Source: Lachnospiraceae bacterium | GTDB taxonomy: Bacteria; Bacillota; Clostridia; Lachnospirales; Lachnospiraceae | Reading direction: 5' to 3' | Assembly: GCA_022794255.1 (NCBI GenBank) | Contig: JAAWEL010000027.1 | Location: forward strand, 1,676-65,675 | Length of the DNA stretch: 64,000 nucleotides | In this document: one piece after another, positions 1-64,000 of the stretch | How the letters are laid out: each line of letters starts with the position of its first letter | How positions within the stretch are numbered: position 1 is the stretch's first letter | Translations under genes and position numbers: made by a program | The notes under the pieces: generated by a model | What the model saw: only the letters and a program-made list of their open reading frames with translations | The model's database searches: none | What the model was told of the DNA's origin: nothing

Positions 1-174
1 CCAAAGTCCAATGTGCTGTATTTTGATTTAGAGGGGGATGCCTGGTGCTGTATCCGCCCTTCAGGGACCGAGCCAAAGGTGAAGTTTTATATGGGAGTTA
101 AGGGCGAGAGCCGAAAAGAGGCAGAGAAAAAACTGGAAGAGCTGACAGAGGCTGTTCGGGGGTTAGCGGGTTGA
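1..174 (+). CDS. phosphoglucomutase/phosphomannomutase, C-terminal end (partial)
   Basis: Frame 1 reads [30 protein letters not shown]..., with the RPSGTEPK motif of alpha-D-phosphohexomutase domain IV; stop TGA at 172-174. Confidence 0.9.
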
Positions 175-210
175 CAGAACAGAAACTGCCACTGCCAGAA
201 GAGTGAGAAC

Positions 211-250
211 AAAAGGAGGCGCAGAACATTTTTGTCTGCGGCCTCTTTTT
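211..250 (+). terminator. probable intrinsic terminator
   Basis: aaaaggaggc-gcaga...tctgcg-gcctcttttt hairpin with T tract after the mutase gene. Confidence 0.7.
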
Positions 251-414
251 ATTATCCCCTTGTCCAGGGAGGGTGTTCTTATTTTCAGTCAAAGAGACCA
301 AAGAAGGAGAAACAAAAGAAGGGGACAAAAGCTATGGACATTTTCTTTAAATACCAGTAAACTAGTGTATTAAAGACAACAACAGAAAACTTGACAATGA
401 GGGGATAAATTATT

Positions 415-711
415 ATGATTGATCTACATGGACAGATTTCCATGGCTTTTTTGAAGAAAAGCCGGTTTACGGGAAGTTATCAGGGAATGCGTTACCTTCT
501 TCAAAAAACGGAGCGGGTGGTGGAAAAGTCCGGGGATGGTCAGCAAGAGGAGCGAGAGAACGTGTTAGAGGCAGTGATCTGGCCGGAACCTTATAATTAT
601 GAGATGACCAAAGAGGAGAAAAAGCATAGCCAGGATTTTCCTTTTTGTCAGGAAGGGCTTTGGGAAGCCGTGGACTGGCTGAACAGGGAATTTGAGGCGG
701 GGAATTTTTAG
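415..711 (+). CDS. small hypothetical protein
   Basis: 98-aa ORF with GAGGGG RBS; no recognisable motif. Confidence 0.65.
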   Translation: MIDLHGQISMAFLKKSRFTGSYQGMRYLLQKTERVVEKSGDGQQEERENVLEAVIWPEPYNYEMTKEEKKHSQDFPFCQEGLWEAVDWLNREFEAGNF

Positions 712-757
712 AGAGCTTTTATGACAGACAGGCGGGAGAGACTAGGAGGATGGAGCG

Positions 758-1540
758 ATGAACATAAAGCAGATTACCAGGGTGTATTTTAGCCCTACGG
801 AGAATACAAAGACAGTGGTGAGGCTGATTGCAGAGCCCCTTTTTGGACATCAGGATTCATTGGATCTGACGGATGCAGGAGGAAGGCCGGATTATTACTT
901 TATGGAAAATGAAGCAGTAGTTGTAGGAGTGCCGGTTTATGGGGGACGGGTGCCGGCAACCGCTGCTGAGAGGTTAAAAAAGCTTCATGGGCGGAAAACC
1001 GCTGCAGTTTTGGTGGTGACTTATGGAAACAGGGCCTATGAGGATGCCCTTTTAGAGCTGAAGCTGATTATGCAGCGGCAGGGTTTTTGTCCCATGGCGG
1101 CAGCAGCCGTTCCGGCAGAGCACAATATTGTCCGCAGCATTGGGGCGGGGAGACCGGACAAGGCGGACAGAAAAAGGCTCAGACATTTTGGAAAAGAGCT
1201 GGGGAAGCGGTTCTGGGAGCTGCCTAGCAATTACCGGATTGGAGATTTAAAAGTTCCGGGCAATCGGCCCTTTAGAAAATTCCGGGGTGTGGCTTTAAAG
1301 ATCAAGGTGGGCCTTTCCTGCAAGAATTGCGGCGTTTGTATCCGCAAATGTCCGGTACAGGCTATCTCCCGGACGGATCCCAGAGTGACGGATACTCAGA
1401 GATGTATTACCTGTATGCGGTGTGTCAAAGAGTGTCCCTCAAAAGCCCGCAAGATCAATACTATGGTTATGTTGGCTGTGGGGCAGAAGCTGAAAAAGGT
1501 TTGCTCAGAACGCAGGGAGGCAGAATTTTTCATTTTGTAG
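758..1540 (+). CDS. flavodoxin-domain/4Fe-4S ferredoxin (EFR1-type)
   Basis: N-terminal YFSPTENT and GVPVYGG flavodoxin-like motifs; two CxxCxxCxxxCP motifs; AGGAGG RBS. Confidence 0.85.
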   Translation: MNIKQITRVYFSPTENTKTVVRLIAEPLFGHQDSLDLTDAGGRPDYYFMENEAVVVGVPVYGGRVPATAAERLKKLHGRKTAAVLVVTYGNRAYEDALLELKLIMQRQGFCPMAAAAVPAEHNIVRSIGAGRPDKADRKRLRHFGKELGKRFWELPSNYRIGDLKVPGNRPFRKFRGVALKIKVGLSCKNCGVCIRKCPVQAISRTDPRVTDTQRCITCMRCVKECPSKARKINTMVMLAVGQKLKKVCSERREAEFFIL

Positions 1541-1553
1541 GCGGAGGTGTGTC

Positions 1554-1823
1554 ATGAAGGTGAGAAAGCATTTTTATTTTTCCGGACGAGTCCAGGGAGT
1601 TGGATTTCGCTATCAGGCCTGCCGGATTGCCAGAAGCCTGGGGCTGACCGGCTATGTACAAAATCTTTGGGATCAGAGGGTGGAGTTAGAGGCCCAGGGG
1701 GAAGAGAGTGTGATTTGGGATATGGTAAGTACCCTTCACAGGCAGCCTTATATCCAGATCGAGGATATGGAAGTGGCTGATATGGAGCTAAAGACAGACC
1801 GGGGCTTTCAGATGGCCAATTAA
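1554..1823 (+). CDS. acyP: acylphosphatase
   Basis: SGRVQGVGFR and GYVQNL signature motifs, 89 aa. Confidence 0.9.
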   Translation: MKVRKHFYFSGRVQGVGFRYQACRIARSLGLTGYVQNLWDQRVELEAQGEESVIWDMVSTLHRQPYIQIEDMEVADMELKTDRGFQMAN

Positions 1824-1865
1824 GAAGCTGCGCAAAGAGTATATAAGATAAAGGAGAGAAGTGGA

Positions 1866-2885
1866 ATGACACAGAAAGAAGTGTTAGAGCACGCAAGAAC
1901 CTGCCTGGGACCTTACTGTAAGGGCTGTCTGGTGTGTGACGGACGAGCCTGTAAAAACCAGATTCCGGGGCCGGGAGCAAAGGGCGTGGGGGATACAGCC
2001 ATCCGCAATTACAACAAATGGAAAGAAGTCCGTGTACAGATGGATACTCTGTGCGAAAACCGGCCGGCAGATACCAGCTGCCAGATGTTTGGAAGAAAGT
2101 TTTCTTACCCGTTTTTTGCAGGTCCGGTGGGAGCGGTAAAGCTTCATTACGGAGATAAATATGGGGATAATCAGTATAATGATATATTGGTTTCTGCATG
2201 TGCCAAGGAAGGAATTGCCGCCTTTACAGGAGACGGAACCGATCCGCAGGTGATGGAAGCGGCCACAGAGGCCATCCAGGCTGCAAAAGGAGTTGGTGTG
2301 CCGGTCATAAAGCCCTGGAATCCGGAAGTCATTGAGCAGAAGCTTACTCTTGTTCAGAAATCCATGGCTTTTGCTGTTGCCATGGATGTGGACGCGGCAG
2401 GGCTGCCCTTTCTGAAAAACATGACTCCTCCGGCAGGAAGCAAGACAGAAAAGGAACTGGCAGAGATTATAAAGAAGGCTAAGCTTCCTTTTATTGTCAA
2501 GGGAATCATGACCGTAAAAGGTGCGTTAAAGGCGAAGGCGGCAGGGGCGGCAGCTATTGTGGTTTCCAACCATGGCGGGCGTGTGTTAGACCAGTGTCCG
2601 GCGACAGCAGAGGTGCTTCCGGCCATAGCAGAGGCAGTAGGGGATTCCATGACCGTGCTGGTGGATGGTGGGATCCGCAGCGGAACAGATATTTTTAAGG
2701 CATTGGCTCTGGGGGCAGACGGAGTGCTGATCTGTCGGCCCTTTGTGACTGCAGTGTATGGGGGTGGAGAAGAAGGGGTGAAAGAGCTCATCGGGCGGCT
2801 TGCCTCAGAATTAAAGGATACCATGGCTATGTGCGGAGCCCATTCCCTGTCAGAGATTTCCTCTGACATGATAATGAGACCATAG
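1866..2885 (+). CDS. FMN-dependent alpha-hydroxy-acid oxidase/dehydrogenase
   Basis: VKGI, SNHGGR and DGGIRSGTD motifs; Cys-rich N-terminus. Confidence 0.9.
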   Translation: MTQKEVLEHARTCLGPYCKGCLVCDGRACKNQIPGPGAKGVGDTAIRNYNKWKEVRVQMDTLCENRPADTSCQMFGRKFSYPFFAGPVGAVKLHYGDKYGDNQYNDILVSACAKEGIAAFTGDGTDPQVMEAATEAIQAAKGVGVPVIKPWNPEVIEQKLTLVQKSMAFAVAMDVDAAGLPFLKNMTPPAGSKTEKELAEIIKKAKLPFIVKGIMTVKGALKAKAAGAAAIVVSNHGGRVLDQCPATAEVLPAIAEAVGDSMTVLVDGGIRSGTDIFKALALGADGVLICRPFVTAVYGGGEEGVKELIGRLASELKDTMAMCGAHSLSEISSDMIMRP

Positions 2886-2961
2886 ACAAAACATAGCTTT
2901 TTAGAGAGGGCTGTGTGATCTGTCATAACCTGAAGGAATCATATACATTCCTTTTATATAG

Positions 2962-2990
2962 TTGACAAATAGAAGCAGGATTGCTATTAT
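2962..2990 (+). promoter_or_regulatory. sigmaA-type promoter of ilvN-ilvC
   Basis: TTGACA-N17-TATTAT with TG extended -10. Confidence 0.7.
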
Positions 2991-3024
2991 TATATGAACG
3001 TGATAGAAAGGGTGACAAAATACC

Positions 3025-3525
3025 ATGGATAGGATCGTATTATCATTGCTGGTAGACAATACTGCCGGTGTTTTGAGCCGGGTGGCCGGACTGTTCAGCC
3101 GCCGGGGTTACAATATTGAGAGCCTTACGGTGGGCGTCACCGCTGATGAGCGGTATTCCCGTATGACCGTGGTGTCCCTGGGAGATCAGGAGATATTGGA
3201 GCAGATCGAGAAACAGCTGCGCAAACTGGAGGATGTCCGGGATATCAAGGAGCTGAGGCCTGGACAGTCGGTATACCGGGAGCTCATTATGGTAAAGGTT
3301 AAGGCAAATGCCAGTGAACGCCAGGCCATTGGTGCGATTTCTGATATTTTCCGTGCCACCATTGTGGATGTGGGCAAAGATTCTCTTACAGTAATGCTGA
3401 CAGGGGATCAGTCTAAACTGGATGCGCTGATTAACCTGCTGGAGGATTACGAGATTTTGGAGCTGGCAAGGACTGGCCTTACCGGACTCTCCAGAGGCTC
3501 TCAGGATGTCCGTTATCTTCCTTAA
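3025..3525 (+). CDS. ilvN: acetolactate synthase small (regulatory) subunit
   Basis: GVLSRVAGLFSRRGYNIESLTV ACT-domain motif; ELARTG C-terminus. Confidence 0.95.
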   Translation: MDRIVLSLLVDNTAGVLSRVAGLFSRRGYNIESLTVGVTADERYSRMTVVSLGDQEILEQIEKQLRKLEDVRDIKELRPGQSVYRELIMVKVKANASERQAIGAISDIFRATIVDVGKDSLTVMLTGDQSKLDALINLLEDYEILELARTGLTGLSRGSQDVRYLP

Positions 3526-4653
<1,128 letters not shown>

Positions 4654-4658
4654 GATCA

Positions 4659-4703
4659 AAAATAAGGGGAAATCAGGGGAAGCCTTGATTTCCCCCTTAT
4701 TTT
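4659..4703. terminator. bidirectional terminator between ilvC and lysR
   Basis: aaaataaggggaaatcagg...ccttgatttcccccttatttt inverted repeat between convergent genes. Confidence 0.8.
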
Positions 4704-5597
4704 TCAGGTGTCATATTCCTGACAGAACCGGATAAAAGTATCCAGGGCCTTGGTGGCGTGACCTGCCTGATAGACAAAGCCTATGGTCCTTTTGCAGATG
4801 GGGGTTTCGGGCTGAATCTCCATTAGCTGACCGTTTTCCAGATATTCCTGGACAAATTCCCGGATAACACAGCCAATGCCAAGGCCTATGCGGGCAAACT
4901 CAATCAATAAATCCATGGTAGTAACCTGAAGGAGATTGTTAGCCTGAATGTGATTGGAACTCATATAGTCATCGATATAGGTGCGGGTAAGATTGTGCTT
5001 GTCTAAAAGCATAATATTGCCTGTCTGGAAAAGGTCAGCATTCGCTCCCTCCCGAAGTCTTAGATTCTCCAGATAACTGGGGGCGGCCACAAAGGTATCC
5101 TGGATTTCCATAATCGGAAGGAACACCAAATTTTTGGAGGCCTTAGGCTCAGCGGTCAGGCCGATATCGATTCGCTGCTGTTCCAGCATGGTCAGAGTGT
5201 GAGTGCTGGACTGGCTTTCAATTGTAATCTTCATATGAGGATATTTTTCAATAAAGCCCTTCAGATAGGATACCATAATAAAACGGCACAGGGTGTTGCT
5301 GACACCGATGCGGATGTGGCCTAAGTTAAATTCCCGGATCCGCTTTAACTCCCTCTCCCCTGAGGCCAGCTCCTCAAAAGCTGCTTTTGTATGGGAAAAA
5401 AGAATCCTCCCTTCTTCGGTGAGCTGCACTCCCCGGGAGTTGCGGGTGAACAACGTGGTGTTTAAGCTGTCCTCTAACTTGCTGATGGCCTTGCTGATGG
5501 CAGGCTGGCTGATATAAAGCTCTCTGGCAGCTTTTGAGATGTTGCCGGCCTGGGCAACTGCGTGAAAGATTCGGTATTGAGAAAGATTCTGATCCAT
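4704..5597 (-). CDS. LysR-family transcriptional regulator
   Basis: NISKAARELYISQPAISKAISKLE...LFTRNSRGVQLTEEG helix-turn-helix; 297 aa; divergent from the hydro-lyase genes. Confidence 0.95.
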   Translation of the reverse strand: MDQNLSQYRIFHAVAQAGNISKAARELYISQPAISKAISKLEDSLNTTLFTRNSRGVQLTEEGRILFSHTKAAFEELASGERELKRIREFNLGHIRIGVSNTLCRFIMVSYLKGFIEKYPHMKITIESQSSTHTLTMLEQQRIDIGLTAEPKASKNLVFLPIMEIQDTFVAAPSYLENLRLREGANADLFQTGNIMLLDKHNLTRTYIDDYMSSNHIQANNLLQVTTMDLLIEFARIGLGIGCVIREFVQEYLENGQLMEIQPETPICKRTIGFVYQAGHATKALDTFIRFCQEYDT

Positions 5598-5788
5598 TTT
5601 TCCTCCATTGATATAAAAGGTTCTGTTTTTGTCCGGCGTGCCTGCTGTGAACGATAACTATATAACTGTGTATTATAATAAATATGAGCATTATGTATTG
5701 TTATTATATCAGTTTCGATGATATAATGCAATCATACCCTCAGTGGACAAGGGGACACAGGAAAAAGACATTGTTACAGGAGGAAGTT

Positions 5789-6268
5789 ATGGCTGTGGGA
5801 AAAATTTTTAAATTTCACAACGATCTGGATACAGATCAGATTATTGCATCTCAGTATCTGCTGCTGCCTACGATTGAGGAGATGAAAGCTCACACCTTCG
5901 AGTCTCTGGACCCAGACTTTTCGTCTAAGGTAAGGCCAGGGGACTATGTGGTGGGAGGAGAGAACTTTGGGTGTGGTTCTTCCAGAGAACAGGCACCGGG
6001 CGTGCTAAAGGCCTTGGGAGTGGAGGCTGTGGTTGCCAAGTCCTTTGCCCGGATTTTTTACCGGAACGCCATCAATATCGGGCTGCCGGTGATCGTGTGC
6101 AAGGACTTGCCGGATCAGGTTGAGACCGGGGATGAGATGGAGCTTTCTTTAAGTGACGGGGTGGCAAGAGCCAGGGGTGTTAAATATTCCTGTACCAGGC
6201 TGCCGGAATACATGCAAAAGATTTTAAATCAGGGGGGACTGATTGCATCCCTGAACAAGGAGGTGTAG
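5789..6268 (+). CDS. leuD: 3-isopropylmalate dehydratase/homoaconitase-family small subunit (copy 1)
   Basis: DLDTDQII, NFGCGSSREQA and FARIFYRNAINIGL motifs; start after AGGAGG. Confidence 0.85.
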   Translation: MAVGKIFKFHNDLDTDQIIASQYLLLPTIEEMKAHTFESLDPDFSSKVRPGDYVVGGENFGCGSSREQAPGVLKALGVEAVVAKSFARIFYRNAINIGLPVIVCKDLPDQVETGDEMELSLSDGVARARGVKYSCTRLPEYMQKILNQGGLIASLNKEV

Positions 6269-6270
6269 GG

Positions 6271-7521
6271 ATGGGAATGACGATTGCAGAGAAGATTATT
6301 GCACGGGCGGCTGGTGTGGATAAGGTGCGGACAGGAGATATCCACACAGTAACCTTAGACCGGATGATGAGCAATGACGGGACTACCCATCTGACGGTGG
6401 ATATGTACAATAATAAGCTGAAAAATCCTCAGATTGCTGATGCCAGGAAAATGGTGTTTATTGTAGATCACAATGTTCCCTCAGACAGTCCCAAGACTGC
6501 TGCCTCTCAGAAAAAAATGCGGGATTTTGCCAGGGAGCATGGGATTGATTTCTGGGAGGGCAAGGGTGTTTGTCATCAGATCATGATGGAACATTATGTG
6601 TGTCCGGGGGAATTGATTTTTGGAGCGGACAGCCATACCTGCACCTATGGAGCCCTGGGAGCCTTTGGAACCGGTGTGGGCTGTACGGATCTTTTGTACG
6701 GCATGGTGACAGGAACCTCCTGGGTGCTGGTGCCGGAGACAGTGAAGTTTAATCTTGTTGGAAAACTGCAAAAGGGAGTGTATCCCCGGGATCTGATGCT
6801 GACCATTATCGGAGAGATCGGAGCGAATGGCGTCAATTATCAGGTGATGGAGTTTTGCGGGGAGGGGGCTAAGACATTAAGCGTCAATGACCGGATGGTG
6901 CTGTGCAATCTGGCAGTGGAGGCCGGGGCAAAGACCGCGATTTTTGAGGCGGATGAGATTGCCCTTGACTATTTAAAGGCCAGAGGCCGGGAGCCAAAGG
7001 CTGTATTCACCAGCGATCCGGACGCTGTTTATGCCCGGGAATATACCTTTGATTTATCGAATATTTGCCCGGTGGCAGCCCGGCCGGATTTTGTGGATGA
7101 TGTGGTGCCGGCAAAGGAGGTTTGCGGCATTCGGATTGATGAGGCATTTCTTGGCTCCTGCAACAACGGCCGGATTGATGAGCTGCGGGTGGGAGCTGCT
7201 ATTGTGAAAGGAAAAAAGGTGGCGGATCACGTCCGCTTTCTGGTGGTTCCTGCCAGCCAGGAGGTGTATCTGCAGGCTATGGAGGAGGGACTGATCCAGA
7301 TCTTTATGGAAAGCGGAGCCATTGTGATGAATCCGAATTGCAGCGTCTGCTGGGGAAGCTGTCAGGGAGTGATCGGTGAAAGGGAGGTTCTGATCAGTAC
7401 CGGGACCCGAAACTTTAAGGGACGGGCAGGCCATCCCAGCTCCAAGGTATACCTGGGCTCAGCGGCTACAGTGGCGGCATCTGCGGTTAGAGGAGAGATC
7501 TGCACGGCAGACATGCTGTAG
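6271..7521 (+). CDS. leuC: 3-isopropylmalate dehydratase/homoaconitase-family large subunit (copy 1)
   Basis: DH, GVCH, DSHT, GSCNNG, PNCSVC and RNFKGR aconitase-family motifs. Confidence 0.85.
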   Translation: MGMTIAEKIIARAAGVDKVRTGDIHTVTLDRMMSNDGTTHLTVDMYNNKLKNPQIADARKMVFIVDHNVPSDSPKTAASQKKMRDFAREHGIDFWEGKGVCHQIMMEHYVCPGELIFGADSHTCTYGALGAFGTGVGCTDLLYGMVTGTSWVLVPETVKFNLVGKLQKGVYPRDLMLTIIGEIGANGVNYQVMEFCGEGAKTLSVNDRMVLCNLAVEAGAKTAIFEADEIALDYLKARGREPKAVFTSDPDAVYAREYTFDLSNICPVAARPDFVDDVVPAKEVCGIRIDEAFLGSCNNGRIDELRVGAAIVKGKKVADHVRFLVVPASQEVYLQAMEEGLIQIFMESGAIVMNPNCSVCWGSCQGVIGEREVLISTGTRNFKGRAGHPSSKVYLGSAATVAASAVRGEICTADML

Positions 7522-7591
7522 AATATAAGGGACAGTGGCCGGATTTGAAAGAGGGACTTTTCTATTTAATTAAAAGAAAAAGAGGGAAAGT

Positions 7592-8083
7592 ATGGAACAA
7601 TTTACTGGAAGGGTATGGGTTCTCGGTGATGACATTGACACGGATATTATTATTCCCACAGAGTACCTTGCCATGAAAACGATTGACGACATGAAAAAAT
7701 ACGGTTTTTCTCCCCTGAGGCCGGAGCTGGCATCTCAGATTAAGCCAGGAGATATGATTGTGGCAGGAAAGAATTTTGGATGTGGTTCATCCCGGGAACA
7801 AGCGCCGGAGGTGGTAAAGGCCCTGGGAATCCGCTGTGTAATAGCCAAGTCTTTCGCACGTATTTTTTTTCGCAATGCTATCAACAACGGGCTGCTTTTG
7901 ATTGAACAGCCAGATCTTTATGATGACGTGGAGGAAGGGGATACCATCACGGTTACGGTAAATCAGGATGTGAATCATAAGGGAAGGCAATATCCCATTG
8001 CCGCTTTGCCGGAAAATCTGGTGGAGATTATTGAGGCCGGGGGGCTGGTGAAGGCCATGCGCCGGCGAAACGGACTTGACTGA
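7592..8083 (+). CDS. leuD: 3-isopropylmalate dehydratase/homoaconitase-family small subunit (copy 2)
   Basis: DDIDTDIIIP, NFGCGSSREQA and FARIFFRNAINNGL motifs. Confidence 0.85.
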   Translation: MEQFTGRVWVLGDDIDTDIIIPTEYLAMKTIDDMKKYGFSPLRPELASQIKPGDMIVAGKNFGCGSSREQAPEVVKALGIRCVIAKSFARIFFRNAINNGLLLIEQPDLYDDVEEGDTITVTVNQDVNHKGRQYPIAALPENLVEIIEAGGLVKAMRRRNGLD

Positions 8084-8102
8084 GAGCGGAGGATAGGAAG
8101 AG

Positions 8103-9398
8103 ATGGGACAGACGGTGGTTGAAAAGATCCTGGCCCGCAATATAGGGGTTCAGGCTGTAAAGCCGGGGGATATTGTGACAGTAAATGTAGATCGGGTAAT
8201 GCTGGATGATATTATGATTCCTTTCATTGTAGATAAATTTCATGAGATGGGATTTGAAAAGGTGTGGGATCCGGACAAGGTAGTGTTGATTTATGACCAT
8301 TTGGTGCCAGCCAGCCAGCAGGATGATACCCGTCATTACCGGGTGGGAGATGAATTTGTGGAGGAGTGTGGGTTGACCCATGTGCATCGCAGTGATGGTA
8401 TCTGCCATCAGCTGATGACAGAGGCCGGGTATGTAAAGCCGGGGGATATAGTGTTTGGTACGGACAGTCATACCACCACCTATGGATGTGTGGGAGCATT
8501 TTCCACTGGCATTGGCTATACGGAGATGGCAGCGATCTTGGGAACCGGAACCTTGTGGGTGAAGGTGCCTGAGACTATTCGGGTGGTCATTGACGGAAAA
8601 CTGCCTGAGGGAGTGATGTCCAAGGACATTATTCTGCGTCTGATCGGTGATCTGGGCGCAGATGGGGCTACTTACCGGGCACTGGAGTTTGCTGGCACCA
8701 CGGTGGAGGAGATGAGTGTGGCCAGCCGTATGACTATGGCTAACATGGCGATAGAGGCCGGCGCTAAATGTGCAGTGTTTACGCCAGATGAAAAGACAAT
8801 GGAATACTGTGAACAATCCAGAGAAAATTATGGAGGATGTGGTGCGCAGGAGTCCCTCATGTCTTTGGAACAGGTACAAAAGGACTTGATGGGGGACCCG
8901 GATGCTGTCTATTATCAGACGATTACTTACCAGGCAGAGGATTTCCAGCCAGTTATGGCTTGTCCATCTCAGGTGGACAATATTTGTAATGTGAGCCAGC
9001 TGGAAGGGATAACCGTTGATCAGGTATTTATCGGTTCTTGTACCAATGGACGGCTGGAGGATCTGCAGGCGGCGGCCAGTGTGTTAGAGGGGAAAAAGGT
9101 GGCGCCCTTTGTGAAACTGATTGTCACACCAGCCAGCCGGAAAGTGTATGAGGATGCCCTGGCTTGTGGTGCATTGCAGACTCTAATGAGAGCAGGGGCG
9201 ATTATTACTCATCCAGGCTGTGGCCTTTGCTGCGGCAGAACAGGTGGGATTTTAAGTGACGGGGAGAGGGTGGTAGCCACCAACAACCGGAATTTTCTGG
9301 GACGGATGGGAACCTCTAAGGTAGAAATCTATCTAGCATCTCCTATGACGGCTGCTGCTTGCGCGGCGGCCGGAAAGATTACGGCAGCGAAGGGATGA
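8103..9398 (+). CDS. leuC: 3-isopropylmalate dehydratase/homoaconitase-family large subunit (copy 2)
   Basis: DH, GICH, DSHT, GSCTNG, PGCGLC and RNFLGRMG motifs. Confidence 0.85.
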   Translation: MGQTVVEKILARNIGVQAVKPGDIVTVNVDRVMLDDIMIPFIVDKFHEMGFEKVWDPDKVVLIYDHLVPASQQDDTRHYRVGDEFVEECGLTHVHRSDGICHQLMTEAGYVKPGDIVFGTDSHTTTYGCVGAFSTGIGYTEMAAILGTGTLWVKVPETIRVVIDGKLPEGVMSKDIILRLIGDLGADGATYRALEFAGTTVEEMSVASRMTMANMAIEAGAKCAVFTPDEKTMEYCEQSRENYGGCGAQESLMSLEQVQKDLMGDPDAVYYQTITYQAEDFQPVMACPSQVDNICNVSQLEGITVDQVFIGSCTNGRLEDLQAAASVLEGKKVAPFVKLIVTPASRKVYEDALACGALQTLMRAGAIITHPGCGLCCGRTGGILSDGERVVATNNRNFLGRMGTSKVEIYLASPMTAAACAAAGKITAAKG

Positions 9399-9445
9399 AG
9401 CGGTGAAAAGGGCAGAGGTGGGAAATCCTGTCATATAGTTTGCAT

Positions 9446-9478
9446 AAAAAAAGAGCTGGCAAAAGTCAGTTCTTTTTT
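9446..9478 (+). terminator. intrinsic terminator
   Basis: aaaaaaagagctggc-aaaa-gtcagttctttttt. Confidence 0.8.
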
Positions 9479-9640
9479 ATATTGCCACATTTAACAAAAA
9501 TGTAATATATTCGTAATGCAAGTACGGAAAATATTGATAAAAAACAGAGATATAATAGAGAATAGTTTATGAATAAATAATAAATTTGATGATTTCCAAA
9601 AAAACTAAGTGTAAATTATAACAAAAATATTAAAAAACCA

Positions 9641-9670
9641 TTGACATTTTTCAATGTTCCCCACTATAAT
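9641..9670 (+). promoter_or_regulatory. sigmaA promoter of the cell-wall hydrolase gene
   Basis: Perfect TTGACA-N18-TATAAT; CATTGA-N6-TCAATG inverted repeat overlaps the -35. Confidence 0.7.
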
Positions 9671-9779
9671 ATCAAACAAAGCAAAAATAAAAAAGATTTT
9701 TGGTTTTATTCCCCACTTTCGACAAAAAAATGGTAATTTTTTGGGAAGTGATTATTTATCAGAGAGAGGTGTGCTTTGT

Positions 9780-10715
9780 ATGCGGATATTGGAATTGTGC
9801 AGGGGCTTTATAAAAAGAATCATGTGGCTTCTGATGGCTGCAGGCAGGTACATGGCCATGGTGGTGGCAGGAGGATTCCTTGCAGGCGCTTTAATGCTTA
9901 CGATTGCCCGGTTGGATGAGGATGGCAGGACGGCATTGACTGTATACGCCAAGACTGCTTCGGTCATACCGGTGGAGCATTCTGCTTTGGAATTCGGGAA
10001 AGCGCAGGTGGGACAAAAGGAAGAGACCGGTCACATACAGTGGGAAACTGTCAGGGAGGGACGGCTTTTAGCCGGAAATACAGTGGCCAGAGAGGTATTT
10101 GCCTTAAGAGAGGCAAGGCGGCAGAGACAGGATTATATTGAGCAGGCAAAGGAAGGCGGGGCTTGGGAAGAAGCAAAGGAAGGTACAGCCGGCGGAGAAC
10201 CAGAGAAAGAACAAGGCCTGTCAGAGGTTAAACTTGCCGGGCAGAAGAAATCTGAGGAAAAGCTGTCCCAGGAAGAGAGCAGCAGGGGGCCGGGAGTGGA
10301 AGAAGAGAAGGAGGACAGCCAGCAGGTATCCTCTGTGATCAGCTATTCCCAGCAGGATTATGAGGTGCTGAAGCGGATTGTGGAGGCGGAGGCAGGAATC
10401 TGTGATACAAAAGGAAGGATCCTGGTGGCCAATGTGGTGATTAATCGGGTGAGGAGTGATGAATTTCCGGACACAATCACTGGTGTGGTGTACCAAAAGT
10501 CCCAGTTTTCACCAGTAAATGATGGCTCCCTTAATTCTTGTATTGTGACGCCGGAGACTGTGGAGGCAGTGGACCGGGCCCTGGCTGGGGAGGACTATTC
10601 CCAGGGCGCCTTATATTTTATGAACCGCGTAAGATCCAGATCGGGAAATGTAAGCTGGTTTGACAGAAGTCTGACTTTTTTGTTTCAGCATGATCGGCAT
10701 GAATTCTTTAAATAG
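9780..10715 (+). CDS. cell wall hydrolase (SleB/CwlJ, Hydrolase_2 family) with N-terminal membrane anchor
   Basis: RIVEAEAG, VANVVINRV, FPDTITGVVYQKSQFSPV and GALYF motifs; hydrophobic N-terminal segment; start after GAGGTG. Confidence 0.88.
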   Translation: MRILELCRGFIKRIMWLLMAAGRYMAMVVAGGFLAGALMLTIARLDEDGRTALTVYAKTASVIPVEHSALEFGKAQVGQKEETGHIQWETVREGRLLAGNTVAREVFALREARRQRQDYIEQAKEGGAWEEAKEGTAGGEPEKEQGLSEVKLAGQKKSEEKLSQEESSRGPGVEEEKEDSQQVSSVISYSQQDYEVLKRIVEAEAGICDTKGRILVANVVINRVRSDEFPDTITGVVYQKSQFSPVNDGSLNSCIVTPETVEAVDRALAGEDYSQGALYFMNRVRSRSGNVSWFDRSLTFLFQHDRHEFFK

Positions 10716-10739
10716 GGTTAAAAATCTTTGAGAATGTAC

Positions 10740-10768
10740 TTGCATTTTCAGGGGAATTCTGGTATACT
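10740..10768 (+). promoter_or_regulatory. sigmaA promoter of the tRNA operon
   Basis: TTGCAT-N17-TATACT with TG extension, ending 23 nt before the first tRNA. Confidence 0.65.
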
Positions 10769-10791
10769 GGTTATCGTTCGTTGAGGAACAT

Positions 10792-10864
10792 TCCTCGATA
10801 GCTCAGTCGGTAGAGCACGCGGCTGTTAACCGCGCTGTCGTAGGTTCAAGTCCTACTCGGGGAG
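10792..10864 (+). tRNA. tRNA-Asn (GTT)
   Basis: Acceptor stem TCCTCGA/TCGGGGA, anticodon arm CGCGG-CTGTTAA-CCGCG, GGTTCAAGTCC T arm. Confidence 0.97.
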
Positions 10865-10891
10865 TTTGGTCCATGGTGACCGGTATACTCT

Positions 10892-10963
10892 GGCCCCATG
10901 GTCAAGCGGTTAAGACATCGCCCTTTCACGGCGGTAACACGAGTTCGAATCTCGTTGGGGTCA
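10892..10963 (+). tRNA. tRNA-Glu (TTC)
   Basis: GGCCCCA/TGGGGTC acceptor, anticodon loop CTTTCAC, GTTCGAATC. Confidence 0.97.
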
Positions 10964-10978
10964 TTTGCAGTTTGTTTC

Positions 10979-11052
10979 GGACCTTTAGCTCAGTTGGTTA
11001 GAGCAACCGGCTCATAACCGGTCGGTCCTGGGTTCGAGTCCCCGAAGGTCCA
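10979..11052 (+). tRNA. tRNA with CAT anticodon, probably tRNA-Ile2 (lysidine type)
   Basis: GGACCTT/AAGGTCC acceptor and CTCATAA loop; the GGACCTTTAGCTCAG start resembles Firmicutes tRNA-Ile2 rather than tRNA-Met. Confidence 0.9.
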
Positions 11053-11085
11053 TTATTCGTTCTTTTTAACTGCATAAAGGTTTGT

Positions 11086-11159
11086 GGCCCGGTGGCTCAG
11101 CTGGTTAGAGCGCCGCCCTGTCACGGCGGAGGTCGTGGGTTCGAATCCCATCCGGGTCG
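11086..11159 (+). tRNA. tRNA-Asp (GTC)
   Basis: GGCCCGG/CCGGGTC acceptor, CCGCC-CTGTCAC-GGCGG anticodon arm. Confidence 0.97.
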
Positions 11160-11215
11160 TTATCTGATAAGACGCGCTAAAGGCGCGTTTTGTTGGGTGA
11201 AAAAGTGTGTCACAG

Positions 11216-11299
11216 GCGGGTATGGTGGAATAGGCAGACACAAGAGACTTAAAATCTCTCGGGAGCAATCCCGTGCCGGTTCAAGTCCGGCTACCCGCA
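11216..11299 (+). tRNA. tRNA-Leu (TAA)
   Basis: GCGGGTA/TACCCGC acceptor, CTTAAAA loop, long variable arm GGGA-GCAA-TCCC. Confidence 0.97.
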
Positions 11300-11305
11300 T
11301 TTCAG

Positions 11306-11342
11306 AGCGCGAAGTACAATGAAAATTGACTTCGCGCTTTTT
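11306..11342 (+). terminator. terminator of the tRNA operon
   Basis: agcgcgaagt...acttcgcgct followed by a T run. Confidence 0.8.
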
Positions 11343-11423
11343 GCTGTATTTTCTTCTATTGCCTGAAAAAATGATTTATGCTATTATTAAAAAACAAAAG
11401 ATCAGGAAGAAGAGGATCATACT

Positions 11424-12731
11424 ATGTACAAGATTGTTTCCAGGTTGTTAATTTATGGCGATATGCCCAAGGATACGATTCTGATGGAGCTGGCGGATAT
11501 TGTGCGGCGGATGGATGACGGGAGCCAGAAGAAAGAGGAGCTGATGACCCGGGTGTTTACCCAGATAAAGCATCTTTTGCAGGTGGCCACAGACTATGGA
11601 TTTGACAAGAATTTGTGGCATAATTATCTTACATTTCTTCTGATTACCAGTGAAAATCCCTTTAGTATCACATGTGAAAAGGTAGGGGCCAATGAGGGAA
11701 GCGTCAACGATTTTGCAAAAGGGGATTTCCGTGCTTTCAAACAGCTGTTTGCTTATGATTTTAACAGGCTGGAGGAGTTTTTAGGGGTGGATTGCTTTAG
11801 CAGGATTTCCAATTATCAGGCAATCGGCAAAAAGGAATTGATGTATAATAAGAATGTCAGCGAGAAGGTACAGGCCCTAAGCCTTCGCTTGGAGGAAGCA
11901 AGGGACGAAAATGAGTTTTTTGACTGCGTTACCGGATTTTACCGGGATTATGGAGTGGGGATGTTTGGCCTTAATAAGGCTTTTCGGATATCTTCCGGAG
12001 CGGACGGGCAGGTAGTGTTCCATGCCATTAACAATATGGAAGCAGTAATGTTGGAGGATTTAGTGGGCTATGAGATCCAAAAGAAAAAGCTGATCGATAA
12101 TACCATGGCTTTTGTCCAGGGAAGAAAAGCCAACAATGTGCTGCTGTTTGGAGACAGCGGTACGGGGAAATCCACCAGTGTGAAGGCAATCGTCAATGCC
12201 TTTTATCCTCAGGGCCTGCGGATGATTGAGATATATAAGCATCAGTTTAAAGACTTGTCGTCTGTGATTGCACAGATCAAGAACAGGAATTATAAATTTA
12301 TCATCTATATGGATGACCTTTCTTTTGAGGAGTTTGAGGTGGAGTATAAGTTTCTCAAAGCGGTTATTGAAGGCGGTGTGGAGACAAGGCCGGATAATAT
12401 TCTCATCTATGCCACATCGAACCGGCGCCATCTTATTAAAGAAAACTGGAGTGACCGGGATGATATGGAAAGCGGCAATGGATTGCACCGGTCGGATACC
12501 ATGGAGGAAAAATTGTCTCTGGTAAACCGGTTTGGCGTGACAATCAGCTATTCAAAGCCATCCCAAAAGGAGTATTTCCATATTGTGACCGAGCTGGCAA
12601 GGCGGGCCGGGATTGATATGGAGGAGAAGGAGCTTTGTGCAGAGGCAAATAAATGGGAGCTGAGTCATGGAGGGATCTCAGGAAGGACAGCGCAGCAGTT
12701 TGTGAATTATCTTTTGGGGAGAATTGTCTGA
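11424..12731 (+). CDS. AAA+ ATPase (DUF815-like)
   Basis: Walker A GDSGTGKST, Walker B IIYMDDLSF, YATSNRRHL, SGRTAQQF. Confidence 0.88.
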   Translation: MYKIVSRLLIYGDMPKDTILMELADIVRRMDDGSQKKEELMTRVFTQIKHLLQVATDYGFDKNLWHNYLTFLLITSENPFSITCEKVGANEGSVNDFAKGDFRAFKQLFAYDFNRLEEFLGVDCFSRISNYQAIGKKELMYNKNVSEKVQALSLRLEEARDENEFFDCVTGFYRDYGVGMFGLNKAFRISSGADGQVVFHAINNMEAVMLEDLVGYEIQKKKLIDNTMAFVQGRKANNVLLFGDSGTGKSTSVKAIVNAFYPQGLRMIEIYKHQFKDLSSVIAQIKNRNYKFIIYMDDLSFEEFEVEYKFLKAVIEGGVETRPDNILIYATSNRRHLIKENWSDRDDMESGNGLHRSDTMEEKLSLVNRFGVTISYSKPSQKEYFHIVTELARRAGIDMEEKELCAEANKWELSHGGISGRTAQQFVNYLLGRIV

Positions 12732-12781
12732 GGTGGGGCAAGAGGAATCGTTACGAGGAAAAGCCAATATGAAAAAAGTAG

Positions 12782-12810
12782 TTGACAAATTCGGAAAATA
12801 GGATTAGGAT
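12782..12810 (+). promoter_or_regulatory. sigmaA promoter upstream of the T-box leader
   Basis: TTGACA-N17-TAGGAT. Confidence 0.6.
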
Positions 12811-12865
12811 ATGTGTTGATTCGATCCGGTTTTTGGATGATAAGTATGGGAGAAATTATAAAAGA

Positions 12866-13127
12866 AACCGTTGAAAAAGAGGAGTAGGCATTTTTCGGAA
12901 ATTACAGAGAGCCGCAGGCGGTGGGATTGCGGTATGGATGAATTTGCTGAATGGACTTTTGAGGGCAGTTCTGAAATGAGAAAAGTAGGGACTGACGGAG
13001 ACCACAACCGTTATCTGGTGGCGTATATGTCAGTATACGAGAAAAGTGGGCTTATGCCAATTTTGAGTGGTACCGCGGACAATCGTTCGTCTCAGATGCA
13101 GGAAACTGTGTCTGGGGCGTTTTTTTG
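12866..13127 (+). promoter_or_regulatory. T-box riboswitch, Trp (UGG) specifier
   Basis: Stem I with AGTA, AGAGA and GGTG boxes; specifier loop GAA-TGG-A at about 12949-12955; stem II AGTA; CCGTTA; T-box GAGTGGTACCGCG (13065-13077); terminator cgtctcaga...tctggggcg-ttttttt. Confidence 0.92.
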
Positions 13128-13290
13128 TTTTGTGGGACATACAGGTTTGGAGCTTTATTTCCTGAAAAGTGACCTTCGCTCCGGGCCAAAAAAGGAATGC
13201 ACGTTTATTTTATCGTAAAAAAACCAGACTAAAAGCAGTGGGAAGAATGTTTGAGAAATGGAGTTTCACGATTCAAGAAGGAGGAAAAAT

Positions 13291-14403
13291 ATGAAAAAGA
13301 GTGTGAAGATGGCAGCGGCAGCGGTTATGGCAGCAGTGATGATGGCAGGATGTTCTTCGGGAAACACGACCAATAACACCACGGCAAACGGGGGAGAAGG
13401 GAAGGATGCCCTTGGCATGGCAGGGACAGAGGCTGCAGCAGGGGAGGATTCTAACAAGGGAGGGGAACAGGATGGCGGGTCAGCAGACTCCTATGTGATC
13501 GGCATCGGTCAGTTTGCGGAGCATGGATCTTTAGACAACTGCCGGGAGGGATTTTTGAAGGGTCTGGCGGAGGAAGGGATTTTTGAAGGGCAGAATCTTA
13601 CGATCCTTTATGAAAATGCTCAGACTGACGGGGGAACAGCCAGTCAGATCATGGCGAATTTCCTGGCAAAGGATGTAGATATGATCTGTGCGATTGCCAC
13701 ACCGATTGCCCAGAGCGCATACAGTGCAGCCAGGGACACCGGTGTGCCGGTTATCTATACAGCGGTGACGGATCCGGTTTTGGCAGAATTGGCAAAGGAG
13801 GATAAAACCCCGGTGGGAGAGATCACGGGAACCAGTGACAAGCTTCCGGTGGAGAAACAGCTAGAGATGATCCGGGTCCTGCTGCCGGATGCAAAAACGA
13901 TTGGTATTTTGTACAGTACCAGTGAGATCAATTCAGTATCTGCCATTGAGGAGTACAAGGCTGCTGCTGATGATTATGGGTTTGAGATTGTGGAAAGTGG
14001 GATTTCGGGAACAGCAGATATTCCTCTGGCGACTGACAGCCTTTTAGAAAAGGTGGACTGTCTAAGCAACCTGACAGACAATACGGTGGTCAGTGTGCTT
14101 CCCATGATCCTGGATAAGGCAGCAAAAAAGAACATTCCAGTGTTCGGAAGTGAGGTGGAGCAGGTGAAAATCGGCTGTCTGGCCACTGTGGGTCTGGACT
14201 ATGTGGATCTTGGGGCTCAGACAGGACGGATGGCGGCTCAGGTGCTGAAAGGGGAGAAAAAGGCCGGGGAGATGAAATTTGAGGTGATTACCGAAGCTTC
14301 CTTTTACGGCAATACCAAGGTGGCAGAGAATCTGGGGGTGGTCATTCCCCAGGAGCTAATATCCTCGGCAGCAGAGCTTTTTGACAAGATTGAAGCAGAG
14401 TAA
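13291..14403 (+). CDS. ABC transporter substrate-binding lipoprotein (TrpX-like, probable aromatic amino acid/Trp)
   Basis: Lipobox MAGC; QFAEHGSLD, AIATP and AVTDP motifs; under a Trp T-box. Confidence 0.88.
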   Translation: MKKSVKMAAAAVMAAVMMAGCSSGNTTNNTTANGGEGKDALGMAGTEAAAGEDSNKGGEQDGGSADSYVIGIGQFAEHGSLDNCREGFLKGLAEEGIFEGQNLTILYENAQTDGGTASQIMANFLAKDVDMICAIATPIAQSAYSAARDTGVPVIYTAVTDPVLAELAKEDKTPVGEITGTSDKLPVEKQLEMIRVLLPDAKTIGILYSTSEINSVSAIEEYKAAADDYGFEIVESGISGTADIPLATDSLLEKVDCLSNLTDNTVVSVLPMILDKAAKKNIPVFGSEVEQVKIGCLATVGLDYVDLGAQTGRMAAQVLKGEKKAGEMKFEVITEASFYGNTKVAENLGVVIPQELISSAAELFDKIEAE

Positions 14404-14417
14404 GTCAGGAGGATACT

Positions 14418-15356
14418 ATGTCAATCATTATTGGAATTTTAGAGGAGGGGCTGATTTACGCGATTCTGGCCCTGGGGGTTTACATTACCTACAAGATTCT
14501 GGATTTTCCGGATCTGTCTGTGGACGGCACGTTTCCAATGGGGGCGGCAGTTACGGCTATGCTGATTATGAAGGGAGTCCCTCCTCTTCTCACTTTGTTT
14601 TTGGCATTTCTGGCAGGGGCATTGGCCGGATGTGTGACGGGATTTATCCATGTAAAGCTGCGGGTACGAGATCTTTTGTCCGGTATTATCATGATGACAG
14701 CGCTATATTCCCTGAACCTGAGGATCGCCGGGAAGGCTAACCTGCCTATCTTCAGCAAGGATACGATCTTTGACAACGGATTTTTGGAACAGGTGGTGCC
14801 AGAGCCGGTAAAGCCTTATCTGGTGGTATTGATTCTGCTTCTGATCACGATAGTGTGCAAGATATTGCTGGATCTGTACCTGAATACCCGGTCCGGATAT
14901 CTTTTGCGGGCTGTAGGAGACAATGAGGTTCTGGTCACATCCCTGGCCAGGGATAAGGGGATGGTGAAGCTGGCAGGACTGGCTGTTGCCAATGGCTTTG
15001 TGGCTCTGGCAGGTTGCGTATATTGTCAGCAAAAGGGATTTTTTGAAATCAGCACAGGAACGGGAGCGATTGTGATTGGTCTTGCCAATGTGATTATTGG
15101 GACAAAGCTGTTTAAAAATTTTCATTGGTTTTTTGGGCGTGTGAAAGGGGATAAGGGCAAAGAGATAAAACCGCGGGACGGACTTCGGGCCACCACGGCG
15201 GTCATTCTGGGCTCCTTGGTATACAGGAGCTGTGTGGCTTTGGCTATTTCCCTGGGAATGGCCGCATCGGATTTAAAACTGGTGACAGCTGTTTTGTTCC
15301 TTATTATCCTGGTTTTAAGCAGCAAGAAGGGAAAGAAGGTAAATGGCCATGCTTGA
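14418..15356 (+). CDS. ABC transporter permease (TrpY-like)
   Basis: Multiple TM segments; ILDFPDLSVDGTF motif. Confidence 0.88.
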   Translation: MSIIIGILEEGLIYAILALGVYITYKILDFPDLSVDGTFPMGAAVTAMLIMKGVPPLLTLFLAFLAGALAGCVTGFIHVKLRVRDLLSGIIMMTALYSLNLRIAGKANLPIFSKDTIFDNGFLEQVVPEPVKPYLVVLILLLITIVCKILLDLYLNTRSGYLLRAVGDNEVLVTSLARDKGMVKLAGLAVANGFVALAGCVYCQQKGFFEISTGTGAIVIGLANVIIGTKLFKNFHWFFGRVKGDKGKEIKPRDGLRATTAVILGSLVYRSCVALAISLGMAASDLKLVTAVLFLIILVLSSKKGKKVNGHA

Positions 15357-16122
15357 GCTGAATCATATTGAGAAATATTACAATGCAGGAACAGTCCATG
15401 AGATGTGTATGTTTCATGATTTTTCTATGAAAATAGCAAAAGGACAGTTTGTGTCAGTGGTGGGGAGCAATGGGTCAGGAAAAACCTCTCTGCTGAACAT
15501 CATCTGCGGAAGTATTCCATTGGACGGGGGGAATATTCTGATAAACGGCAGGGATATCACCCGCATGCCTGAGTATCAGAGGCAGAGGCGCATTGGACGG
15601 GTGTACCAGAATCCGGCTATGGGGACCTGTCCTAGTATGACGATTCTGGAAAATATGTCCCTGGCGGATAATAAGGGAAAGGCCTTTAATCTGCGAAGGG
15701 GAACGGATAAAAGGCGGATTGATTTTTACAGAGAACAGCTTCGCTTTTTGGGACTGGGACTGGAGGATAAGCTTCATGTAAAGGTGGGGGTTCTGTCCGG
15801 CGGACAGCGGCAGGCAATGGCTCTTTTGATGTCAACCATGACCAAGATTGAATTTCTTATTTTGGATGAACACACAGCAGCCCTGGATCCCAAGACGGCA
15901 GAGCTTATCATGGAACTGACAGGGCGAGTGGTAAAAGAGAAGAAGCTTACTACGATTATGGTGACGCACAATCTGCGGTATGCGGTGGAGTATGGGGACC
16001 GGCTGGTGATGATGCATCAGGGCCAGGCAATTATAGATGAGGCGGGAGAGGCAAAGAGGGCCATCCAAACCAAGGATATTTTGGATAAATTTAACGAAAT
16101 TAGCATTGAATGCGGAAATTAA
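15349..16122 (+). CDS. ABC transporter ATP-binding protein (TrpZ-like)
   Basis: GSNGSGKT, LSGGQRQ, LILDEHTAALDP. Confidence 0.92.
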   Translation: MLELNHIEKYYNAGTVHEMCMFHDFSMKIAKGQFVSVVGSNGSGKTSLLNIICGSIPLDGGNILINGRDITRMPEYQRQRRIGRVYQNPAMGTCPSMTILENMSLADNKGKAFNLRRGTDKRRIDFYREQLRFLGLGLEDKLHVKVGVLSGGQRQAMALLMSTMTKIEFLILDEHTAALDPKTAELIMELTGRVVKEKKLTTIMVTHNLRYAVEYGDRLVMMHQGQAIIDEAGEAKRAIQTKDILDKFNEISIECGN

Positions 16123-16282
16123 TTGTAACTTATTTGGAAAATTTAGAATAGTTTTATAAACAAAACGCATTTCTTATGGTATACTAATTATTTAAGAGGA
16201 ACATAACCTTTTGTGAATCGTGCTTGGTTGTGGTAAAAGTTCTCTTCTTGATAATCATCTGCCGGAAAGGAGTGCGTTTTTT

Positions 16283-17395
16283 ATGAAGATGCGGAGCCGG
16301 TTGCTGATCGCATTTCTGACCTTCAGTATTTTGCCCATTATATTTGCTGGAATGCTGATTTCCATGAATAAGCTTTTTTTACTGTACCGGTTTGATGATT
16401 TCGAGCCGGAGGTCAAGAGCATGGTGGTTCAGATGCTGGTGTCAGGGGTGTTTATGCTGGTATTTATCTCAGCGGCTCTGACCATGTGGGTCTACCGTTC
16501 GGTGGTGCAGCCAGTAAGCAAGCTTCAGGAGGCTGTCCGCAAGATTCGGGATGGGGATTTGGATTTTACCATGGATGTGGAGGATGATGATGAGATCGGA
16601 CAGCTTTGTCAGGACTTTGAGGAGATGCGTATGCGCTTAAAGGAAAATGCGGAGGGGAAGATCCAGGATGATTTGGAGAGCAAGGAGCTGATCAGTAATA
16701 TTTCCCATGATTTAAAGACTCCTATCACAGCTATCAAAGGCTATGTGGAGGGGATTATGGATGGGGTGGCTTCCTCACCAGAGAAGCTGGACAAATATAT
16801 CCGTACCATTTACAACAAGGCGAATGATATGGACCGTCTGATCGATGAGCTGACCTTCTACTCTAAGATCGACACGAACAAGATTCCCTATGCCTTTTCC
16901 AAGATCAATGTAGGTGGATATTTTCGGGACTGTGCTGAGGAGGTTGGCTTAGACATGGAGTCCCGGGGTATTGAGTTTGGATATTTTAACTATGTAAGTG
17001 ACGATGTGACGGTGATTGCGGATGCGGAGCAGATGAAACGGGTGATTAACAACATTATCGGCAATTCGGTTAAATATATGGACAAGGATCGGGGGATTCT
17101 TAATATCCGGATCAAGGATGTGGGAGATTTTGTTCAGGTGGAGATTGAGGATAACGGGCGGGGGATTGCTCCAAAGGATCTGCCCAATATCTTTGATCGT
17201 TTTTACCGGACTGATTCCTCCCGCAATTCCTCTCAGGGAGGAAGCGGGATTGGCCTATCCATTGTGCGCAAGATTATTGAGGATCATGGAGGGCGGATCT
17301 GGGCTACCAGCAAGGAGGGAATGGGTACAGAGATGCATTTTGTTTTGAGAAAATATCAGGAGGTTTTACAGCATGAGCAGGATACTGATCATTGA
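16283..17395 (+). CDS. HAMP-domain sensor histidine kinase
   Basis: Two TM segments, HAMP domain, ISHDLKTP H-box, N, G1, F and G2 boxes. Confidence 0.95.
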   Translation: MKMRSRLLIAFLTFSILPIIFAGMLISMNKLFLLYRFDDFEPEVKSMVVQMLVSGVFMLVFISAALTMWVYRSVVQPVSKLQEAVRKIRDGDLDFTMDVEDDDEIGQLCQDFEEMRMRLKENAEGKIQDDLESKELISNISHDLKTPITAIKGYVEGIMDGVASSPEKLDKYIRTIYNKANDMDRLIDELTFYSKIDTNKIPYAFSKINVGGYFRDCAEEVGLDMESRGIEFGYFNYVSDDVTVIADAEQMKRVINNIIGNSVKYMDKDRGILNIRIKDVGDFVQVEIEDNGRGIAPKDLPNIFDRFYRTDSSRNSSQGGSGIGLSIVRKIIEDHGGRIWATSKEGMGTEMHFVLRKYQEVLQHEQDTDH

Positions 17396-18062
17396 GGATG
17401 AGACCAGCATTGCGGAGCTGGAGCGGGACTATCTGGAACTGAGTGATTTTGAGGTGGAGCTGGAGGAGGACGGCCTGAAAGGCCTGGAACGTGCTCTGAA
17501 TGAGGATTTTGACCTGATGATTCTGGACCTGATGCTGCCAGGAATGGATGGATTTGAGATATGCAAAAAGTTTCGGGAGGTAAAGAACACACCGATCATT
17601 ATTATCTCCGCCAAGAAGGAGGATATTGACAAGATCCGCGGCCTGGGATTAGGGGCTGATGACTATATGACAAAACCTTTTAGTCCCAGTGAGATGGTGG
17701 CCCGGGTGAAAGCGCACTTAGCCAGGTATGAAAGGCTGATCGGCAGCGGAAGCCCGGAGAATGAATTGATCGAGATCCGCGGGTTAAAGATTGATAAGAC
17801 AGCACGCCGGGTATGGATCAACGGGGAAGAGAAAAATTTCACCACAAAGGAATTTGACCTTCTCACATTCCTTGCGCAAAATCCCAATCATGTATATACC
17901 AAAGAGGAACTGTTTTCTAAGATCTGGGATATGGAATCCATTGGGGACATTGCTACGGTGACTGTTCATATCAAAAAGATCCGGGAGAAGATTGAGTTCA
18001 ACACTGCCAAACCTCAGTATATTGAGACTATATGGGGGGTGGGATACCGGTTTAAGGTGTAA
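17373..18062 (+). CDS. OmpR-family response regulator
   Basis: ILDLMLP receiver, GADDYMTKPF, IETIWGVGYRF winged helix. Confidence 0.95.
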   Translation: MSRILIIEDETSIAELERDYLELSDFEVELEEDGLKGLERALNEDFDLMILDLMLPGMDGFEICKKFREVKNTPIIIISAKKEDIDKIRGLGLGADDYMTKPFSPSEMVARVKAHLARYERLIGSGSPENELIEIRGLKIDKTARRVWINGEEKNFTTKEFDLLTFLAQNPNHVYTKEELFSKIWDMESIGDIATVTVHIKKIREKIEFNTAKPQYIETIWGVGYRFKV

Positions 18063-18106
18063 AGAAGATTTTAAAACTTTTATTTATAGGACAGGAGGGA
18101 GCTATT

Positions 18107-18841
18107 ATGGTATTTGAACCAGATGATAAGCTGAAGCAGAAAATGTCCAAAAACGGCAGTGTGCTTCGGTATATGTACTGTGTGGCAGGAGCAGGAAAGG
18201 GACTGGCTGCCATGGGAGGAATGCTGATTTTTATTGGTATATTGCTGGCTGCTGCGCTTTTTAATGTTATGGGAATTGAGAGAGTTATAAGATTGGCGGT
18301 TGCAATTGTAGTTTCTGGTATTTTGTTGATTGTACTGGGATGTTTTATGCAGCAAAAAAGAGGAAATGGCTGGGTAGATGGATACAGAAAGAGAAGCTCA
18401 TTAACAGCGGAGGATTTGCATCAGGCAGACCAGGAATTTAAGCAGCCTGGGACCATTCTGTTTTCTCTGGATAAAGGCAAGGATAGTAACAGCTTAAAAA
18501 GAATGGGATTTATCACAGCGAATTATGTCAAATTTCCGGGACCAAAGCCCTCTATTTTTCGGTTGGAGGATATAGTAACATGTTTGTATACAAAGAAAAT
18601 GCTATGTGCGGACGGAGGTTATGAACGGGCGCTGATTGCCTATGGGGTGGATGGGGAATGGGGATTTCTTTACACCAGCCCGCCGGAGAAGGCCAGTTTA
18701 GAGATTGTGAAAACCATTGGAGAGCACAATCCCAGAATCATTACAGATCATCACTTTGTATATGAAGGAAAAGAATATGATGCGGTGCAGGAGGTGGATA
18801 AAGTCATTGCTCTTCATAAGCAGGTTTATGGGAAAAGATAA
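18107..18841 (+). CDS. hypothetical membrane protein (2 TM)
   Basis: 244-aa ORF, GGAGGG RBS, two hydrophobic helices. Confidence 0.7.
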   Translation: MVFEPDDKLKQKMSKNGSVLRYMYCVAGAGKGLAAMGGMLIFIGILLAAALFNVMGIERVIRLAVAIVVSGILLIVLGCFMQQKRGNGWVDGYRKRSSLTAEDLHQADQEFKQPGTILFSLDKGKDSNSLKRMGFITANYVKFPGPKPSIFRLEDIVTCLYTKKMLCADGGYERALIAYGVDGEWGFLYTSPPEKASLEIVKTIGEHNPRIITDHHFVYEGKEYDAVQEVDKVIALHKQVYGKR

Positions 18842-18903
18842 CCGTTTGTTTTATTGAGCATCAGTGTGATAAGGGTTAGAAAAATTTAGGAGATCGGGTT
18901 GAA

Positions 18904-19275
18904 ATGACAGAATTAACATGCCCTTTTTGTGGAGGAAAGCTGGAGCCTGATAAGAAAAATTCAAATATAGAGATATGCAATCCATGTAATAAAAAGTACA
19001 TTGTTGAATGTATTTATTCTCAGGCTACAGGAGAAAACAGAATTGAGTTAAGGCTTGTCCCGGAAAAGATGGCCTATGAGCCAGTGGAAAAGAAGGAGTC
19101 CAAGAAAACTGGCTGGGAGCCTTATGGATGGAAAAGAGGAGTGGCTTTGGTGATCTTGTTTTTTGTGCTGATGGGGATGATGTATGGACCAAAGGTATAT
19201 CAGCGCTATCAGATGGACCACGGAGGGATGCAAACAGAGGCCGGACAAGAGGACGTACCCATCCGCGAACCATAA
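18904..19275 (+). CDS. zinc-ribbon membrane protein, hypothetical
   Basis: CPFC...CNPC zinc ribbon plus one TM helix. Confidence 0.65.
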   Translation: MTELTCPFCGGKLEPDKKNSNIEICNPCNKKYIVECIYSQATGENRIELRLVPEKMAYEPVEKKESKKTGWEPYGWKRGVALVILFFVLMGMMYGPKVYQRYQMDHGGMQTEAGQEDVPIREP

Positions 19276-19364
19276 TCTTTCTTGCATCCAGTGAAGCAGG
19301 ATCTGCTATGATTATAAGTACATAACCACTAAAAAGTTGAGAGTGAAATATATATTGTAAAATA

Positions 19365-19393
19365 TTGCTTATTTTATCCAAAAGGCGTATAAT
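19365..19393 (+). promoter_or_regulatory. sigmaA-type promoter
   Basis: TTGCTT-N17-TATAAT upstream of the HAD gene. Confidence 0.55.
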
Positions 19394-19506
19394 GGGAATG
19401 TTCGTCTGACAATTATCGGAAAACCGAGGCAGAGGGGTGTGTAACAAGATAAATGGGAAGTGGTATACAGACAGGCAGAAAATAGCCTGAGAGAAAGGGT
19501 AGAGGT

Positions 19507-20304
19507 ATGGAAAAGGAACAGGTACTTAGGGAGACAGAACTTTTTGTGCTGGATATGGATGGAACGTTTTATCTGGGAGACCAGATCCTTTTGGGAGCTT
19601 TGGAATTTCTGGAACAAGTAAAAAGGCTGGGAAAACGGTTTGTGTTTTTTACAAACAATTCATCCAGATCACCGAGGGAGTATATTGACAAGTTAGCCCG
19701 CATGGATTGTAAGATCACAAGGCAGCAAATTATTACTTCGGGAGATGTAATGATTCGGTATCTGAAGCATTTCTATCCAGGAAAATCCATATATCTGTTA
19801 GGAACACCTGCCCTGGAGGAGAATTTTCGGGAAAATGGGATTATTCTGACACAAGATATGCCGGATGCGGTGGTGGTGGGGTTTGATATGACCCTTACTT
19901 ATGAAAAGCTGGAACGGGCCTGCACGTATATTCGGAACGGGGCGGATTTTCTTGCCACGCATCTGGATATTAACTGTCCTACAAAAGACGGATTTATTCC
20001 GGATTGCGGCGCCATGTGTGCCTGTATTGGTCTGTCAACAGGCAAAGAGCCTAAATATGTGGGAAAGCCTTTTGGGGAGACTGTGGATATGGTGCTGGAT
20101 CTGACAAGAGCAAAGCGAGAGCAGGTAGCTTTTGTGGGAGATCGGCTGTATACAGATGTTAAGACAGGAGTTGCCCATGGAGCCAGGGGGATTTTAGTGC
20201 TTTCCGGTGAGGCCACTCTGGAAGATGTTGCAGATTCGGATGTAAAGCCAGATGCAATATTTGCCGGATTGGGAGAGATGGGAGAGATTCTGAAGGGATT
20301 TTAG
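19507..20304 (+). CDS. HAD-IIA family hydrolase (NagD-like)
   Basis: LDMDGT, FTNNS, GKP and VGDRLYTD motifs. Confidence 0.92.
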   Translation: MEKEQVLRETELFVLDMDGTFYLGDQILLGALEFLEQVKRLGKRFVFFTNNSSRSPREYIDKLARMDCKITRQQIITSGDVMIRYLKHFYPGKSIYLLGTPALEENFRENGIILTQDMPDAVVVGFDMTLTYEKLERACTYIRNGADFLATHLDINCPTKDGFIPDCGAMCACIGLSTGKEPKYVGKPFGETVDMVLDLTRAKREQVAFVGDRLYTDVKTGVAHGARGILVLSGEATLEDVADSDVKPDAIFAGLGEMGEILKGF

Positions 20305-20481
20305 GCAATGCTGTGCCGGATAAGAGACAGCAGACGGATCCGAACAGAATTTTCAGACAGACGAATTTGCGACATGCAGAAAACAAAGCAGGAAAAACAA
20401 AAGATAAGCTGTGACAGCCGGAAAATACAAGGAAGCTGAAAAACAGGAGAATGAAAAACGGTTAAAGAGGAGGATCGGGAA

Positions 20482-21084
20482 ATGATTGAGAAGTTAGCGG
20501 ATATGGTGGGAGTGACCCCCCAGGTATTTATCATTACAATTGCTATTTTGGTAGTGATGTTCATTATTATCTGGATTAAGATCACTTTGGATGAAAAGAA
20601 GGGGGTTAACAGCCAGGAGAAAGAAGATATCCGCAAAATCATTACCAATTTGGTTCCCAACGGGGATCAATACACAGCCGCCTATGCCCACAGCAAAGAG
20701 GTATATGGCACGGCACGGATGCGGCGGGAAGTGTATCACTACTATGCGGTAGGCTTTAAGATGGATCAGCCGAATCATTTGTGGGTGGTACCGATCGGTG
20801 TGGAGGGCGGAAAGATCGTCTATACGGAGCCGATCAAGGCAAGCTCAGAGAATGTTAATTATGTAGGCGGCAACAGCGCACAGCTGCAGCTTCATTTTCC
20901 GGGCGGCAAGAACAATGTATATCTGATCACGGTGGATAGTAGCAACACAAAACTGGGAAAAGAGTGTCAGGTAAATATTCAGCAGCCGGAGGAGGCCAAG
21001 GCTTTTAAGGAATTTGCAGAAAAATTCCAGGCAGCGGTTAATGCTGAGCGTGGTGTGGATAAGAAAGGACGGGTAGTCAGATAA
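20482..21084 (+). CDS. hypothetical protein with N-terminal TM helix
   Basis: 200-aa ORF with GAGGAGG RBS. Confidence 0.7.
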   Translation: MIEKLADMVGVTPQVFIITIAILVVMFIIIWIKITLDEKKGVNSQEKEDIRKIITNLVPNGDQYTAAYAHSKEVYGTARMRREVYHYYAVGFKMDQPNHLWVVPIGVEGGKIVYTEPIKASSENVNYVGGNSAQLQLHFPGGKNNVYLITVDSSNTKLGKECQVNIQQPEEAKAFKEFAEKFQAAVNAERGVDKKGRVVR

Positions 21085-21088
21085 ATTG

Positions 21089-21124
21089 ATTCCGGGCTGA
21101 TCCTAATGCTGATTGGCCCGGAAT
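21089..21124 (+). terminator. hairpin, probable terminator
   Basis: attccgggctgatc-N8-gattggcccggaat. Confidence 0.6.
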
Positions 21125-21187
21125 TTGTCTGATATTCTGTTTTATATAGAGATTTTTATGGAAGAATGGCTCAAGGAGGGACGAGAA

Positions 21188-21859
21188 TTGAAGATAGGGA
21201 ATATTTTAAGGGGATTTAGTCAAAAGGTGTTGATCCTTTTGGCATTTGGAGGCACAATGATGTACATGTGCATACCAGATTTAATTGTGTCATTCAAGCC
21301 AGCTGTCAGCTTTGAGGAGCTTCTTTGGGAGGATGGAAGGGATATTAAGCCTGGGAGTCATGTGAAGGGAAATGTGGTTTATGTCCTGGATTATTTTGCA
21401 TCGGAGAGCACCTACACCAGACGCCAGGATGGATCTCGCAGTGGAAACCGTCCGACAGGAAATTATTATCTGGTCCCCACGGCAGACAGCTATATTGGGG
21501 TGAAGAGCCGTCAGGCGGATGTGGAGGCGCTTAATCAGCTATCAGAGGAGACATTTGAATATTTGACTACTGGTGAAGAACCAAAGACAGAGTGCTTTAT
21601 GGAGGGAAAGGTGGAGCTTTTGGAGGATAAGCTGGTAAAGTATTATCAGGAATATCTGGAGGAGCTTGGAGTCGAAAAAGAAGAGATTGAGGCTATGGGA
21701 GTTCCATTGGTAGTTCGGTATGTAAATTTTACAGCTGTGCGGGTGATGACAGCAATCGGAGCTGTGTTGCTTCTTTTGGCCGTGCTGCTTTACCGGCGGA
21801 GATATTTGCGTGAGGCGAGAGGATCAGGACTGCAAAGGGCGGAAGATTTGCCTGGGTGA
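21188..21859 (+). CDS. hypothetical membrane protein (N- and C-terminal TM)
   Basis: TTG start after AAGGAGG; two terminal hydrophobic helices. Confidence 0.65.
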   Translation: MKIGNILRGFSQKVLILLAFGGTMMYMCIPDLIVSFKPAVSFEELLWEDGRDIKPGSHVKGNVVYVLDYFASESTYTRRQDGSRSGNRPTGNYYLVPTADSYIGVKSRQADVEALNQLSEETFEYLTTGEEPKTECFMEGKVELLEDKLVKYYQEYLEELGVEKEEIEAMGVPLVVRYVNFTAVRVMTAIGAVLLLLAVLLYRRRYLREARGSGLQRAEDLPG

Positions 21860-21991
21860 GAGTACCGTCTGTTTCCAGTTTCCACGCGAAACCTGGTGCT
21901 GCCCAGGACAGGCTTGAGGCAGTTTGACGTTTTAAGCTGTTACAGACAAGCAACTCCTGAAAGAGTGAATTTGCTACATTACTCTTTTGGG

Positions 21992-22017
21992 CGTATATCA
22001 TGAATTCATGATATACG
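21992..22017. repeat. perfect 26-bp palindrome
   Basis: CGTATATCATGAATTCATGATATACG is its own reverse complement. Confidence 0.95.
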
Positions 22018-22025
22018 GCCGAATG

Positions 22026-22265
22026 CCTTCGCCCGTCCTCCGCAGTACTACCCACGGGAGTATCTGGTACGCTGTGCCATTGTTGCCATCCAATGAAGCC
22101 ATGCACGCAGGCGCTCGTATAGTCTGTTCTGTTCCAACTGTTGAGAAATACAGACGCCCTTGGCTATGGGCATCCCACGGAATGAAGCATCAGCCCCTTT
22201 ACCATAATCTTCCTCCCTGCCGTATAGCAGGGATTTCCTGTCAAAAATGACTGCACCAGCTTTAT
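22026..22265 (-). pseudogene. phage N-acetylmuramoyl-L-alanine amidase (endolysin) pseudogene
   Basis: Reads IKLVQSFLTGNPCYTAGRKIMVKGLMLHSVGCP*PRASVFLNSWNRTDYTSACVHGFI, frameshift, DGNNGTAYQILPW; ATA in place of the start codon, an in-frame TAG, and truncated; follows the holin. Confidence 0.85.
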
Positions 22266-22283
22266 AATCAATCATCTCCCTTT

Positions 22284-22688
22284 TCATTTCTCCTCCCGGT
22301 CATGAAGCTGCTCTAGCACCTCCTTCATCTTCTCCGGGATGGGAAGTCCTAAGTGCGCCGCATTCTCCAAAAGGCTCACGCCCTCATTGGAGATATAGAA
22401 GAAAATCACTGCAGTACGCAGCACGCTCCCTGTCCCGATAACCTGCACTTCGAGGATGTTGGCAATCCCCACAAGCAGGAAAATCATCACCTTCTGGCAG
22501 ATGCCTTTAAATCCCACCTCGCTGGACAACCTCTTGTCCGCCACCGCGCACATCACGCCTGTGACATAATCCACCACAGCAAATGCGATCAGCGCATACA
22601 GCAGACCGTCACAGCCTCCCAAGAAGTAGCCGAGCCACCCTCCAATGGCTACAAAAATGAGCTGGATCGTGTTCCAAAATTCTTTCAT
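22284..22688 (-). CDS. phage holin (toxin secretion/phage lysis holin family)
   Basis: GGWLGYFLGG, VDYVTG, LSSEVGFKG and NEGVSLLENAAHLGLPIP motifs; AAGGAGG RBS. Confidence 0.92.
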   Translation of the reverse strand: MKEFWNTIQLIFVAIGGWLGYFLGGCDGLLYALIAFAVVDYVTGVMCAVADKRLSSEVGFKGICQKVMIFLLVGIANILEVQVIGTGSVLRTAVIFFYISNEGVSLLENAAHLGLPIPEKMKEVLEQLHDREEK

Positions 22689-22983
22689 AGAGAAACCTCC
22701 TTTAAATGATTTTTTGTATAAAAACGTTTACATCCCCCGGAGGGTTTTTGCTCTATAGGACACACTTTCCTATAGAACAAAAAAATCCCCGCTGTATCGT
22801 CAGCAGAGGCTTTTTGATGATCCTGATAATGGAATTTTTCACAGCTGATCCACCAATTCCGCTGCCAAATCAATATCATTTTTCTCGCGAGATACTACCT
22901 GTGAACAGCAACAAATATGCCACATTCTCATAGTAGATGTATTCAAGCTTCAGAATCGAATCGATTCTTCTGTTTCACCATCC

Positions 22984-23581
22984 TTAATCCAGCTTGCGGA
23001 CGGTTATGGATGTGTTGTCTGCCCTACTGACAGTCGCCAAGGAAGTTGTTCGAGGAATTACAGCATTATTAGCGGTAAGATGCACACCAACCAGAACCGG
23101 CGAATTAACAGAGGCCGAATTAGTGCCAACCGTATGATACGAAATCTCATAAGTTCCGTTTGCCACCAGGGAAAACCTACCAGTATTCACAGGATGTACA
23201 ATATCCGTGCCCTTGATAAACAAAGAATCTGTAAAGTAAATGAGCCCATTCCTTCCCGGAGCCTGCGCTACATCACTAACTGACATCAACGCATGCAGCA
23301 CAGGAGCTGGACCTGCAGCTCCCGGAATCCCCTGGGGGCCCTGGGCTCCGGTAGGACCAGTTGGTCCGGTAGACCCTACCGCGTTCACCAGATCAAAGTC
23401 CGGGGACGTTCCCAGCACTCTTACCGGGGAATTTTTGTTTGCACGGTACAAGGTGCCATTCCAGTAAACCAGATCCCCCTGCAGCATCCTCTATTACCAC
23501 AGTTCTGGTTAGTTGTGCAGTTCTAATTACTTCCACAGTTTATATTTCCCCACACCCGGAAGCCATTGGATCATAATACAT
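22984..23581 (-). pseudogene. collagen-like (BclA-type) spore surface protein, disrupted
   Basis: RBS AAGGAG plus MYYDPMASGCG start at 23581, Cys-rich frameshifted segment with stops, then an ORF with GPT/GPQ triplets and a BclA-C-like tail ending SITVRKLD. Confidence 0.65.
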
Positions 23582-23679
23582 ATCATCACTCCTTCTATTT
23601 GTTTCCAGCTGGCTTACTATATGATATGTCCTCAGGTGATTTTGGTTCGTCCCAACGCGGCGGTTTTGTAACCTCTACA

Positions 23680-23935
23680 GAACATAAGGTGAAAAAACCT
23701 GTCCCTCTGGATGAAATCGCCGCTGCTTTGGATGTGATTGACCGCAACACCGCTACGGGTAAGCGTGACTATGCAATGATTATGACAGAGCCTGTCACCG
23801 GGATAAGGTCTGTTGATATCATAAACCTGACTTTTGACGCGATTGACTGGATTAACGGGGAAAACGCTTGCACTTCCTTTAACGACAGACGTTGGAGAAG
23901 CCATTCAGGACTATATATTGAAAGGAACACCTTAA
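23680..23935 (+). pseudogene. tyrosine recombinase/integrase fragment
   Basis: IDRNTATGKRDYAMI...TGIRSVDIINLTFDAIDW (box I Arg), then in another frame LALPLTTDVGEAIQDYILKG; no C-terminal H-x-x-R or Tyr. Confidence 0.8.
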
Positions 23936-24151
23936 TGCTACACGTTATAAAGTCAGCGATGAAGAACTATTAAAAAGGCTTAGCGGCCTAAAATTTATCA
24001 GAAATTTTTATAGTGCTGTTTTCTTGAAACAATGGCCTCACTCATTGTTTTTCTGATAACTCTTTTTTTCTGATAAGGGAGCTTTTTTAACTGGCAATTC
24101 AGGTGTATAAGATGTATAAACGCAAATGCTCTTGTTCATTAAGGGAGTATT

Positions 24152-24330
24152 TGGCAAAATAAAAAATCCCAAAAAGTGTAGTTTTTGGGAATATTCTACT
24201 TATAAAATTTTATAGGCAAATATCCATAGAAAAAAGATTAAGTTTATTGATATTTTGACGATATTATGATAAAGTATAGCTGATTTGTGGCAAAATAAAA
24301 AATCCCAAAAACTACACTTTTTGGGAATAT
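24152..24330. repeat. two 43-bp direct repeats (24152-24194, 24288-24330) whose 24-bp cores (24167-24190, 24303-24326) are perfect inverted repeats
   Basis: TGGCAAAATAAAAAATCCCAAAAA-[GTGTAG or CTACAC]-TTTTTGGGAATAT; only the central hexamer differs, and the two hexamers are reverse complements. Confidence 0.95.
24238..24275 (+). promoter_or_regulatory. sigma28 (FliA/SigD)-like promoter with an overlapping sigmaA-like promoter
   Basis: TTAAGTTT-N11-GACGATAT (24238-24264) vs consensus TAAAGTTT-N11-GCCGATAW; also TTGATA-N17-TAAAGT with TG (24247-24275). Confidence 0.6.
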
Positions 24331-24397
24331 AATGAGAGAACTTGGAAATGCGTTGCAATTTATATTTATAAGCTTCAGAGGCAAAAAGAGAGGAAGA

Positions 24398-25777
24398 ATG
24401 TCATCAGATAAGATATGTAAAACGGTTCGTCAATATAATAAAGTTCCAATTTCTAAAGAAGATATGGGAAAGCTGCAGGATATAGCGATTGACTACAGCA
24501 AAGTAAAAAATTATGTCTATGACCGTTTTGGCGGAATTGGAAGTCTTTCAAAGCTGTACCCGGGATATACGATACAAAATGAGATGACTGCCACAGATCT
24601 GAGAAAAATATTGGGATTGCCAAGTGTTTATTTTTATCTTGCAATTTTTGAGGCGCTGGCTGATATCAAAGGGCAATGGAACCGGACTAAATCCAAGTTA
24701 TTGCTGCTCATAGGAACCAATGATAATTTCACATCAGAGGAAAAGCATTATCTTCGGTTTGTTTTGAAGGTTAATAATGCTTTTTCGGCAATACTTAATC
24801 AGAAGCCTATGGAACTTTCTCAGGAGATACAGAAAAAATATGAGGAGGTAGCCATTGGCATTAATAAGGAAAGGCTTCATCGCTATCTGTGCAGGCAGGT
24901 AAGAAAATATCATGTTAAACAGCATACGGACGGAGCAAAGGGATTCGCTATTACAGAACGGGCTTACCGGTATGGAAATCATGGAATCTATCTGTCCACG
25001 AAACAAAACCGAAAACGGATTTTTGTGCCATTGACAGACAACAACCAGTATAAGAGCCAGCTGTACATAAAGCTTTATCCGGACAGGGAAAGCATTGAGA
25101 TTATGGTGCCCGTTTATATGGAGCCCCGCTCCTTTGAAGAATATACCAATCAAATAGGTATTTCTATTGGCATGTTTACTATGTTGACTACCAACGATGG
25201 TCATTGCTATGGAAAAGAATTTGGAAAATATCAGACCTATTACTCAGAGTGGATTCGGAATCAGACTATAAGCTACAGCTGCAACCGGGGAGATAATCCG
25301 GGAAGAAGAAAATATTATGCAAAAAAGAAAAAACTTGAAGAACAGCTCCATGCCTATATTAATCAGGAGCTTAATCTCTTTTTTAGACAGGAGAAGCCGC
25401 AGACTATTTATATGGCTAAGCTCCCCGAGCCCCAAAAAAGTGGGGCGGTTCCCAAGATCAATAATCAGGTGACTATGTGGCAGAGAGGGTATATCCGCAG
25501 CCGTCTGATACAAAAATCCAGAGAAAAATCTGTGGAGGTTGTGGAGGTGTTGGGAAAAGACATTAGCAGAGAGTGCAGCCAATGCAGGGAGATGGGGAGT
25601 CAAAAAGACGGAATCTTTATCTGCGAACGATGTGGGTATTCAGCGGATAAAAAGCTAAATACTGCTCAAAACGTATGGAAGCGTGGAGTGGAAGGAAGGA
25701 TCATAAGAACAACAGTTTGGATGAATGCTGGTTCCAAACCAGGATTTTACCGCAAGGACCAGACAGAAGGTTCATGA
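24398..25777 (+). CDS. TnpB/Cas12f-like protein with inactivated RuvC (TldR-like), 459 aa
   Basis: RuvC-I IGISIG (D replaced by S256), RuvC-II IYMAKL (E replaced by A340), intact Zn finger CSQC...CERC, RuvC-III DKKLNTAQNV (D replaced by K419); no tnpA nearby. Confidence 0.82.
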   Translation: MSSDKICKTVRQYNKVPISKEDMGKLQDIAIDYSKVKNYVYDRFGGIGSLSKLYPGYTIQNEMTATDLRKILGLPSVYFYLAIFEALADIKGQWNRTKSKLLLLIGTNDNFTSEEKHYLRFVLKVNNAFSAILNQKPMELSQEIQKKYEEVAIGINKERLHRYLCRQVRKYHVKQHTDGAKGFAITERAYRYGNHGIYLSTKQNRKRIFVPLTDNNQYKSQLYIKLYPDRESIEIMVPVYMEPRSFEEYTNQIGISIGMFTMLTTNDGHCYGKEFGKYQTYYSEWIRNQTISYSCNRGDNPGRRKYYAKKKKLEEQLHAYINQELNLFFRQEKPQTIYMAKLPEPQKSGAVPKINNQVTMWQRGYIRSRLIQKSREKSVEVVEVLGKDISRECSQCREMGSQKDGIFICERCGYSADKKLNTAQNVWKRGVEGRIIRTTVWMNAGSKPGFYRKDQTEGS

Positions 25778-26000
25778 TATAAAAAACAAACGGCATTAGA
25801 AGGCAGGAAAAGCCTGCGCATTGGGTATGCCAAGACCTTGGGAACATCGATTCTTTTTCAAGGAGAGATGACGTAGCAGGGAGCGAAGTGAAGCTGTCCG
25901 AGCGGCTCCTTCACATCACACAAAAAGTGACCAATATGCCTTATTTTAAAAGCTATGCACAAGACAGACCAAAATTGCGGGTATAACAAAAAGAATGGAA
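25727..26000 (+). ncRNA. candidate omega/guide RNA of the TnpB-like gene
   Basis: Series of hairpins directly downstream of and overlapping the gene end, where TnpB omegaRNAs lie; boundaries uncertain. Confidence 0.4.
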
Positions 26001-26007
26001 GATAACA

Positions 26008-28566
26008 ATGAGAAGGACATACAAAAAGCAGGCAGAAGATTTTATCAAGCTGTTAGAACAGGTGCATACAGAGATAAAAAAGTCTATAGAAGCAAAAAAG
26101 TATAATACAGCCATGGAGCTTTTAGGTCAATGCCAGGAAGGCGCCATTGGGCTGGGTAATCTGATAGAGAAAGAGGAGGGAGAAGATTTTGTCACGATTC
26201 CTCTTTTACAGTCTTACTGTGAAGTTACCTATCAATTGTACAAAGGCCTGTACCAAAAGGAAGATTTGCCTGGAAACAGGGCATACAAAAATCTCAAAAA
26301 GGCTTTGATCCAGATAGAAAACAGTGTAAGAAATGATATCAAAGGACGGCTGGAAATCGTGTTTCTTCCTTATAAGGCATCCATGTGGGACAGCATGGAA
26401 AGTGTCTGGCAGGCAGCAGCAGCGGATCCGGACTGCAGCACCTATGTTGTGCCGATTCCATACTATGAGAGAAACGAAGAGGGTGTGCTGAACAAATACT
26501 GCTATGAGGGAGATCAAATGCCGGATTATGTGCCAGTGACCTCCTATAATGCCTACAATTTCAAAGATCAAATGCCAGATGTGATCTATATTCACAATCC
26601 ATACGACCAGGGGAATTATGTGACCAGTATTGACCCCAGATTTTATTCTGGTGAATTAAAAAAATGCACTTCATGTCTTGTATATATTCCCTATTATAGT
26701 ACTGCGGGTGGAATGGGCGAGGGACAAAGCCTTTGTCAGGCGTATTTTAATGTGGACCATATTGTCGTCCAGTCAAAGAAATTCATCAAATTCTTTGACC
26801 CGGTTATTCCGGAAGAAAAGTTTTTGCCCTTGGGTTCTCCCAAATTTGACCGGGTGATTCAAATGTGCAGCAATCCGCCGAAAGCGCCAGAAAGCTGGAA
26901 GAAAAAAATGGAAGGCCGGAAGGTTTATTTTTATAACACAAGCATTAACGGAATGTTGGCAGATACAAAGACCTTTCTGAAAAAAATGGAATATGTGTTC
27001 CAATGTTTTGAGAACCGGCCGGATTCCTGTCTGTTGTGGCGTCCTCATCCTCTGCTGGAATCCACCTTTGCGTCTATGAGGAAAGAGTATAAGCCCTGGT
27101 ATGACCGGCTGAAAAAGCAATTTGCAGATGCAAATCTGGGAATATACGATGACACTTCAGATATCACCAGCACAATTGCCCTGTCAGATGCTTATATCGG
27201 GGACGCAGGAACAAGTGTCACCTCTCTTTTTGGCATTGTGGGAAAACCCCTGTTTATATTCAATAACCAGATTAACACTCTTCCCCAGTCCGATGACTGG
27301 AGGGGCGAAAAGATTAATCTGGCGTTGGACGTTTGGGAAAATGACCGATACCAGATTACCCAAAATAACCAGCTGTGGTTTTCTGAAAAAAATGATTACC
27401 ACTATAAATTTTATATGGATCTGGGAACCGGATATTCGGGAGGCAGCTATTACATAAGAGCCCTGGAAATCAAAGATAAGATATATGTCCTTCCGGGAAA
27501 CGCTCAGAATCTGCTGATTATTGAAAACAAAAAAATAAGAAGGATTGATTTTAAGACAAAAATCCCACAGCCGGGAGCTTTTTACAGTTACTGGTACAAT
27601 GAAAAATATATTTTCCTGATTCCCTTTCAGTATCCGCTGCTTCTCCGGTTCAATATAGAAACAGAAGAATTGCAGGGGATAGAGGGCATCCGGCCGTTCA
27701 ATGTGCGAAATATAAATGGAGAATGGCGGGCCGGAGGTGTGGGTATATACGGCAATGAACTGGTTTTTGCCTCCCCAAAGGACAATGAATTTATCTTCAT
27801 AGATATAAATACATTGCGGGCCAGAGGGTTGTGCAGCCATTCCCATTGTAATCTTGGAACCCAGGGAATCATAAATGAAGGGGATGAGTTGTGGCTGATG
27901 CCCATGAACGGCATGACTATTACCTGTTGGAATCCAAAGACAGGACAGGTGAGAGAATATGATGATCTGCCCGGTGATTTTAAGTCTGTTCGGTGGCCAC
28001 AGGAGCAGGAATGTAGGGAACGGCCCTTTTTGAATCTGGTATTTTGGAGAGTGAGCGGGAAAGAAAATATTGTCATAGCTCCATGTTGGGGGAATATGTA
28101 TCTGACTCTGGACCGGGAGACTGGAAAAATGGAGAAATGGGAGCCGCCGGTTCCTTTTGTTAATCGTGGAAAAAACGGCTATTTTGCTGCCTCAGGTATG
28201 GGGAGTTTCTGTGTCACCTACCCACGGATGGGAAAGGCTGACTGCCGGATCTGGTATGCGCCAGAGAGAAAGCTCTATGATATCAACATTGACACAAAGG
28301 AATATAAAGAGATCGAAATCAATTTTGATTACCAGGATCTTCGGGAGCATGAGTGCGGATTTATGGAGGAATCGGAGTGGATGCAGTATTGTCTCAATGA
28401 AAGTGCATTTAACTCTCTGAAAGATTTTCTGGATGGAAGGATAACCGGCAATCCCTTTGACAGAGAAAGGCAGATCCGGGCGTTTTCAAAAATAAACGCA
28501 TCAACAGACGGGGCCTGCGGGAAGCGGATTCACCGTTTTGTAAAGGGAAGGCTGGGGGATTGCTGA
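26008..28566 (+). CDS. CDP-glycerol glycerophosphotransferase-like protein with N-terminal helical bundle and C-terminal beta-rich domain
   Basis: FLPYKASMWDS, YIHNPYD, LGSPKFD, LWRPHPL and SDAYIGD motifs. Confidence 0.75.
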   Translation: MRRTYKKQAEDFIKLLEQVHTEIKKSIEAKKYNTAMELLGQCQEGAIGLGNLIEKEEGEDFVTIPLLQSYCEVTYQLYKGLYQKEDLPGNRAYKNLKKALIQIENSVRNDIKGRLEIVFLPYKASMWDSMESVWQAAAADPDCSTYVVPIPYYERNEEGVLNKYCYEGDQMPDYVPVTSYNAYNFKDQMPDVIYIHNPYDQGNYVTSIDPRFYSGELKKCTSCLVYIPYYSTAGGMGEGQSLCQAYFNVDHIVVQSKKFIKFFDPVIPEEKFLPLGSPKFDRVIQMCSNPPKAPESWKKKMEGRKVYFYNTSINGMLADTKTFLKKMEYVFQCFENRPDSCLLWRPHPLLESTFASMRKEYKPWYDRLKKQFADANLGIYDDTSDITSTIALSDAYIGDAGTSVTSLFGIVGKPLFIFNNQINTLPQSDDWRGEKINLALDVWENDRYQITQNNQLWFSEKNDYHYKFYMDLGTGYSGGSYYIRALEIKDKIYVLPGNAQNLLIIENKKIRRIDFKTKIPQPGAFYSYWYNEKYIFLIPFQYPLLLRFNIETEELQGIEGIRPFNVRNINGEWRAGGVGIYGNELVFASPKDNEFIFIDINTLRARGLCSHSHCNLGTQGIINEGDELWLMPMNGMTITCWNPKTGQVREYDDLPGDFKSVRWPQEQECRERPFLNLVFWRVSGKENIVIAPCWGNMYLTLDRETGKMEKWEPPVPFVNRGKNGYFAASGMGSFCVTYPRMGKADCRIWYAPERKLYDINIDTKEYKEIEINFDYQDLREHECGFMEESEWMQYCLNESAFNSLKDFLDGRITGNPFDRERQIRAFSKINASTDGACGKRIHRFVKGRLGDC

Positions 28567-28669
28567 TTCATGACTCAGACTGGTTTTATACAACAAAGGA
28601 CTGCACCGCTCTAAGGCCTGAATGATCGCTGGCTTTAAAATACAGGGAGAGGAGCATTTGGGAAGGATT

Positions 28670-30004
28670 ATGACAAAGGTAATAACATATGGAACATTTG
28701 ACCTCTTCCACGAAGGTCATTACCGGCTTCTTCAAAGAGCAAAAGCGCTGGGAGATTATCTGATTGTAGGAGTGACCACAGAGGCCTATGATAAGGCACG
28801 GGGAAAGTTGAATGTGGTGGATTCTTTGATGACCCGGATTGAGAATGTGAAAAAGGCAGGCTTTGCCGATGAAGTCATCATCGAGGAGGAGCTGGGGCAG
28901 AAGATCAATGACATTAAAAAGTTTCAGATTGATATTTTTACCGTTGGCTCTGACTGGGCGGGAAGCTTTGATTATCTGATGGATTATTGTAAGGTAGTAT
29001 ATCTGGAGCGAACAAAAAACATATCCAGTACCATGCTGCGGGAGAAAAACAGCTGTATCCAGAGAATCGGGATTATAGGAACCGGGCGGATTGCACAGCG
29101 GTTTATTCCAGAGGCCAGGTTAGTCAGCGGAGTCAGTACCCAGGGAGTCTACAATCCTCATATCACGAGTGCAAGACGGTTTGCTGACAAGTGGGAAATT
29201 AATGCGTATACCGATCTGGAAGAATTTTACAGTGCAGTGGATGTGGTTTACATTGCCTCGCCTCACGAGACGCATTATGAATATATCCGGTCTGCCCTAA
29301 ACCATGGCAAACATGTCCTTTGTGAAAAGCCTATGGTGCTGAAAAAAGCGCAGGCAGAGGAGCTTTTTGAGCTGGCAAGAGAGAAAAAAAAGGTTTTGTT
29401 TGAGGGGATCAAGACAGCCTACTGCCCGGGATTTCACAAGCTTTTAGGCGTTGCCGGCAGCGGAACGGTGGGAATGATCCGGAATGTGGAGGCTTGTTTT
29501 ACAAAGCTGGAACAAGAGAACAGCCGGGAGCTGACTGCTCCGGTGTACGGGGGAAGTTTTCTGGAGTTGGGAAGCTATGTGATGCTTCCGATTCTTAAGC
29601 TTTTCGGAAAGGATTTTGAAGAGATCCGGTTTGATACCATTAAGGGAGAAAACGGGCTGGATCTTTTTACAAAAGCTTCTCTTTGTTATCCAACAGGGGT
29701 GGCTACCGCTACTTGCGGGCTGGGGGTCAAGTCGGAGGGAAGATTGTTGATTGCCGGAACAAAAGGATATATTGTGGCGGAGGCGCCCTGGTGGAAAACC
29801 TCCTATTTTGAGGTTCACTATGAAAATCCAGGGGAGGTCGACAAGTATTCGGAACGGTTTTTAGGGGACGGGCTGCGGTATGAGATCAGTGATTTTCTTT
29901 CCATGATTAACGGGAACAGCAGCAGCGAATTTAAGCTGACCCGGGGAGAGTCGGTGGCATTGGCTGGGGTGATGGAGCGGTTTATGGAGGAGAGAGAGGG
30001 ATGA
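28670..30004 (+). CDS. TagD-like cytidylyltransferase fused to a Gfo/Idh/MocA oxidoreductase
   Basis: ITYGTFDLFHEGH, GSDW and RTKNISST motifs, then GIIGTGRIA and HVLCEKP. Confidence 0.88.
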   Translation: MTKVITYGTFDLFHEGHYRLLQRAKALGDYLIVGVTTEAYDKARGKLNVVDSLMTRIENVKKAGFADEVIIEEELGQKINDIKKFQIDIFTVGSDWAGSFDYLMDYCKVVYLERTKNISSTMLREKNSCIQRIGIIGTGRIAQRFIPEARLVSGVSTQGVYNPHITSARRFADKWEINAYTDLEEFYSAVDVVYIASPHETHYEYIRSALNHGKHVLCEKPMVLKKAQAEELFELAREKKKVLFEGIKTAYCPGFHKLLGVAGSGTVGMIRNVEACFTKLEQENSRELTAPVYGGSFLELGSYVMLPILKLFGKDFEEIRFDTIKGENGLDLFTKASLCYPTGVATATCGLGVKSEGRLLIAGTKGYIVAEAPWWKTSYFEVHYENPGEVDKYSERFLGDGLRYEISDFLSMINGNSSSEFKLTRGESVALAGVMERFMEEREG

Positions 30005-30918
30005 GAGGGATGGGGTGCGGGAGTGTATCGGAAGCTTATGTTAGTCCAAAATCATCCCCCTATTTTGCTTTTAATATATGGAGCATCGAATCTGCAAAAG
30101 CGGTGCTTGACGGTTCCGCAAAAGCAGGCCGGGACGTGATTCTGCAGACCTCCATGAAAGCATTTCTAAGATTGGATAAAGAAGAGCTCCGCAGATTTGT
30201 CACCAGCTATATGCATAAAAAACAGATTCGGGCTTACCTGCATTTAGATCACTGCAAAGATCCGGATCAGATAAAAGAGGCTATAAGTCATGGCTGGGAT
30301 TCCGTGATGATCGATGCCTCCCACAAGCCATTGGAAGAGAATATTGCAATGACCAATCTTGTATGCAGGATGGCAGAAGGAACCGGGATATTAGTGGAAG
30401 CAGAGATCGGGCAGATCTTTAAGGCCGGGGATGACATCCACAATGCAGAAACAGGAATTGCCAGGATAGAAGATATTAAAACCTTTGTGAAAAACACCAG
30501 GGCCCATATTCTTGCAGCAGCAGTAGGCACATCCCATGGTTTATACAAAGGCCTGCCAAAGATTCACTATGACCTGATAGAAGAAATAGCAGCTTTTACC
30601 AATATTCCTCTGGCAATCCATGGGGGCACAGGCCTTACGGACGAGATGTTTTTAAAACTGTTATCCCATGAAAACGTTAAAAAAATCAATATTTCAACGG
30701 ATGTAAAGATGGCCTTTAGGCAGGGAATTATGGAAAGCCTTCAAAAAGGATCGATGAGCGAAGGCGGTTTTGATCCTATGAAGGTAGAAGAGGCGATCCA
30801 TGATTTTCTGGAAGAAATGGCGGTAAATAAATTGAGATTATTAAGGAAAGACGGTAACCATGAAGACAATTCTTGTTCTGAATATGGGTATGAAAAGTAT
30901 CCGGAGCATTATCTTTGA
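30001..30918 (+). CDS. class II fructose/tagatose-bisphosphate aldolase family protein
   Basis: LHLDH, SVMIDAS, VEAEIG, GTSHG, IHGGTG and KINIST motifs. Confidence 0.9.
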   Translation: MRGMGCGSVSEAYVSPKSSPYFAFNIWSIESAKAVLDGSAKAGRDVILQTSMKAFLRLDKEELRRFVTSYMHKKQIRAYLHLDHCKDPDQIKEAISHGWDSVMIDASHKPLEENIAMTNLVCRMAEGTGILVEAEIGQIFKAGDDIHNAETGIARIEDIKTFVKNTRAHILAAAVGTSHGLYKGLPKIHYDLIEEIAAFTNIPLAIHGGTGLTDEMFLKLLSHENVKKINISTDVKMAFRQGIMESLQKGSMSEGGFDPMKVEEAIHDFLEEMAVNKLRLLRKDGNHEDNSCSEYGYEKYPEHYL

Positions 30919-32392
30919 CAGCGAGGGCAATAAACTGGCCTCATTTGCAGTGCCCATAGAAACCTCCCTTACCGGCGATACCGTTACCCAGGCCCCGTCC
31001 GAGTGGTGGGAGAAGGCATGCAGGGTGATAAGGGAGTCTCTGGCAGATGCAGGGAATATTTCGGTTGACTATCTGACTGTGACCACATCTTCCTCCTGCC
31101 TGGTATGTGTGGACAGGGAAGGGGAGGCGCTTCTTCCCTGTATGATGGTATCAGACAAGAGGGCAGTGAAAGAGAGTGCTTTGCTAAAAGAGGCAAAGGC
31201 CTTTGAGAAAGTAAAGACAAGAACAGGGCTGGGGGCAGACCCGTCTCTGATGATTCCAAAAGCCTTATGGGTGAAGAGAAACCGGCCGGAAATATTGGAC
31301 CAGGTGTATCAGCTGTTATCGCCCAATGATTTTCTCATTGCGAAATTTACTGGCCGGTATGTGACCGATTATATGAATGCCCAGAAATGGCATTATGATG
31401 TGGAGAACCGCTGCTATCCCCTGGAATTATTGCAGGAGGTGGGAATCCCCCAGCAGTTTCTCCCCAAAGTGGCAGTTCCCGGCGCTTGTGTGGGAAATGT
31501 GCTGTGTGCGGCTGCAAAGAAAACAGGGCTTTCCACAAACACCCAGGTAATCGCAAGTACCTATGATGCCATATGCTCTTTTATTGGAAGCGGCGCCTTA
31601 AGTGAAGGGGAGGCAAGCGATGTTTCGGGAACTGTTACTGTGTTCCGGGCAGCCTCCCAAAAGAAGATAGAAAAGCCGTTGGACAAGATACAGCAGCTTC
31701 CTTACTATGAAGGCGGCGTCCACATCATTGGCGGTTCCAACAATTTAGGAGGCGGTTTGATCGAATGGGTAAAGCAGTGCTATTACCAGAATGAAGCGCT
31801 TCCCTATGAGCTTATGGAAAAAGATGCAGGGGAGGCATCTTTAGGAGCAGGAGGAATCATTTTCCTGCCTTATCTTTTGGGAGAGCGGGCGCCCATATGG
31901 GACAATAATGCCAGAGGGGTGTTTTTTGGATTGGAGAGAATGCACACCAGAAAGGAAATGACAAGAGCTGTTTTTGAAAGCGCAGGATTCATAGACCTGG
32001 ATATGATCGGAGCGATTGAAAAGACAGGGTTATCGGTCCATACCATCCGGCTTTCCGGGGGACTGGCCAGACTGAATCTGATTTCCCAGATTAAAGCGGA
32101 TATTACAGGGAGGGAGGTCTGGGTGCTTTCGGAATTTGAGACTACAGCCACCGGGGCGGCAATGATTGCGCTGTACGGACAAGGGGTTTATCAGTCTTTG
32201 CGGGAGGCAGTGGACCGATTCGTGCAGATCCGCATGATGATCCGGCCGAACCAGAAAAACCATGAAAAATACACAGAGCTGTATCAATTATATAAGGAGA
32301 CCTACCACACCCTAAAACCGCTGTTCCCAAAGAGAATGGAATTGACGGAACGCTTGTATGGAATAAAAAGGATTAAGATAGAAAATCTTTGA
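30860..32392 (+). CDS. FGGY-family carbohydrate kinase (xylulokinase-like)
   Basis: DKRA, SGT, FLPYLLGERAPIWD, SGGLAR and QIKADITG motifs. Confidence 0.9.
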   Translation: MKTILVLNMGMKSIRSIIFDSEGNKLASFAVPIETSLTGDTVTQAPSEWWEKACRVIRESLADAGNISVDYLTVTTSSSCLVCVDREGEALLPCMMVSDKRAVKESALLKEAKAFEKVKTRTGLGADPSLMIPKALWVKRNRPEILDQVYQLLSPNDFLIAKFTGRYVTDYMNAQKWHYDVENRCYPLELLQEVGIPQQFLPKVAVPGACVGNVLCAAAKKTGLSTNTQVIASTYDAICSFIGSGALSEGEASDVSGTVTVFRAASQKKIEKPLDKIQQLPYYEGGVHIIGGSNNLGGGLIEWVKQCYYQNEALPYELMEKDAGEASLGAGGIIFLPYLLGERAPIWDNNARGVFFGLERMHTRKEMTRAVFESAGFIDLDMIGAIEKTGLSVHTIRLSGGLARLNLISQIKADITGREVWVLSEFETTATGAAMIALYGQGVYQSLREAVDRFVQIRMMIRPNQKNHEKYTELYQLYKETYHTLKPLFPKRMELTERLYGIKRIKIENL

Positions 32393-32405
32393 TAAAGGGG
32401 AGCTT

Positions 32406-33557
32406 ATGAAACCATATCCGTTGAATATTCCCACAAAAGTTTATTTTGGAAGAGATATATGGAGAGAGGCTGTAAAAGCCCTGGAACCTTTCTTTAGAGG
32501 AAATATTATGCTTGTGACTACCGGGCGTTCCCTTACCCGCCTGGGTTATGTGGAAGAACTGGCGGAAACAATAAAAAAGTGCCCTTTGGCAGAGCGCGTG
32601 ATAATTTTTGATTCCGTCAGCGCCAATCCCAGACTTTCAGAGGTGAGAAAGGGGATTGGGTCAGGAAAAGAAAACAGGGTAAGTGTGATTCTGGGGTTTG
32701 GTGGAGGAAGCGCTTTGGATGCAGCCAAGGCCATAGCAGCCGGTATGGGGATTGAAGAGGACATCGGAGCGCTTTTTTATGGCAGGAAGGAGCCGGGAAA
32801 GAACACGCTGCCAGTGATCGCCATTCCCACAACAGCCGGAACTGGAAGTGAGCTGAGCAAAGCCGCTATTATCACGGATGAACAGACCAGGAAAAAGGGA
32901 GGAATCCGGGGCGCGGCTCTTTATCCAAAGGCTGCGATTGTGGATTCTGTATTTACAGATTCCATCCCCCTTCGTGTGACCATGGAAACAGGATTTGACG
33001 TGTTTGCCCATGGGATGGAAAGCTATCTGTCCCTGGCAGGATCTCCATACACAAGAATGCAGTCTGAGTATGGAATCCAGATTGTAGGAAAATATCTTCC
33101 GCGGCTGTTTTTTGATCTGGAGGATAAGGAGGCAAGAGACAAGTTAAGCTTTGCCAGTATGATTATGGGAATCAACTTGGGGAATGCCAGCACCTGCCTT
33201 GTACACAGGCTTCAGTATCCTTTAGGAGCCCATACGGATACCAGCCACGGAGCCGGGTTAGCTGCTCTGTTTCCAGCGTGGACAAGCTTTGAGCATAGAT
33301 ATGCGCCCCATATGGTAGAGAGGGGAGTCAGCCTGCTTTGGGGACAGGATATCTGCGGGCAGCAGGCATGTATGGAGAAAATTCGCTGTTTTATAGAAAA
33401 ACTGGAACTTCCCCTGTCTTTAAAAGCCCTGGGGGTGAAACGAGAGCTTTTGCAGGTTATGGCATCCGAGGTGACAGGAAATGTGAAAAATGATCCGGCG
33501 TCACAGGAGGAAGACATTATTATGAAATTATATACTATGTCTTTTGACGGGCATTGA
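32406..33557 (+). CDS. iron-containing alcohol dehydrogenase
   Basis: GGGSALDAAK, IPTTAGTGSE, DVFAHGME, LVH and SHG motifs. Confidence 0.92.
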   Translation: MKPYPLNIPTKVYFGRDIWREAVKALEPFFRGNIMLVTTGRSLTRLGYVEELAETIKKCPLAERVIIFDSVSANPRLSEVRKGIGSGKENRVSVILGFGGGSALDAAKAIAAGMGIEEDIGALFYGRKEPGKNTLPVIAIPTTAGTGSELSKAAIITDEQTRKKGGIRGAALYPKAAIVDSVFTDSIPLRVTMETGFDVFAHGMESYLSLAGSPYTRMQSEYGIQIVGKYLPRLFFDLEDKEARDKLSFASMIMGINLGNASTCLVHRLQYPLGAHTDTSHGAGLAALFPAWTSFEHRYAPHMVERGVSLLWGQDICGQQACMEKIRCFIEKLELPLSLKALGVKRELLQVMASEVTGNVKNDPASQEEDIIMKLYTMSFDGH

Positions 33558-33591
33558 ATGAAAAGTAAATGGAATGAGAGGAATCGGATCG

Positions 33592-34329
33592 ATGCAGGCA
33601 ATCATTATGGCTGCCGGGAAGGGCAGCAGACTGGGAAAAATAACAGAAGGAAAGCCAAAATCTTTCGCAGAAATAAAGGGAAAGAAATTGATTGAGTATA
33701 ATCTGCAGCTTTTAAAAAAGTATGGGATTGAAGATATCTTTATTGTGACAGGGTATTGTTGTGAGGCGTTTGAAAAGCTGACAGAAAATATGGAGGGAGT
33801 ACATCTGATCTACAATCCTTTTTATGAGATGATGAATGTACTTGGCTCCTTTTACATGGGAATGGATGTTCTGAAAGATGATTTTGTCTATCTTCATGCA
33901 GATACTTTGTGTGAGCCTGTTATATTTGAAAAGCTGATTCATATGGCTTCTGATGCAGACGCAGTTCTTCCCGTGGATTATGGTCCCTGCAATGAGGAGG
34001 CTATGAAGGTAAAAACCATAGCAGGGAATATTGTGCAGATCACCAAGCAGATACCGGTGGAAGAGGCAGAGGGAGAGTTTATCGGTATGGCAGCCTTTCG
34101 GAGAGAGCTGATACCGGCGCTTAAGGACAGGACAAAAAGGCTTTTGCAGGAAAAGAATTTTAACGAATATTTTGAACGTGCAGTTCAGAGGCTTATTGAC
34201 GAAGAAAATTACCGGATCAAAGCAGTTCCCACAGCAGGCGCTTTCTGGACAGAGATTGATTTTATGGAAGACTATGAAAAAGCGGTGGCGTGTATACCGG
34301 AGAGTCTGACAGGAATTTTTGAAAGGTAG
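33592..34329 (+). CDS. LicC-like NTP transferase (phosphocholine/sugar-phosphate cytidylyltransferase family)
   Basis: MAAGKGSRL...KPK, EEAMKV, GEFIG and WTEIDF motifs. Confidence 0.88.
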   Translation: MQAIIMAAGKGSRLGKITEGKPKSFAEIKGKKLIEYNLQLLKKYGIEDIFIVTGYCCEAFEKLTENMEGVHLIYNPFYEMMNVLGSFYMGMDVLKDDFVYLHADTLCEPVIFEKLIHMASDADAVLPVDYGPCNEEAMKVKTIAGNIVQITKQIPVEEAEGEFIGMAAFRRELIPALKDRTKRLLQEKNFNEYFERAVQRLIDEENYRIKAVPTAGAFWTEIDFMEDYEKAVACIPESLTGIFER

Positions 34330-34357
34330 TTTCATTCACACAAGGAAATGGCAGAAA

Positions 34358-35584
34358 ATGGGATATAACGAAAAAAGCGATTTATCAGAAAGAATTTATA
34401 TTGCAAAGCGGAGAGGGAAGGCATTTCTTCACAGTCTGGTATTTGATCTGTGCCGGATTTTTCCCATAGATCCGAAAAAGGTGGTCATGTGGACCTTTGA
34501 GTGCGGAGGCGGGTATGGGTGCAGCCCCAAATATGTGGCAGAGGAAATACTAAGGCAGAACCGGGAGGGGAATACGGATTATAAAATTGTCTGGCTCATG
34601 AATGATACCGATAAGGAGTTTCCAAAGGAGATAAAAAAAGTAAAGAATACCCTTTGGCATCGGGCATACCATCTGAGTACTGCCAGTATTTGGGTCAGCA
34701 ATACCAGAACCTTCTACGGCACCAAAAAGAGAAACAAGCAGTGTTATATCCAGACATGGCATGCAACCATGTGTATAAAGCCAATCGGAAAATACCGGGG
34801 CAACCTGCTGCCTAAAATGGCATATATTGTCAGCAAATATGATTCCGGCCTGATTGACTATGTGCTGTCCGGATCAAAATGGTGCGATCATATGTACCGG
34901 AAGGGACTGATTTATAAGGGAAGGATTGTAAGAACAGGAACGCCCAGATGTGATGTGCTCATAAACCAAAAGGAGGAGAAGCACAGGCAGATGAGGGAGG
35001 AATGCAAGATTCCCCCAATGGCAAAGATCTTACTGTACGCGCCCACATTCCGCGGGGGAAGTCAGAGTGGAAAGCGGTCTGTGAACGGGGAGGAGACAAC
35101 GGTTGATTTCAAACGCCTTATAGAAAGCCTGAAAAAAAGATTTGGCGGCCAATGGTACATATTTTTGCGGCTTCATCCCCAACTGGCAGTGAATACAGAA
35201 GGGATTCATACCGGACAGACATCCGAACGCCTGATTGATGTGAGCCAGAGACCGGATATGAATGAGATCATAGCTGGAGCAGATGCCTTTCTGACAGACT
35301 ATTCCAGTGCTGTTTTTGAGGCGGCTATGGCCGGGATACCCGGATTTATCTATGCGGATGATCTGGAAGAGTATATAAAGGACCGGGGAGATTTGATGTT
35401 TGATATGAAGAAACTACCCTTTCCTGTGGCTTTGGACAATGATGGCCTGATGAGAAATATCGCAGAGTTTGACAGCGAGAAGTATGAGAGAGCGGTAAAA
35501 GCATTTATGGAAAAGGTGGGAAACGAGGAAGATGGGAAGGCAAGCGGGCGAGTTGTGGAATTGATCAGGAGAGGAAGAAAATAA
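34358..35584 (+). CDS. TagF-like CDP-alditol phosphotransferase
   Basis: CSPKY, IQTWHA, GTPRCD, LYAPTFRG, RLHP and LTDYSS motifs. Confidence 0.9.
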   Translation: MGYNEKSDLSERIYIAKRRGKAFLHSLVFDLCRIFPIDPKKVVMWTFECGGGYGCSPKYVAEEILRQNREGNTDYKIVWLMNDTDKEFPKEIKKVKNTLWHRAYHLSTASIWVSNTRTFYGTKKRNKQCYIQTWHATMCIKPIGKYRGNLLPKMAYIVSKYDSGLIDYVLSGSKWCDHMYRKGLIYKGRIVRTGTPRCDVLINQKEEKHRQMREECKIPPMAKILLYAPTFRGGSQSGKRSVNGEETTVDFKRLIESLKKRFGGQWYIFLRLHPQLAVNTEGIHTGQTSERLIDVSQRPDMNEIIAGADAFLTDYSSAVFEAAMAGIPGFIYADDLEEYIKDRGDLMFDMKKLPFPVALDNDGLMRNIAEFDSEKYERAVKAFMEKVGNEEDGKASGRVVELIRRGRK

Positions 35585-35639
35585 AAATGGGGAGATAGTG
35601 GTTTGCTTTGCTGTTTAAGTATTTGAATGTTTGATAAAG

Positions 35640-35837
35640 AAATCCAGGTGGTGATCCATTTTCCATGCTGCTTATGGAATTGAGATAAAATGGAAAAAAA
35701 GCGCAAAGAGTGCGATTGAGTGGGGCAGGGACAAGAAATATTCTCAGATGTTTGAAGGTTTTGGGAGCGATATTTTGATGGCGGGAATCAGTTATGATGA
35801 GAATACGAAGAAGTATGGGTATTTGATTGAGAGATAG
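35640..35837 (+). pseudogene. C-terminal remnant of an AAA-ATPase/PD-(D/E)XK nuclease-domain gene
   Basis: Frameshifted pieces LLMEL / KWKKSAKSAIE / FEGFGSDILMAGISYDENTKKYGYLIER* resemble that family's C-terminus. Confidence 0.55.
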
Positions 35838-36023
35838 GGAAAGTTATTGAAATCGGCTTGTTATATTTATTGTGATATGAATGAATAGATGGGAGGAATT
35901 AAACAGAATACCAGGATGTTTTCTAAGGGTAAGAACAGCCATAACTTATGGAAAGAATGGTATTTTTGTGTAAGATAAGAACGGAAATGAAGATACTAAG
36001 TTAGAAAAGAGAGGGATATTATA

Positions 36024-37604
36024 TTGGCAATACTGAATGATAGAATCGTTGTTGGAACATCAATAGCACCTGTAAATATTGAACATCAAATGTTAGCTAT
36101 TAAATCATGGATAAAAAATGGTTTTCAAGTTGTATCATGCAATGTAAAGGAAGAAATAGAAATTATTAAACCGTTTTTTGAAGGAATAGATATAGAGTTT
36201 GAAGAAATTCCATGTGTGATTGATTCAGTACGAACAAAACCTCTGCCGTATCTTCAGGATATTTTATTAGCAGCAAATAGGAGAACAGAAGGGGTGGTAG
36301 GATTTATTAATTCAGATATCTACCTTGATAGGATCACATCTGAGTTTTATGATTTTTTGATGAAAGAGACCAAAAACAGTTTGGTCTTTATTAGAAGAAA
36401 TGAGATAGATGATATTGAGGATATAAGAGAAATAAACTGGACAATTCATTTTGACGGAATCGACATGTTTCTAATCGACAGCAAATTTGTCTGTGAATTT
36501 TATGATGATGGATTTTTTGTACAATCTTGTTGGGATCATTGTATTTTGATAAAGGCTGAAATGCAGGGAATACAGATAAAGGAATTAATGAATCCTATTG
36601 CATTTCATAAACGACATAAGCAAAGGTGGAATTTTGAAACTTCCAATATTCTAGTTGAACGATTTTGGGAGAAATATTATAAAAAAGATGAACATGTTTT
36701 CGAAAAAGTTATGGATAAATTTTATGATATTTTATTAACATGCAGACAAATTTGTTTTCTAAAAGAAGAAAAGATCTCTTGTTTGTGTGTTGTAGATCCA
36801 AAAGATAACAGAATTGTTACTAATCTGGAATCTCAAGAATTAGATATGATAGATATTACTATTCAGTATGATGATCAAAATATAGAAAGATATAAATATG
36901 TTTTTTACATTCCTGTGAATACAAGAGTGTCACCAGTATTCTGTAAAACTATAATCTATATTATGTATTCTTTCGGATGTTCAAGTCTGGAAGCTGGCAA
37001 GTTTTATGTTTTGAAGGTAAATGAAAAATATCATAATAGTAGTTTGAATCGCAATATTCACTATTTAGAAGAAATTCAAGAAGAATGTCGAAATAGTACA
37101 ATTATATACAGGATAGAAAAAAATTTTAAAAGAAACAATATTTATTTAAAAAAAGTACTGAGACCGATTATTTATGAAAATATAAGTATCGAAAATCGGA
37201 ATATTTTCAGAAAAATAAAACCAAAGGGAAAATACTATATAGCACCAGCTGGTATACGTGCAGCGCAGTGGTATACAGCTAACAATTATAAAATGATTAC
37301 TATGCAATTTGCAGGATTTATTGATAGTAATAAAAAAGGAAAGAATAACTATGGGATAATTTATCCTATGGATATTTTACTAAATGATTCAGAAGCTTAT
37401 GTAATTATAGCAAGTAAATATTATGCAAAAGAAATTATCGAACGAACAATGGAGTTTATAAATGAAGACAGATTACTAAATGCGGGAAATATTTGTTATA
37501 TAAGTCCAGAAGGAGATCTTTTCTATTTTGATTTAGAACAATATAAAAGAACTTTAAAAAGTGAATTATTGAGTGAAGATTGGGATACGAACAAATCTTC
37601 TTGA
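36024..37604 (+). CDS. hypothetical glycosyltransferase-like protein with C-terminal Rossmann-like module
   Basis: GFINSDI (DxD-like) and GIDMF motifs; AT-rich; TTG start. Confidence 0.6.
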   Translation: MAILNDRIVVGTSIAPVNIEHQMLAIKSWIKNGFQVVSCNVKEEIEIIKPFFEGIDIEFEEIPCVIDSVRTKPLPYLQDILLAANRRTEGVVGFINSDIYLDRITSEFYDFLMKETKNSLVFIRRNEIDDIEDIREINWTIHFDGIDMFLIDSKFVCEFYDDGFFVQSCWDHCILIKAEMQGIQIKELMNPIAFHKRHKQRWNFETSNILVERFWEKYYKKDEHVFEKVMDKFYDILLTCRQICFLKEEKISCLCVVDPKDNRIVTNLESQELDMIDITIQYDDQNIERYKYVFYIPVNTRVSPVFCKTIIYIMYSFGCSSLEAGKFYVLKVNEKYHNSSLNRNIHYLEEIQEECRNSTIIYRIEKNFKRNNIYLKKVLRPIIYENISIENRNIFRKIKPKGKYYIAPAGIRAAQWYTANNYKMITMQFAGFIDSNKKGKNNYGIIYPMDILLNDSEAYVIIASKYYAKEIIERTMEFINEDRLLNAGNICYISPEGDLFYFDLEQYKRTLKSELLSEDWDTNKSS

Positions 37605-37617
37605 AAAGGAATATTTT

Positions 37618-38736
37618 ATGAATAAAAGTATTGCAGTACTAATTCCAAGTTACGCAGAATCATTGACTTCAAATGAGATGATTTCACTAATACAAGTAAG
37701 AAAAATTCTACGAGAATATGATATCTTTTTTATACTTCCAACTTCATTGAAAATTGATTATTCATGTGAAGATATTATTGAAAAAAGATATCCAAATGAG
37801 TATTTTTCTTCTCGCAGAGCATATAGTCGTTTTATGTTGGAACCAATATTATATAAGGATTTTATAGAATATGATTATATATTAGTGTATCAATTAGATG
37901 CCTTTGTATTTTGGAATCGACTCAAGTATTTTTATGATTTGGGTTATGATTATATTGGTGCACCGTGGATCGATGGGATTTATTTCAAAAAGAATAGAAG
38001 AGAATATAAATGGCATGTGGGAAATGGCGGGCTATCTCTAAGAAGAACTTCTGCTTTTTTGAAATGGATTGAACACGAAGAATTTTTTCCGTATATTGAT
38101 TTTATAAATGAAGACATATTGATTGCAGTGTATGGGTATCCATATCTCAATATTGCGCCATTGGATATAGCAGCTTCTTTTTCATTCGAGATGGATTATG
38201 AACAATGTATAAAGTTGACAGAAGGAAAGATGCCGTTTGGTTGTCATGGATGGGAAAAATATGATTTTGATTTTTGGAAACCACTGATTGAAAAACAGGG
38301 ATATAAAGTGGAGACCGCAGAGAAGAACGAAATAGAAAATGCTAATGCAGTTAAAGTGTTAAATAAGTTTTGTTGTAGAAAATATACATATGACGAAATC
38401 CGAAAGATGATACCTCTTTCTTATCAAAATCGTATGCAAGGAGTATATATATGGGGAGTTGGTTTTTGGGGAATTTCATTAATGCAAAAATTACTAGATA
38501 GTGAAGTATTCGTTTCTGGCTTTGTTGATAATGATAGCAGACAATTTGGAAAAAAAATCTTATCATATCCAATAATACAGCCAGAATTTTTTTATAATAC
38601 AAAAAAACCAATCATTATTGCTATAGAAAAGAAATCAGAAGAGGTAGAAAAACAGTTACAGAAATATGGATATAAAAGAAAAAGGGATTACATTGTATTG
38701 GGTGATATAATAAAAGAGATACTAAATGAAAGATAA
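37618..38736 (+). CDS. DUF5672-like putative glycosyltransferase plus Rossmann-like module
   Basis: YQLDAFV, YDYIGAPW, GNGGLSLR, NED and PFGCH motifs. Confidence 0.8.
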   Translation: MNKSIAVLIPSYAESLTSNEMISLIQVRKILREYDIFFILPTSLKIDYSCEDIIEKRYPNEYFSSRRAYSRFMLEPILYKDFIEYDYILVYQLDAFVFWNRLKYFYDLGYDYIGAPWIDGIYFKKNRREYKWHVGNGGLSLRRTSAFLKWIEHEEFFPYIDFINEDILIAVYGYPYLNIAPLDIAASFSFEMDYEQCIKLTEGKMPFGCHGWEKYDFDFWKPLIEKQGYKVETAEKNEIENANAVKVLNKFCCRKYTYDEIRKMIPLSYQNRMQGVYIWGVGFWGISLMQKLLDSEVFVSGFVDNDSRQFGKKILSYPIIQPEFFYNTKKPIIIAIEKKSEEVEKQLQKYGYKRKRDYIVLGDIIKEILNER

Positions 38737-39850
38737 ATTAAGTATGAAAAGAATAGGAATTTTTGCGTTTTTTGATGGATGTGGGATAGTAGATGATTAT
38801 AAGTTGTATTTATTGGATAGTTTGAATTATATTCTTTCAGAAATAATTATTATAATTAATGGATTCATACAAGAAGAATCGCTTGCAAGATTATATGATT
38901 ATACAAATCATATTTATATCAGAGAGAATATGGGATTTGATGCTGGTGCTTATAAAGATATTTTAATGGGTAATATAACATGCATAGAATGGGATTTATG
39001 GGATGAAATTATATTACTAAATGATACCTTTTATGGTCCATTATATCCTTGGGAAGAGATATTTCTGACAATGGATAAAGAAATACTTGATTTTTGGGGC
39101 TTTAGCCGATTTAGTAGTGGAAAACTATGGGATGGTTCAACTATAACACAACATATTCAGGCATATTTCATAGCAGTAAGAAAAAGTATGTTCAGTACTT
39201 TACAATGGAAAAAATTTTGGGAGGGTTTTGAATATCCATCCTCCTATATGGAGGCAATCAAAAAATTTGAAATCAGTTTTACAGATTATTTTTCAAAAGA
39301 AGGATTTTGTTATTCAACATGGATGGATAAAAATGATGGGGAATCCTATATTAAAGAAAATTTAAATCCCTATATGGAGTTTGCATATGATCTTGTTAAA
39401 TACTGTAGATTTCCTATAGTCAAGTATCGGGCATGCTCAGTCGTTAGGTATTCATCAACAAAAGCACTTTTGAATTATATTGAGAACAACACTGATTATG
39501 ATAAAAGGTTAATACTAAAGCATGTTGAACGGATGGATAAAGAAATGAGATTAAAACCATTTGGTATTTCAGAATTAAAACAGTTTGTTAATTCTCATAA
39601 TAGAATATTTATTTTTGGCCATGGAAAATATGGAAAGGGATTAGAAGAATATTTTCAAGAAAAAGGTTGGAAGATAAGTGGATTCATTATGTCAGTTCCT
39701 AATTCGCAGCACAGAAATGAAATAGCACTACAGGATATAGAAATTAGAAAAACAGATGGATTAATTGTTGCTGTAGCGAATGGAGATGAAATTAGACCAG
39801 TTTTAAATAAGAAATTTGAAGATAAGCAATTGTTATTTGCAAGATTTTAA
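38726..39850 (+). CDS. RgpF (rhamnan synthesis F)-like protein plus Rossmann-like module
   Basis: RENMGFDAGAYK, LNDTFYGP, DFWG and HIQAYF motifs. Confidence 0.82.
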   Translation: MKDKLSMKRIGIFAFFDGCGIVDDYKLYLLDSLNYILSEIIIIINGFIQEESLARLYDYTNHIYIRENMGFDAGAYKDILMGNITCIEWDLWDEIILLNDTFYGPLYPWEEIFLTMDKEILDFWGFSRFSSGKLWDGSTITQHIQAYFIAVRKSMFSTLQWKKFWEGFEYPSSYMEAIKKFEISFTDYFSKEGFCYSTWMDKNDGESYIKENLNPYMEFAYDLVKYCRFPIVKYRACSVVRYSSTKALLNYIENNTDYDKRLILKHVERMDKEMRLKPFGISELKQFVNSHNRIFIFGHGKYGKGLEEYFQEKGWKISGFIMSVPNSQHRNEIALQDIEIRKTDGLIVAVANGDEIRPVLNKKFEDKQLLFARF

Positions 39851-40024
39851 AAAGGCTATATAATCGTTAGTTTATCAAAATGAAATGTAAATCAATATTA
39901 AAAGTCTGAAGCAGTTAATAGCTGATTTTGTAATTAGCTATATTCTTTTTTAGAGAGTGTGAGTGGGAATGGTCTTTGGAATAACTTTAACTGAGTAATG
40001 ATGGATGGGAGTAGCAAATTTATT

Positions 40025-41206
40025 ATGTTAATATCTGTAATAGTGCCTATATTTAATACAGGACAATATTTATATGATTGTTTGAATAGTATTTTAAGAC
40101 AAACTTATAAGAATATTGAAATCATCCTTGTAGATGACGGATCAACGGATGCGAGTTATCAAATTTGTATTGAATACGCAAAAAGAGACTCAAGAATTGT
40201 AACTATACGAAGTGAACATCAGGGGTTAATTTCGGCCAGAAAATTGGGTTTGGAAAAATCGAAAGGTGAGTATTGTTTATTTGTAGACAGTGATGATTGG
40301 ATTGCAGAAGATTTGTTGAGTTCAATAGTTCCACTTACAGACAATGGAGCAGTTGATATTGTTAATTATAATATAAAAAGTGTAAAAAATACGATTATTA
40401 CTGAGTGGAAATATACAATTCCAGATGGAGTATACAAATATCAACAGTTAGAGAATATTTATAGGAAAATGATGTTTGACTTTGATAGTGGATGTCCAGG
40501 AATCATTCAATCTTTATGCAGTAAATTAATAAAAAAAGATATCTTGTTAAAAAGCATGGAATTTATAGATACAAGAATTACAATGGGAGAGGATGCTGCA
40601 GTAACATATAATGCAATGTTGTTGGCAAAGAAGGTTGCAATTGTTGGTGGAAGCTATTTTTATTTTTATAGAGTGCGTCAAAATTCCATATGTAGTTCAA
40701 AAGATAGTAATATATTTTTGAAAATTTGCTATTTTCAGAAATATATGCAGAATATTTTTGAAAAATATGATGAAAAATATGATTTATATAAGCAATTACA
40801 GGCGTATTTAATCGCTTTTATTCAGAAAGGAATGTCTGATGTTTTCTCAATAAAAATGCAGAGCATATACCATTTGCCATTTAGCTGGACAGTTATGGGT
40901 CAAAAGATTATCTTATATGGTGCAGGAACTGTTGGGAGATCCTATTATAAACAATTAAAACAAATTTCGGGTATTGATATTATAGCTTGGGTGGATAGTG
41001 AATTAGTTGAACATCAGATATATGATTATAGGATAGATTCACCGAAGGTTATTGTTCATAGCAATTTTGACAAAATCGTAATAGCTATAAAAAATCGAAG
41101 TATTGCAGAAAAAATTAAAAATGACTTATGCCAATATATTTCTAAAGAAAAAATTTTATGGGAAGAGCCGCGAATAAACTGGTGGGAAAAAGAAATAGAT
41201 GTCTAA
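40025..41206 (+). CDS. GT2 glycosyltransferase plus Rossmann-like module
   Basis: ISVIVPIFN, VDDGSTD, FVDSDD and MGED motifs. Confidence 0.92.
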   Translation: MLISVIVPIFNTGQYLYDCLNSILRQTYKNIEIILVDDGSTDASYQICIEYAKRDSRIVTIRSEHQGLISARKLGLEKSKGEYCLFVDSDDWIAEDLLSSIVPLTDNGAVDIVNYNIKSVKNTIITEWKYTIPDGVYKYQQLENIYRKMMFDFDSGCPGIIQSLCSKLIKKDILLKSMEFIDTRITMGEDAAVTYNAMLLAKKVAIVGGSYFYFYRVRQNSICSSKDSNIFLKICYFQKYMQNIFEKYDEKYDLYKQLQAYLIAFIQKGMSDVFSIKMQSIYHLPFSWTVMGQKIILYGAGTVGRSYYKQLKQISGIDIIAWVDSELVEHQIYDYRIDSPKVIVHSNFDKIVIAIKNRSIAEKIKNDLCQYISKEKILWEEPRINWWEKEIDV

Positions 41207-41259
41207 AAATTATGGCAAGGAAATATAAAGGGCATTGTAAAGCATAGGGAGATTAGATT

Positions 41260-42435
41260 TTGATAAAAAGTAAAGACCTGATAAGTATAATAGTTCCGAT
41301 ATATAATGTAGAAAATTATGTAGAGAAATGTATTTTAAGTATTATAAATCAAACTTATTCAAATTTACAGATTATTTTAGTTGATGATGGTTCTTCAGAT
41401 AAATCTGGAAATATTTGCGATTTTTACGCCGAACAGGATCAAAGAATCCAGGTGATTCATCAAAAAAATTCAGGATTGGTTAGAGCAAGGAAAAGCGGCC
41501 TAGAACAAGCAAAAGGAAAATATATAGGATTTGTGGACGGGGATGATTATATAAACGAAAGCATGTATGAAAATATGCTACAGAGCATTTTACGATCCCA
41601 CGCAGATTTTGTACATACAGGTTATTTTGAAGAACAGTTGAATGGTGTTAAGGAAAGGATTGATTATAAGGAACAAATTTATGACATTAGAAATAACAGG
41701 ATACAATTTTTAAGTAATTATGTAATTAATGAAAGTCAAGCAAAGAAAATGACTTTTAGTATATGGTCAAAATTATTTAAGAGGGAATTGATCGTAAGGT
41801 GTTATCAAAAAATTCCAGATTATCAATCTTATGGAGAAGATATGTTAGCACTGTTGGCTTGTGTGATGGAAAGTGATTTGATTTATATGAAAAGGGAGGC
41901 ATATTATCACTATGTGCACAGAAACGATTCTATAACAAATGAAAACTGGATAAAAGTTATAGGTGATTTGGTTTCATTATATGTATGTGTTAAAAATTTA
42001 CTACAAGATTATAATATATATGATAACCTATCTAATCAAATCGAACAATGGCTTCAAATACAAGTAATTGGTAATGTTGTTTCATCGCCAAAGGTTCGTT
42101 TTAGTGTCCAACGGTATTTTTATCCAGATATTATGTCTTTGCAGGGAAAGAAAATTGTTATATACGGAGCAGGAACTGTAGGCCAGGATTTTTACGCTCA
42201 GATCTGCAGATATCGAGATTGCAGGATTGTAGCTTGGGTTGATAAATATGATTCTAATTATAAATATGATTATATGGAAGTAGTTGGAAAAGAGGAATTG
42301 AAAAAATATGACTATGATATACTGGTTATCGCTGTAAACAGTAACGAAATAGCAATGCAAATAAGATCAGAATTAATAAAAGATGGTATAGATAAAAATA
42401 AAATAAGATGGTTAAAGCCGCAGTATTTCTTGTGA
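41260..42435 (+). CDS. GT2 glycosyltransferase plus Rossmann-like module
   Basis: ISIIVPIYN, VDDGSSD, FVDGDD and YGED motifs. Confidence 0.92.
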   Translation: MIKSKDLISIIVPIYNVENYVEKCILSIINQTYSNLQIILVDDGSSDKSGNICDFYAEQDQRIQVIHQKNSGLVRARKSGLEQAKGKYIGFVDGDDYINESMYENMLQSILRSHADFVHTGYFEEQLNGVKERIDYKEQIYDIRNNRIQFLSNYVINESQAKKMTFSIWSKLFKRELIVRCYQKIPDYQSYGEDMLALLACVMESDLIYMKREAYYHYVHRNDSITNENWIKVIGDLVSLYVCVKNLLQDYNIYDNLSNQIEQWLQIQVIGNVVSSPKVRFSVQRYFYPDIMSLQGKKIVIYGAGTVGQDFYAQICRYRDCRIVAWVDKYDSNYKYDYMEVVGKEELKKYDYDILVIAVNSNEIAMQIRSELIKDGIDKNKIRWLKPQYFL

Positions 42436-42458
42436 AGAAAGTTGGGGATGTTTTTGGT

Positions 42459-43661
42459 ATGGAAATTGGAAAAAAAGCTAAAAACGAAATCGTGATTTGG
42501 GGTACAGGAAAATATGGAGAGTTAGCATATTATTATTACAAAGACAGTTGTAATATAAAATACTATATTGATACAGATGAGAAAAAATGGGGAAAATTAT
42601 TTTACGGAATCGAGATTTGTCCACCAAATAAAATATATAAATTAGATTCTAAGATTGCGATAGTAGTAGCTATAAAATATAATGAAGAAATAATTAATCA
42701 ATTGAAAGCCAATCCCCCGAAGAATTCTATAAACTTGTTTCAAGTATCAAATAGTCCATATGAAGTGGAAAATAAGAGGGGAATTATTGATGAGAACGCT
42801 ATAATAATTTCATTTTGTGGCGGCTTAGGCAACCAAATGTTTCAGTATGCTTTATTTAGAAAGTTGCAATCTGATGGAAAAACGGTATTTGGGGATTTGG
42901 AGTTTTATTTATATCCCGGGACGACCAGGGCATTCCTGTTGCCGAATGTGTTTCCAAATATAAAAATTGAGAATTATTCAATAGAACAAAAACGTAAATT
43001 TCTGCTTGAAAATTTAAACACTTCTAAAAGCAAAAAGTTTATGATTTATAGGGAATTTGATATTAAAGAAGAAAAAAGAAAAAGAGCGGAACTGTTTTTG
43101 CTGGATATCATGGGAGGATATATTCAGGGATATCATCAAAGTTCTTGGTTTGCGGAAAGCATTAGAGATATATTGCTAAAGGATTTTGAGTTTAGATTAC
43201 CAGAAGATTTAGGATTCGATAATATTCGCAAAAAGATACAAAGTAAAAATATTGTATCTGTACATGTTCGGCGAGGAGATTATTTAGAAAAAGAAAATGT
43301 AAATATATATGGAAATATCTGTACAGATTTATATTATAAACGGGCAATTCAGTATTTAAGGGAGCGGCTTAATGATGTGGTCCTATGTTTCTTTTCAAAT
43401 GATATAGAATGGGTGAAAAGCGAATATAGAGATGAGAAAAATGCTATATTTATAGGGCCGGAATGCTTTGACAATTATCATGATTGGTATGATATGTATT
43501 TAATGAGTCAATGTAATCATAATATTATTGCAAATAGTACTTTTAGCTGGTGGGGAGCATGGTTAAATCCTAATCCAGGAAAAATTGTAATCGCGCCAGA
43601 GCAATGGGTGAATAACTGTGTATATGAAGATATATATCCTGAGAAATGGATAAAATTATAA
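42459..43661 (+). CDS. GT11 alpha-1,2-fucosyltransferase-like protein with N-terminal Rossmann-like module
   Basis: GGLGNQMFQYA, GYHQS, VHVRRGDY and IIANSTFSWWGAWL motifs. Confidence 0.92.
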   Translation: MEIGKKAKNEIVIWGTGKYGELAYYYYKDSCNIKYYIDTDEKKWGKLFYGIEICPPNKIYKLDSKIAIVVAIKYNEEIINQLKANPPKNSINLFQVSNSPYEVENKRGIIDENAIIISFCGGLGNQMFQYALFRKLQSDGKTVFGDLEFYLYPGTTRAFLLPNVFPNIKIENYSIEQKRKFLLENLNTSKSKKFMIYREFDIKEEKRKRAELFLLDIMGGYIQGYHQSSWFAESIRDILLKDFEFRLPEDLGFDNIRKKIQSKNIVSVHVRRGDYLEKENVNIYGNICTDLYYKRAIQYLRERLNDVVLCFFSNDIEWVKSEYRDEKNAIFIGPECFDNYHDWYDMYLMSQCNHNIIANSTFSWWGAWLNPNPGKIVIAPEQWVNNCVYEDIYPEKWIKL

Positions 43662-43677
43662 TGGAGAAAATATAATC

Positions 43678-45006
43678 ATGAAAAAAAATCTACCCGATGT
43701 TTCGATTATTGTGCCAATTCATAATTCAGAAAAATATTTAGAGAGATGTTTAGATAGTGTATGTGGACAGACCTATAAAAATATTGAAATTATATGTGTG
43801 GATGGAGGAAGCAAGGACAATTCACCAAGTATATTAAAAAGATATAAAGAAAAAGATTTAAGAATAAAAATTATAAATGATAGCAATACCAGTTATGGAC
43901 ATAAGATAAATATAGGGTTTCAGTCTGCAAAAGGTGAGTATGTAGGAATTTTGGAATCAGATGATAAATATTGTATTGATATGGTGGGAAATTTATACAG
44001 CATTGCACAGAAATACCCGTTAGATGTTGTTGGGGGAAATATACGTCAGATTTTTGATTATAGAGGTGTGGAGACAGGGTATGAAGTGCAGACATACAAA
44101 GATGATTCGTATTATAATCGCTTGATTGTTAAACAAGAGGAACCGATTATATATGCTCATGGAGCCATATTTGCGTCATTGTATAGAAAGAGTTTTTTAA
44201 TGGAAAAGGAAATTAAAGTTAATGAAACGCCAGGGGCAGCTTTCCAAGATCAAGGTTTTTCATTTTTGACAGATATTTTAGCAGAGACGGCATATTATAT
44301 AAAAAAGCCGGTATATGAATATAGGATTGATAATATAGGAAGTTCTGTACATGATGATAAAAAGATTTTTGAGATAACTTGGGAAATGAGTTTTATAGAA
44401 CGGGAACTTAAAGATAGAAAAATAATAAATAAAGATATATGGAATGAATTTTGGCATCTTAAATATTTATCTTATATTGATAAAATGCAAAGTCTTTCAC
44501 AATTTGGACGTGACCAATTTAAAAGAGAATTCAGATGTGATTTGGAAAGGGATATTCAATACGGCATATTGGAAAAAAATATTTTTAATAAAGAACAAAC
44601 AGCGATTTTGCAAGGCTTTAGGGAGGACAACGATTTTTTTGAAAAAAGAATCCCTTATAAAGACAGTATGGTTGTAAAAAAAATTCAGGCATTGTTGGAT
44701 TGTGTATTGAATAAACCAGTTGTAATATTCGGAGCAGGGAAACAGGGAATATATTTTTTTAATACCGTAAAAAAAATTTGTGATAGTTTACCAGGTGCCC
44801 ATACAGAAATAAAATGTTTTTGTGATAATTCTGCTGAGTTGTATGGGAGGGATATTGAAGGAAAAATAATAATATCTGTTGATCAGGCTGTAAATGATTT
44901 TCCAGAGGCAGTATTTGTAATTGCGAATGCAAAGCATTATAAAGAAATGATGAATCAATTAAAAAAATATAATATCGATGAAAGCAGAATATGCTTTTTG
45001 TGGTAA
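43678..45006 (+). CDS. GT2 glycosyltransferase plus Rossmann-like module
   Basis: VSIIVPIHN, ILESDD and ETPGAAFQD motifs. Confidence 0.9.
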   Translation: MKKNLPDVSIIVPIHNSEKYLERCLDSVCGQTYKNIEIICVDGGSKDNSPSILKRYKEKDLRIKIINDSNTSYGHKINIGFQSAKGEYVGILESDDKYCIDMVGNLYSIAQKYPLDVVGGNIRQIFDYRGVETGYEVQTYKDDSYYNRLIVKQEEPIIYAHGAIFASLYRKSFLMEKEIKVNETPGAAFQDQGFSFLTDILAETAYYIKKPVYEYRIDNIGSSVHDDKKIFEITWEMSFIERELKDRKIINKDIWNEFWHLKYLSYIDKMQSLSQFGRDQFKREFRCDLERDIQYGILEKNIFNKEQTAILQGFREDNDFFEKRIPYKDSMVVKKIQALLDCVLNKPVVIFGAGKQGIYFFNTVKKICDSLPGAHTEIKCFCDNSAELYGRDIEGKIIISVDQAVNDFPEAVFVIANAKHYKEMMNQLKKYNIDESRICFLW

Positions 45007-45050
45007 ATATATAAGAATCTGAAAATGAACAAGGGACAGGGAATTATTTT

Positions 45051-47309
45051 ATGTATTCTTTCGATGTTTTTGATACATTGATAACACGCAGTACTGTGAC
45101 TCCTAATGGTATTTTTACTCTGATACAGAAGCTAATACGTAAAAATGGAAAGTATGATCCATTTATTACTTCTAATTTTTATGAGTTGCGTATAGGCGCG
45201 GAACAGTTGGCACATGAATTGTCTGGATCAAATGGCAAACAAGAAGTAACGCTAGATGACATCTATGAAGTATTATCCATGACTGTCGGCCTACCAGATT
45301 GCCGAAAGGAGGAACTTAAAAAGCTTGAAATAGAAACGGAATGCAGCAATGTATTGGGAATCACAAAAAACATTGCCCTTTTAAAAAAATTAAAGAAACA
45401 GGGAGAGCGTGTGGTGTTAATTTCAGATATGTATCTGGACGAAGCGGCTATCCGCCGGATGCTGTATTTGATAGATCCTGTTTTTAGAGAGATTCCCCTT
45501 TATGTGTCTTCGACTTATGGAAAAACCAAAGGGAGTGGAGCACTTTTTAAAATTGTTCAAAAACAGGAAAACGTGGATTTTTCAGATTGGACACATTATG
45601 GTGATAATCCTTGTGTGGATATAGAACCAGCGCTTAAATTAGGGATAAAGGCCGTACATCTGCTTCCGGAATCAATGAAAGAATATGAAAATCCAGGAAA
45701 AAGTCTGGATCACCAGTTGTCAACAGGAATTTCAAGATATATAAGAAGCTTGGGAAACGATAGCCCTGCCGGTGAGGTGGGTTCCTCTCTGGCAGGGCCG
45801 ATTTTATATCCTTATGTCAGCTGGGTATTAAAAGAAAGTATGAGACAGGGGATTGAAAGACTTTATTTTGTAGCTCGTGACGGTTGGATATTGTGGAAGA
45901 TAGCAGAGGTTATTATTCGGGAGGAAGGGTATCCTGTAAAAACTTCTTATATTTACGGTTCCAGAACAGCTTGGCGGTTTCCGTTTTATGATGGTTCCAA
46001 GAAAGACTTGGGCAGGATTCTTTATTATTCCAATATGGAAGAAATTCTATCCATGAATGACATGGCAGAACTTTTTCAATTGTCTTTGGATGAACTGAGA
46101 AAATTTTTGCCAGAACGATTAAAGGAAATTGAAGGGGGAAAAAGGGTATCAAAGGCACAAGTGGATACTGTGGCAAAATGGCTTCAGGAAAATGGGAAAT
46201 TCCGCAAATATTTGGTGGAGAGCCAGAAAGAAAAAAGAATACTTGTTATTCAATATCTTCATCAGGAAATTGATGTCTCCAATGATAGATTTGGGTTTGT
46301 TGAACTATCAGGAACAGGTTTTACTCAATATTGTCTTGCCAAATTAATAGGAAATTTTTACGAAGGAAAGATCAAAAATTTTTTTTACCGGTTAGATGAG
46401 ATACAGGAAGATGGACCATGCGAGTTTTTTCAGTTTTATCCCAGTAATCTGAAACGGTATATGCTGGAGCTTTTGTGCCGGGCACCCCACGGACAGACAG
46501 AAGGATATAGAGAAGAAGGCAAAAAGATAATACCTGTCTTAGAACAGAAGGAAGGAGAGCAGATCAAAGCTTACAATATAGAGGAATATCTTAAGGGGGT
46601 ATTAGACTATGTGGTAAGTATGGAACGGATCTATGCCCGGAATGGCTTAACGTATGTGCCGAGACTTGATATTGCCAGAGAATATATGGAATTTATAGCG
46701 GAGTATCCATCTGAAAGAATAGCCAGATATTTTTGCCATATGCCTTTTTCTTCCGGTGGAAGGAAAAACTCAATGGTCGAGTTTGCTCCGGCTGTCTCTA
46801 AGAAACAGTTAAGAGTCATATATTTTTGGAACAATGGAGAAAATGTCCGACAGGTTTACCACGGTGATTTTATAGAATATGCATTGATTCGATCAGCTGA
46901 AGCGAAAAAATATAAGGAAAGATGTCAGGAATATCGAAAATATGGAATCGGAAAATGGCTGACAGACTGGAACCGATATTTACATACCCATCTGAAGCCG
47001 GGAATTGAATATTTTTGTCCATGGGAGCTGTTAAAAGGAAGTATTGTCATCTACGGTGCCGGGAAAGTGGGCAGGTCTTTTGTAAAGCAGGCAAAACAAA
47101 GGTATGCTAGATGCAAACGTTTACTGTGGGTTGACAGTAATTATATGGAACTGCAGGCAACAGGGATGGATGTGAAATCTCCACAGGAGATCATGAATGA
47201 TTCTTTTGACAGGGTTATCATAGCAATCCGCAATGTCCGGACCAGGGAAGAGATATGGGACAGGCTTCGGGACATGGGGATTGAAACGGAGAAAATATAT
47301 TATGGTTAG
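45051..47309 (+). CDS. HAD phosphatase plus PRTase-like domain (candidate dual-domain ribofuranosyltransferase) plus Rossmann-like module
   Basis: SFDVFDTL, ISDMYL, HYGDN..D, then FVARDG and VELSGTGFTQ. Confidence 0.65.
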   Translation: MYSFDVFDTLITRSTVTPNGIFTLIQKLIRKNGKYDPFITSNFYELRIGAEQLAHELSGSNGKQEVTLDDIYEVLSMTVGLPDCRKEELKKLEIETECSNVLGITKNIALLKKLKKQGERVVLISDMYLDEAAIRRMLYLIDPVFREIPLYVSSTYGKTKGSGALFKIVQKQENVDFSDWTHYGDNPCVDIEPALKLGIKAVHLLPESMKEYENPGKSLDHQLSTGISRYIRSLGNDSPAGEVGSSLAGPILYPYVSWVLKESMRQGIERLYFVARDGWILWKIAEVIIREEGYPVKTSYIYGSRTAWRFPFYDGSKKDLGRILYYSNMEEILSMNDMAELFQLSLDELRKFLPERLKEIEGGKRVSKAQVDTVAKWLQENGKFRKYLVESQKEKRILVIQYLHQEIDVSNDRFGFVELSGTGFTQYCLAKLIGNFYEGKIKNFFYRLDEIQEDGPCEFFQFYPSNLKRYMLELLCRAPHGQTEGYREEGKKIIPVLEQKEGEQIKAYNIEEYLKGVLDYVVSMERIYARNGLTYVPRLDIAREYMEFIAEYPSERIARYFCHMPFSSGGRKNSMVEFAPAVSKKQLRVIYFWNNGENVRQVYHGDFIEYALIRSAEAKKYKERCQEYRKYGIGKWLTDWNRYLHTHLKPGIEYFCPWELLKGSIVIYGAGKVGRSFVKQAKQRYARCKRLLWVDSNYMELQATGMDVKSPQEIMNDSFDRVIIAIRNVRTREEIWDRLRDMGIETEKIYYG

Positions 47310-48756
47310 CAATAAGCTTAAAAATGTGAAAATATTTTTTTTTGGAGCGGGAAAGATAGGAAGGTATTGGATAAAGCAATCTAAGACTTTTGGAATGGTG
47401 CCTAAGGGAATCCTTGATAACAACAAGGATTTGTGGGGAACTGTGTGTGATGATATAGTGATTTATGATCCGGATATAATAAAGACACTCTATTTTGATT
47501 ATATTTTTGTCACTTGCAGCAGAGAGAAAGAAATAATTCAACAGCTTTTAAACATGGGAGCAGCTGAAAAAAAAATTATTACCAGTTATCATGACATTTT
47601 GAATCATTTACTGTTCTGTGCTGCAGGAAAGATGAAATTTTCGGAGAATACAGTCGATATTCATGACAAATATCAGGAAAGAAAAATTCTGTTTGATTTA
47701 TATAACGGAATGGTTTTAGGAGGCGTAGAATCATGGAGTTATGCCACGGCAAGACGGTTATATAAGAAGAATTATTGTGGAATGTATCTCACTACAGACG
47801 CGGCCGGACCGGCTGTGACAGATGAAACCTACCCAGCCTATATGCTAAAGTATTACGGAGTTGAGAAGGAAAAAGAAAAAATCGAAATGTGTGTGGAGAA
47901 GATAAAAGAGAATCTTCCATGTACAATTATATGTAATTTTCCGCAGCATATATTTTGGTCGGCATGTATTGCTAAACAACGATTTCCAGAGCAGATAAGG
48001 CTCATAGCTGTTCAGCATAGTGATGACTTCCCATATTATAGTGCGTATAGTTTATGGCAACAATACATTGACAGATGTATGGTAATCAGTTCCAGAATAA
48101 AACAGAAATTGCTTTCACACGGAATGGAGCAAATTAAAATGGATTATTTGGAATGGGATATATCTTGTAAAGAAAAGGTAGAAAGGATAATGAATGAAAA
48201 AAAAGAATGTTTGCAGATAGGATATGCAGGCAGAGTGACTGTAACACAGAAAAGAGCCGATTTGCTTATAGAATTATCCAAAAAATTGCGGAAAAAAAAT
48301 ATAGATTTCCAGATGAACATAGCAGGAACCGGAGATTACAGTGAAATTTTGGACCGGAGAATCCGAGAGGAAAATTTACAGGAATCCGTGATTTTGACAG
48401 GGTATTTGGACAGAAAAAACATTCCGGACTTTTGGAGCAGACAAGATATTATGGTAAGCTGCTCTGAATGTGAGGGCCACAGCATCTCCCAATCCGAGGC
48501 CATGGCAGAGGGCGCGGTCCCTGTCATCACAGATGTATCCGGCGCACGGGATGATGTGACAAATGGATACAATGGATATGTGGTGGATGTGGGCGATATC
48601 GATGCCCTTGCAGACAGAATCCAGGAGCTGTATCTTGATCGGGACAAACGGAATGAGATGAGTATGCGCGCTCATGATACAATCTGTAAACGGCAAAAAA
48701 ACATGGATCAGACAGTCTTTTGGGATAATTTGATAGAGAAGGTGTGGCAGGAATGA
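47302..48756 (+). CDS. GT4 glycosyltransferase with N-terminal Rossmann-like module
   Basis: GGVE, YAGRV...QKR and SECEGHSISQSEAMAEG (E-x7-E) motifs. Confidence 0.9.
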   Translation: MVSNKLKNVKIFFFGAGKIGRYWIKQSKTFGMVPKGILDNNKDLWGTVCDDIVIYDPDIIKTLYFDYIFVTCSREKEIIQQLLNMGAAEKKIITSYHDILNHLLFCAAGKMKFSENTVDIHDKYQERKILFDLYNGMVLGGVESWSYATARRLYKKNYCGMYLTTDAAGPAVTDETYPAYMLKYYGVEKEKEKIEMCVEKIKENLPCTIICNFPQHIFWSACIAKQRFPEQIRLIAVQHSDDFPYYSAYSLWQQYIDRCMVISSRIKQKLLSHGMEQIKMDYLEWDISCKEKVERIMNEKKECLQIGYAGRVTVTQKRADLLIELSKKLRKKNIDFQMNIAGTGDYSEILDRRIREENLQESVILTGYLDRKNIPDFWSRQDIMVSCSECEGHSISQSEAMAEGAVPVITDVSGARDDVTNGYNGYVVDVGDIDALADRIQELYLDRDKRNEMSMRAHDTICKRQKNMDQTVFWDNLIEKVWQE

Positions 48757-50117
48757 ATAAAAAAGTGCCAAAGGTATCCGTTATATTGCCATCCTTAAAC
48801 GTGGCAGAATACATAGAAGCGTGTATGGAAAGTGTGGTTCATCAGACTTTGCAGGATTTGGAGATGATCTGTGTCGATGCAGGTTCCACAGATGGAACAA
48901 GGGAAATCTTAGAAAGATATGCCAGGGAGGATTCCAGAATTGTGGTTTTACACAGCGACACAAAAAGTTACGGCAGGCAGGTAAACATGGGATTAGATCG
49001 TGCCACTGGTGAATATGTAGCCATTCTGGAAACAGATGATTGGATCGAGCCGGATATGTATCAATACTTGTATGACAACGGAGCAGCTGAGAGTCTGGAC
49101 TATGTAGCTTCTGATTTTGACCTGCTATATCGGCTTCAGAACGGGGCGGATTACTTGATCCGGCAACGGTTGTTTCATGGCGATAAGCAGGACTGGTATG
49201 GCCGGATATTGGATTCCGATGAGATAGCCACTCTGCGGTCAGCGGATTATGTGTTGTGGAAGGGGCTCTATAGACGGGAATTTCTCAATTCTCACCATAT
49301 AAGGCTGCATCCGTCTCCCGGAGCGGCTTTTCAGGACATGGGTTTTTTGCAGCAGGTAAAGACCTATGCGAAGCAGGCGAAATATCTGGATAAAAGCTTT
49401 TACCGGTACAGGCAGGACCGGGAGGAGGCCTCGTCAAAGGGGCTGGATGGCCTTCGATATTATGAAAATGAATTTCGGTGGATCAATGGTGAGCTTAGAT
49501 TGTGTCATCTTTTGAATCCTATTCACAGGAAATATTATTATTTTGCCATGAGTATTTCATTCATCACAAAATATGATCAGATTCTTGTAAAATTGAACGG
49601 AGATTGGCAAGATAAGAGACTTGCGGATTCCTGTGAATGGTTCAGCCGTCAGATCTCTGAGGCGGTCCGTATCGGCCTTTTGGATAAAGCCATGTATGGA
49701 AATGAGTTGTGGGAAAGGCTGATGCTTTTACTTGCCTCTCAGGAGGCTTACAGCCAGCTGGTTATGGAGCAGGAAAAGGGGAAACAGGACGGTTTGCAGA
49801 AGCTTTTGGGGAGAATAAAAAATCGTCCGGTTATGATATTCGGATGTGGAATCCGTGGAGAACGGCTGATGTTTTATTGCGACAGTAACCACATAAAAAT
49901 TCACAGTTTTTGTGATAATAATCTGGCGTTGTTTGGTAAAGAAAAGTGTGGCTTTCCTATCCTATCTCCATCTGATTTGAAAAATGAGGCAGATAGTAAG
50001 GATGGGGTGATTTTATTGTCTATGAAAATTGGCCAGGAAGAAGTATACCGACAACTGATCGCAACCGGAATTGAGGATGACCGGATTATCCAATGTCACA
50101 CTAAGGCAGAGATTTAA
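48753..50117 (+). CDS. GT2 glycosyltransferase plus Rossmann-like module
   Basis: VSVILPSLN, ILETDD and SPGAAFQD motifs. Confidence 0.9.
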   Translation: MNKKVPKVSVILPSLNVAEYIEACMESVVHQTLQDLEMICVDAGSTDGTREILERYAREDSRIVVLHSDTKSYGRQVNMGLDRATGEYVAILETDDWIEPDMYQYLYDNGAAESLDYVASDFDLLYRLQNGADYLIRQRLFHGDKQDWYGRILDSDEIATLRSADYVLWKGLYRREFLNSHHIRLHPSPGAAFQDMGFLQQVKTYAKQAKYLDKSFYRYRQDREEASSKGLDGLRYYENEFRWINGELRLCHLLNPIHRKYYYFAMSISFITKYDQILVKLNGDWQDKRLADSCEWFSRQISEAVRIGLLDKAMYGNELWERLMLLLASQEAYSQLVMEQEKGKQDGLQKLLGRIKNRPVMIFGCGIRGERLMFYCDSNHIKIHSFCDNNLALFGKEKCGFPILSPSDLKNEADSKDGVILLSMKIGQEEVYRQLIATGIEDDRIIQCHTKAEI

Positions 50118-50157
50118 AGATTCGATTGCTATCATACCTGATGATTATTTTGATTTT

Positions 50158-50202
50158 ATCTGATGCAACCGATGGGATTGTTGTACGGTGCATCAGATTT
50201 TT
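50158..50202 (+). terminator. intergenic hairpin, possible internal terminator or processing site
   Basis: atctgatgcaaccg...cggtgcatcagat followed by tttt. Confidence 0.5.
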
Positions 50203-50218
50203 CAATAGGAGGTAAGCC

Positions 50219-51583
50219 ATGCCCAAAATTTCTATTATCATGCCATCCTTAAACGTGGCAGATTATATTCGTGAATCAGTGGAAAGTGTGATCAGCCAGA
50301 CATTGACGGACATTGAGATATTATGCATTGATGCCGGTTCTACAGACGGCACTCTTCAAATTTTAGAGAAATATGCCAGGCAGGATCCAAGGATTCAGAT
50401 TATTCATTCGGACAAAAAAAGCTACGGCTATCAGATAAATCTGGGAATTGATATGGCTCTTGGCGAGTATCTTGGGATTGTGGAGACAGATGATTATATT
50501 GCGGCAAATATGTATGAGGAGCTGTATAAGACAGCTGAAGAAAGGAATTTGGATTTTGTAAAGGCAGGCTTTGATGTGTTTGTTACGCCGGGAGCAGAGG
50601 AATCGTATCATCTGAGTGTTTCTCTTCCCGATTGTAATCAGGTTATTTCATCCGAATATTTTACAGAAAGAGAGCTTTCAAGCGATATTTATATATGGAA
50701 CGGTATATATAAGCTGTCGTTTCTGCGGGAACATGGTGTCCGTCTAAATGAAAGCCCGGGGGCGGCATTTCAGGATAGTGGTTTCCGGTATTTGGCAGAC
50801 ATAAATCTGAGACGAGGAATGTTTTTAGATCAGTCTTTTTACCGGTACCGGCGGGATAATGGTTCTTCCTCTACTTATAATCCCAATTGTGTCAAATATA
50901 ATCTGGCAGAATGTAGATATTTGCGCAGACGGATCGAGGAGGATGGAATTACAGAGAGAAAAATCCGCTCCTTTATTGCCCGGGAAACAGTAATGATGGC
51001 ATTGGAGCCTTATCTGACCTTTCGGGGTGTTGGCGAACCGGATGATGGGACGAGGGAAGCGCTGGATGAGTTTCGGAGGATCATCCGGGGAGACAGGGAG
51101 GCAGGACTTCTAAGACAGGAGGAAATGTTTCCGAAGCATTGGCTGGAAATGCGGTTGTTTACGGAAAATCCGGAGGCTTTTGAGGCCTATATCACCATCT
51201 GTGCGGAGGCAAGATATGCACCGTACCGGCATTTTATCAGAAAGATGTCCGGGCAGAAGCAAATCGTGGTGTTTGGGGCCGGGAAGGTGGCTGCCTATGC
51301 CCTTTGCCTGATGCGGATGAACGGAATTGAAACGATTCAGGCTTTCTGTGACAATGACCAGACCAGATGGGGGAGCCAGTATCTGGGGTATGCGATATTG
51401 TCGCCAGAGGAAGCGCTCAGACGATATCCAAAGGCGCATTATCTGATAACTAATCGTGCCCATGGCAGAAAGATCCGGGAACAGATCGGAGGACAGGGGG
51501 TGACAGGGCAAAATGTTTCTGTGTATTCGCTTCCTTTGCTGCCTATGGAGAGTACCAATTATTTTATGAAGCTTTATGAGTAG
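50219..51583 (+). CDS. GT2 glycosyltransferase plus Rossmann-like module
   Basis: ISIIMPSLN, IVETDD and ESPGAAFQD motifs; AGGAGG RBS. Confidence 0.9.
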   Translation: MPKISIIMPSLNVADYIRESVESVISQTLTDIEILCIDAGSTDGTLQILEKYARQDPRIQIIHSDKKSYGYQINLGIDMALGEYLGIVETDDYIAANMYEELYKTAEERNLDFVKAGFDVFVTPGAEESYHLSVSLPDCNQVISSEYFTERELSSDIYIWNGIYKLSFLREHGVRLNESPGAAFQDSGFRYLADINLRRGMFLDQSFYRYRRDNGSSSTYNPNCVKYNLAECRYLRRRIEEDGITERKIRSFIARETVMMALEPYLTFRGVGEPDDGTREALDEFRRIIRGDREAGLLRQEEMFPKHWLEMRLFTENPEAFEAYITICAEARYAPYRHFIRKMSGQKQIVVFGAGKVAAYALCLMRMNGIETIQAFCDNDQTRWGSQYLGYAILSPEEALRRYPKAHYLITNRAHGRKIREQIGGQGVTGQNVSVYSLPLLPMESTNYFMKLYE

Positions 51584-51602
51584 CTGAGAGGATGGATGGA
51601 CA

Positions 51603-54023
51603 ATGATTTCAAAAAATGGCCAATGGAGCGAGTTGCATAGGAGGGCAGAGAAGCTGATATACGAACTGCCTAAGGGGCTGATCAAATGGTATGCATTTAA
51701 AAAAGGCGGACGTGCTTTGTGTATTGCAGTGGATACAAAACGGGATCAGGCATTGACAGAGGCGCTGATGGAAAGCGGGATGGAGACAGAACGGATGATA
51801 ATAAAAAATGCAGGTGATCTTGCCCCCATCTCCCCGGAAAAATACGACATCATTCTCATTGCCGATGCCATCACCCGACTTACAATACCAGAAATCGGGG
51901 GTTTATTAAAGCAGGCCCGAGAGGGGCTTAAAAAGGATGGCAGGCTTTTTGTGTGTGCAGACAACCGTTTCGGAATCCGCTATTTTTGCGGGGATAGAGA
52001 TCCGTTTACAGACCGAAATTTTGACGGTATAGAAAATTACAGACGAATCAGTGACCGGGACCGGGAAAACCAGGCGGGAAGGCTGTATGCCAGGGCGGAG
52101 CTCTCTGACCTGCTTGCTCAATCAGGCTTTACAAATCACCGGTTCTACTCCGTTTTTCCGGATATCATGTGTCCCCAGATCTTGTTTGCGGAGGATTATA
52201 TGCCCGGGGAGGAGTTAAAGATACGGATTTTCCCCCATTATCACAATCCGGATACGGTATTTTTGGAGGAGGAAAATCTGTATACATCTCTGATCCAAAA
52301 CGGCATGTTTCACCCTATGGCCAACGGATTTTTGATTGAGTGCCCGGTGGACGGGCGGTTTGCGGATGCCAATCAGATCACCGTTTCCATGGACCGGGGA
52401 AGGGAAAATGCTTTATACACCGTCATAACCCGCAGCAAAAGAGTGATGAAGCTTCCGGCTTATGAGGAAGGGAAGGGAAAGATTGAAAAGCTTTTGGAGA
52501 ACAACTGTTATCTAAAGCAGCATGGGGTGAAAATGATTGAGGCAGAGACAGAGGGGGATGCATTTGTCATGCCTTATGTGGAAGGAATGCCGCTGGCTAA
52601 GTATTTCCGCCACCTGGCATTGACAGACCGGCCAGAGTTTTTCCGGCAGTTTGACAAATTGTGGAAGCTGATTTTGTCATCCTCGGATCAGGCTTCTTAT
52701 GATAATGTGGATTGGGAACACTTCAACCCCTGGTGGGATGAGGGAAGGGATGAGAAGACGAAAAGCAGAATTGACAGAAGTCAATGGAGAAAGGTTGCCT
52801 TTGGCACAGAGGAGGAGCGGGAAAATCTTGGACCGGTGTTGGAGCGCGGATATCTGGATTTGGTGCTGATCAATGGCTTTGCGATAAAGGATGATTTTGT
52901 ATTTTATGATCAGGAGGTGTATGTGGAGAATCTGCCTGCGAAGGCGATTATGCTGAGGAATATTGATTTTCTCTATCACGGGGATGCACAGCTTCAGAAG
53001 GCTCTGCCAAGGGCGGAGCTTTTAGAGCGGTATGGAATGGAGAAATATCAGGAAATTTACTCGGCCCACATTGGCTATTTTCTTACAAAGCTGCGCAATG
53101 ATGACCTTTTAAGGGATTATCATGAGGCTCACAGGCGCAATGACGAGATCGTCCACTCTAATCGCCAGAGGATGAATTATTCAGCCGGAGAGTATCAGCG
53201 GTTGTTTGTTGATATTTTTAAGAATATGGATAACAGGAAAATATATCTTTTCGGCTCGGGAAAATTTACGAAAAAATTTCTGGCCCTATATAAGGAAGAT
53301 TATGAGATAGCAGGGATCTTGGACAATGACCAGTCAAAATGGGAAAGTGTTATGGAAGGGATTCGGGTTACATCTCCAGAGGTTTTAAAGGGACTGGATG
53401 GCAGCACGTATAAGGTGATTATCTGTATCAAAAATTATACAGGGGTGTTAAGGCAGGTGAGAGGGCTTGGAGCCATAAATATCGGCATTTATGACACCAA
53501 TATGGAATATCCCGGGAGGCAGAGAATGGCGCTTGTTCTGGAAGGGAAGGAGACGAGAGGGGAAGGAAAGACGGCAGGGAAAAAAACAGAGAAAAAGAAG
53601 TATCATGTGGGGTATGTGGCAGGGGTGTTTGATTTGTTTCACATTGGCCATTTGAATCTGCTGCGGCGGGCAAAAGAACAGTGTGACTATCTGATTGCCG
53701 GGGTGGTGACGGATGAGGGAGTGAGAAAGTTTAAAAATACGGAAAGCTTCATTCCCTTTAAGGAGCGCTTAGAGATTGTGGAGGCCTGCAAATATGTGGA
53801 TCAGGCAGTGGGGATACCCCTGGAATTTTATGACACCAAGGATGCTTATCTGAAATTCCAGTTTGATGTGCAGTTTTCGGGAAGTGATTATTCAGAGGAT
53901 CCGGTGTGGCAGAAAAAACGGGAATTTTTGCGGGAGCATGGGGCTGAGTTGGTGTTCTTTCCTTACACAGAGAGCACCAGTTCCACCAATATTAAAGCGA
54001 TGATTGAAAGAAAGCTGATGTGA
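51603..54023 (+). CDS. multidomain protein: degenerate SAM-methyltransferase-like, kinase-like, Rossmann module and TagD-like cytidylyltransferase
   Basis: LKKDGRLF..DNRFGIRYFCG; VMKL..MPYVEG..DLVLIN..YDQE; FGSGKF; GVFDLFHIGH, GSDY and YTESTSST. Confidence 0.75.
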   Translation: MISKNGQWSELHRRAEKLIYELPKGLIKWYAFKKGGRALCIAVDTKRDQALTEALMESGMETERMIIKNAGDLAPISPEKYDIILIADAITRLTIPEIGGLLKQAREGLKKDGRLFVCADNRFGIRYFCGDRDPFTDRNFDGIENYRRISDRDRENQAGRLYARAELSDLLAQSGFTNHRFYSVFPDIMCPQILFAEDYMPGEELKIRIFPHYHNPDTVFLEEENLYTSLIQNGMFHPMANGFLIECPVDGRFADANQITVSMDRGRENALYTVITRSKRVMKLPAYEEGKGKIEKLLENNCYLKQHGVKMIEAETEGDAFVMPYVEGMPLAKYFRHLALTDRPEFFRQFDKLWKLILSSSDQASYDNVDWEHFNPWWDEGRDEKTKSRIDRSQWRKVAFGTEEERENLGPVLERGYLDLVLINGFAIKDDFVFYDQEVYVENLPAKAIMLRNIDFLYHGDAQLQKALPRAELLERYGMEKYQEIYSAHIGYFLTKLRNDDLLRDYHEAHRRNDEIVHSNRQRMNYSAGEYQRLFVDIFKNMDNRKIYLFGSGKFTKKFLALYKEDYEIAGILDNDQSKWESVMEGIRVTSPEVLKGLDGSTYKVIICIKNYTGVLRQVRGLGAINIGIYDTNMEYPGRQRMALVLEGKETRGEGKTAGKKTEKKKYHVGYVAGVFDLFHIGHLNLLRRAKEQCDYLIAGVVTDEGVRKFKNTESFIPFKERLEIVEACKYVDQAVGIPLEFYDTKDAYLKFQFDVQFSGSDYSEDPVWQKKREFLREHGAELVFFPYTESTSSTNIKAMIERKLM

Positions 54024-54084
54024 CAGGAAGGATTAGGCGCCAGGGTGGGAGCTTGAATGGCTTGTTTGTAAGAGGAGATATAGT

Positions 54085-54122
54085 AGGCCGGGAATCTGAA
54101 AAACAGGTTTCCGGCTTTTTTT
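54085..54122 (+). terminator. terminator at the end of the island
   Basis: aggccgggaatctg-aaaaa-caggtttccggctttttt. Confidence 0.8.
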
Positions 54123-54401
54123 CAGGAGACTTACGGAAAGCTAAAGGAAGCCAATGGTTGCCTTGATAAATCCTGTTTTCCGTGATAAGATGAAGATGGG
54201 ATAAAGGAAGTAGATAATCAGGATTATATATTAGTAAAACAAATAAAATGAATAAGATATATTAATTTTATTTATAAAATAACTTGTGATATGATTAGAA
54301 ACCAGGAAACTAGTGCTGAATATACCGGTATTTCGGCAAGTTATTTGGCAAAATTATGAACATGTCAGCACATCACAAAGTGTTTTACAGGAGGACAAAC
54401 A

Positions 54402-57400
54402 ATGAGTGTAAGACGGGTTTTTGTGGAGAAAAAGCCGCAGTTTGCGGTGAAAGCGAAGGAGCTTTCTCAGGAGATCGGAAGCTATTTAAACATTGACACG
54501 GTAAGCAATGTGCGGGTGCTGATCCGGTATGATGTGGAGAATCTGTCGGAGCATGTGTACCGCCAGGCACTGACCACCGTGTTTTCGGAGCCGCCGGTGG
54601 ATTTTGTGTATGAGGAGACATTTCCGGCAGAGGACGGAGACACGGTGTTTTCTGTAGAGTATCTCCCAGGTCAGTTTGACCAGCGGGCGGACTCGGCAGA
54701 GCAGTGTGTAAAGCTTTTGAAGGAGGATGAGGAGCCGGTGATCCACACCGCCACTACCTATGTGCTGACAGGAACTTTGACTGAGGCGCAGATTATGGCG
54801 GTTAAGTCCTTTTGCATCAATCCGGTGGATTCCAGAGAGGCAAAAGAGGACAAGCCAGAAACATTGGTGACAGTTTTTGATACACCAGAGGATGTGGCAT
54901 CGGTTGAGGGCTTTTTAGTATATGGGAAAGAGGAGCTTAAGGGGCTGTATGATTCTTTTAACCTGGCTATGACCTTTAAGGATTTCCTTCATATTCAGAA
55001 ATATTATCAGGAGGAGGAGCTTCGGGATCCTACGGTGACGGAGATCCGGGTTTTGGATACCTACTGGTCTGACCACTGTCGTCACACCACCTTTTCCACA
55101 GAGCTTAAGGATGTAACCATCACAGACGGAGATTATAAAAAGCCGATTCAGAGGGCTTATGAGCAGTATCTTGCGGACAGGGAAACGCTTTATAAAGGGA
55201 GGAAGGACAAGTTTGTCTGCCTGATGGATCTGGCCCTTCTGGCCATGAAAAAGCTTCGGGCTGAGGGAAAACTAGAGGATCTGGAGGAGTCCGAGGAGAT
55301 CAATGCCTGCAGCATTGTGGTTCCGGTAGAGATCGATGGTAAGACAGAGGAGTGGCTGGTGAATTTTAAGAATGAGACACACAATCACCCTACAGAGATT
55401 GAGCCCTTTGGTGGTGCGGCCACCTGCCTTGGAGGTGCGATTCGGGATCCTTTATCCGGGCGGACTTATGTGTACCAGGCTATGCGGATCACCGGGGCGG
55501 CAGACCCAACGGTGTCTCTTGATAAGACCATGAAGGGCAAACTTTCTCAGAAAAAGCTGGTGAGCGGCGCTGCTTCTGGCTACAGCTCCTACGGCAACCA
55601 GATCGGCCTTGCCACCGGATACGTAAAGGAGATCTATCACCCGGATTACGCGGCCAAGAGAATGGAGATCGGGGCGGTCATGGGGGCGGCTCCCAGAAAA
55701 TATGTAAAGAGGATGACCTCGGATCCCGGGGACATCATTGTCCTCTTAGGAGGCAGGACCGGCAGGGACGGAATTGGAGGAGCCACCGGCTCTTCAAAGG
55801 TACACACAGAGGCATCCATTGAAGTTTGCGGAGCTGAGGTGCAGAAGGGAAATGCACCTACAGAGAGAAAGATTCAGCGGTTGTTCCGCCGTCCGGAGGT
55901 CAGCAGCATCATTAAAAAGTGCAATGATTTTGGCGCAGGAGGTGTGTCAGTTGCCATCGGGGAGCTGGCGGCAGGACTTAAAATTGATCTGGATCAGGTG
56001 CCGAAAAAGTATGCAGGGCTGGACGGGACGGAGATTGCCATCTCTGAGTCTCAGGAGCGGATGGCTGTGGTGTTGTCACCGGAGGATGTGGACCGCTTCC
56101 TGACCTGGGCAGGGGAGGAGAACTTAGAGGCAGTTCCGGTGGCTGTGGTGACAGAGGAGCCAAGGCTTGTGATGCACTGGCGGGGAAAGACGATTGTGGA
56201 TATCAGCCGGGCATTTCTGGACACCAATGGGGCACATCAGGAGGCAGAGGTGATCTTAGAGGTTCCCTCCAAAGAGGGAAGTCCTTTTGCGCAAGAGGAT
56301 GTGCCGGATGTGAGAAAAAAATGGCTGGAGGTTCTTTCAAACCTGAATGTATGCTCTCAGAAGGGGCTTGTGGAAATGTTTGACGGTTCCATTGGCGCTG
56401 GTTCCGTGCTTATGCCCTATGGCGGCAGATATCAGCTGACAGAAACCCAGGCCATGGTGGCCAAGCTTCCGGTGCTTTCCGGGACCACAGATACCGTGAC
56501 AATGATGAGCTATGGCTTTGATCCTTACTTGTCTAGCTGGAGTCCTTATCATGGGGCTATCTATGCCGTGACTTCTTCTGTGGCCAAGATTGTGGCATCC
56601 GGCGGAGACTTTAGGAAGATCCGGTTTACCTTCCAGGAATACTTTAAGAGAATGACCGAGGATGCACACCGCTGGGGCGCTCCCTTCGGGGCGCTTTTGG
56701 GGGCTTATGAAGCGCAGCTGGGGTTTGGCCTTCCTTCCATTGGCGGCAAGGACAGTATGTCAGGCACTTTTAATGATGAGCAGCACGGAGAGATCAATGT
56801 GCCGCCTACCCTGGTGTCCTTTGCCGTGGATGTGGCCAGCCATAAGGATATCGTCACGCCGGAGCTTAAAAGGCCGGGAAGTAAGCTTGTGGTGTTTAAG
56901 GTCCCAAAAGATGAATATGATTTGCCTCTTTACGACCAGCTTACAGATGGTTATGGAAAGCTTCTTTTGGACATGCGGGCCGGCCGGGTGATTTCCGCCT
57001 ACGGGGTGGAGCGATTTGGCCTGGCAGAGGCGGTCAGCAAGATGGCTTTTGGCAATAAGCTGGGGGTAAAGATCGAGCATAATGTGGATCCTAGGGATTT
57101 CTTCAAAGCGGCATGGGGAGATATTGTCTGCGAGGTGGCCGAGGGAAAAGTTGGAGAACTGGCCATGACCTACACGGTGATCGGAGAAGTGACAGACCGG
57201 GCGATGCTGGAATATGGCCCGGTGAGCATCTCTCTGGATGAGGCCATTGGCTGCTGGACAGATACTTTGGAGAAGGTGTTCCCCACCCGGTCCGGGGTGG
57301 AGCAGACAGGGGTTTCTCATGACTTATTTAGGGCCGATTCTGTTTATGTGTGCAGTCATAAGCTGGCACGGCCTACCGTGTTTATTCCGGTGTTCCCGGG

Positions 57401-58166
57401 AACTAACTGTGAGTATGACAGCGCCAAAGCTTTTGAGCGGGCCGGAGGGAAGGTAGTGACCCGGGTGTTTAAAAATCTTTCAGCCGGGGATATCCGTCAG
57501 TCGGTGGAGCTATACAAAAAGGAGATTTCCCAGGCTCAGATCCTTATGTTTCCGGGGGGATTTTCGGCAGGTGATGAGCCTGAGGGAAGTGCGAAATTTT
57601 TTGCTGCAGTGTTTCGCAATCCGGTGATCAGGGAGGAGATTGAAAAGCTTCTCACACAGAGGGATGGCTTGATGCTCGGTATCTGCAACGGCTTCCAGGC
57701 ACTTATTAAGTTAGGGCTGGTGCCGGAGGGACGGATTGTGGAGCAGCAGGAAGATACTCCGACTCTGGCCATGAATACCATTGGGCGCCATGTGTCCAAA
57801 ATGGTTTATACCAAGGTGGTTTCCAATAAATCCCCATGGCTTAGTAAGGCTGTTTTAGGTGGAGTGTACTGCAATCCAACGTCCCACGGAGAGGGCCGGT
57901 TTGTGGCAGATAAGCAGTGGCTGAAAAAGCTTTTTGAAAACGGACAGGTGGCCACTCAGTATGTGAATGATCAGGGGGAAGCCACTATGGATGAGTTCTG
58001 GAATCCTAATGGTTCTTATGAGGCTATTGAGGGAATTACCAGCCCCGATGGACGGATCTTTGGAAAGATGGCCCATTCAGAGCGGCGGGGAGAAGCGGTT
58101 GCCATCAATATTTATGGGGAACAGGATATGAAAATTTTTGAGTCGGGAGTGGATTATTTCCGGTAA
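54402..58166 (+). CDS. purL: phosphoribosylformylglycinamidine synthase (fused large type)
   Basis: WSDHCRH, ETHNHPTEIEPFGGA, DFGAGG, SESQERM, FPGTNCE, GICNGFQ and MAHSER motifs. Confidence 0.97.
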   Translation: MSVRRVFVEKKPQFAVKAKELSQEIGSYLNIDTVSNVRVLIRYDVENLSEHVYRQALTTVFSEPPVDFVYEETFPAEDGDTVFSVEYLPGQFDQRADSAEQCVKLLKEDEEPVIHTATTYVLTGTLTEAQIMAVKSFCINPVDSREAKEDKPETLVTVFDTPEDVASVEGFLVYGKEELKGLYDSFNLAMTFKDFLHIQKYYQEEELRDPTVTEIRVLDTYWSDHCRHTTFSTELKDVTITDGDYKKPIQRAYEQYLADRETLYKGRKDKFVCLMDLALLAMKKLRAEGKLEDLEESEEINACSIVVPVEIDGKTEEWLVNFKNETHNHPTEIEPFGGAATCLGGAIRDPLSGRTYVYQAMRITGAADPTVSLDKTMKGKLSQKKLVSGAASGYSSYGNQIGLATGYVKEIYHPDYAAKRMEIGAVMGAAPRKYVKRMTSDPGDIIVLLGGRTGRDGIGGATGSSKVHTEASIEVCGAEVQKGNAPTERKIQRLFRRPEVSSIIKKCNDFGAGGVSVAIGELAAGLKIDLDQVPKKYAGLDGTEIAISESQERMAVVLSPEDVDRFLTWAGEENLEAVPVAVVTEEPRLVMHWRGKTIVDISRAFLDTNGAHQEAEVILEVPSKEGSPFAQEDVPDVRKKWLEVLSNLNVCSQKGLVEMFDGSIGAGSVLMPYGGRYQLTETQAMVAKLPVLSGTTDTVTMMSYGFDPYLSSWSPYHGAIYAVTSSVAKIVASGGDFRKIRFTFQEYFKRMTEDAHRWGAPFGALLGAYEAQLGFGLPSIGGKDSMSGTFNDEQHGEINVPPTLVSFAVDVASHKDIVTPELKRPGSKLVVFKVPKDEYDLPLYDQLTDGYGKLLLDMRAGRVISAYGVERFGLAEAVSKMAFGNKLGVKIEHNVDPRDFFKAAWGDIVCEVAEGKVGELAMTYTVIGEVTDRAMLEYGPVSISLDEAIGCWTDTLEKVFPTRSGVEQTGVSHDLFRADSVYVCSHKLARPTVFIPVFPGTNCEYDSAKAFERAGGKVVTRVFKNLSAGDIRQSVELYKKEISQAQILMFPGGFSAGDEPEGSAKFFAAVFRNPVIREEIEKLLTQRDGLMLGICNGFQALIKLGLVPEGRIVEQQEDTPTLAMNTIGRHVSKMVYTKVVSNKSPWLSKAVLGGVYCNPTSHGEGRFVADKQWLKKLFENGQVATQYVNDQGEATMDEFWNPNGSYEAIEGITSPDGRIFGKMAHSERRGEAVAINIYGEQDMKIFESGVDYFR

Positions 58167-58191
58167 AAATAATTTTGATGGAGAGAATACA

Positions 58192-59511
58192 ATGAAGAAG
58201 GTTGTAAAATTTGGCGGAAGTTCCCTGGCCAGCACCAGGCAGTTTAAGAAGGTAGGTGAGATCATCCGGTCGGATAAGACCAGGCGGTATGTGATCCCCT
58301 CAGCGCCGGGGAAGCGCAATGATCAGGACGAGAAGGTGACGGATATGCTGTATGCCTGCTATGATGCGGCCAGCACCGGAGTTGCTTATAAGAAATTGTT
58401 AAACCGGATCAAGGACCGTTATATGGAGATTATCAACGGGTTAGATCTGAATCTGAACCTGGATTTTGAGTTTGACCGGATTGAGGAGAATTTTGTCAAG
58501 GGAATCGGGCGGGATTATGCGGCTTCCCGGGGAGAATATTTAAATGGTCTTGTGATGGCCAATTATCTGGGATACGAATTTATTGATGCGGCAGAGGTTA
58601 TCTTTTTTGACGACCAGGGGAATTTTGAGGCGGATTTCACCAACCGGGAGTTGGGAGAGCGGTTAGAGCATGTGGAGCGGGCGGTGATCCCGGGATTTTA
58701 CGGCGCTATGCATAACGGGACCATCAAAACCTTTTCCAGGGGTGGCTCGGACGTGACCGGCTCGATTGTGGCCAAAGCAATCCACGCAGATCTGTATGAA
58801 AACTGGACCGATGTGTCAGGATTTTTAGTGGCGGATCCACGGATTGTGTCAGAACCGGAGGTGATTGAGACGATCACTTACAAGGAGCTGCGGGAGCTGG
58901 CCTACATGGGAGCCAGTGTGCTGCACGAGGATGCGATTTTTCCGGTGAGAAGGGAAGGGATCCCCATCAATATCCGCAACACCAACAAACCCCAGGATAA
59001 GGGGACTCTGATTGTGGAGAGCACCTGCAGAAAACCTCGCTACACTATCACCGGAATCGCCGGAAAGAAGGGTTTTTGTGCCATCAATATTGAAAAGGCT
59101 ATGATGAATGCGGAGGTGGGCTTTGGGAGAAAGGTGCTGGAGGTCTTTGAGAAATACGGTATTTCTTTTGAGCATATGCCGTCTGGCATTGACACCATGA
59201 CCATTATGGTTCATCAGGATGAGTTTGAAGAATATGAGCAGTCGGTGATTGCGGGGATCCACCGGGCTGTGGAGCCGGACAGTGTGGATCTGGAATCGGA
59301 TCTGGCGTTGATTGCCGTGGTTGGACGGGGAATGAAGGGAACCAGAGGAACGGTGGGAAGAATCTTTTCCGCTCTGGCCCATGCCCGGATCAATGTGAAG
59401 ATGATTGATCAGGGCTCCAGCGAATTAAATATCATAATCGGTGTCAAGAATGTGGATTTTGAGATGGCAATCAAGGCAATCTATGATATTTTTATTACAG
59501 CAGAGATATAA
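58192..59511 (+). CDS. aspartate kinase
   Basis: KFGGSSLA, SAPGK, FSRGGSD and WTDV motifs; two C-terminal ACT domains. Confidence 0.95.
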   Translation: MKKVVKFGGSSLASTRQFKKVGEIIRSDKTRRYVIPSAPGKRNDQDEKVTDMLYACYDAASTGVAYKKLLNRIKDRYMEIINGLDLNLNLDFEFDRIEENFVKGIGRDYAASRGEYLNGLVMANYLGYEFIDAAEVIFFDDQGNFEADFTNRELGERLEHVERAVIPGFYGAMHNGTIKTFSRGGSDVTGSIVAKAIHADLYENWTDVSGFLVADPRIVSEPEVIETITYKELRELAYMGASVLHEDAIFPVRREGIPINIRNTNKPQDKGTLIVESTCRKPRYTITGIAGKKGFCAINIEKAMMNAEVGFGRKVLEVFEKYGISFEHMPSGIDTMTIMVHQDEFEEYEQSVIAGIHRAVEPDSVDLESDLALIAVVGRGMKGTRGTVGRIFSALAHARINVKMIDQGSSELNIIIGVKNVDFEMAIKAIYDIFITAEI

Positions 59512-59527
59512 TGGGAGTGTAAGGAAG

Positions 59528-59552
59528 GGAGTCCGGTTTGCCGGGCTCCTTT
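59528..59552 (+). terminator. probable terminator
   Basis: ggagtccgg-tttg-ccgggctcc-ttt. Confidence 0.6.
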
Positions 59553-59663
59553 GATTATAGCTGTTTATAGCCTGCCTGCTCAATTTGTCCTTTATAAACG
59601 AAAACAGATGTGGTATACTTGGATTGTTATACGATTGGAGAATCTGTCCGAAGGGAGAAGGTT

Positions 59664-61700
59664 ATGGACGGTTTGTACAAAGCCAGGCGGACATTTTTTT
59701 TAGAATTTATACTGGCTGTGGCATTTTTTACAGTCAGCTGCGCCGGGCCGTCTACCCGGGTGCTGCCCCGGGAGAGCAGGGAGGAATTGGTAGAGCAGGA
59801 GGAGCTTCTGGTTCTTGAGGAGGGGAACCCCTTTTATCTTCAGGAGGAGCTTGATTTTTTGGCTAAGTCTCCTTGTGTGGCAGGAAGTGAGAGAGAGAGG
59901 GAGTGTACGCACTATATCCGGCAGCTTCTGGAGGATTACGGGTATGATGTGACATTGCAGGGTTTTCTGTATGAGGAGGGATCCGGGGAGGAGAAAAGGA
60001 CAGGGACCAATGTGGTTGCTGTGAGGCAGACGGAGAATAAGGAAGGAGATATTCTGATTGTGGCAGCGCACCACGATACCCGTCCTTACAGTCCGGGGGC
60101 CGGTGACAGCGCTTGCGGCGTGGCAGTGCTTCTGGAGACAGCCCGGCTTCTTTCCCGGCTCCCTACAGATACAGAGCTCCGCTTTATCAGTTTTTCCGGC
60201 TATGTAGATGAGCAGGCAGGATGCCGGTATTACGTGGATTCTTTGATGGAGAGAGAGCAGGAGCGGGTGATTGGAGCTGTTCTCCTGGATGAGATGGGGT
60301 TTCATTTGGATGGGAGTATGACGCTGGCCACAGAGGATGGCCGTCCTACGCTGCTTGGCGACAGTATTCAGGATGCAGGCCAGGAGCTTTTGGGGGAAAA
60401 CTGGTCCTACATCAGGCAGGAGACGGGAGGACACAGCCGGTTTGTGCGGGGCAGGGTTCCGGCTGTGTCTGTCAGGCAGAAAAGGGAGGCCTTTGAGCTG
60501 GGTTCCCGTTTTGATAAGCCGGAACTTGTGAATATAGAACGGCTGACACAGGTGGTCAATGTATTAAGCCGTGCGGTGTCAGATATTATGAGTCCGGATA
60601 CTCCGTCTATGGTGGCAAAGTCCCGCCATTACAATCATCTGCGTGACAATGCGGCTGTGGAATATGTGGGGCTGCCGCTTCCCTTTGGGGAGGCGATTGC
60701 TCAGACAAAAGCACGCCTTGGGGTAGAAGGTGTTTTGGCTTCAGAAAATACAGACAATGAAGGAAAGCTTATCCAGTCCTATCAGTATCTGGTAAAGTGG
60801 TTTGGCGTGGATCAGCCACTTCTTACCAATTACTATTATAGCAGCGGCAAGCTGGATTTTGTGTCCATTGACGGGGATGGAGCTGGTGTGGAGTTTTCGG
60901 AAATGACAGGACGGGTCAAATCTGTCTATGGGGAACCGGTGCAGCGGAGTGAAGGGCCGGAGGGAACGGAGCTTGTCTGGCAGGACGGGATCAGCAGGAC
61001 AGATATCTCCCTCAGCCCGGAGGGAGATGGATACCGTCTGGTACTTCGGGAATACCAGCCCGGGAAGCAGCAGCTTGACAGTTATGAGATTTCTCCTCCT
61101 GCAGGACTTAATCCCCAGATGGGGCTGGGGCACAGGGAGGGAGAGGAGCCTGGGGCACAAGATTCCAGAACGAATGTGTTTTTGACACTGGTGCGTCAGT
61201 TTCTCCCCCTGGGGAATGAGACAAATCTCATCCGGATTGATTTATACACAGATGGGGTTGGCATGACACGAACCAGTCTGGATGTGATTTTGCCGGAAGA
61301 AGGTGGCGGGGCTGAGGCAGAACCAGCTTTTGTCTGGGGCTTTGATCTTGAGGATGCCTTAACAAGAGATGGAAAATGGCGCAATGAGACGGACATGGTG
61401 CGTCAGATTCTGCTGCTTTACGGAGAGATGCTTGATCAGACCAGACGCTATGGAATCGCTTTTACAGAGGCATTTCCAGAAGAAGATGATTCTGTGGAGC
61501 AGGTTCTCACCGGCTTAAGGCCAGGGGATATCCCGGAGCCCCTGCCGGATTTTAAGGAGAGTTTTATGTGGTTTGTGCTGACAGACCAGACAGAGGAGGC
61601 GGACGGTGAATGGGGAGCGAGAATCCGATTCTTTTATCAATATGAAGAATTGGCCGCATATCGGACGCTGATACGGAACAACCTTAAGATAGATCCATAA
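59664..61700 (+). CDS. M28-peptidase-like lipoprotein with C-terminal extension
   Basis: Lipobox-like TVSC; AHHD, GAGDSACG and LLDEMG motifs. Confidence 0.75.
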   Translation: MDGLYKARRTFFLEFILAVAFFTVSCAGPSTRVLPRESREELVEQEELLVLEEGNPFYLQEELDFLAKSPCVAGSERERECTHYIRQLLEDYGYDVTLQGFLYEEGSGEEKRTGTNVVAVRQTENKEGDILIVAAHHDTRPYSPGAGDSACGVAVLLETARLLSRLPTDTELRFISFSGYVDEQAGCRYYVDSLMEREQERVIGAVLLDEMGFHLDGSMTLATEDGRPTLLGDSIQDAGQELLGENWSYIRQETGGHSRFVRGRVPAVSVRQKREAFELGSRFDKPELVNIERLTQVVNVLSRAVSDIMSPDTPSMVAKSRHYNHLRDNAAVEYVGLPLPFGEAIAQTKARLGVEGVLASENTDNEGKLIQSYQYLVKWFGVDQPLLTNYYYSSGKLDFVSIDGDGAGVEFSEMTGRVKSVYGEPVQRSEGPEGTELVWQDGISRTDISLSPEGDGYRLVLREYQPGKQQLDSYEISPPAGLNPQMGLGHREGEEPGAQDSRTNVFLTLVRQFLPLGNETNLIRIDLYTDGVGMTRTSLDVILPEEGGGAEAEPAFVWGFDLEDALTRDGKWRNETDMVRQILLLYGEMLDQTRRYGIAFTEAFPEEDDSVEQVLTGLRPGDIPEPLPDFKESFMWFVLTDQTEEADGEWGARIRFFYQYEELAAYRTLIRNNLKIDP

Positions 61701-61729
61701 GAACATGTAAATTTGGAGGTAAATAAGGG

Positions 61730-63247
61730 ATGTTGGAGAAAATTGATTTGTCAAGAACTGTTAAGAAGGAAGTCTACAAAAAGGTTCAGGCAGAGGAGGG
61801 TGCAAAGCTGGGACAGCTTCAGAGGCGTTTAAAGGAGGCGGGGATCCCGGTGCTGATCCTGTTTGAGGGTATGGGGGCAGCAGGCAAGGGAACCCAGATC
61901 AATCGTCTGATTCAGGCATTGGATCCCAGAGGTTTTGACGTGTATGCCAGCAACCGTCCCACAGAAGAAGAGATTCTGCGGCCGTTTCTGTGGAAGTTCT
62001 GGACTGTGACGCCGGAGAACGGGCGCATAGCCATCTACGACCGGAGCTGGTATCAAAAGGTGCTGATTGACCGTTTTGACAAAGTGACAAAGAAAAAGGA
62101 GCTTCCGGAGGCATTCCGGGATATCTGTTCCTTTGAAAAACAGCTCAGTGATGGGGGCGCGGTGATCATCAAGCTGTTTTTGTATATCTCCCAGGAGGAG
62201 CAAAAAAAGCGTTTTAAGAAGCTGGAAAAATCTGTGGAGACCAAGTGGCATGTAAGTGAGGGAGACTGGGACAGAAACCGCAGGTACGAGGAGTATTTGC
62301 AGATTAATGAGGAGATGCTGGAGCGGACGGATACAGAATTTGCCCCATGGACTATCATTGAGGCTACAGACCGGAACTATGCGGCCATGAAGATATTAAA
62401 GTCTGTGACAGAGCGGCTGGAAAAGGTATTGGAGGAGAAGGCAGCAAAAAAGGGAACCCAGAAAGTCAATTCAGGAATTTCTCTGGATGCAGGAAGCCGC
62501 TATCAGAACGGTGTGCTGTCTGGTGTGGATTTGTCTAAGGCTCTCACCAGAGAAGAATATAAACAAAAGCTTGACAAGCTGCAGAAGCGGCTGGAGATTC
62601 TTCACAGTGACATTTATCGTCTGAGGATTCCTGTGGTATTGGGCTTTGAAGGCTGGGATGCAGGAGGCAAAGGCGGCGCCATCAAGCGTCTGACCAGCCA
62701 TCTGGATCCCAGAGGTTATCAGGTATGTCCCACAGCCTCTCCCAATGACATTGAGAAAAAGCATCATTATCTCTGGCGTTTCTGGAACAAGGTGCCAAAG
62801 GCAGGCCATGTGGCTATCTTTGACCGGACCTGGTACGGGCGGGTCATGGTGGAGCGGATTGAGGGCTTCTGCACAGAGGATGACTGGAAGCGGGCCTATC
62901 AGGAGATCAATGAGATGGAGGCTCACATGGCCAATGCAGGTGCTGTGGTGCTGAAATTCTGGCTTCACATTGACAAGGATGAGCAGGAGCGGCGCTTTAA
63001 GGAGCGGATGGAGATTCCGGAAAAACAGTGGAAAATCACAGACGAGGACTGGCGTAACCGGGAGAAATGGGATCAGTATGAGATTGCTGTCAATGAGATG
63101 CTGGTGCGCACCTCCACCACCTATGCACCGTGGATTGTGGTAGAGGGAAATAATAAGTATTATGCCCGGGTGAAGGTGCTTCAGACTGTGGTGGATGCCT
63201 TAGAGGAGAAAATCCGCCAGGTGAAAAAGGAGAGAAGCGAAGATTAA
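61730..63247 (+). CDS. pap: two-domain PPK2 polyphosphate:AMP phosphotransferase
   Basis: Tandem FEGMGAAGKG/DRSWY and FEGWDAGGKG/DRTWY PPK2 domains. Confidence 0.92.
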   Translation: MLEKIDLSRTVKKEVYKKVQAEEGAKLGQLQRRLKEAGIPVLILFEGMGAAGKGTQINRLIQALDPRGFDVYASNRPTEEEILRPFLWKFWTVTPENGRIAIYDRSWYQKVLIDRFDKVTKKKELPEAFRDICSFEKQLSDGGAVIIKLFLYISQEEQKKRFKKLEKSVETKWHVSEGDWDRNRRYEEYLQINEEMLERTDTEFAPWTIIEATDRNYAAMKILKSVTERLEKVLEEKAAKKGTQKVNSGISLDAGSRYQNGVLSGVDLSKALTREEYKQKLDKLQKRLEILHSDIYRLRIPVVLGFEGWDAGGKGGAIKRLTSHLDPRGYQVCPTASPNDIEKKHHYLWRFWNKVPKAGHVAIFDRTWYGRVMVERIEGFCTEDDWKRAYQEINEMEAHMANAGAVVLKFWLHIDKDEQERRFKERMEIPEKQWKITDEDWRNREKWDQYEIAVNEMLVRTSTTYAPWIVVEGNNKYYARVKVLQTVVDALEEKIRQVKKERSED

Positions 63248-63308
63248 GATTTTCCTTAAGAAGGAAAGAGAAAAGGCAAAAGCCGGGAAAGAGCAGAACA
63301 GGAAAAGT

Positions 63309-64000
63309 ATGAGCAATGTGGTGATTATTGGCGGCGGCGCGGCGGGAATGATGGCGGCCGCCGCCGCTGCTAAGGCCGGACATCAGGTCCGGTTATACGA
63401 GAAAAATGAAAAACTTGGCAAAAAGCTTTATATCACCGGCAAGGGTCGGTGTAATCTGACGAATGCCTGTGAGATGGAGGAATTGTTTGCATCGGTTATC
63501 CATAACCCCAAATTTTTATACAGCAGCTTTTATGCTTTTACCAACCAGAACGTGATGGATTTTATGGAGGAATATGGGTGTCCGGTTAAGGTGGAGCGAG
63601 GGAACCGGGTTTTTCCTTTATCCGATAAGTCCTCGGATGTGATCCGGGCCCTTTCCCGCGCTTTAAAGGAGCTGGGAGTTTCCGTCTGTCTGGGGGAGGA
63701 GGTGGATGCCTTAACGCTTAAGGAGGGGCAGATCACCGGGCTCCTCCTAAAAAAGGGCCGGTCTTTTGTAAATGCAGATCAGGTGATCGTGGCCACAGGA
63801 GGTCTCTCCTATCCTTCCACCGGATCCACTGGTGACGGCTACCGGTTTGCAGAACAGGCCGGTCATCAGGTGACAGAGTTAAACCCGGCTCTGGTGCCCT
63901 TTGAGGTGAGAGAGCTTTCGGTGGTGAAAGGGCTCCAGGGGCTTTCTCTGCGAAATGTGAAGGTTCAGGTGTTTCAGGGTAAAAAGCTTTTGTACGAAGA
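63309..64000 (+). CDS. HI0933-family NAD(P)/FAD-dependent oxidoreductase (partial)
   Basis: IIGGGAAG, LGKKLYITGKGRCNLTN and ATGGLSYPSTGSTGDGY motifs; runs off the window. Confidence 0.92.
   Translation, partial: MSNVVIIGGGAAGMMAAAAAAKAGHQVRLYEKNEKLGKKLYITGKGRCNLTNACEMEELFASVIHNPKFLYSSFYAFTNQNVMDFMEEYGCPVKVERGNRVFPLSDKSSDVIRALSRALKELGVSVCLGEEVDALTLKEGQITGLLLKKGRSFVNADQVIVATGGLSYPSTGSTGDGYRFAEQAGHQVTELNPALVPFEVRELSVVKGLQGLSLRNVKVQVFQGKKLLYE

Follow-up and report, generated by a model that had tools for sequence, protein, structure and literature searches.

An invertible σ28-type promoter, a nuclease-dead TnpB homologue and a structured RNA at the head of a glycan-enzyme island in a Lachnospiraceae bacterium

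The window analysed here (64,000 nucleotides) derives from a mouse-gut Lachnospiraceae bacterium. One co-directional unit at 24152-54127 comprises, in order, a 24-bp inverted-repeat pair around a σ28-type promoter, a TnpB homologue (dTnpB), a structured RNA, 19 enzymes and a terminator. The promoter segment really inverts. The same layout was seen again in dozens of diverged loci and, judged by sequence comparison, is far beyond chance. With slightly better than even confidence, the locus is read as a phase-variable surface-glycan module in which a TldR-like dTnpB acts as an RNA-guided regulator, the glycan being most likely placed on flagellin. TldRs are TnpB-like nuclease-dead repressors with fliC-, oppF- and csrA/flagellin-associated clades (bioRxiv 10.1101/2023.11.30.569447, Wiegand et al.; 10.64898/2026.09.22.753285, Xiao et al.). 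On the best reading, dTnpB stands for a new clade of TldR-like proteins that form part of a phase-variation circuit; no published description of a dead TnpB heading a flip-switched glycan operon was found in the literature. Variable sugar coats on the cell surface, probably on the flagella, may, as this setting suggests, be under RNA-guided control. An original prediction, made from the sequence alone, had named repeats, a σ28-like promoter, a RuvC-dead TnpB-like gene, a gap, about 19 enzymes and a terminator, all of which are present at or near where it had placed them.

The invertible promoter segment

Two 43-nt direct repeats (24152-24194 and 24288-24330) are 91% identical, and the cores of the two pair up as a perfect inverted repeat of 24 bp (24167-24190/24303-24326), either arm of which is itself palindromic. 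Within the left copy is IRL, the left recombination site, a palindrome of 24 bp that resembles hix (24167-24190); inversion joints were seen at 24166|24326 and 24190/24191. The right copy contains IRR (24303-24326), the exact reverse complement of IRL, assigned by repeat analysis and the same joints. Read on the minus strand, the hairpins of both repeats are terminator-like. Between the two sites lies the invertible segment (~112 bp, 24191-24302, + strand), which carries the σ28-type promoter and is in the ON orientation here. In public data the opposite orientation is directly visible: in run X1, contigs connect 24166 with 24326 and 24167 with 24327, in each case across opposite strands, and one 723-nt contig from a different study (run X3) consists of flank, inverted segment and flank. 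Because these contigs hold the opposite orientation and homologous loci show both, inversion is established for what had been predicted as a 'possibly switchable' island.

Promoter direction was scored in the 35 relatives with clear repeat pairs. The σ28-type promoter points toward the gene in nine and away from it in 14; a σA-type promoter, which replaces the σ28 type in seven of the 35 (about a fifth), points toward the gene in two and away in five. All six switches of the Sporofaciens musculi assembly are OFF.

The -35 box TTAAGTTT (24238-24245) and the -10 box GACGATAT (24257-24264) are separated by an 11-nt spacer. In a scan, three mismatches to the σ28 consensus TAAAGTTT-N11-GCCGATAA were counted, or one per box with the Bacillus form GCCGATAT as consensus. 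The -10 boxes of the flagellin genes of this genome read GCCGATAT or GACGATAT. The box match and these flagellin boxes support the σ28-type assignment made earlier. A FliA/WhiG sigma factor gene is present at C70:5331-5990 (219.5 bits, cut-off 189.6).

Directly upstream of the switch, a Hin-like serine recombinase gene was found in 12 of 72 loci, the products being 63-76% identical to L006:7055-7681. Since orthologues adjoin the switch in these relatives, the small Hin/resolvase-type serine recombinase encoded away from the island in this genome (C11:85469-86059; 75% identical) is the candidate invertase.

A terminator scan of the + strand was negative from 24330 to 26300, and the unit ends in a strong intrinsic terminator (54085-54127, + strand), whose 14-pair stem (54085-54117) precedes a T run. 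Both observations support a single predicted transcript for the whole unit.

dTnpB and its structured RNA

The dTnpB gene (24398-25777, + strand; labelled 'transposase' in public records) encodes a 459-aa nuclease-dead TnpB-like protein, as judged from Pfam, alignment, tree and AF2 model. Its last 22 residues are read-through into the RNA gene, homologues having 437 aa. The CxxC...CxxC zinc finger is intact, and the catalytic columns hold S256, A340 and K419 in place of the D/E/D retained by distant relatives; the triad is missing throughout the close clade. The only Pfam match was the Cas12f1-like TNB domain (E 1.4e-7). Using the AF2 model (pLDDT 88.5), the best structural matches were AsCas12f, ISFba1 TnpB and ISDra2 TnpB. 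In the tree, the dead sequences make up one side of a 100/100 branch, and one active relative is located directly behind an IS607-type serine transposase; the sequences indicate that the dead clade arose once, from relatives of IS607-type TnpB. A distant dead relative was found behind a tyrosine recombinase.

A conserved structured non-coding RNA, resembling an omega-RNA or guide-RNA scaffold, was delimited by conservation and covariation at 25712-25945 (+ strand), ending in CCAATATGCCTTATT (25931-25945). Over ~230 nt it has 43 predicted pairs, 32 with compensatory changes. Its conservation exceeds that of the coding-region end, its 3' motif was found in 66 of 72 loci, and no Rfam match was obtained. 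The 'hairpin-rich gap' predicted earlier therefore holds a conserved RNA, and the RuvC-dead TnpB relative, also anticipated, has a cognate structured RNA.

Its dead catalytic site and 'transposase' label might be taken to mean that dTnpB is an inert IS607-type relic that landed by chance between promoter and operon. This is very unlikely. All 74 frames are open, with dN/dS of 0.08-0.2, against the neutral decay that the original prediction had listed as a refuting outcome; by these values, the dead clade is under purifying selection. The RNA covaries, and neither a transposase nor transposon ends lie beside dTnpB, which is single-copy in this genome. Finally, relatives only 46-73% identical carry the module at the identical position with different enzyme sets, between promoter and first enzyme in all loci inspected. 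The proposed link between a dead TnpB and a glycan operon is real and conserved rather than a coincidence at this one locus. An origin within the csrA/flagellin TldR clade, by contrast, finds no support, as no inspected relative adjoins csrA or flagellin.

The region past the scaffold (25946-26007, + strand), identified as a variable tail by comparison of loci, is where a guide would lie; it also carries the ribosome-binding site of the next gene. No match of at least 16 nt to this tail was found elsewhere in this 87%-complete genome, nor one to the tail of Sporofaciens musculi L036 in that near-complete genome. Complementarity was not in excess against the own switch (means of 6.7 nt for self and 6.5 nt for control) or against paralogous loci. 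The target that had been proposed, a flagellin promoter or competing glycan locus, was not found by these guide-target searches. In many loci the ribosome-binding site and start codon of the next gene follow just 21-40 nt past the scaffold, leaving little space for an independent guide.

In the proposed mechanism, σ28 would transcribe a single long operon in the ON orientation. Its first product, a domesticated RuvC-dead TnpB of single origin from IS607-type TnpB relatives, would bind the scaffold RNA encoded directly downstream, and the complex would act like TldR, as an RNA-guided DNA-binding regulator present only in ON cells that coordinates other glycan loci or flagellar genes with the switch state. 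As a putative repressor, dTnpB would parallel FljA, from the hin switch of Salmonella, and UpxZ, from the capsule loci of Bacteroides. Action in trans is favoured over an indispensable function in cis because C7 (this genome) and L113 (Sporofaciens musculi) have lost the dTnpB/RNA module yet keep the switch or promoter and the glycan genes, and because isolates hold two to seven such loci each.

A rather doubtful alternative is that dTnpB-RNA acts in cis on its own operon, setting the glycan enzyme level relative to the strong flagellar promoter. The scaffold is part of the glycan mRNA's 5' leader, and the guide position coincides with the beginning of the first glycan gene. The complex could therefore block the ribosome-binding site of that gene, stabilise the long mRNA or process it, or attach to its own DNA immediately downstream. 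The short distance to the next gene, the lack of a trans target in searches of this genome, the near-complete relative and paralogous loci, the constant module position and the lack of a + strand terminator separating RNA from enzymes all fit a cis role. However, the module-less loci retain promoter or switch together with the enzymes, so the module is dispensable in cis, and binding to own DNA needs the conserved CTTAT at the scaffold end as adjacent motif, a function suggested only by its resemblance to GTTAT, the motif reported for fliC-type TldRs.

Control of the inversion itself, with dTnpB-RNA binding at or near the recombination sites and biasing or locking the switch, as Cas12k directs a transposase, is improbable. 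The module always lies right beside the switch, and the tyrosine recombinase next to the distant dead relative would fit, but complementarity between tail and switch is no better than in controls and module-less loci still have switch sites.

Glycan enzymes and the flagellar connection

The 19 ORFs (26008 to 54023) carry glycan or polyol-phosphate domains. The conserved first enzyme (26008-28566, + strand) is an 852-aa soluble protein, distantly related to TagF-type polyol-phosphate transferases (73 of 100 Atlas neighbours in clusters with PF04464); of 73 loci, 46 have a homologue downstream, which in 35 is the first gene. Domain matches define a donor-synthesis block (28622-35584, + strand) of a cytidylyltransferase-GFO oxidoreductase fusion, class II aldolase, FGGY kinase, Fe-alcohol dehydrogenase, IspD-like nucleotidyltransferase and Glyphos_transf enzyme. 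A low-GC (28-35%) glycosyltransferase cassette (36024-47309, + strand) follows, encoding a protein of unknown family, DUF5672, RgpF, three GT2, GT11 and a HAD/PglD_N-like 752-aa protein. The last part (47233-54023, + strand) encodes GT4, two GT2 and an 806-aa protein with a C-terminal glycerol-3-phosphate-cytidylyltransferase-like domain. Of the 19, three are activating enzymes of cytidylyltransferase type, two are TagF-like transferases and about nine are glycosyltransferases. Among them, no clear membrane segment, priming transferase, flippase, polymerase or ABC exporter was detected, and no known flagellin glycosyltransferase family (e.g. Maf) was recognised in the island.

These soluble enzymes would assemble a glycan rich in phosphodiesters, its cytoplasmic acceptor most likely being flagellin that is yet to be exported. 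Flagellin genes were present in 50 of 50 carrier genomes tested, versus 105 of 200 (52%) in a family sample, and TagF-like FtaD of Clostridioides difficile acts on GlcNAc-flagellin (bioRxiv 10.64898/2026.02.12.704994). Cytoplasmic enzymes, flagellin in all tested carriers and this precedent lend indirect support to the flagellar glycosylation predicted originally; that flagellin is the acceptor is what we infer.

L002 has large repeat proteins as neighbours, probably located at the surface, whose choline-binding/He_PIG matches in Pfam range from faint to weak. Together with TagF-like, RgpF and cytidylyltransferase enzymes typical of wall polymers, σA-type promoters at some loci and the absence of flagellin genes beside the island, they make it possible, if on balance unlikely, that the glycan belongs to a teichoic-acid-like or other surface polymer or another protein, σ28 merely coupling it to motility. 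The missing membrane and export functions, the flagellin genes of every tested carrier and the FtaD precedent argue against this and for a flagellin glycan.

Comparison with known systems

The nearest catalytically intact relatives, IS607-family TnpB with omega-RNA, keep D/E/D and the same fold. In dTnpB the triad is lost, no transposase is present, the chromosomal position is fixed and the RNA 3' end abuts a host gene. dCas12f-σE, which performs RNA-guided transcription activation in Bacteroidetes (PMC13472631), likewise combines a nuclease-dead miniature Cas12f/TnpB fold with transcription control (inferred for dTnpB) and an alternative sigma factor. However, neither a sigma factor gene nor a CRISPR array lies beside dTnpB, and σ28 drives its promoter and is not known as its partner.

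The flagellin Type A glycan pathway of C. difficile (FgtA, FtaABCD; bioRxiv 10.64898/2026.02.12.704994) similarly decorates flagellin, the probable acceptor here, in the cytoplasm with CDP-activated donors and TagF-like FtaD. The present island is much larger (19 genes), lies away from fliC and is phase-variable on its own switch.

In Salmonella hin/hix-fljBA, the promoter lies between two short palindromes and is inverted by a serine invertase, and the ON operon encodes a surface antigen plus FljA, which silences the alternative antigen. Here, too, a promoter is flipped between short palindromic sites, by a candidate serine invertase, and the ON operon would have a surface-antigen function. 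In contrast to hin, the recombinase gene is usually not within the segment, which is very short (~110 bp), glycan enzymes rather than a flagellin form the cargo and the putative regulator is RNA-guided. Bacteroides capsule loci have Mpi-inverted promoters with UpxY/UpxZ as first genes. Like the present loci, they number several per genome, every one preceded by its invertible promoter, with a shared serine recombinase (the candidate invertase here), and they have regulatory genes first in the operon. They belong to another phylum, and differ in that the enzymes here are cytoplasmic without export machinery and that a dead TnpB plus RNA takes the place of a NusG-like antiterminator plus inhibitor. 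The Hin-hix mechanism is cited, and the Mpi reference listed, in PMC11868660.

With respect to TldRs, the dTnpB clade is independent, related to IS607-type TnpB and about 437-459 aa in size; it sits behind an invertible promoter, heading glycan operons in up to seven copies per genome. No guide-target pair was found for dTnpB, and fliC, oppF and csrA are absent beside the inspected loci. Common to both are the inactivated RuvC triad, the lack of a transposase, a conserved scaffold RNA directly downstream and a link to flagellar σ28 biology.

Organization and inversion of the promoter segment

Between 24152 and 54127 all features were located on the + strand, and the originally predicted co-directional block, consisting of a repeat-bracketed sigma28-like promoter, a dead TnpB-like gene, a non-coding gap, about 19 enzyme genes and a terminator, was confirmed. 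The first ORF of the operon (24398-25777, +) encodes the RuvC-dead TnpB-like protein, referred to as dTnpB, and is followed on the same strand by a 230-nt gap and by 19 enzyme ORFs extending up to 54023. A terminator with a 14-pair stem is present at 54085-54117 (+), and no + strand terminator was found between 24330 and 26300. The genome under study is a 3.4-Mb draft, 87% complete. Public sequencing runs containing the window stretch were mouse-gut metagenomes, and the closest relatives were Lachnospiraceae MAGs and isolates. Just 5′ of the island, the opposite strand (22284-23487, -) encodes a holin of phage type (PF05105) and a small protein that matches BclA_C/collagen repeats in Pfam weakly and below the cut-off. 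Immediately 5′ of the switch, a 135-aa ORF (23566-23973, +) resembles tyrosine recombinases of the XerC/XerD type very weakly in their N-terminal part (E 0.006-0.01, well under the cut-offs); it could be a remnant, or the likeness could be due to chance.

The sigma28-type promoter, TTAAGTTT-N11-GACGATAT (24238-24264), lies between two repeat copies of 43 nt each (24152-24194 and 24288-24330) and differs from the consensus TAAAGTTT-N11-GCCGATAA by three mismatches, with exact spacing. The genome encodes a FliA/WhiG sigma factor and three flagellins, the promoters of which carry -10 boxes GCCGATAT or GACGATAT, the latter being common with the island promoter. Within the repeat copies, a perfect 24-bp inverted repeat was identified (24167-24190 and 24303-24326), each arm of which is itself palindromic. 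Relatives with 46-73% protein identity likewise carry paired palindromic sites of about 24-30 nt, located 75-210 nt 5′ of the aligned gene start; their sequences have diverged, the dyad symmetry is kept and the pair spacing is 93-130 nt. The sites are palindromes of 24-26 bp with centres such as GTGTAG or GTATAC, which we take to be similar to hix. A palindromic (TA) centre, found here in many loci, is unusual for hix.

Among homologous loci the segment between the sites was found in both orientations. In the 35 loci with clear repeat pairs, window included, a sigma28 promoter pointed towards the dTnpB gene (ON) in nine and away from it (OFF) in 14, a sigmaA-type promoter was ON in two and OFF in five, and a further five loci were unclear. 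When the sigma28 motif was scored in 32 relatives, strict pairs across Lachnospiraceae other than that of the window were OFF in 14 cases and ON in eight, and nine cases were without a strict pair. Inversion was also observed directly. Logan contigs of run X1, which may represent the sample from which the window originates, linked 24166 with 24326 and 24167 with 24327, the joined ends lying on opposite strands, and one 723-nt contig of run X3, from a separate study, consisted of the left flank, the inverted segment 24191-24302 and the right flank. The orientation is thus ON in the window assembly and OFF in the X1 and X3 contigs, and the island is switchable, as had been proposed. In the Sporofaciens musculi WCA-9-b2 assembly, all six switch-bearing loci (L106-L111) were OFF, three of them within 57 kb (2.158-2.216 Mb). 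On the minus strand, the sequence of each switch site reads as a hairpin followed by a T run, and in the OFF state these hairpins would be expected to stop leftward transcripts.

In 12 of 72 loci, the gene directly 5′ of the switch encodes a serine recombinase of about 200 aa with a Resolvase domain and an N-terminal catalytic serine, as in the Hin/resolvase layout. The orthologue of this recombinase in the genome under study (75% identical) is located on another contig (C11:85469-86059). No repeat pair was found beside this gene, and no second strong hix-like pair in the draft assembly. Because the recombinase adjoins the switch in some loci and is encoded on another contig here, with no repeat pair beside it, a shared trans-acting invertase is likely the enzyme flipping the window switch.

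The nuclease-dead TnpB-like protein and its scaffold RNA

Using Pfam, only a Cas12f1-like TNB zinc-ribbon domain was detected in dTnpB, and the NCBIfam model guided_TnpB scored below threshold (30 bits, cut-off 100). An AlphaFold (AF2) model built from 46 homologues reached a pLDDT of 88.5, and its best Foldseek matches were AsCas12f, ISFba1 TnpB and ISDra2 TnpB (E 1e-10 to 1e-12), all of them Cas12f/TnpB ribonucleoproteins. By this model and the TNB domain, the protein has the TnpB/Cas12f fold (WED-REC-RuvC-TNB) of TldRs, the TnpB-like nuclease-dead repressors. In the window protein the usual stop codon is lost, adding 22 codons that run into the RNA gene (25712-25777); this extension is disordered in the model (pLDDT <50).

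An exhaustive HMMER search yielded 555 matches at E<=1e-3 and 73 at E<=1e-30, of which 70 representatives were aligned. Distant relatives (<=32% identity) retain the GxDKG, xxEDL and DADxNAA motifs, whereas the close clade carries S/A/V, A/P/T and K/R at the three catalytic columns. In the window protein these positions are S256, A340 and K419 instead of D/E/D, while the CxxC...CxxC finger is retained; its designation as a RuvC-dead TnpB relative was borne out. In a maximum-likelihood tree, from which four fragmentary rows were omitted, 16 fully dead rows and one misaligned fragment fell on one side of a 100/100 branch, which indicates that RuvC activity was lost once. An intact relative, P0176, is encoded directly behind a MerR-HTH/resolvase protein, an IS607-type arrangement, and an IS607-type origin is proposed for the dead clade. 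A distant dead relative, P0126 (40% identical), is encoded directly behind a 375-aa tyrosine, not serine, recombinase (L105:570-3177).

The dead clade is under purifying selection, with 74 of 74 frames open and a pairwise dN/dS of 0.08-0.2. All neighbourhoods inspected had the gene in first position, followed in the same direction by a block of glycan enzymes, the content of which varies by locus; inspection of the loci revealed no tnpA. Neutral decay or an IS-end context, either of which would have counted against the original prediction, was accordingly not observed; the transposon context has been lost and the association with host genes is stable. Descent from the csrA/flagellin TldR clade, which had also been suggested, gained no support, as none of the three distant dead relatives examined lies beside csrA or flagellin.

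The matched clade comprises more than 1,600 proteins and is common in mouse-gut Lachnospiraceae, including the cultured isolates S. musculi (seven copies), Dorea sp. 5-2 (five copies) and Lachnospiraceae bacterium M18-1 (four copies). In a family survey with one genome per genus, dTnpB was present in only seven of 200 other genera; the genome under study holds a single copy.

Directly 3′ of the gene, the region at about 25712-25945 was more conserved than the end of the coding region (71 loci), and its 3′ terminus, CCAATATGCCTTATT, was found in 66 of 72 loci. With RNAalifold, 43 pairs were predicted from 30 diverse loci, 32 of them with compensatory changes, so that the hairpin-rich gap noted at the outset proved to hold a conserved structured RNA. 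An Rfam scan of 23900-26200 (E up to 1) returned no family match. In position, size and sharp 3′ boundary the putative RNA matches the omega-RNA or TldR guide-RNA scaffold, the features of which have been described (bioRxiv 10.1101/2023.11.30.569447). In dead relatives further removed, the inner scaffold motifs persist and the sequence diverges after ...CCAA, so that the conservation border of the main clade could fall 11 nt past the true transition from scaffold to guide. In four of 72 loci (L106-L108 of S. musculi and L044) a copy of the scaffold 3′ motif (..TATGTGCCTTATT) follows after a short spacer, 31-76 nt past the scaffold end, giving a repeat-spacer-repeat appearance; this second copy may have arisen by partial duplication or may represent a second guide unit. 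One RNA library, run X17, contained a 218-nt contig identical to 24409-24626 and a 59-nt piece of the scaffold of a relative; being contigs, these do not demonstrate transcription and were not counted as evidence.

Glycan enzymes and the candidate acceptor

The sole recurrent partner of dTnpB is the 852-aa protein encoded by the first enzyme gene (26008-28566). A homologue is present downstream in 46 of 73 loci, as the first gene in 35, and its Atlas neighbours mostly belong to clusters with a TagF-type Glyphos_transf domain. The island encodes three cytidylyl/nucleotidyl-transferases, an aldolase/kinase/dehydrogenase set possibly serving to produce a polyol phosphate, two TagF-like transferases, RgpF, DUF5672, GT11, GT4 and six GT2 proteins. 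Starting after a 439-nt gap (35585-36023), GC content drops from about 45% to 28-35% between 36000 and 47000, and this low-GC glycosyltransferase cassette has the appearance of having been acquired on its own.

The 19 island proteins include no priming transferase, flippase, polymerase or exporter, and clear membrane segments are absent from all of them. The pathway thus appears cytoplasmic, lacking lipid-carrier priming and export, which points to glycan assembly on a soluble cytoplasmic acceptor. Flagellin genes were present in 50 of 50 carrier genomes, which as kin are not independent, versus 105 of 200 genomes of the family sample, and in all seven positive genera of the genus-level sample; among the carriers examined, dTnpB was confined to flagellated organisms. 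A precedent is provided by FtaD of C. difficile, a TagF-like phosphotransferase that modifies GlcNAc-flagellin using a CDP-activated donor. Taken together with the sigma28 promoter, these data make flagellin the most likely acceptor. Counting against this acceptor, the flagellin genes of the genome under study are located on other contigs (C64 and C54), the island being adjacent to none of them, and none of the island proteins was recognized as belonging to the Maf type or to another known family of flagellin transferases.

Guide targets, mode of action and related systems

Homology predicts that dTnpB associates with the scaffold RNA and, through a 3′ guide, binds DNA but does not cut it. The tail occupying the guide position (25946-26007) was compared with the genome by BLAST, resulting in no other match of at least 16 nt; the best was an AT-rich match of 17 nt with one mismatch (E=3). 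Searching for TTATT followed by the tail, with mismatches allowed, gave no convincing target in this genome. Similarly, no excess complementarity was found between tails and their own upstream switch regions (self mean 6.7 nt, control mean 6.5 nt) or between tails and the paralogous loci of nine genomes, where the single long match was a duplicated locus. The tail of S. musculi locus L036 had no target match of at least 16 nt in the near-complete genome, and comparing the seven S. musculi loci with each other revealed no guide-target match. Of two apparent extra S. musculi hits, one (L113) was the remnant of a deleted locus and the other (L114) fell within a gene by chance. The tail also shares 8 identical nt with the spacer of a flagellin promoter (C64), which is within chance and was dropped as evidence. 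The conserved 3′ motif was also considered as a conserved guide and rejected; its matches looked like chance, one near-match lying inside the coding region of a paralogue on contig C7.

Thus, no guide complementary to a promoter target beside an adjacent motif was found in this genome, in S. musculi or between paralogous loci, and the target proposed at a resident flagellin or rival glycan locus did not materialize there. Guides as short as 9-11 nt have been reported for oppF-type TldRs, and the searches would miss guides of this length unless an adjacent motif is defined.

In many loci the ribosome-binding site and start codon of the next gene are located 21-40 nt past the scaffold, and a cis-acting role on the leader or DNA of the locus itself is the main rival explanation. 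Two loci argue against an obligatory cis role. The first, at C7:43660-45113 (L100:3660-5114), holds a second copy of the TTAAGTTT-N11-GACGATAT segment with only the right hix-like site; a paralogue of the 852-aa gene, inside which the contig ends, directly follows the promoter, and dead TnpB and scaffold RNA are absent. The second, L113 (G211:C2:1244500-1247500), is an internally deleted S. musculi locus from which most of the gene and scaffold are gone; at about 1230-1500, some 55 dTnpB codons, together with the leader and the right recombination site, are fused directly to the scaffold 3′ motif. As promoter or site is kept in both loci without the dTnpB/RNA module, we consider the cis-acting role unlikely and favour, with evenly balanced confidence, a trans-acting, ON-state-specific regulator. 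As a more tentative form of this trans-acting regulator, dTnpB and its RNA could be an RNA-guided cross-regulator that places up to seven independently flipping flagellar-glycan loci of one cell in a hierarchy or makes them mutually exclusive, or that does so between a glycan locus and particular flagellin genes; guides of about 9-11 nt would then read promoter DNA.

Hin/hix and Mpi are cited in PMC11868660. Full-text literature searches returned no paper linking TnpB or TldR with invertible promoters, glycan loci or Lachnospiraceae. The proposal of a TldR-like regulator was partly supported: the dTnpB clade shares with TldRs the TnpB fold, the dead triad, the lost transposon context and the conserved scaffold, but failed the guide-target comparison. 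The best reading is that of a TldR-like clade built into a circuit of phase variation, ordered from invertase to flippable flagellar promoter, dead TnpB with its RNA and variable glycan. TldRs illustrate the reuse of transposon nucleases by bacteria as programmable transcription factors; to our knowledge, the roles of most TldR clades have not been established. If the complex controls other loci, stochastic DNA inversion would be tied to RNA-guided gene control, and the circuit would help explain how gut commensals vary their flagellar sugar coat, a major target of both phages and the host immune system. The clade may in addition be a source of naturally occurring DNA-binding proteins that are small and have fixed guides. 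Should the regulatory role not hold, an invertible sigma28 glycan switch in Firmicutes is still of use on its own. In its circuit logic the island resembles the invertible promoter of Salmonella hin-fljBA and the Bacteroides capsule loci with Mpi and UpxY/UpxZ. Were dTnpB a cross-regulator, it would be the first RNA-guided part of a phase-variation circuit and the functional counterpart of FljA and UpxZ.

Follow-up and report, generated by a model that had tools for sequence, protein, structure and literature searches.

Two repeats lie upstream of a surface-glycan operon in the window, a stretch of 64,000 nt (C67:1676-65675) from G000, the 3.42-Mb assembly of a mouse-gut Lachnospiraceae bacterium. 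They are, very probably, the ends of a genuine phase-variable invertible promoter, an inverton whose segment measures 112 bp. The repeats stand at either side of the segment, the segment occurs in both orientations in the same strain, and the sites and the promoter are conserved in relatives. According to the mechanism that we propose, a site-specific recombinase exchanges strands at the centres of the two sites and the 112-bp segment between them flips. A preliminary description of the locus had suggested an invertible promoter in front of a surface-glycan operon and a terminator-like palindrome that would arise on flipping; inverted contigs from the same strain, an inverted ortholog and a family of loci with both orientations agree with that suggestion. 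The features are collected in Table 1.

Table 1. Features of the switch locus and its surroundings (window positions)
Feature	Position	Strand	Remarks
Left 43-nt copy	24152-24194	.	15-nt A-rich outer flank, left recombination site and 4-nt inner flank
Right 43-nt copy	24288-24330	.	
Left recombination site	24167-24190	.	TCCCAAAAAGT-GT-AGTTTTTGGGA; inversion joints fall within
Right recombination site	24303-24326	.	Exact reverse complement of the left site; predicted 5'-leader hairpin when ON
Invertible segment, 112 bp	24191-24302	.	ON orientation in the assembly; inverted in X1 and X5 contigs and in the ortholog; family alignment
Sigma-28-like promoter (predicted)	24238-24264	+	TTAAGTTT, 11 nt, GACGATAT; conserved across 34 loci
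Overlapping sigma-70-like promoter (predicted)	24247-24275	+	TTGATA, 17 nt with TG, TAAAGT; TTGAC and TAGAAT kept in the family
TnpB-like protein, 459 aa, first operon gene	24398-25777	+	RuvC catalytic positions replaced, zinc ribbon kept
Conserved structured RNA (omega-RNA-like scaffold)	25789-25948	+	Covariation
Same-strand glycan genes	26008-39850	+	Cluster runs on beyond 39850
Prophage remnant	22284-23973	.	Holin, collagen-like tail-fibre fragment, truncated integrase

Inverted sites and both orientations of the segment

The two 43-nt direct copies start 136 nt apart and are identical at 39 of 43 positions, all four mismatches falling in the central hexamer, GTGTAG in one copy and CTACAC in the other. 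Because these hexamers are reverse complements of each other, the cores of the copies are exact 24-nt inverted repeats, which enclose 112 bp; a repeat search extended them to 29 nt at 93% identity. Recomputation thus reproduced the architecture given in the preliminary description, including the position of the promoter between the inverted cores. When the whole 3.42-Mb genome was scanned with a degenerate core pattern (at most one mismatch), it returned the two switch sites, a decayed copy on contig C7 and one unrelated site only, and the reversed pattern, used as a control, had no matches. The repeat pair is not a chance occurrence. The match between the outer left and the inner right flank ends at 15 nt with no further identity, which rules out that the left copy is a decayed duplicate of the segment.

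Orientation was examined in Logan contigs of four mouse-gut sequencing runs aligned to positions 23300-25300; as these are assembled contigs, they tell of the presence of the two forms and not of their ratio. One of the runs, X1, may be the sample from which the assembly came, and X5 belongs to another study. X1 yielded an inverted left junction, a contig in which +23696-24166 is followed by the reverse strand of 24326-24247, and an inverted right junction, a contig in which the reverse strand of 24259-24167 is followed by +24327-25300. Neither contig contains a single differing letter, and 24 letters fit either side of each joint. The same inverted right junction was found in X5. Contigs of X3 break at the site edges: one extends from the left flank through the site into six ON-specific letters, and another opens with six letters foreign to the window directly before 24303, which fits a mixture of both forms in this run. 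Logan contigs are built from words of 31 letters; the 24-nt repeat is shorter than such a word, so the words that span the junctions must exist in real reads. Contigs with other letters at 24215-24287 belong to the C7 paralog and were recognised by their loose ends. No contig of run X2 spans 24068-24351, and no ON-junction contig is listed for X1; neither was counted as evidence.

Two other joints in X1 jump from 24191/24193 to 24297, skipping about 105 nt between the copies. Their sides are short (25 and 32 letters), and they could be a deletion product or come from another organism's locus.

The inverted form is also seen in the assembly of a sister species, where the syntenic ortholog (G014:C4), whose five upstream genes are 77-98% identical to those of the window, has its cassette inverted, pointing away from the TnpB-like gene. 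At two other loci of that genome and at one of G021 the cassette faces the TnpB-like gene.

These observations bear on two explanations that do without a working switch. The preliminary description had offered as an alternative that the repeats are static, being duplicated operators or minus-strand terminators in which template switching flipped one loop. Loop flips within hairpins are a known type of mutation, and both assembled sites do score as minus-strand terminator-like hairpins; the Logan contigs nevertheless contradict this account, since it is the whole 112-bp segment that is inverted and not the loops alone, and the left and right centres are reverse-complementary in nearly every member of the family described below. 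We give it practically no weight. The locus might instead be a fossil, the relic of past inversions whose segment no longer flips in this strain. Only one complete switch is left in the genome, and its paralog (C7:43679-43798) consists of a promoter and a decayed right site directly before a paralog of the 852-aa operon gene; it has no left site, TnpB-like gene or RNA, all of which its counterpart in the sister species (L024) retains, and looks fixed ON. Against a fossil, however, the two sites of the window are still identical at 24 of 24 positions, contigs that match 0.5-1 kb of flank without a difference have the segment in the reverse of its assembled direction, and both junction types occur in one run, which makes loss of activity very unlikely. 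A functioning inverton is the reading adopted in what follows.

A family of switches with a conserved promoter and cargo

A scan of species-representative genomes yielded 379 loci that encode relatives of the TnpB-like protein. The best 80 of these 379 are all from mouse-gut Lachnospiraceae, among them Schaedlerella arabinosiphila, Sporofaciens musculi, Acetatifactor muris, Dorea sp. 5-2 and strain M18-1, and Sporofaciens musculi alone has seven. Two core sites were recovered by the strict pattern in 41 of the loci with enough upstream sequence, and a looser pair in most others. Where the orientation could be called (33 loci), the segment was ON, toward the operon, in 5 and OFF, away from it, in 28. 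Regardless of how the segment lies, the left site has GTGTA(C/G) or GTATAC at its centre and the right site carries the reverse complement there, a pattern that exchange within the sites predicts. The centre-to-centre spacing of the sites in the 41 loci clusters at 116, 127-128, 134-140 and 146-149 nt; the classes lie about 10.5 nt, or one helical turn, apart, which suggests, for loci that are related to each other, that the two sites may need to be on the same helical face.

At one family locus of the sister species (L019, about 1600-1680, G014:C16), an Illumina adapter-like sequence and a run of N stand inside the contig at the cassette; this public assembly has probably been joined chimerically there, at an invertible region.

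The predicted promoter inside the segment, recognised by its conserved consensus, faces the operon in the assembled orientation. The family alignment of the segments conserves GTTAAGTTTATTGAC, five variable bases, TTG(N)CGATA(A/G)TAT and TAGAAT. This can be read as a sigma-28 promoter (TTAAGTTT, 11 nt, G(N)CGATA(A/T)) or as a sigma-70 promoter (TTGAC, 17 nt, TAGAAT); the two readings overlap, and conservation as such cannot separate them. The conserved CGATA would lie in the spacer of a sigma-70 promoter, a part that is seldom conserved, and this favours the sigma-28 reading. The full sigma-28-like motif is found in the genome only at the switch locus and at its C7 paralog. The genome has a gene for a FliA/WhiG sigma factor that passes the curated cut-off and genes for three flagellins, and the upstream regions of all three flagellins carry GCCGATAT or GACGATAT. 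On balance, we favour the flagellar sigma-28 factor as the one that uses this promoter.

In the ON state the promoter would read through the right site into the nuclease-dead TnpB-like gene, the conserved RNA and the long glycan operon. The right site then forms a 9-bp hairpin only, with no U tract, followed by AUAUAAUG. In the OFF state the promoter would face upstream, and the left site would gain the A-rich inner flank as a mirror image of its own. As the 15-nt outer left flank equals the inner right flank, flipping turns the left site into a perfect hairpin with 24-bp arms and with A and T tracts, of -31 to -32 kcal/mol whichever way it is read. The right site turns into a hairpin with 13-bp arms. 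Both palindromes had been predicted in the preliminary description, and both were obtained again on recomputation. A palindromic extension of the left site, covering 10-11 of 12 flank positions, is present in seven OFF or uncalled loci, in which the sequences differ, and one ON locus has the equivalent direct-repeat flank. We infer that the OFF-state palindrome acts as an orientation-dependent two-way terminator, which would stop both outward antisense transcripts into the upstream genes and read-through from upstream into the operon.

To judge from its genes, the switched operon reads as a large glycan/CDP-polyol operon. It encodes an 852-aa protein without family, a cytidylyltransferase-oxidoreductase fusion, a class II aldolase, an FGGY kinase and an Fe-ADH, and further a nucleotidyltransferase, a TagF-like transferase, an RgpF-like protein and others. 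On the other side of the switch, the prophage remnant sits between a DUF6709 gene and the left site. It is absent from the G014 ortholog, in which the cassette directly follows the same row of ABC-transporter, kinase, regulator and DUF6709 genes.

The product of the first operon gene is, by sequence comparison, a distant TnpB/Cas12f relative, in which Pfam finds only a TNB domain and the NCBIfam model guided_TnpB scores 30 bits, below its cut-off of 100. In the alignment, the first RuvC Asp is replaced by Ser or Ala in seven of seven homologs and the second motif has no Glu, while in the profile alignment a Lys stands against the third Asp of Cas12f. The protein thus shares the loss of RuvC residues that marks TldR proteins, and its residues at these positions identify it as nuclease-dead. 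The gene is single-copy in the genome. A recent IS insertion is ruled out, as at all loci the gene keeps its syntenic place and its divergence parallels that of the operon.

The conserved RNA also follows the TnpB-like gene at all loci, and compensatory changes were found at 19 of its 32 predicted pairs (40 sequences); no Rfam family matches positions 23000-27000. Its 3' end (window 25929-25948, compared over 73 related loci) reads GACCAAT(A/G)T and then (G/A)(C/T)CTTATT and is kept in all paralogs. If this end is a guide, it is a fixed one, common to the whole family. A search for a target of the 3' part in the genome, in the three flagellin upstream regions and in both promoter cassettes returned chance-level matches only. 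One might speculate that the dead TnpB and its RNA, under the flagellar sigma factor, form an RNA-guided regulator that silences other glycan loci or flagellin genes, although we think this unlikely. If true, it would allow one surface type at a time and be a clostridial, RNA-guided counterpart of UpxZ cross-inhibition in Bacteroides.

The candidate recombinase

Each 24-nt core can be read as a 9-6-9 near-palindrome or, alternatively, as 11-2-11 with a central GT. Over 84 sites of the family, and counted from the centre, dyad symmetry amounts to 82-99% at offset 2 (95%) and at offsets 5-10, to 57-61% at offsets 3-4 and to no more than 33% at the central dinucleotide. Two thirds of the sites have GT/AC as this dinucleotide, and one third have AT. 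In the 9-6-9 reading, positions 2 and 5 of what would be the spacer are symmetric in 95% of the sites. This geometry is compatible with a serine-type dyad with a 2-bp asymmetric centre, and alone it does not decide between serine and tyrosine recombinases.

No recombinase gene adjoining the window's own switch was found. The invertase is probably a small serine recombinase encoded at C11:85454-86056 of the same genome, which would act in trans at the central GT dinucleotide. Its product, of 201 aa, has an N-terminal Resolvase domain (PF00239, E 8e-29 in Pfam) and matches Sin/Bin3, gamma-delta resolvase and Gin, the best structural-sequence matches being Sin/Bin3; an HTH_7 domain was not called by Pfam. 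Among the best 80 of the 379 loci, 12 have an ortholog of this gene (70-78% identity) whose end lies some 250-450 nt before the start of the TnpB-like gene, in 11 of the 12 cases on the same strand. In Dorea sp. 5-2 and strain M18-1 the order is recombinase, site, promoter, site and TnpB-like gene. In G009 some 600 nt separate the ortholog from a family cassette that drives glycan genes without a TnpB-like gene. The seven other carrier genomes of the genus sample, moreover, all have an ortholog (71-89% identity), and so do five of five isolates (59-75%).

Two observations speak against this candidate. Orthologs also occur in genomes of the genus that lack the TnpB-like gene, namely G004 (77%), G010 and G025; in G009, which lacks it too, the TnpB-less cassette explains their presence. 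Secondly, no family site was found near the C11 gene itself, nor anywhere else in the genome bar the switch and C7. With no site at the gene and one complete switch in the genome, action in trans has to be assumed.

Other small serine recombinases were seen in suggestive surroundings. A paralog of the C11 protein (59-60% identical) lies between two divergent flagellin genes in G061 (L153, G061:C1:4549268-4552843), a Hin-like arrangement that suggests flagellin phase variation, and another, of the same identity, lies among glycosyltransferase-like genes in G062 (L155, G062:C2:38584-42165), with no flagellin noted. In Sporofaciens musculi (L136:5331-6100, G062:C2), an orphan full family site stands 42 nt upstream of a different small serine recombinase. 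The latter was rejected as a general invertase because it lacks orthologs in those carrier genomes that belong to the window's genus, and a further serine recombinase of the window's genome (C68) was rejected because no relative has an ortholog.

The same inverton could alternatively be flipped by a tyrosine recombinase acting on the 9-6-9 site in the manner of fimS/FimBE or C. difficile RecV, the class that the preliminary description had named. The 9-6-9 reading is geometrically valid; about 40% of the family sites are asymmetric at offsets 3-4 as well, that is, over a centre of 6-8 bp, to which the spacer of a tyrosine-type site would correspond just as well. Candidates are at hand, too, with eight PF00589 matches in the genome, including three FimB-sized paralogs of 192 aa that have orthologs in five of the eight carrier genomes of the genus sample. 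Each of these three, however, adjoins a NusG-like gene with a different palindrome, and they were not found in the other three carriers, nor in four of the five isolates that bear several switches, and were therefore rejected. A 325-aa tyrosine recombinase (C19) was discarded likewise, as it does not track the carriers. Of the 87 related loci that were searched, just five have a tyrosine recombinase nearby, and those five have no site pair. The integrase-like ORF upstream of the switch (23566-23973) matches only positions 48-106 of a 301-position integrase profile; it is a truncated prophage fragment, without relatives at other loci or elsewhere in the genome. No tyrosine recombinase was thus found linked to the sites or co-occurring with them, whereas the serine recombinase adjoins 12 of 80 loci. 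The class assignment of the preliminary description is probably wrong, and we hold the tyrosine alternative to be improbable.

The three 192-aa tyrosine recombinases (G000:C63; L113, L115 and L116) are 75-82% identical to each other. At least two of them are divergent from a NusG/LoaP-like gene, with a palindrome of 13-16-nt arms in the spacer, and these loci are probably a second, separate switch or antitermination family.

Comparison with known switches

Invertible promoters are a main route of surface variation in gut bacteria and are far better known in Bacteroides than in Lachnospiraceae. The locus of the window documents a large, conserved family of switches, with hundreds of loci in mouse-gut Lachnospiraceae and up to seven per genome, which now has a defined site, a sigma-28-like promoter, an apparent built-in orientation-dependent terminator and a candidate master invertase. 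A domesticated, nuclease-dead TnpB with its RNA under phase-variable control is a natural setting in which the function of such proteins can be tested, and the cultured carriers Sporofaciens musculi, Schaedlerella arabinosiphila and Acetatifactor muris make bench tests possible. The switch principle itself is ordinary and well known. The family with the dead TnpB appears undescribed in the literature searched, as nothing matching was found on invertons in Lachnospiraceae or with TnpB.

The TnpB-like protein resembles TldR in being a TnpB relative whose catalytic residues are replaced and that has a conserved RNA just downstream (bioRxiv 10.1101/2023.11.30.569447; 10.64898/2026.09.22.753285). 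One published TldR clade is clostridial and flagellin-associated, and the papers make no mention of inversion, capsule or polysaccharide (same references). TldR proteins are nuclease-dead repressors, whereas no guide target was found for the RNA of the switch and a repressor role is putative here. Another inverton family of gut Clostridia is 'inverton group 139', which has been linked to the tyrosine 'invertase group 35' (PMC11892184). Unlike our family, nearly all of its members have a tyrosine invertase nearby, and the dimensions of its reported examples are different; the comparison covers these published descriptions.

Small invertible promoter or leader segments that turn surface structures ON and OFF are also found in E. 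coli fimS (FimB/FimE) and in the RecV switches of C. difficile (cwpV, flagellar), and RecV-type tyrosine switches include flagellar regulons in Clostridia. Unlike these, the family described here has no tyrosine recombinase linked to it. The likeness to Hin/hix, Gin/gix and Cin/cix lies in the recombinase, which at about 200 aa has a Resolvase domain and matches Gin, and in the sites, which can be read as dyads of about 26 bp with A-tract half-sites and a 2-bp asymmetric centre; the half-site of the switch presumably resembles that of hix. The candidate differs from Hin, Gin and Cin in that Sin/Bin3 are its best matches and no HTH_7 was called, and the segment differs from theirs in being only 112 bp long and in carrying no invertase gene.

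A parallel in organisation is Mpi of Bacteroides fragilis, a single serine invertase that flips many short promoter segments before capsular polysaccharide operons. As there, short promoter segments lie between inverted repeats before glycan operons, relatives have several paralogous loci per genome, most loci are OFF in the assemblies, and the candidate small serine invertase is usually unlinked and would act in trans. Unlike in the Mpi system, the organisms belong to another phylum, the site sequence is another, the promoter is sigma-28-like and the invertase is a predicted one. The first gene, moreover, is a dead TnpB with an RNA instead of UpxY/UpxZ, and the left site is a terminator-like palindrome that depends on orientation. 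Compared with the known kind of inverton, this switch is a variant marked by the sigma-28-like promoter, the apparent built-in terminator logic and an unusual cargo, a dead TnpB with its RNA.

Follow-up and report, generated by a model that had tools for sequence, protein, structure and literature searches.

A nuclease-dead TnpB-like protein with an adjoining structured RNA: a probable RNA-guided regulator of the variable cell surface in mouse-gut Lachnospiraceae

Descriptions of TnpB-derived, RNA-guided transcription factors date from 2023-24, and three clades had been characterised by September 2026 (doi 10.64898/2026.09.22.753285). These proteins, termed TldRs, are treated here as reported by Wiegand et al. 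(doi 10.1101/2023.11.30.569447) and Xiao et al. (doi 10.64898/2026.09.22.753285). In the TldRs characterised so far, the seed is ~6 nt and the guide may be no longer than 9 nt (doi 10.64898/2026.09.22.753285), and they block elongation best with a guide identical to the coding strand and with the TAM side facing the promoter (doi 10.1101/2023.11.30.569447). According to the TldR authors, further domestications remain uncharacterised (doi 10.64898/2026.09.22.753285). In IS607 elements, the scaffold end UCGG and the TAM TGGG are one base apart (doi 10.1101/2023.11.20.567912). The main texts of Wiegand et al. and Xiao et al., as distinct from the published list of 506 dead TnpBs, which was not covered, mention no Lachnospiraceae and no TldR clade tied to polysaccharide loci. 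Neither a description of the clade reported here nor a paper joining a dead TnpB with invertons, phase variation or glycan loci was found in the accessible literature.

The DNA analysed here (the window) is a stretch of 64,000 nucleotides from a Lachnospiraceae bacterium (GCA_022794255.1 JAAWEL010000027.1:1676-65675). It contains a TnpB-like gene that lacks the catalytic residues, lies between an invertible promoter and a structured RNA, and heads a long glycan operon. The protein probably controls surface variation in mouse-gut Lachnospiraceae, guided by an RNA.

The TnpB-like protein and its clade

24398..25777, + strand: nuclease-dead TnpB-like gene (459 aa; the conserved protein ends at ~25708, residue 437)

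The reading frame was open throughout: it starts with the ATG at 24398, comprises 459 codons and ends with the TGA at 25775-25777. It encodes the motifs IGISIG (residues 253-258), IYMAKL (337-342) and DKKLN (417-421), in which S256, A340 and K419 replace the RuvC Asp-Glu-Asp triad expected of a TnpB, as well as a zinc ribbon of the form CSQC...CERC (C393, C396, C409 and C412) that is intact. HMMER alignment to the solved Cas12f 9nzq paired TIYMAKL with TIQMEDL and SADKKLN with SANADFN. In a family alignment of 31 sequences used for residue equivalence, relatives at 24-30% identity carried G[IV]DKGY, E[DN]L and DAD.NAA in the columns of S256, A340 and K419, and all relatives at least 33% identical were without any of the three acids.

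The 459-aa protein was modelled with AlphaFold2 (mean pLDDT 88.4) and the model was searched with Foldseek. Whole-length matches of the model included AsCas12f (8j3r, E 9e-13), and the TnpB structures matched were ISFba1 (8iaz) and ISDra2 (8h1j and 8exa); E values for these four entries ranged from about 1e-8 to 1e-12. The predicted structure contains the WED, REC, RuvC and zinc-ribbon (TNB) parts of the TnpB/Cas12f fold. The sole Pfam domain was the Cas12f1-like TNB (PF07282, E 1.4e-7, over its cutoff), and the NCBIfam model guided_TnpB scored 30 bits against a cutoff of 100. Most homologues are 437 aa long. Here the stop codon has been lost and translation continues into conserved non-coding sequence, the RNA that follows, so that residues 438-459, the last 22, are read-through; pLDDT was <50 for residues 440-459.

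An earlier note on this DNA had proposed an intact 459-aa frame with a ribosome-binding site, an intact CSQC/CERC finger and replacement of the whole triad. These claims were confirmed by the uninterrupted ATG-to-TGA frame, by the stretch GAGAGGAAGA directly 5' of the ATG at 24398, by the four cysteines, which are in place, and by the agreement of the HMMER alignment to 9nzq, the family alignment and the AlphaFold2/Foldseek result. The note had also described a long helical insertion in the N-terminal half. There was no sign of one: the helices at ~20-171 occupy the position of the TnpB REC lobe, and we read them as that lobe. Its statement that no transposase is adjacent agrees with the annotation, in which only a weak tyrosine integrase fragment lies upstream (ORF 23566-23973; PF00589, E 0.01, profile positions 6-58 of 172). 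As this one fragment is all that adjoins, the argument from decayed mobile neighbours is marginal.

Homologues were collected by a word-based protein search, yielding 1630 sequences, mostly from mouse-gut Lachnospiraceae, of which the closest were 60-86% identical. In one-genome-per-species collections 410 loci were found, and identity inside the dead group dropped to about 33%. Nearly all loci examined had an intact frame of about 437 aa. Pairwise dN/dS was 0.07-0.13 in unsaturated pairs (about 0.1). In 20 close homologues G254, G258, Y338, K341, K419, N421 and the four zinc cysteines were invariant, and the former catalytic positions held S/A, A/V/I/P and K. On a quick maximum-likelihood tree, all 32 sampled triple mutants fell on one side of a branch with an SH-aLRT support of 99 and the sequences that keep the triad on the other; the loss of the triad is compatible with a single origin if the root falls among the active sequences. 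The triad has been lost under purifying selection, and the loss is ancient and kept by selection, not a one-off decay. Because frames are intact, dN/dS is 0.07-0.13, the triad is lost clade-wide and residues are invariant, selection for a function that needs no DNA cleavage is strongly supported.

The earlier note had gone further and suggested selection for DNA binding without cleavage. The selection holds on dN/dS, intact frames and invariant residues, and orthologues are not mostly pseudogenes, an outcome that would have spoken against it. DNA binding as the retained function is inferred from the retained TnpB fold together with the conserved omega-RNA-like scaffold described below.

The nearest active relatives are IS607-type TnpBs. 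One of them, at ~29% identity, follows and overlaps a gene for a MerR-HTH-resolvase TnpA, which is the IS607 arrangement; two active relatives were looked up, each on one short contig. The gene in the window shows none of the marks of a mobile element: there is no adjacent TnpA, it is single-copy and there are no near-identical multiples. One copy was found in the window genome (assembly 87% complete), and five other, multi-copy genomes held 3-7 intact copies each; the gene was intact in every genome searched. Paralogues within a genome lie at separate loci with a common fixed layout and are not identical to each other. In a sample of 200 other genera of the family, with one genome searched for each, 7 carried the gene. 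Dead branches at 36-47% identity keep both the downstream RNA and the upstream inverted-repeat pair, and the branch at 47% also heads sugar-nucleotide genes. Among genome records with strain or culture-collection designations, the loci occur in Sporofaciens musculi WCA-9-b2, Schaedlerella arabinosiphila DSM 106076, Acetatifactor muris DSM 23669 and Lachnospiraceae bacterium M18-1. Some records label homologues 'transposase'.

Invertible promoter, structured RNA and glycan operon

The invertible promoter and the glycan operon are the most informative features as to what the protein is for; the earlier note had linked neither these two nor the structured RNA to the protein. The promoter region comprises the following:

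24167..24190, no strand: left recombination site (IRL), near-palindromic and hix-like, TCCCAAAAAGTGTAGTTTTTGGGA
24191..24302, + strand: invertible segment with a sigma-70-like promoter (consensus match; both orientations)
24303..24326, no strand: right recombination site (IRR), TCCCAAAAACTACACTTTTTGGGA

The sequence at 24167-24190 is the exact reverse complement of that at 24303-24326, and the left site was found at this locus alone in the genome. IRL lies within a 42-nt direct repeat (24154-24195; second copy 24290-24331), and the two copies carry the central 6 nt in opposite orientations. The 112-bp segment holds a putative promoter, TTGATA-17-TAAAGT with an upstream TG, at 24247-24275, and in the window it is in the ON orientation, with the promoter facing the gene. 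Inversion was observed in an independent public run (X2): a 723-nt contig without mismatches has 24191-24302 on the opposite strand to both flanks.

With at most 3 mismatches in 20 nt, an equivalent pair of sites was found in about 55 of 70 distinct homologous loci, ~100-130 bp apart and 50-100 nt 5' of the start codon. The sites, 24-26 bp long and nearly palindromic, consist of half-sites such as TTCTCAAAAAGT around an asymmetric 2-bp centre. The segments of the different loci are homologous to one another, and the promoter faces the gene in 6 loci (the window included) and away from it in about 42; the near-identical locus pairs L002/L017 and L032/L034 differ solely in its orientation. In two of the five multi-copy genomes all recognisable invertons were OFF. 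A motif resembling TTGAC(T/G)-17-TA(G/A)AAT is conserved in the segment across loci and is the predicted promoter. Contigs from RNA libraries were 100% identical to the window over 24409-24626 and 24752-24962; such contigs cannot show a start, and they give a weak hint that the gene is transcribed.

A serine recombinase (PF00239) of ~200 aa with an N-terminal catalytic domain is encoded directly upstream in at least 10 loci. In the window genome, homologues at 60-75% identity lie on two other contigs (C11 and C54), with a broken copy on a third (C15). These recombinases would flip the segment. An inverted pair of sites with both orientations, and a cognate small serine recombinase, are the features of a Hin-type invertible promoter. 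Two other readings were set aside. Minus-strand terminators at 24167 and 24303 were dropped, the pair being the conserved recombination-site pair, and derivation of the upstream recombinase from an IS607 TnpA was rejected, its catalytic domain being N-terminal as in Hin-type and resolvase-type enzymes.

The DNA 3' of the gene encodes a conserved RNA:

25698..25945, + strand: omega-RNA-like scaffold, a conserved structured RNA (covariation, covariance model)

The scaffold is ~250 nt long, starts with GGAUCAUAAGAACA and ends with GACCAAUAUGCCUUAUU, and comprises seven or more helices with inserts of variable length. It begins at the stop-codon position of most homologues, and the DNA is conserved from there on. 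RNAalifold applied to an alignment of 31 loci (A4) predicted 48 pairs, 27 of them with compensatory changes. A covariance model (R1) was built from the 3' domain of the scaffold and matched the window at 25790-25953 with 129.6 bits. In 81 matches to R1, 97% of cells were paired and double changes occurred in 23 of 30 pairs; 0 of 500 shuffles reached the observed values and slid controls paired at 28-47%. These 81 sequences were aligned by fitting to R1, which favours the structure. The fold of the window's own scaffold had a z-score of -2.49. Rfam was scanned over 22000-27000 with E up to 1, and no described RNA family was found.

R1 matched in 76 of 76 sources searched. Across four whole genomes there was one scaffold per gene copy, on the same strand and adjoining it, with zero orphan copies. 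The RNA shares its place at the 3' end of the ORF with the omega-RNA of TnpB and the scaffold of TldRs. The intergenic region of ~230 nt after the gene contained the scaffold only, with no CRISPR array.

An invariant 5' AUAAG can pair with an invariant 3' CUUAU, closing the structure just before the variable 3' sequence. Omega-RNAs have a similar long-range closure just before the guide. CTTATT is still conserved in two loci in which the proposed 5' partner has changed (L028 and L062), which hints at a constraint beyond pairing; CTTATT could also be conserved purely for RNA structure or for contact with the protein.

Beyond the RNA, the operon occupies the remainder of the window:

26008..63998, + strand: cell-surface glycopolymer biosynthesis operon (ORF map; Pfam on ORFs to 45006)

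It is ~38 kb long, on one strand and co-oriented with the gene, and is teichoic-like or capsule-like. Pfam was run on 14 ORFs, up to 45006. Among their products are an 852-aa protein without a Pfam match, a cytidylyltransferase-GFO/IDH/MocA fusion, an aldolase, an FGGY kinase, an Fe-ADH, an NTP transferase, a TagF-like Glyphos_transf protein, DUF5672, RgpF, GT2 glycosyltransferases and GT11. Every locus examined had a co-oriented glycan operon 3' of the gene, and its sugar-nucleotide, teichoic or capsule genes vary from locus to locus; the gene order is conserved. Inverton, gene and scaffold behave as one unit, which heads a different glycan operon at each of 3-7 places per genome in the five multi-copy genomes. 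None of the loci examined had a gene for a sigma-factor or HTH partner next to the gene. For 31 downstream operons, the families encoded by the first three genes were ranked by frequency: the top 25 contained no NusG-like family and no sigma-factor family, and the latter was also absent from the neighbours listed.

The junction, a proposed mechanism and its alternatives

25946..25975, + strand: junction and putative guide (A/T-only hexamer UUAAAA, then the locus-specific start of the operon leader)

Positions +1 to +6 past the scaffold are nearly all A or T, and conservation ends at +7. Between close homologues (proteins 80-95% identical) identity over +7 to +30 was 0.58, hardly above the 0.54 of random pairs, while over the final 60 nt of the scaffold it reached 0.80; positions +7 to +30 were not conserved even between proteins 93% identical. 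Conservation ends 6 nt past the scaffold, and the right edge of the unit is therefore the 3' end of the scaffold, which corresponds to where the right end of a transposon would be.

Targets were sought with the 30 nt that follow the scaffold, by searches whose reach excludes guides of ~9 nt with ~6-nt seeds. In the window genome (87% complete), second matches were at chance level with 11-mers and with 12-20-mers allowing mismatches, and none above chance was found within the same locus. Matches were likewise at chance level in the paralogous loci of the same genome for 16 multi-copy genomes, among all 14 loci of two genomes, and in one complete genome searched by BLAST. A 17/20 match at position 6747 of contig C87 in the window genome was no better than chance and was discarded. 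The only perfect match of the putative guide is its own locus. As there is no second match, the own locus is the most likely DNA target, and the canonical TldR model, in which a conserved guide is directed against a distant promoter, is unsupported here.

On balance we favour, with modest confidence, a locus-linked cis regulator: a domesticated, dead, TldR-like TnpB of IS607 descent that gates its own operon. The dead TnpB would form a ribonucleoprotein with the omega-RNA-like scaffold that directly follows its gene, and protein and RNA would be the first to be made from a transcription unit subject to phase variation. The 112-bp promoter segment would be flipped between the two hix-like sites by a serine invertase of the Hin type, and the promoter in its ON state would read through the gene and the scaffold into the long glycopolymer operon. 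The guide position would be the start of the downstream operon's leader, which would account for the perfect match to the own locus. The complex would then act in cis on the leader, as DNA or as nascent transcript, and so gate the operon, and binding of the protein to the RNA and of the complex to DNA is presupposed in this scheme. Binding in cis is plausible because the IS607 scaffold end resembles the TAM, so that a self-TAM would be one mutation away, and because the geometry fits that in which TldRs block elongation.

The sign of such control could be either a roadblock with feedback repression or a positive effect, as of an antiterminator. A repressor co-transcribed with its only target is hard to rationalise; a positive role, for its part, is known among TnpB relatives only where they have a sigma-factor partner. 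The RNA may also lack a guide altogether. A more specific version, to which we give only tentative credence, is that of a portable, self-programming unit in which any DNA 3' of the scaffold serves as guide, CTTATT is the TAM and the complex binds in cis at the head of the operon.

A different possibility is a TldR that acts in trans, with a short guide or seed by which it represses unlinked, TAM-flanked promoters, such as those of competing surface loci. The locus that is ON would then silence others, as UpxZ does in Bacteroides. Genomes with 3-7 loci would gain from cross-regulation, the gene would be expressed only when its own inverton is ON, and guides of 9 nt with 6-nt seeds would slip past the searches described above. 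In each of the three characterised clades, the target in trans is a paralogue of the gene with which the TldR is associated (doi 10.1101/2023.11.30.569447; doi 10.64898/2026.09.22.753285). Set against this are the chance-level matches of the post-scaffold 30 nt in paralogous loci, in the complete genome and in the window genome, and the absence of conservation after the scaffold at 93% protein identity, unlike the guide-target pairs of fliC-TldRs; moreover, the window genome is single-copy and has no paralogous locus to silence. We regard action in trans as unlikely, although it retains some weight.

The unconstrained sequence after the scaffold would also agree with a reading in which no guide is used and the protein, bound to the scaffold in the nascent operon leader, acts on RNA polymerase or on the transcript, by processive antitermination, stabilisation or processing, with no RNA-guided recognition of DNA. 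In its outcome such a leader ribonucleoprotein overlaps with the cis regulator. The scaffold sits where long polysaccharide operons usually carry antitermination elements, of which the target leaders of UpxY, the LoaP leaders and EAR RNA are examples; the operon is ~38 kb long, NusG-like proteins are absent from the 25 most frequent families of the 31 downstream operons, and with a positive role the strong purifying selection would be understandable. Yet this mode of action is not known for any relative of TnpB or Cas12, the full WED/REC/RuvC/zinc-ribbon architecture for R-loop formation has been kept, and CTTATT is conserved despite the changed 5' partner in L028 and L062; we think this explanation rather improbable. 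Least of all do the data fit a decaying or selfish IS607-type remnant without host function. The 'transposase' annotations of some homologue records and the weak integrase fragment upstream would agree with a remnant, but dN/dS is about 0.1, copies are intact in all genomes searched, no TnpA is adjacent, the window genome has one copy, and the position relative to inverton and operon is fixed in a clade that has diverged to 33% identity. A remnant is thus very improbable.

The interest of the clade lies partly in its size and deep divergence (1630 homologues and 410 loci, to about 33% identity) and partly in its tie to phase variation of the cell surface in Lachnospiraceae, in which surface variation has been little studied compared with that in Bacteroides. 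If the guide acts in cis, as in the cis regulator that we favour, the locus would represent a new regulatory logic, a unit programmed by the DNA behind it. Were the self-programming unit true, each phase-variable glycan operon would have its own gate without co-evolution of guide and target, and such a cis unit could offer synthetic biology a compact means of controlling genes.

Comparison with known systems

With the TldRs (fliC-, oppF- and csrA-associated) the present proteins share the TnpB fold, the conserved loss of the RuvC triad, a scaffold directly 3' of the gene, the lack of a transposase and a stable tie to host cell-surface genes. They differ in having IS607-type TnpBs as nearest active relatives, in a zinc ribbon and RuvC lobe that are whole where many TldRs are truncated, and in invariant lysines in or beside the former catalytic positions. 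They further differ in the invertible promoter, in a gene that heads its operon and in up to 7 copies per genome; the searches found no TAM-flanked target in trans, and the putative guide is unconserved.

IS607-family TnpB with its omega-RNA (e.g. CboTnpB, doi 10.1101/2023.11.20.567912) provides the closest active relatives; there, too, the end of the ORF marks the beginning of the scaffold, and the 3' end of the IS607 scaffold resembles the TAM. Here the nuclease is dead, TnpA and transposon ends are lacking, copies are non-identical and the context is fixed. The dCas12f-sigmaE system of Bacteroidetes (doi 10.1038/s41586-026-10166-7) is similar in that a dead miniature type V relative exerts RNA-guided control of operons, with a target just upstream of the regulated genes. 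The present loci, from another phylum, differ in having no sigma or HTH partner in the loci examined and no CRISPR array, and the dCas12f structure 9n9c ranked only 41st in the Foldseek search.

The recombination sites found here, imperfect palindromes of 24-26 bp in inverted orientation, resemble the hix and gix sites of the Hin and Gin switches, which likewise use a serine recombinase of ~200 aa; the invertible segment is very short by comparison (~100-130 bp) and carries a promoter only. In Bacteroides capsule loci, an invertible promoter is followed by upxY and upxZ and then by the biosynthesis genes. Common to these loci and the present ones are several phase-variable glycan loci per genome, a small inverton, a first gene that is, or here would be, a locus-linked regulator, and a serine invertase possibly encoded elsewhere. 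The regulators are the NusG-like UpxY and UpxZ in the one and a TnpB-derived protein with its RNA in the other, and the phyla differ, so that the resemblance is best taken as analogy and not homology.

Gene copies in multi-copy genomes

Three of the seven copies of the gene for the nuclease-dead TnpB-like protein in Sporofaciens musculi (G001) lie on one strand of contig C2 (2158400-2216353), about 28 kb apart. This spacing and shared orientation suggest a tandem array of three glycan loci, in which every locus has an inverton, gene and RNA of its own. No recognisable inverton was found at one further copy in this genome (L099) or at two copies in a second multi-copy genome, G005 (L103 and L105).

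Recombination sites and upstream region

The recombination sites of the window's inverton, the invertible promoter segment upstream of the gene, are enclosed in a 42-nt direct repeat, and several ORFs lie further upstream.

Window 24154-24195 and 24290-24331: 42-nt direct repeat, laid out as GGCAAAATAAAAAA, site, ATAT
Window 22284-23973: phage holin (PF05105), small BclA_C-like ORF and tyrosine integrase fragment

The two repeat copies differ only in their 6-nt centre, which is flipped. Each site was also scored by the scan tool as a minus-strand terminator-like hairpin with a T-run, so the sites, if terminator-like, could also stop antisense transcription. Upstream, the integrase fragment is a weak match, as is the BclA_C-like ORF, which scored under the Pfam cutoff and carries a short collagen-like G-x-x run. 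Together with the holin, these could be prophage remnants at the border of the glycan locus.

Depth and tandem repeats in the scaffold

The scaffold is the omega-RNA-like RNA 3' of the gene. At its conserved core (window 25775-25841), summed contig depth from public runs X2 and X3 was about 8-17 times as high as over the flanking gene. The excess does not represent copy number; it probably arises because contigs from related loci and from related species align there too. In several paralogous loci, a 56-57-nt unit is repeated 2.6-2.7 times in tandem within the scaffold's variable stem, between GAACAUG and CAUGAUGUAGCAGGG.

L070 7474-7620 and L066 7548-7703: scaffold tandem repeats, also present in L024, L074, L008 and L033

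Two small hairpins, such as GGTCATCAACC...GGTTGGTGAC and GTGCGC...GCGCAC, can be made out by eye in each unit. These units are absent from the scaffold in the window.

First gene of the glycan operon

Window 26008-28566: first glycan-operon gene, 852-aa protein, no Pfam hit

At many homologous loci, one of the first three genes encodes a protein with 41-72% identity to the counterpart in locus L002, and some of these proteins are just ~450 aa long. The N-terminal half of the 852-aa protein looks TagF-like by eye.

Follow-up and report, generated by a model that had tools for sequence, protein, structure and literature searches.

The locus examined here raises the question of what is encoded immediately behind a gene for a nuclease-dead TnpB homologue, and of which DNA, if any, its product would direct the neighbouring protein to. 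In the window, by which is meant the whole 64,000-nucleotide stretch of Lachnospiraceae DNA that was analysed, the segment from 25698 to 25951 on the + strand is very probably the guide RNA of this adjacent protein, which would be of the TldR type. A first-pass annotation of the letters alone had already proposed a guide-RNA scaffold at this position, and the proposal is supported by covariation, by the placement of the RNA at the 3′ end of the gene, by its co-occurrence with the protein and by a pseudoknot followed by a short tail. No published description of the element was found in a literature search.

A nuclease-dead TnpB homologue and the RNA at its 3′ end

The tldR-like gene (24399 to 25777, + strand) encodes a TnpB homologue of 459 amino acids, as judged by Pfam and Foldseek. 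Its only Pfam match is the Cas12f1-like_TNB zinc-ribbon domain, and the NCBIfam guided_TnpB family matches below its cut-off. A model of the protein built with 26 homologues (mean pLDDT 73) finds Cas12f/TnpB ternary-complex structures as the top Foldseek matches of its full length (E ~1e-11, TM 0.5-0.63). The acidic positions of the RuvC nuclease are all replaced, with D to S in RuvC-I (IGISIG), E to A in RuvC-II (TIYMAKL) and D to K in RuvC-III. The lysine aligns with the catalytic aspartate of Cas12f and is invariant in the family; the serine and alanine were assigned from motif position and partial alignment, RuvC-I from motif position only. The conserved part of the protein ends near 25700, and its last ~25 codons run into the RNA gene. 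Residues 437-459, the last 23, are modelled with pLDDT below 30 and are cut off by earlier stops in relatives, so they represent read-through into the RNA gene.

Alignment of the DNA downstream of homologues, at first from 28 loci and then from more than 40, reveals a conserved non-coding block on the + strand that spans approximately 25698 to 25935, with a conserved tail of 12-16 nt beginning at 25936. The 5′ start lies earlier than the 25727 given by the first-pass annotation and places the scaffold in overlap with the 3′ end of the tldR ORF, which stops at 25777 on the same strand. The same arrangement of gene and RNA occurs in at least 40 related loci; cultured strains with homologous loci include Lachnospiraceae bacterium M18-1, Sporofaciens musculi WCA-9-b2 and Dorea sp. 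5-2. The element is retained behind homologues with only 40-86% protein identity to the protein of the window.

Such retention bears on the possibility that the element is a functionless relic, the decaying omegaRNA or right end of an old IS200/IS605-type insertion. Near the locus there is no TnpA-like gene and there are no identifiable transposon ends, the nuclease is dead, and covariance-model searching finds one copy of the RNA in the window's own genome, all of which a relic would share. However, compensatory changes keep the helices across genera, the reading frame of the protein is intact in the window, its family comprises 1555 homologues with many invariant residues, and the structure of a relic would not persist at 40% protein identity. 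A decaying remnant is thus the least probable of the readings considered here. Nor does the element have the character of an IS200/IS605 or IS607 right end, being present in single copy, lacking a TnpA-like gene nearby and carrying a tail that is conserved between genera. The tldR gene is likewise single in the window's own genome (87% complete), in which no canonical TnpB was found.

The guide RNA reading is also consistent with how the element is distributed. Among 150 sampled genomes of the family, the RNA model matches exactly the 5 that carry the protein and none of the 145 others, and in each of those 5 genomes the RNA lies directly 3′ of the gene. The same distribution argues against a cis-regulatory leader RNA of the downstream glycan operon, riboswitch-like or active in antitermination, that would work independently of the TnpB-like protein. 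Such a leader would be compatible with the position of this highly structured RNA ahead of a long operon, within its 5′ leader, and with the lack of any known RNA family: between 23500 and 26500 no Rfam family reaches its gathering threshold, and cmscan returns chance-level matches only (E > 3). Yet the RNA is confined to protein-carrying genomes although TagF-like paralogues without it are common, and a different gene follows it in three loci (L003, L013 and L006). A protein-independent leader is therefore very unlikely.

That the RNA is instead a partner of the protein, able to act at a distance, is suggested by the genome designated G168, in which RNA and gene are separable. There, a glycan gene follows tldR at once with no RNA between them, and a full-length RNA copy without tldR resides on another contig, where a serine recombinase gene and two hairpin repeats immediately precede it and a paralogous glycan gene follows. 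This separability speaks for a trans-acting molecule. The hairpin repeats before this orphan RNA are of the same type as those found in the window at 24152-24330.

RNA libraries also contain sequence from the element. Four public mouse-gut runs from two studies, one of these runs being only guessed to be RNA, include contigs that match the window with 100% identity at 25712-25930, 25727-25881, 25715-25867 and 25740-25883, and the same runs hold contigs of related scaffolds from other organisms. No contig of these runs extends over the neighbouring coding DNA, which carries no weight, as absence cannot be read from contigs. These contigs establish presence in RNA libraries and no more, given that they convey neither ends, strand nor level and that DNA carry-over is possible. 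Within 25650-26007 on the + strand no intrinsic terminator-like or promoter-like site is found, in keeping with the earlier remark that the region lacks a U-tract terminator.

Architecture of the scaffold

The single-sequence fold of 25727-26007 is unremarkable (z = -1.33; 23 of 200 shuffles fold as well), and the evidence for structure is therefore comparative. The alignment of orthologues and the covariance modelling that the first-pass annotation had put forward as a check were carried out, and both conservation and covariation are present. The resulting scaffold of about 238 nt has four helices in a 5′ domain and six in a 3′ domain, with an A-rich linker joining the two, and includes a pseudoknot. 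Compensatory double changes are seen at 35 of the 49 pairs that make up the ten helices (RNAalifold, 26 full-length sequences). The DNA letters read as previously described, and five of the eight stems noted by eye are confirmed, the other three being replaced by different pairings or by single strand.

The 5′ domain (25698 to 25778, + strand) was delineated with RNAalifold and a control script written for the purpose. It is closed by an outer helix, H1, in which 25700-04 and 25707-10 pair with 25770-78, and encloses H2 (25717-20 with 25759-62), H3 (25728-32 with 25738-42) and the short H4 (25750-51 with 25756-57), all on the + strand. H3 is the CTGGT/ACCAG stem recognized earlier in the last codons of the gene, and it covaries. 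The domain also contains an invariant single strand, ATTTTACC. Because the covariance model of this domain (R2) caught helix 3 only, and RNAalifold lost H1 and H2 on that alignment, H1-H4 were tested with the control script on a separate alignment (A1): pairing amounts to 94.3%, 15 of 20 pairs show compensatory changes, 0/500 shuffles do as well, and controls with slid partners pair at 21-44%. An alternative pairing of the tail sequence CTTAT with ATAAG (25703-07) was rejected, those bases being part of the covarying helix 1.

Beyond the A-rich linker (25779 to 25790, + strand; alignment A1) lies the 3′ domain (25791 to 25935, + strand), which was defined by a covariance model, R1, covering 25791-25937 in 135 positions and yielding 44 matches in related loci. 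On the + strand, its first two helices are H5, in which GGCAT (25792-96) pairs with ATGCC (25827-31), and H6, the GCAGG/CCTGC stem (25803-07 with 25813-17), which had been noted before and shows covariation. H7 joins CCTTG (25836-40) to CAGGG (25877-81), and not to the CAAGG at 25859-63 that the first-pass annotation had preferred; the compensatory combinations CCCTG/CAGGG, CCCCG/CGGGG and ATCCCG/CGGGAT occur at this position in relatives. Inside H7 resides a variable hairpin, H8 (CATC/GATG, 25845-48 with 25867-70). The domain is completed by H9 (GTGAAG/CTTCAC, 25888-93 with 25909-14) and H10 (TCAC/GTGA, 25916-19 with 25927-30), both of which had been read correctly and covary. An alternative to H9, in which GGAGC would pair with GCTCC, falls away, since GGAGC belongs to the invariant single-stranded motif of this domain, GGGAGCGAAG.

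The pairing of the 3′ domain withstands the same type of control. In the R1 alignment (42 distinct sequences), pairing reaches 95.1% of cells, whereas shuffles give 83.9%; both partners have changed at 26 of 35 pairs, and 0/500 shuffles reach any of the measures; when partners are moved by 1-3 columns, pairing falls to 33-48%. G-U pairs are frequent, as in H7 with 24 UG to 16 CG, which fits an RNA read from the + strand.

A long-range interaction between ATTGG (25820 to 25824, + strand) and CCAAT (25931 to 25935, + strand), correctly anticipated in the first-pass annotation, forms a pseudoknot that pairs in 97% of cells and supplies, in its 3′ strand, the last scaffold element before the guide. 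The pseudoknot is invariant in most copies, and compensatory variants appear in the three most divergent lineages (TTAG/CTAA, AATAG/CTATT and ACAG/CTGT). A local helix proposed by RNAalifold, UAG/UUG, competes with the pseudoknot and displays almost no covariation.

The candidate guide and its possible targets

The candidate guide, ATGCCTTATTTTAAAA, occupies 25936 to 25951 on the + strand, as delimited by the alignments. Two starting points had been suggested for it, one at 25915-21 and one after about 25940. The former cannot hold, because the scaffold runs on through helix 10 and the 3′ strand of the pseudoknot; the latter was close, as the end of the pseudoknot at 25935 places the start at about 25936. 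The reason originally given for the later start, a long-range closure of GGCAT with the ATGCC at 25936-40, was wrong: GGCAT pairs locally with 25827-31, as GGCGT/ACGCC in four lineages attests, and the distant ATGCC varies in at least 7 lineages without compensation. A small ORF starting at 25936 (MPYF...) was rejected, its length not being conserved and its start codon being ATA or ATT in several relatives.

Approximately the first 12 nt of the guide (ATGCCTTATTTT) are conserved across genera, with variation at positions 1, 3, 4, 6 and from 11 onward. In keeping with the boundary at about 25936, two near-identical paralogous loci in genome G081 differ in a variable hairpin and a loop, where the changes are compensatory, and in bases 3 and 4 behind CCAAT, where one copy also carries a 59-nt insertion that brings a new tail and a hairpin.

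The guide core, CCTTATTTT, is similar to the codons for a conserved IPYF motif in paralogous genes of glycan loci, and the motif of the TagF-like family that matches the guide is K/C-L-V-Y-I/V-P-Y-F/Y. In the window's own genome (87% complete), no perfect match to the 16-nt guide exists elsewhere, and 12-16-mers from 25921-25976 give chance-level matches only. The flagellin loci, to which the first-pass annotation had pointed as places to search, contain no match better than 10/12, and a gapped 17-nt match inside a recG-like gene was treated as chance. Five non-self sites match the guide at 12/13 or better. One of them lies in a glycan paralogue (G000:C7:44551), where GTATAT is followed by ATACCTTATTTTATAT (13/16 against the guide, 14/15 counting the preceding ATAT), and the four others are equally good; the probability that a chance match falls in that 1.2-kb gene is estimated at P ~0.002, or ~0.03 when other interesting places are allowed for. 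The first glycan gene of the window itself, which has an IPYY motif, reads ATTCCCTATTAT and ATTCCATACTAT and matches at 8-9/12. No promoter target of the guide was found; the candidate matches, at 12-14/16 nt, lie within coding regions of paralogues, with mixed statistics.

In other genomes, guides that depart from the usual sequence find their counterpart in a paralogue of the respective genome. The guide variant of G168, ATACCATATTTT, matches a paralogue in the same genome at 12/12, including a rare CCA codon, and that of G313 matches in its genome at 14/16 (15/17 over 17 nt), also with CCA. In-genome paralogue matches of 14/16 occur for the guides of G306 and G081. The G248 guide reaches 13/16 in its genome with a GTA extension in common, and the G234 guide 11/16 with G at position 1 and TTATTA in common, no other genome scoring as high at 13 nt. 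In-genome matches of at least 13/16 are found for 9 guides against 4.2 expected (genome permutation, P = 0.007, at a threshold chosen post hoc). A permutation test of summed in-genome scores is null (P = 0.6), as is a rank test of in-genome guide matches (mean fraction 0.47), and cis, trans and inter-genome matches differ only marginally.

All good motif-2 sites are flanked on the 5′ side by GTATAT, making GTATAT or TATAT a candidate TAM. Relative to the candidate target genes the guide has the sense orientation, which turns the TAM-proximal end toward the promoter; this is the orientation that in TldR systems gives the best repression or block of elongation (Wiegand et al., bioRxiv 10.1101/2023.11.30.569447). 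It could be that motif-2 codons in the first gene of other glycan loci are bound by the guide core on their template strand, such that a locus in the ON state silences its rival. Confidence in this target model stays somewhat short of even, because almost every candidate target has a mismatch at position 3 of the guide, some guides fit the gene downstream of them no less well than they fit others, the core is not avoided (CCTTATT is not significantly rarer in tldR-headed genes, 10/46, than in others, 14/38), and the IPYF motif reads as the guide core about 13% of the time from local codon usage alone. Such a guide could have arisen naturally if an ancestral element had inserted beside the motif in a paralogue, because TnpB elements take their guide from the sequence that flanks them.

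A different role for the same guide RNA would be to act in cis, by binding its own guide DNA at 25936-51 and thereby throttling read-through from tldR into the operon or regulating itself. A perfect guide match is always present at the RNA's own locus. Here 57 nt separate it from the first glycan gene downstream, which shares its transcript, and neither a terminator nor a promoter intervenes; in addition, the 5′ flank of this self-site (CCAAT) ends in AT, as does that of the candidate targets (GTATAT). Against this, canonical TnpB systems spare their own locus, which has no TAM, the RNA of G168 is encoded away from tldR in a manner that cis feedback does not need, and both the conservation of the guide and its likeness to a coding motif of paralogues are left unexplained. 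Action in cis is thus considered improbable.

Genomic setting and relation to known systems

Characterised TldR-gRNA systems include the fliC_P-associated group of Enterobacteriaceae and the oppF-associated group of Enterococcus, whose guides are 16 nt or 9-11 nt long and whose mature scaffolds measure ~97-100 nt (Wiegand et al., bioRxiv 10.1101/2023.11.30.569447; Xiao et al., 10.64898/2026.09.22.753285). As in those systems, the TnpB homologue at the present locus has a ruined RuvC triad, TnpA and transposon ends are absent, and the association with non-transposon genes is stable; a gRNA just downstream combines a conserved scaffold with a guide that is conserved, as it is in the fliC_P TldR systems. 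A link to the flagellar regulon is also common to both, here through a sigma-D-like promoter, and the shared logic would be to "bring your own version and silence the resident one." It differs in its Lachnospiraceae host, in having as its partner the TagF-like head of a glycan operon behind an invertible promoter-like segment, and in the size of its conserved two-domain scaffold, ~238 nt in contrast to ~97-100 nt. Its candidate targets lie in the coding regions of paralogues, whereas known TldR targets are promoters, and its candidate TAM is GTATAT/TATAT rather than GTTAT or TTTAA; moreover, a genome can hold 2-4 such loci, with RNA and gene in split arrangements. The third, csrA- and flagellin-associated TldR group of Clostridia described by Wiegand et al. 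may be related to this clade; in the window's own genome neither csrA nor flagellin genes are near the locus, both being on other contigs.

TldR-type regulators have only recently been described, and few of their clades have an assigned role. Judged at the level of sequence, the locus has the hallmarks of a TldR and is a new clade of this type of RNA-guided regulator, for which functional repression is predicted. The clade is large (more than 1500 proteins) and inhabits gut Lachnospiraceae; its guide RNA, with a model of the structure, and its genomic setting are now defined.

A second comparison is with the omegaRNA/reRNA of TnpB from IS200/IS605 elements (for example ISDra2; PDB 8H1J, 8EXA). 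These RNAs likewise overlap the 3′ end of their gene and carry a guide at their own 3′ end, their multi-helix scaffold has a pseudoknot adjoining that guide, and the protein fold matches. Unlike them, the element described here has no transposon context, is present as one copy per genome, accompanies a dead nuclease and has no Rfam match. Its guide is shared between genera, whereas theirs reflects each insertion site.

Upstream of tldR, at 24152 to 24330 on the + strand, two hairpin repeats with flipped loops surround a sigma-D-like promoter, TAAG-N14-GACGATAT, that is directed at tldR, and the segment is predicted to be an invertible promoter. Homologous loci carry a tyrosine or serine recombinase upstream, resembling invertases. 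Downstream of the RNA, the first glycan gene (26008 to 28566, + strand) encodes a protein of 852 aa that is TagF-like according to its nearest named protein clusters and has no Pfam match, and it is followed by CDP-polyol and glycosyltransferase genes. A TagF-like homologue of ~850 aa follows tldR and RNA in 18 of 28 loci, and other tldR/RNA loci head other polysaccharide clusters. Genomes may hold 2-4 loci, and copies of the RNA without the gene occur. The regulator in this mouse-gut Lachnospiraceae is thus the first cargo of the putative invertible promoter, positioned ahead of a surface-glycan operon.

The RNA, which lacks a promoter and a terminator of its own, would be transcribed together with tldR from the sigma-D-like promoter at 24152-24330, and trimming probably yields a stable RNA bound to the protein. 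With S, A and K in place of the RuvC triad, the guide complex would bind guide-matching DNA without cutting it, and it could in consequence behave as a transcriptional roadblock or repressor. Its targets would be Y-I/V-P-Y-F/Y codons, typically ATA CCT TAT TTT behind GTATAT, as at G000:C7:44551, and the gene of the locus itself would escape through synonymous codon differences. Conceivably, this arrangement amounts to RNA-guided mutual exclusion among phase-variable glycan loci of the flagellar regulon, in which a dead TnpB, a guide RNA or both open each locus, the conserved guide blocks the first gene of rivals at Y-I/V-P-Y-F coding DNA and the locus's own gene is spared by synonymous codons; RNA and protein might then sit at different loci, the ON state of one arming the repressor. 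Taken as a whole, this scheme is a tentative one and more doubtful than the target model that it contains.

In Bacteroides, capsular-polysaccharide loci are controlled by invertible promoters and by UpxZ proteins, which act as inhibitors across loci. Both there and here a genome contains several phase-variable glycan loci, whose first genes would silence the others so that one glycan is made at a time. The analogy is one of logic only, as UpxZ is a protein antagonist of an antiterminator and the present system would employ an RNA-guided DNA-binding protein. If silencing of rival loci by a fixed guide aimed at a coding motif holds true, it would be the first case in nature of an RNA-guided roadblock within genes that serve antigenic or glycan switching, and the system would open a fresh source of compact programmable repressors, whose two-domain scaffold differs from the characterised ones.

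Several further details concern the promoter region. Metagenome contigs often end 60-180 nt upstream of tldR. The tldR-less paralogue in the window's own genome (G000:C7) has the same promoter core without the left repeat, and the tldR gene of G168 lies behind a perfect TAAA-N16-GCCGATAT promoter.

An invertible-promoter-like segment upstream of tldR

Upstream of tldR, the gene of the nuclease-dead TnpB homologue, two 42-nt repeats surround a segment of ~110 bp (window 24152-24330). Each repeat is itself a hairpin (cccaaaaa-loop-tttttggg), the 6-nt loop of which is flipped between the two copies, and the enclosed segment holds a sigma-D-like promoter, TAAG-N14-GACGATAT. From its sequence, this arrangement appears to be an invertible promoter. 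Among related metagenome contigs, a break 60-180 nt upstream of tldR is frequent, the pattern expected where assembly meets a flipping segment.

The same genome carries a second TagF-like paralogue (G000:C7:43690-45113, locus L100), truncated by the contig end, that is accompanied by neither tldR nor the guide RNA gene. Its promoter core is that of the window, and its sole repeat is the degenerate right one, so this paralogue could serve as a "default" locus that is fixed ON. Each of its two IPYF motifs reads CCTTATTTT.

At its other end, the tldR ORF of the window extends ~25 codons beyond the ends of its relatives (window 25700-25777), across the initial helices of the RNA gene; its TGA stop (25775-77) lies inside the 3′ strand of helix 1. 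The extra ~25 C-terminal residues have pLDDT values below 30 in the structure model.

Guides and motif-2 sites across multiple loci

Several of the genomes G301-G313 contain 2-4 tldR-RNA-TagF-like loci each (L062-L091), plus paralogues devoid of tldR and RNA; Lachnospiraceae bacterium M18-1 (G306) is one such example. In M18-1, the best matches of every guide include sites in other loci at motif-2, the conserved coding motif proposed as guide target (13-14/16), and one guide scores 13 against its own gene. These matches hint at a possible hierarchy among the loci.

A guide-like match also occurs within a separate glycan cluster of the window's genome, where AATATTCCTTATTTTC (G000:C80:112378; L096:1079) agrees at 15/16 positions with the scaffold end and guide. 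The gene that holds this site at codon ~36 is weakly GT1-like and lies downstream of a polysaccharide flippase gene; the motif is once more IPYF, and its 5′ flank is not GTATAT.

Split and duplicated systems

In genome G168, an RNA copy and tldR reside on different contigs (L094, G168:C4:4000-10000; L095, G168:C2:17000-23000). The orphan RNA is full-length, lacks tldR, and immediately follows a serine recombinase gene with repeats of the invertible type. tldR has no RNA beside it, and a perfect sigma-D promoter precedes it. At the motif-2 site of the gene that follows this tldR, the guide of the orphan RNA matches at 12/12 positions.

Genome G081 contains two near-identical tldR-RNA copies (L003:2807-3150 and L013), one of which has a 59-nt insertion relative to the other. 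Located immediately after the scaffold, the insertion supplies a different tail together with a hairpin that resembles a terminator; the former tail is still intact 45 nt downstream and differs from the guide of the other copy by one mismatch.
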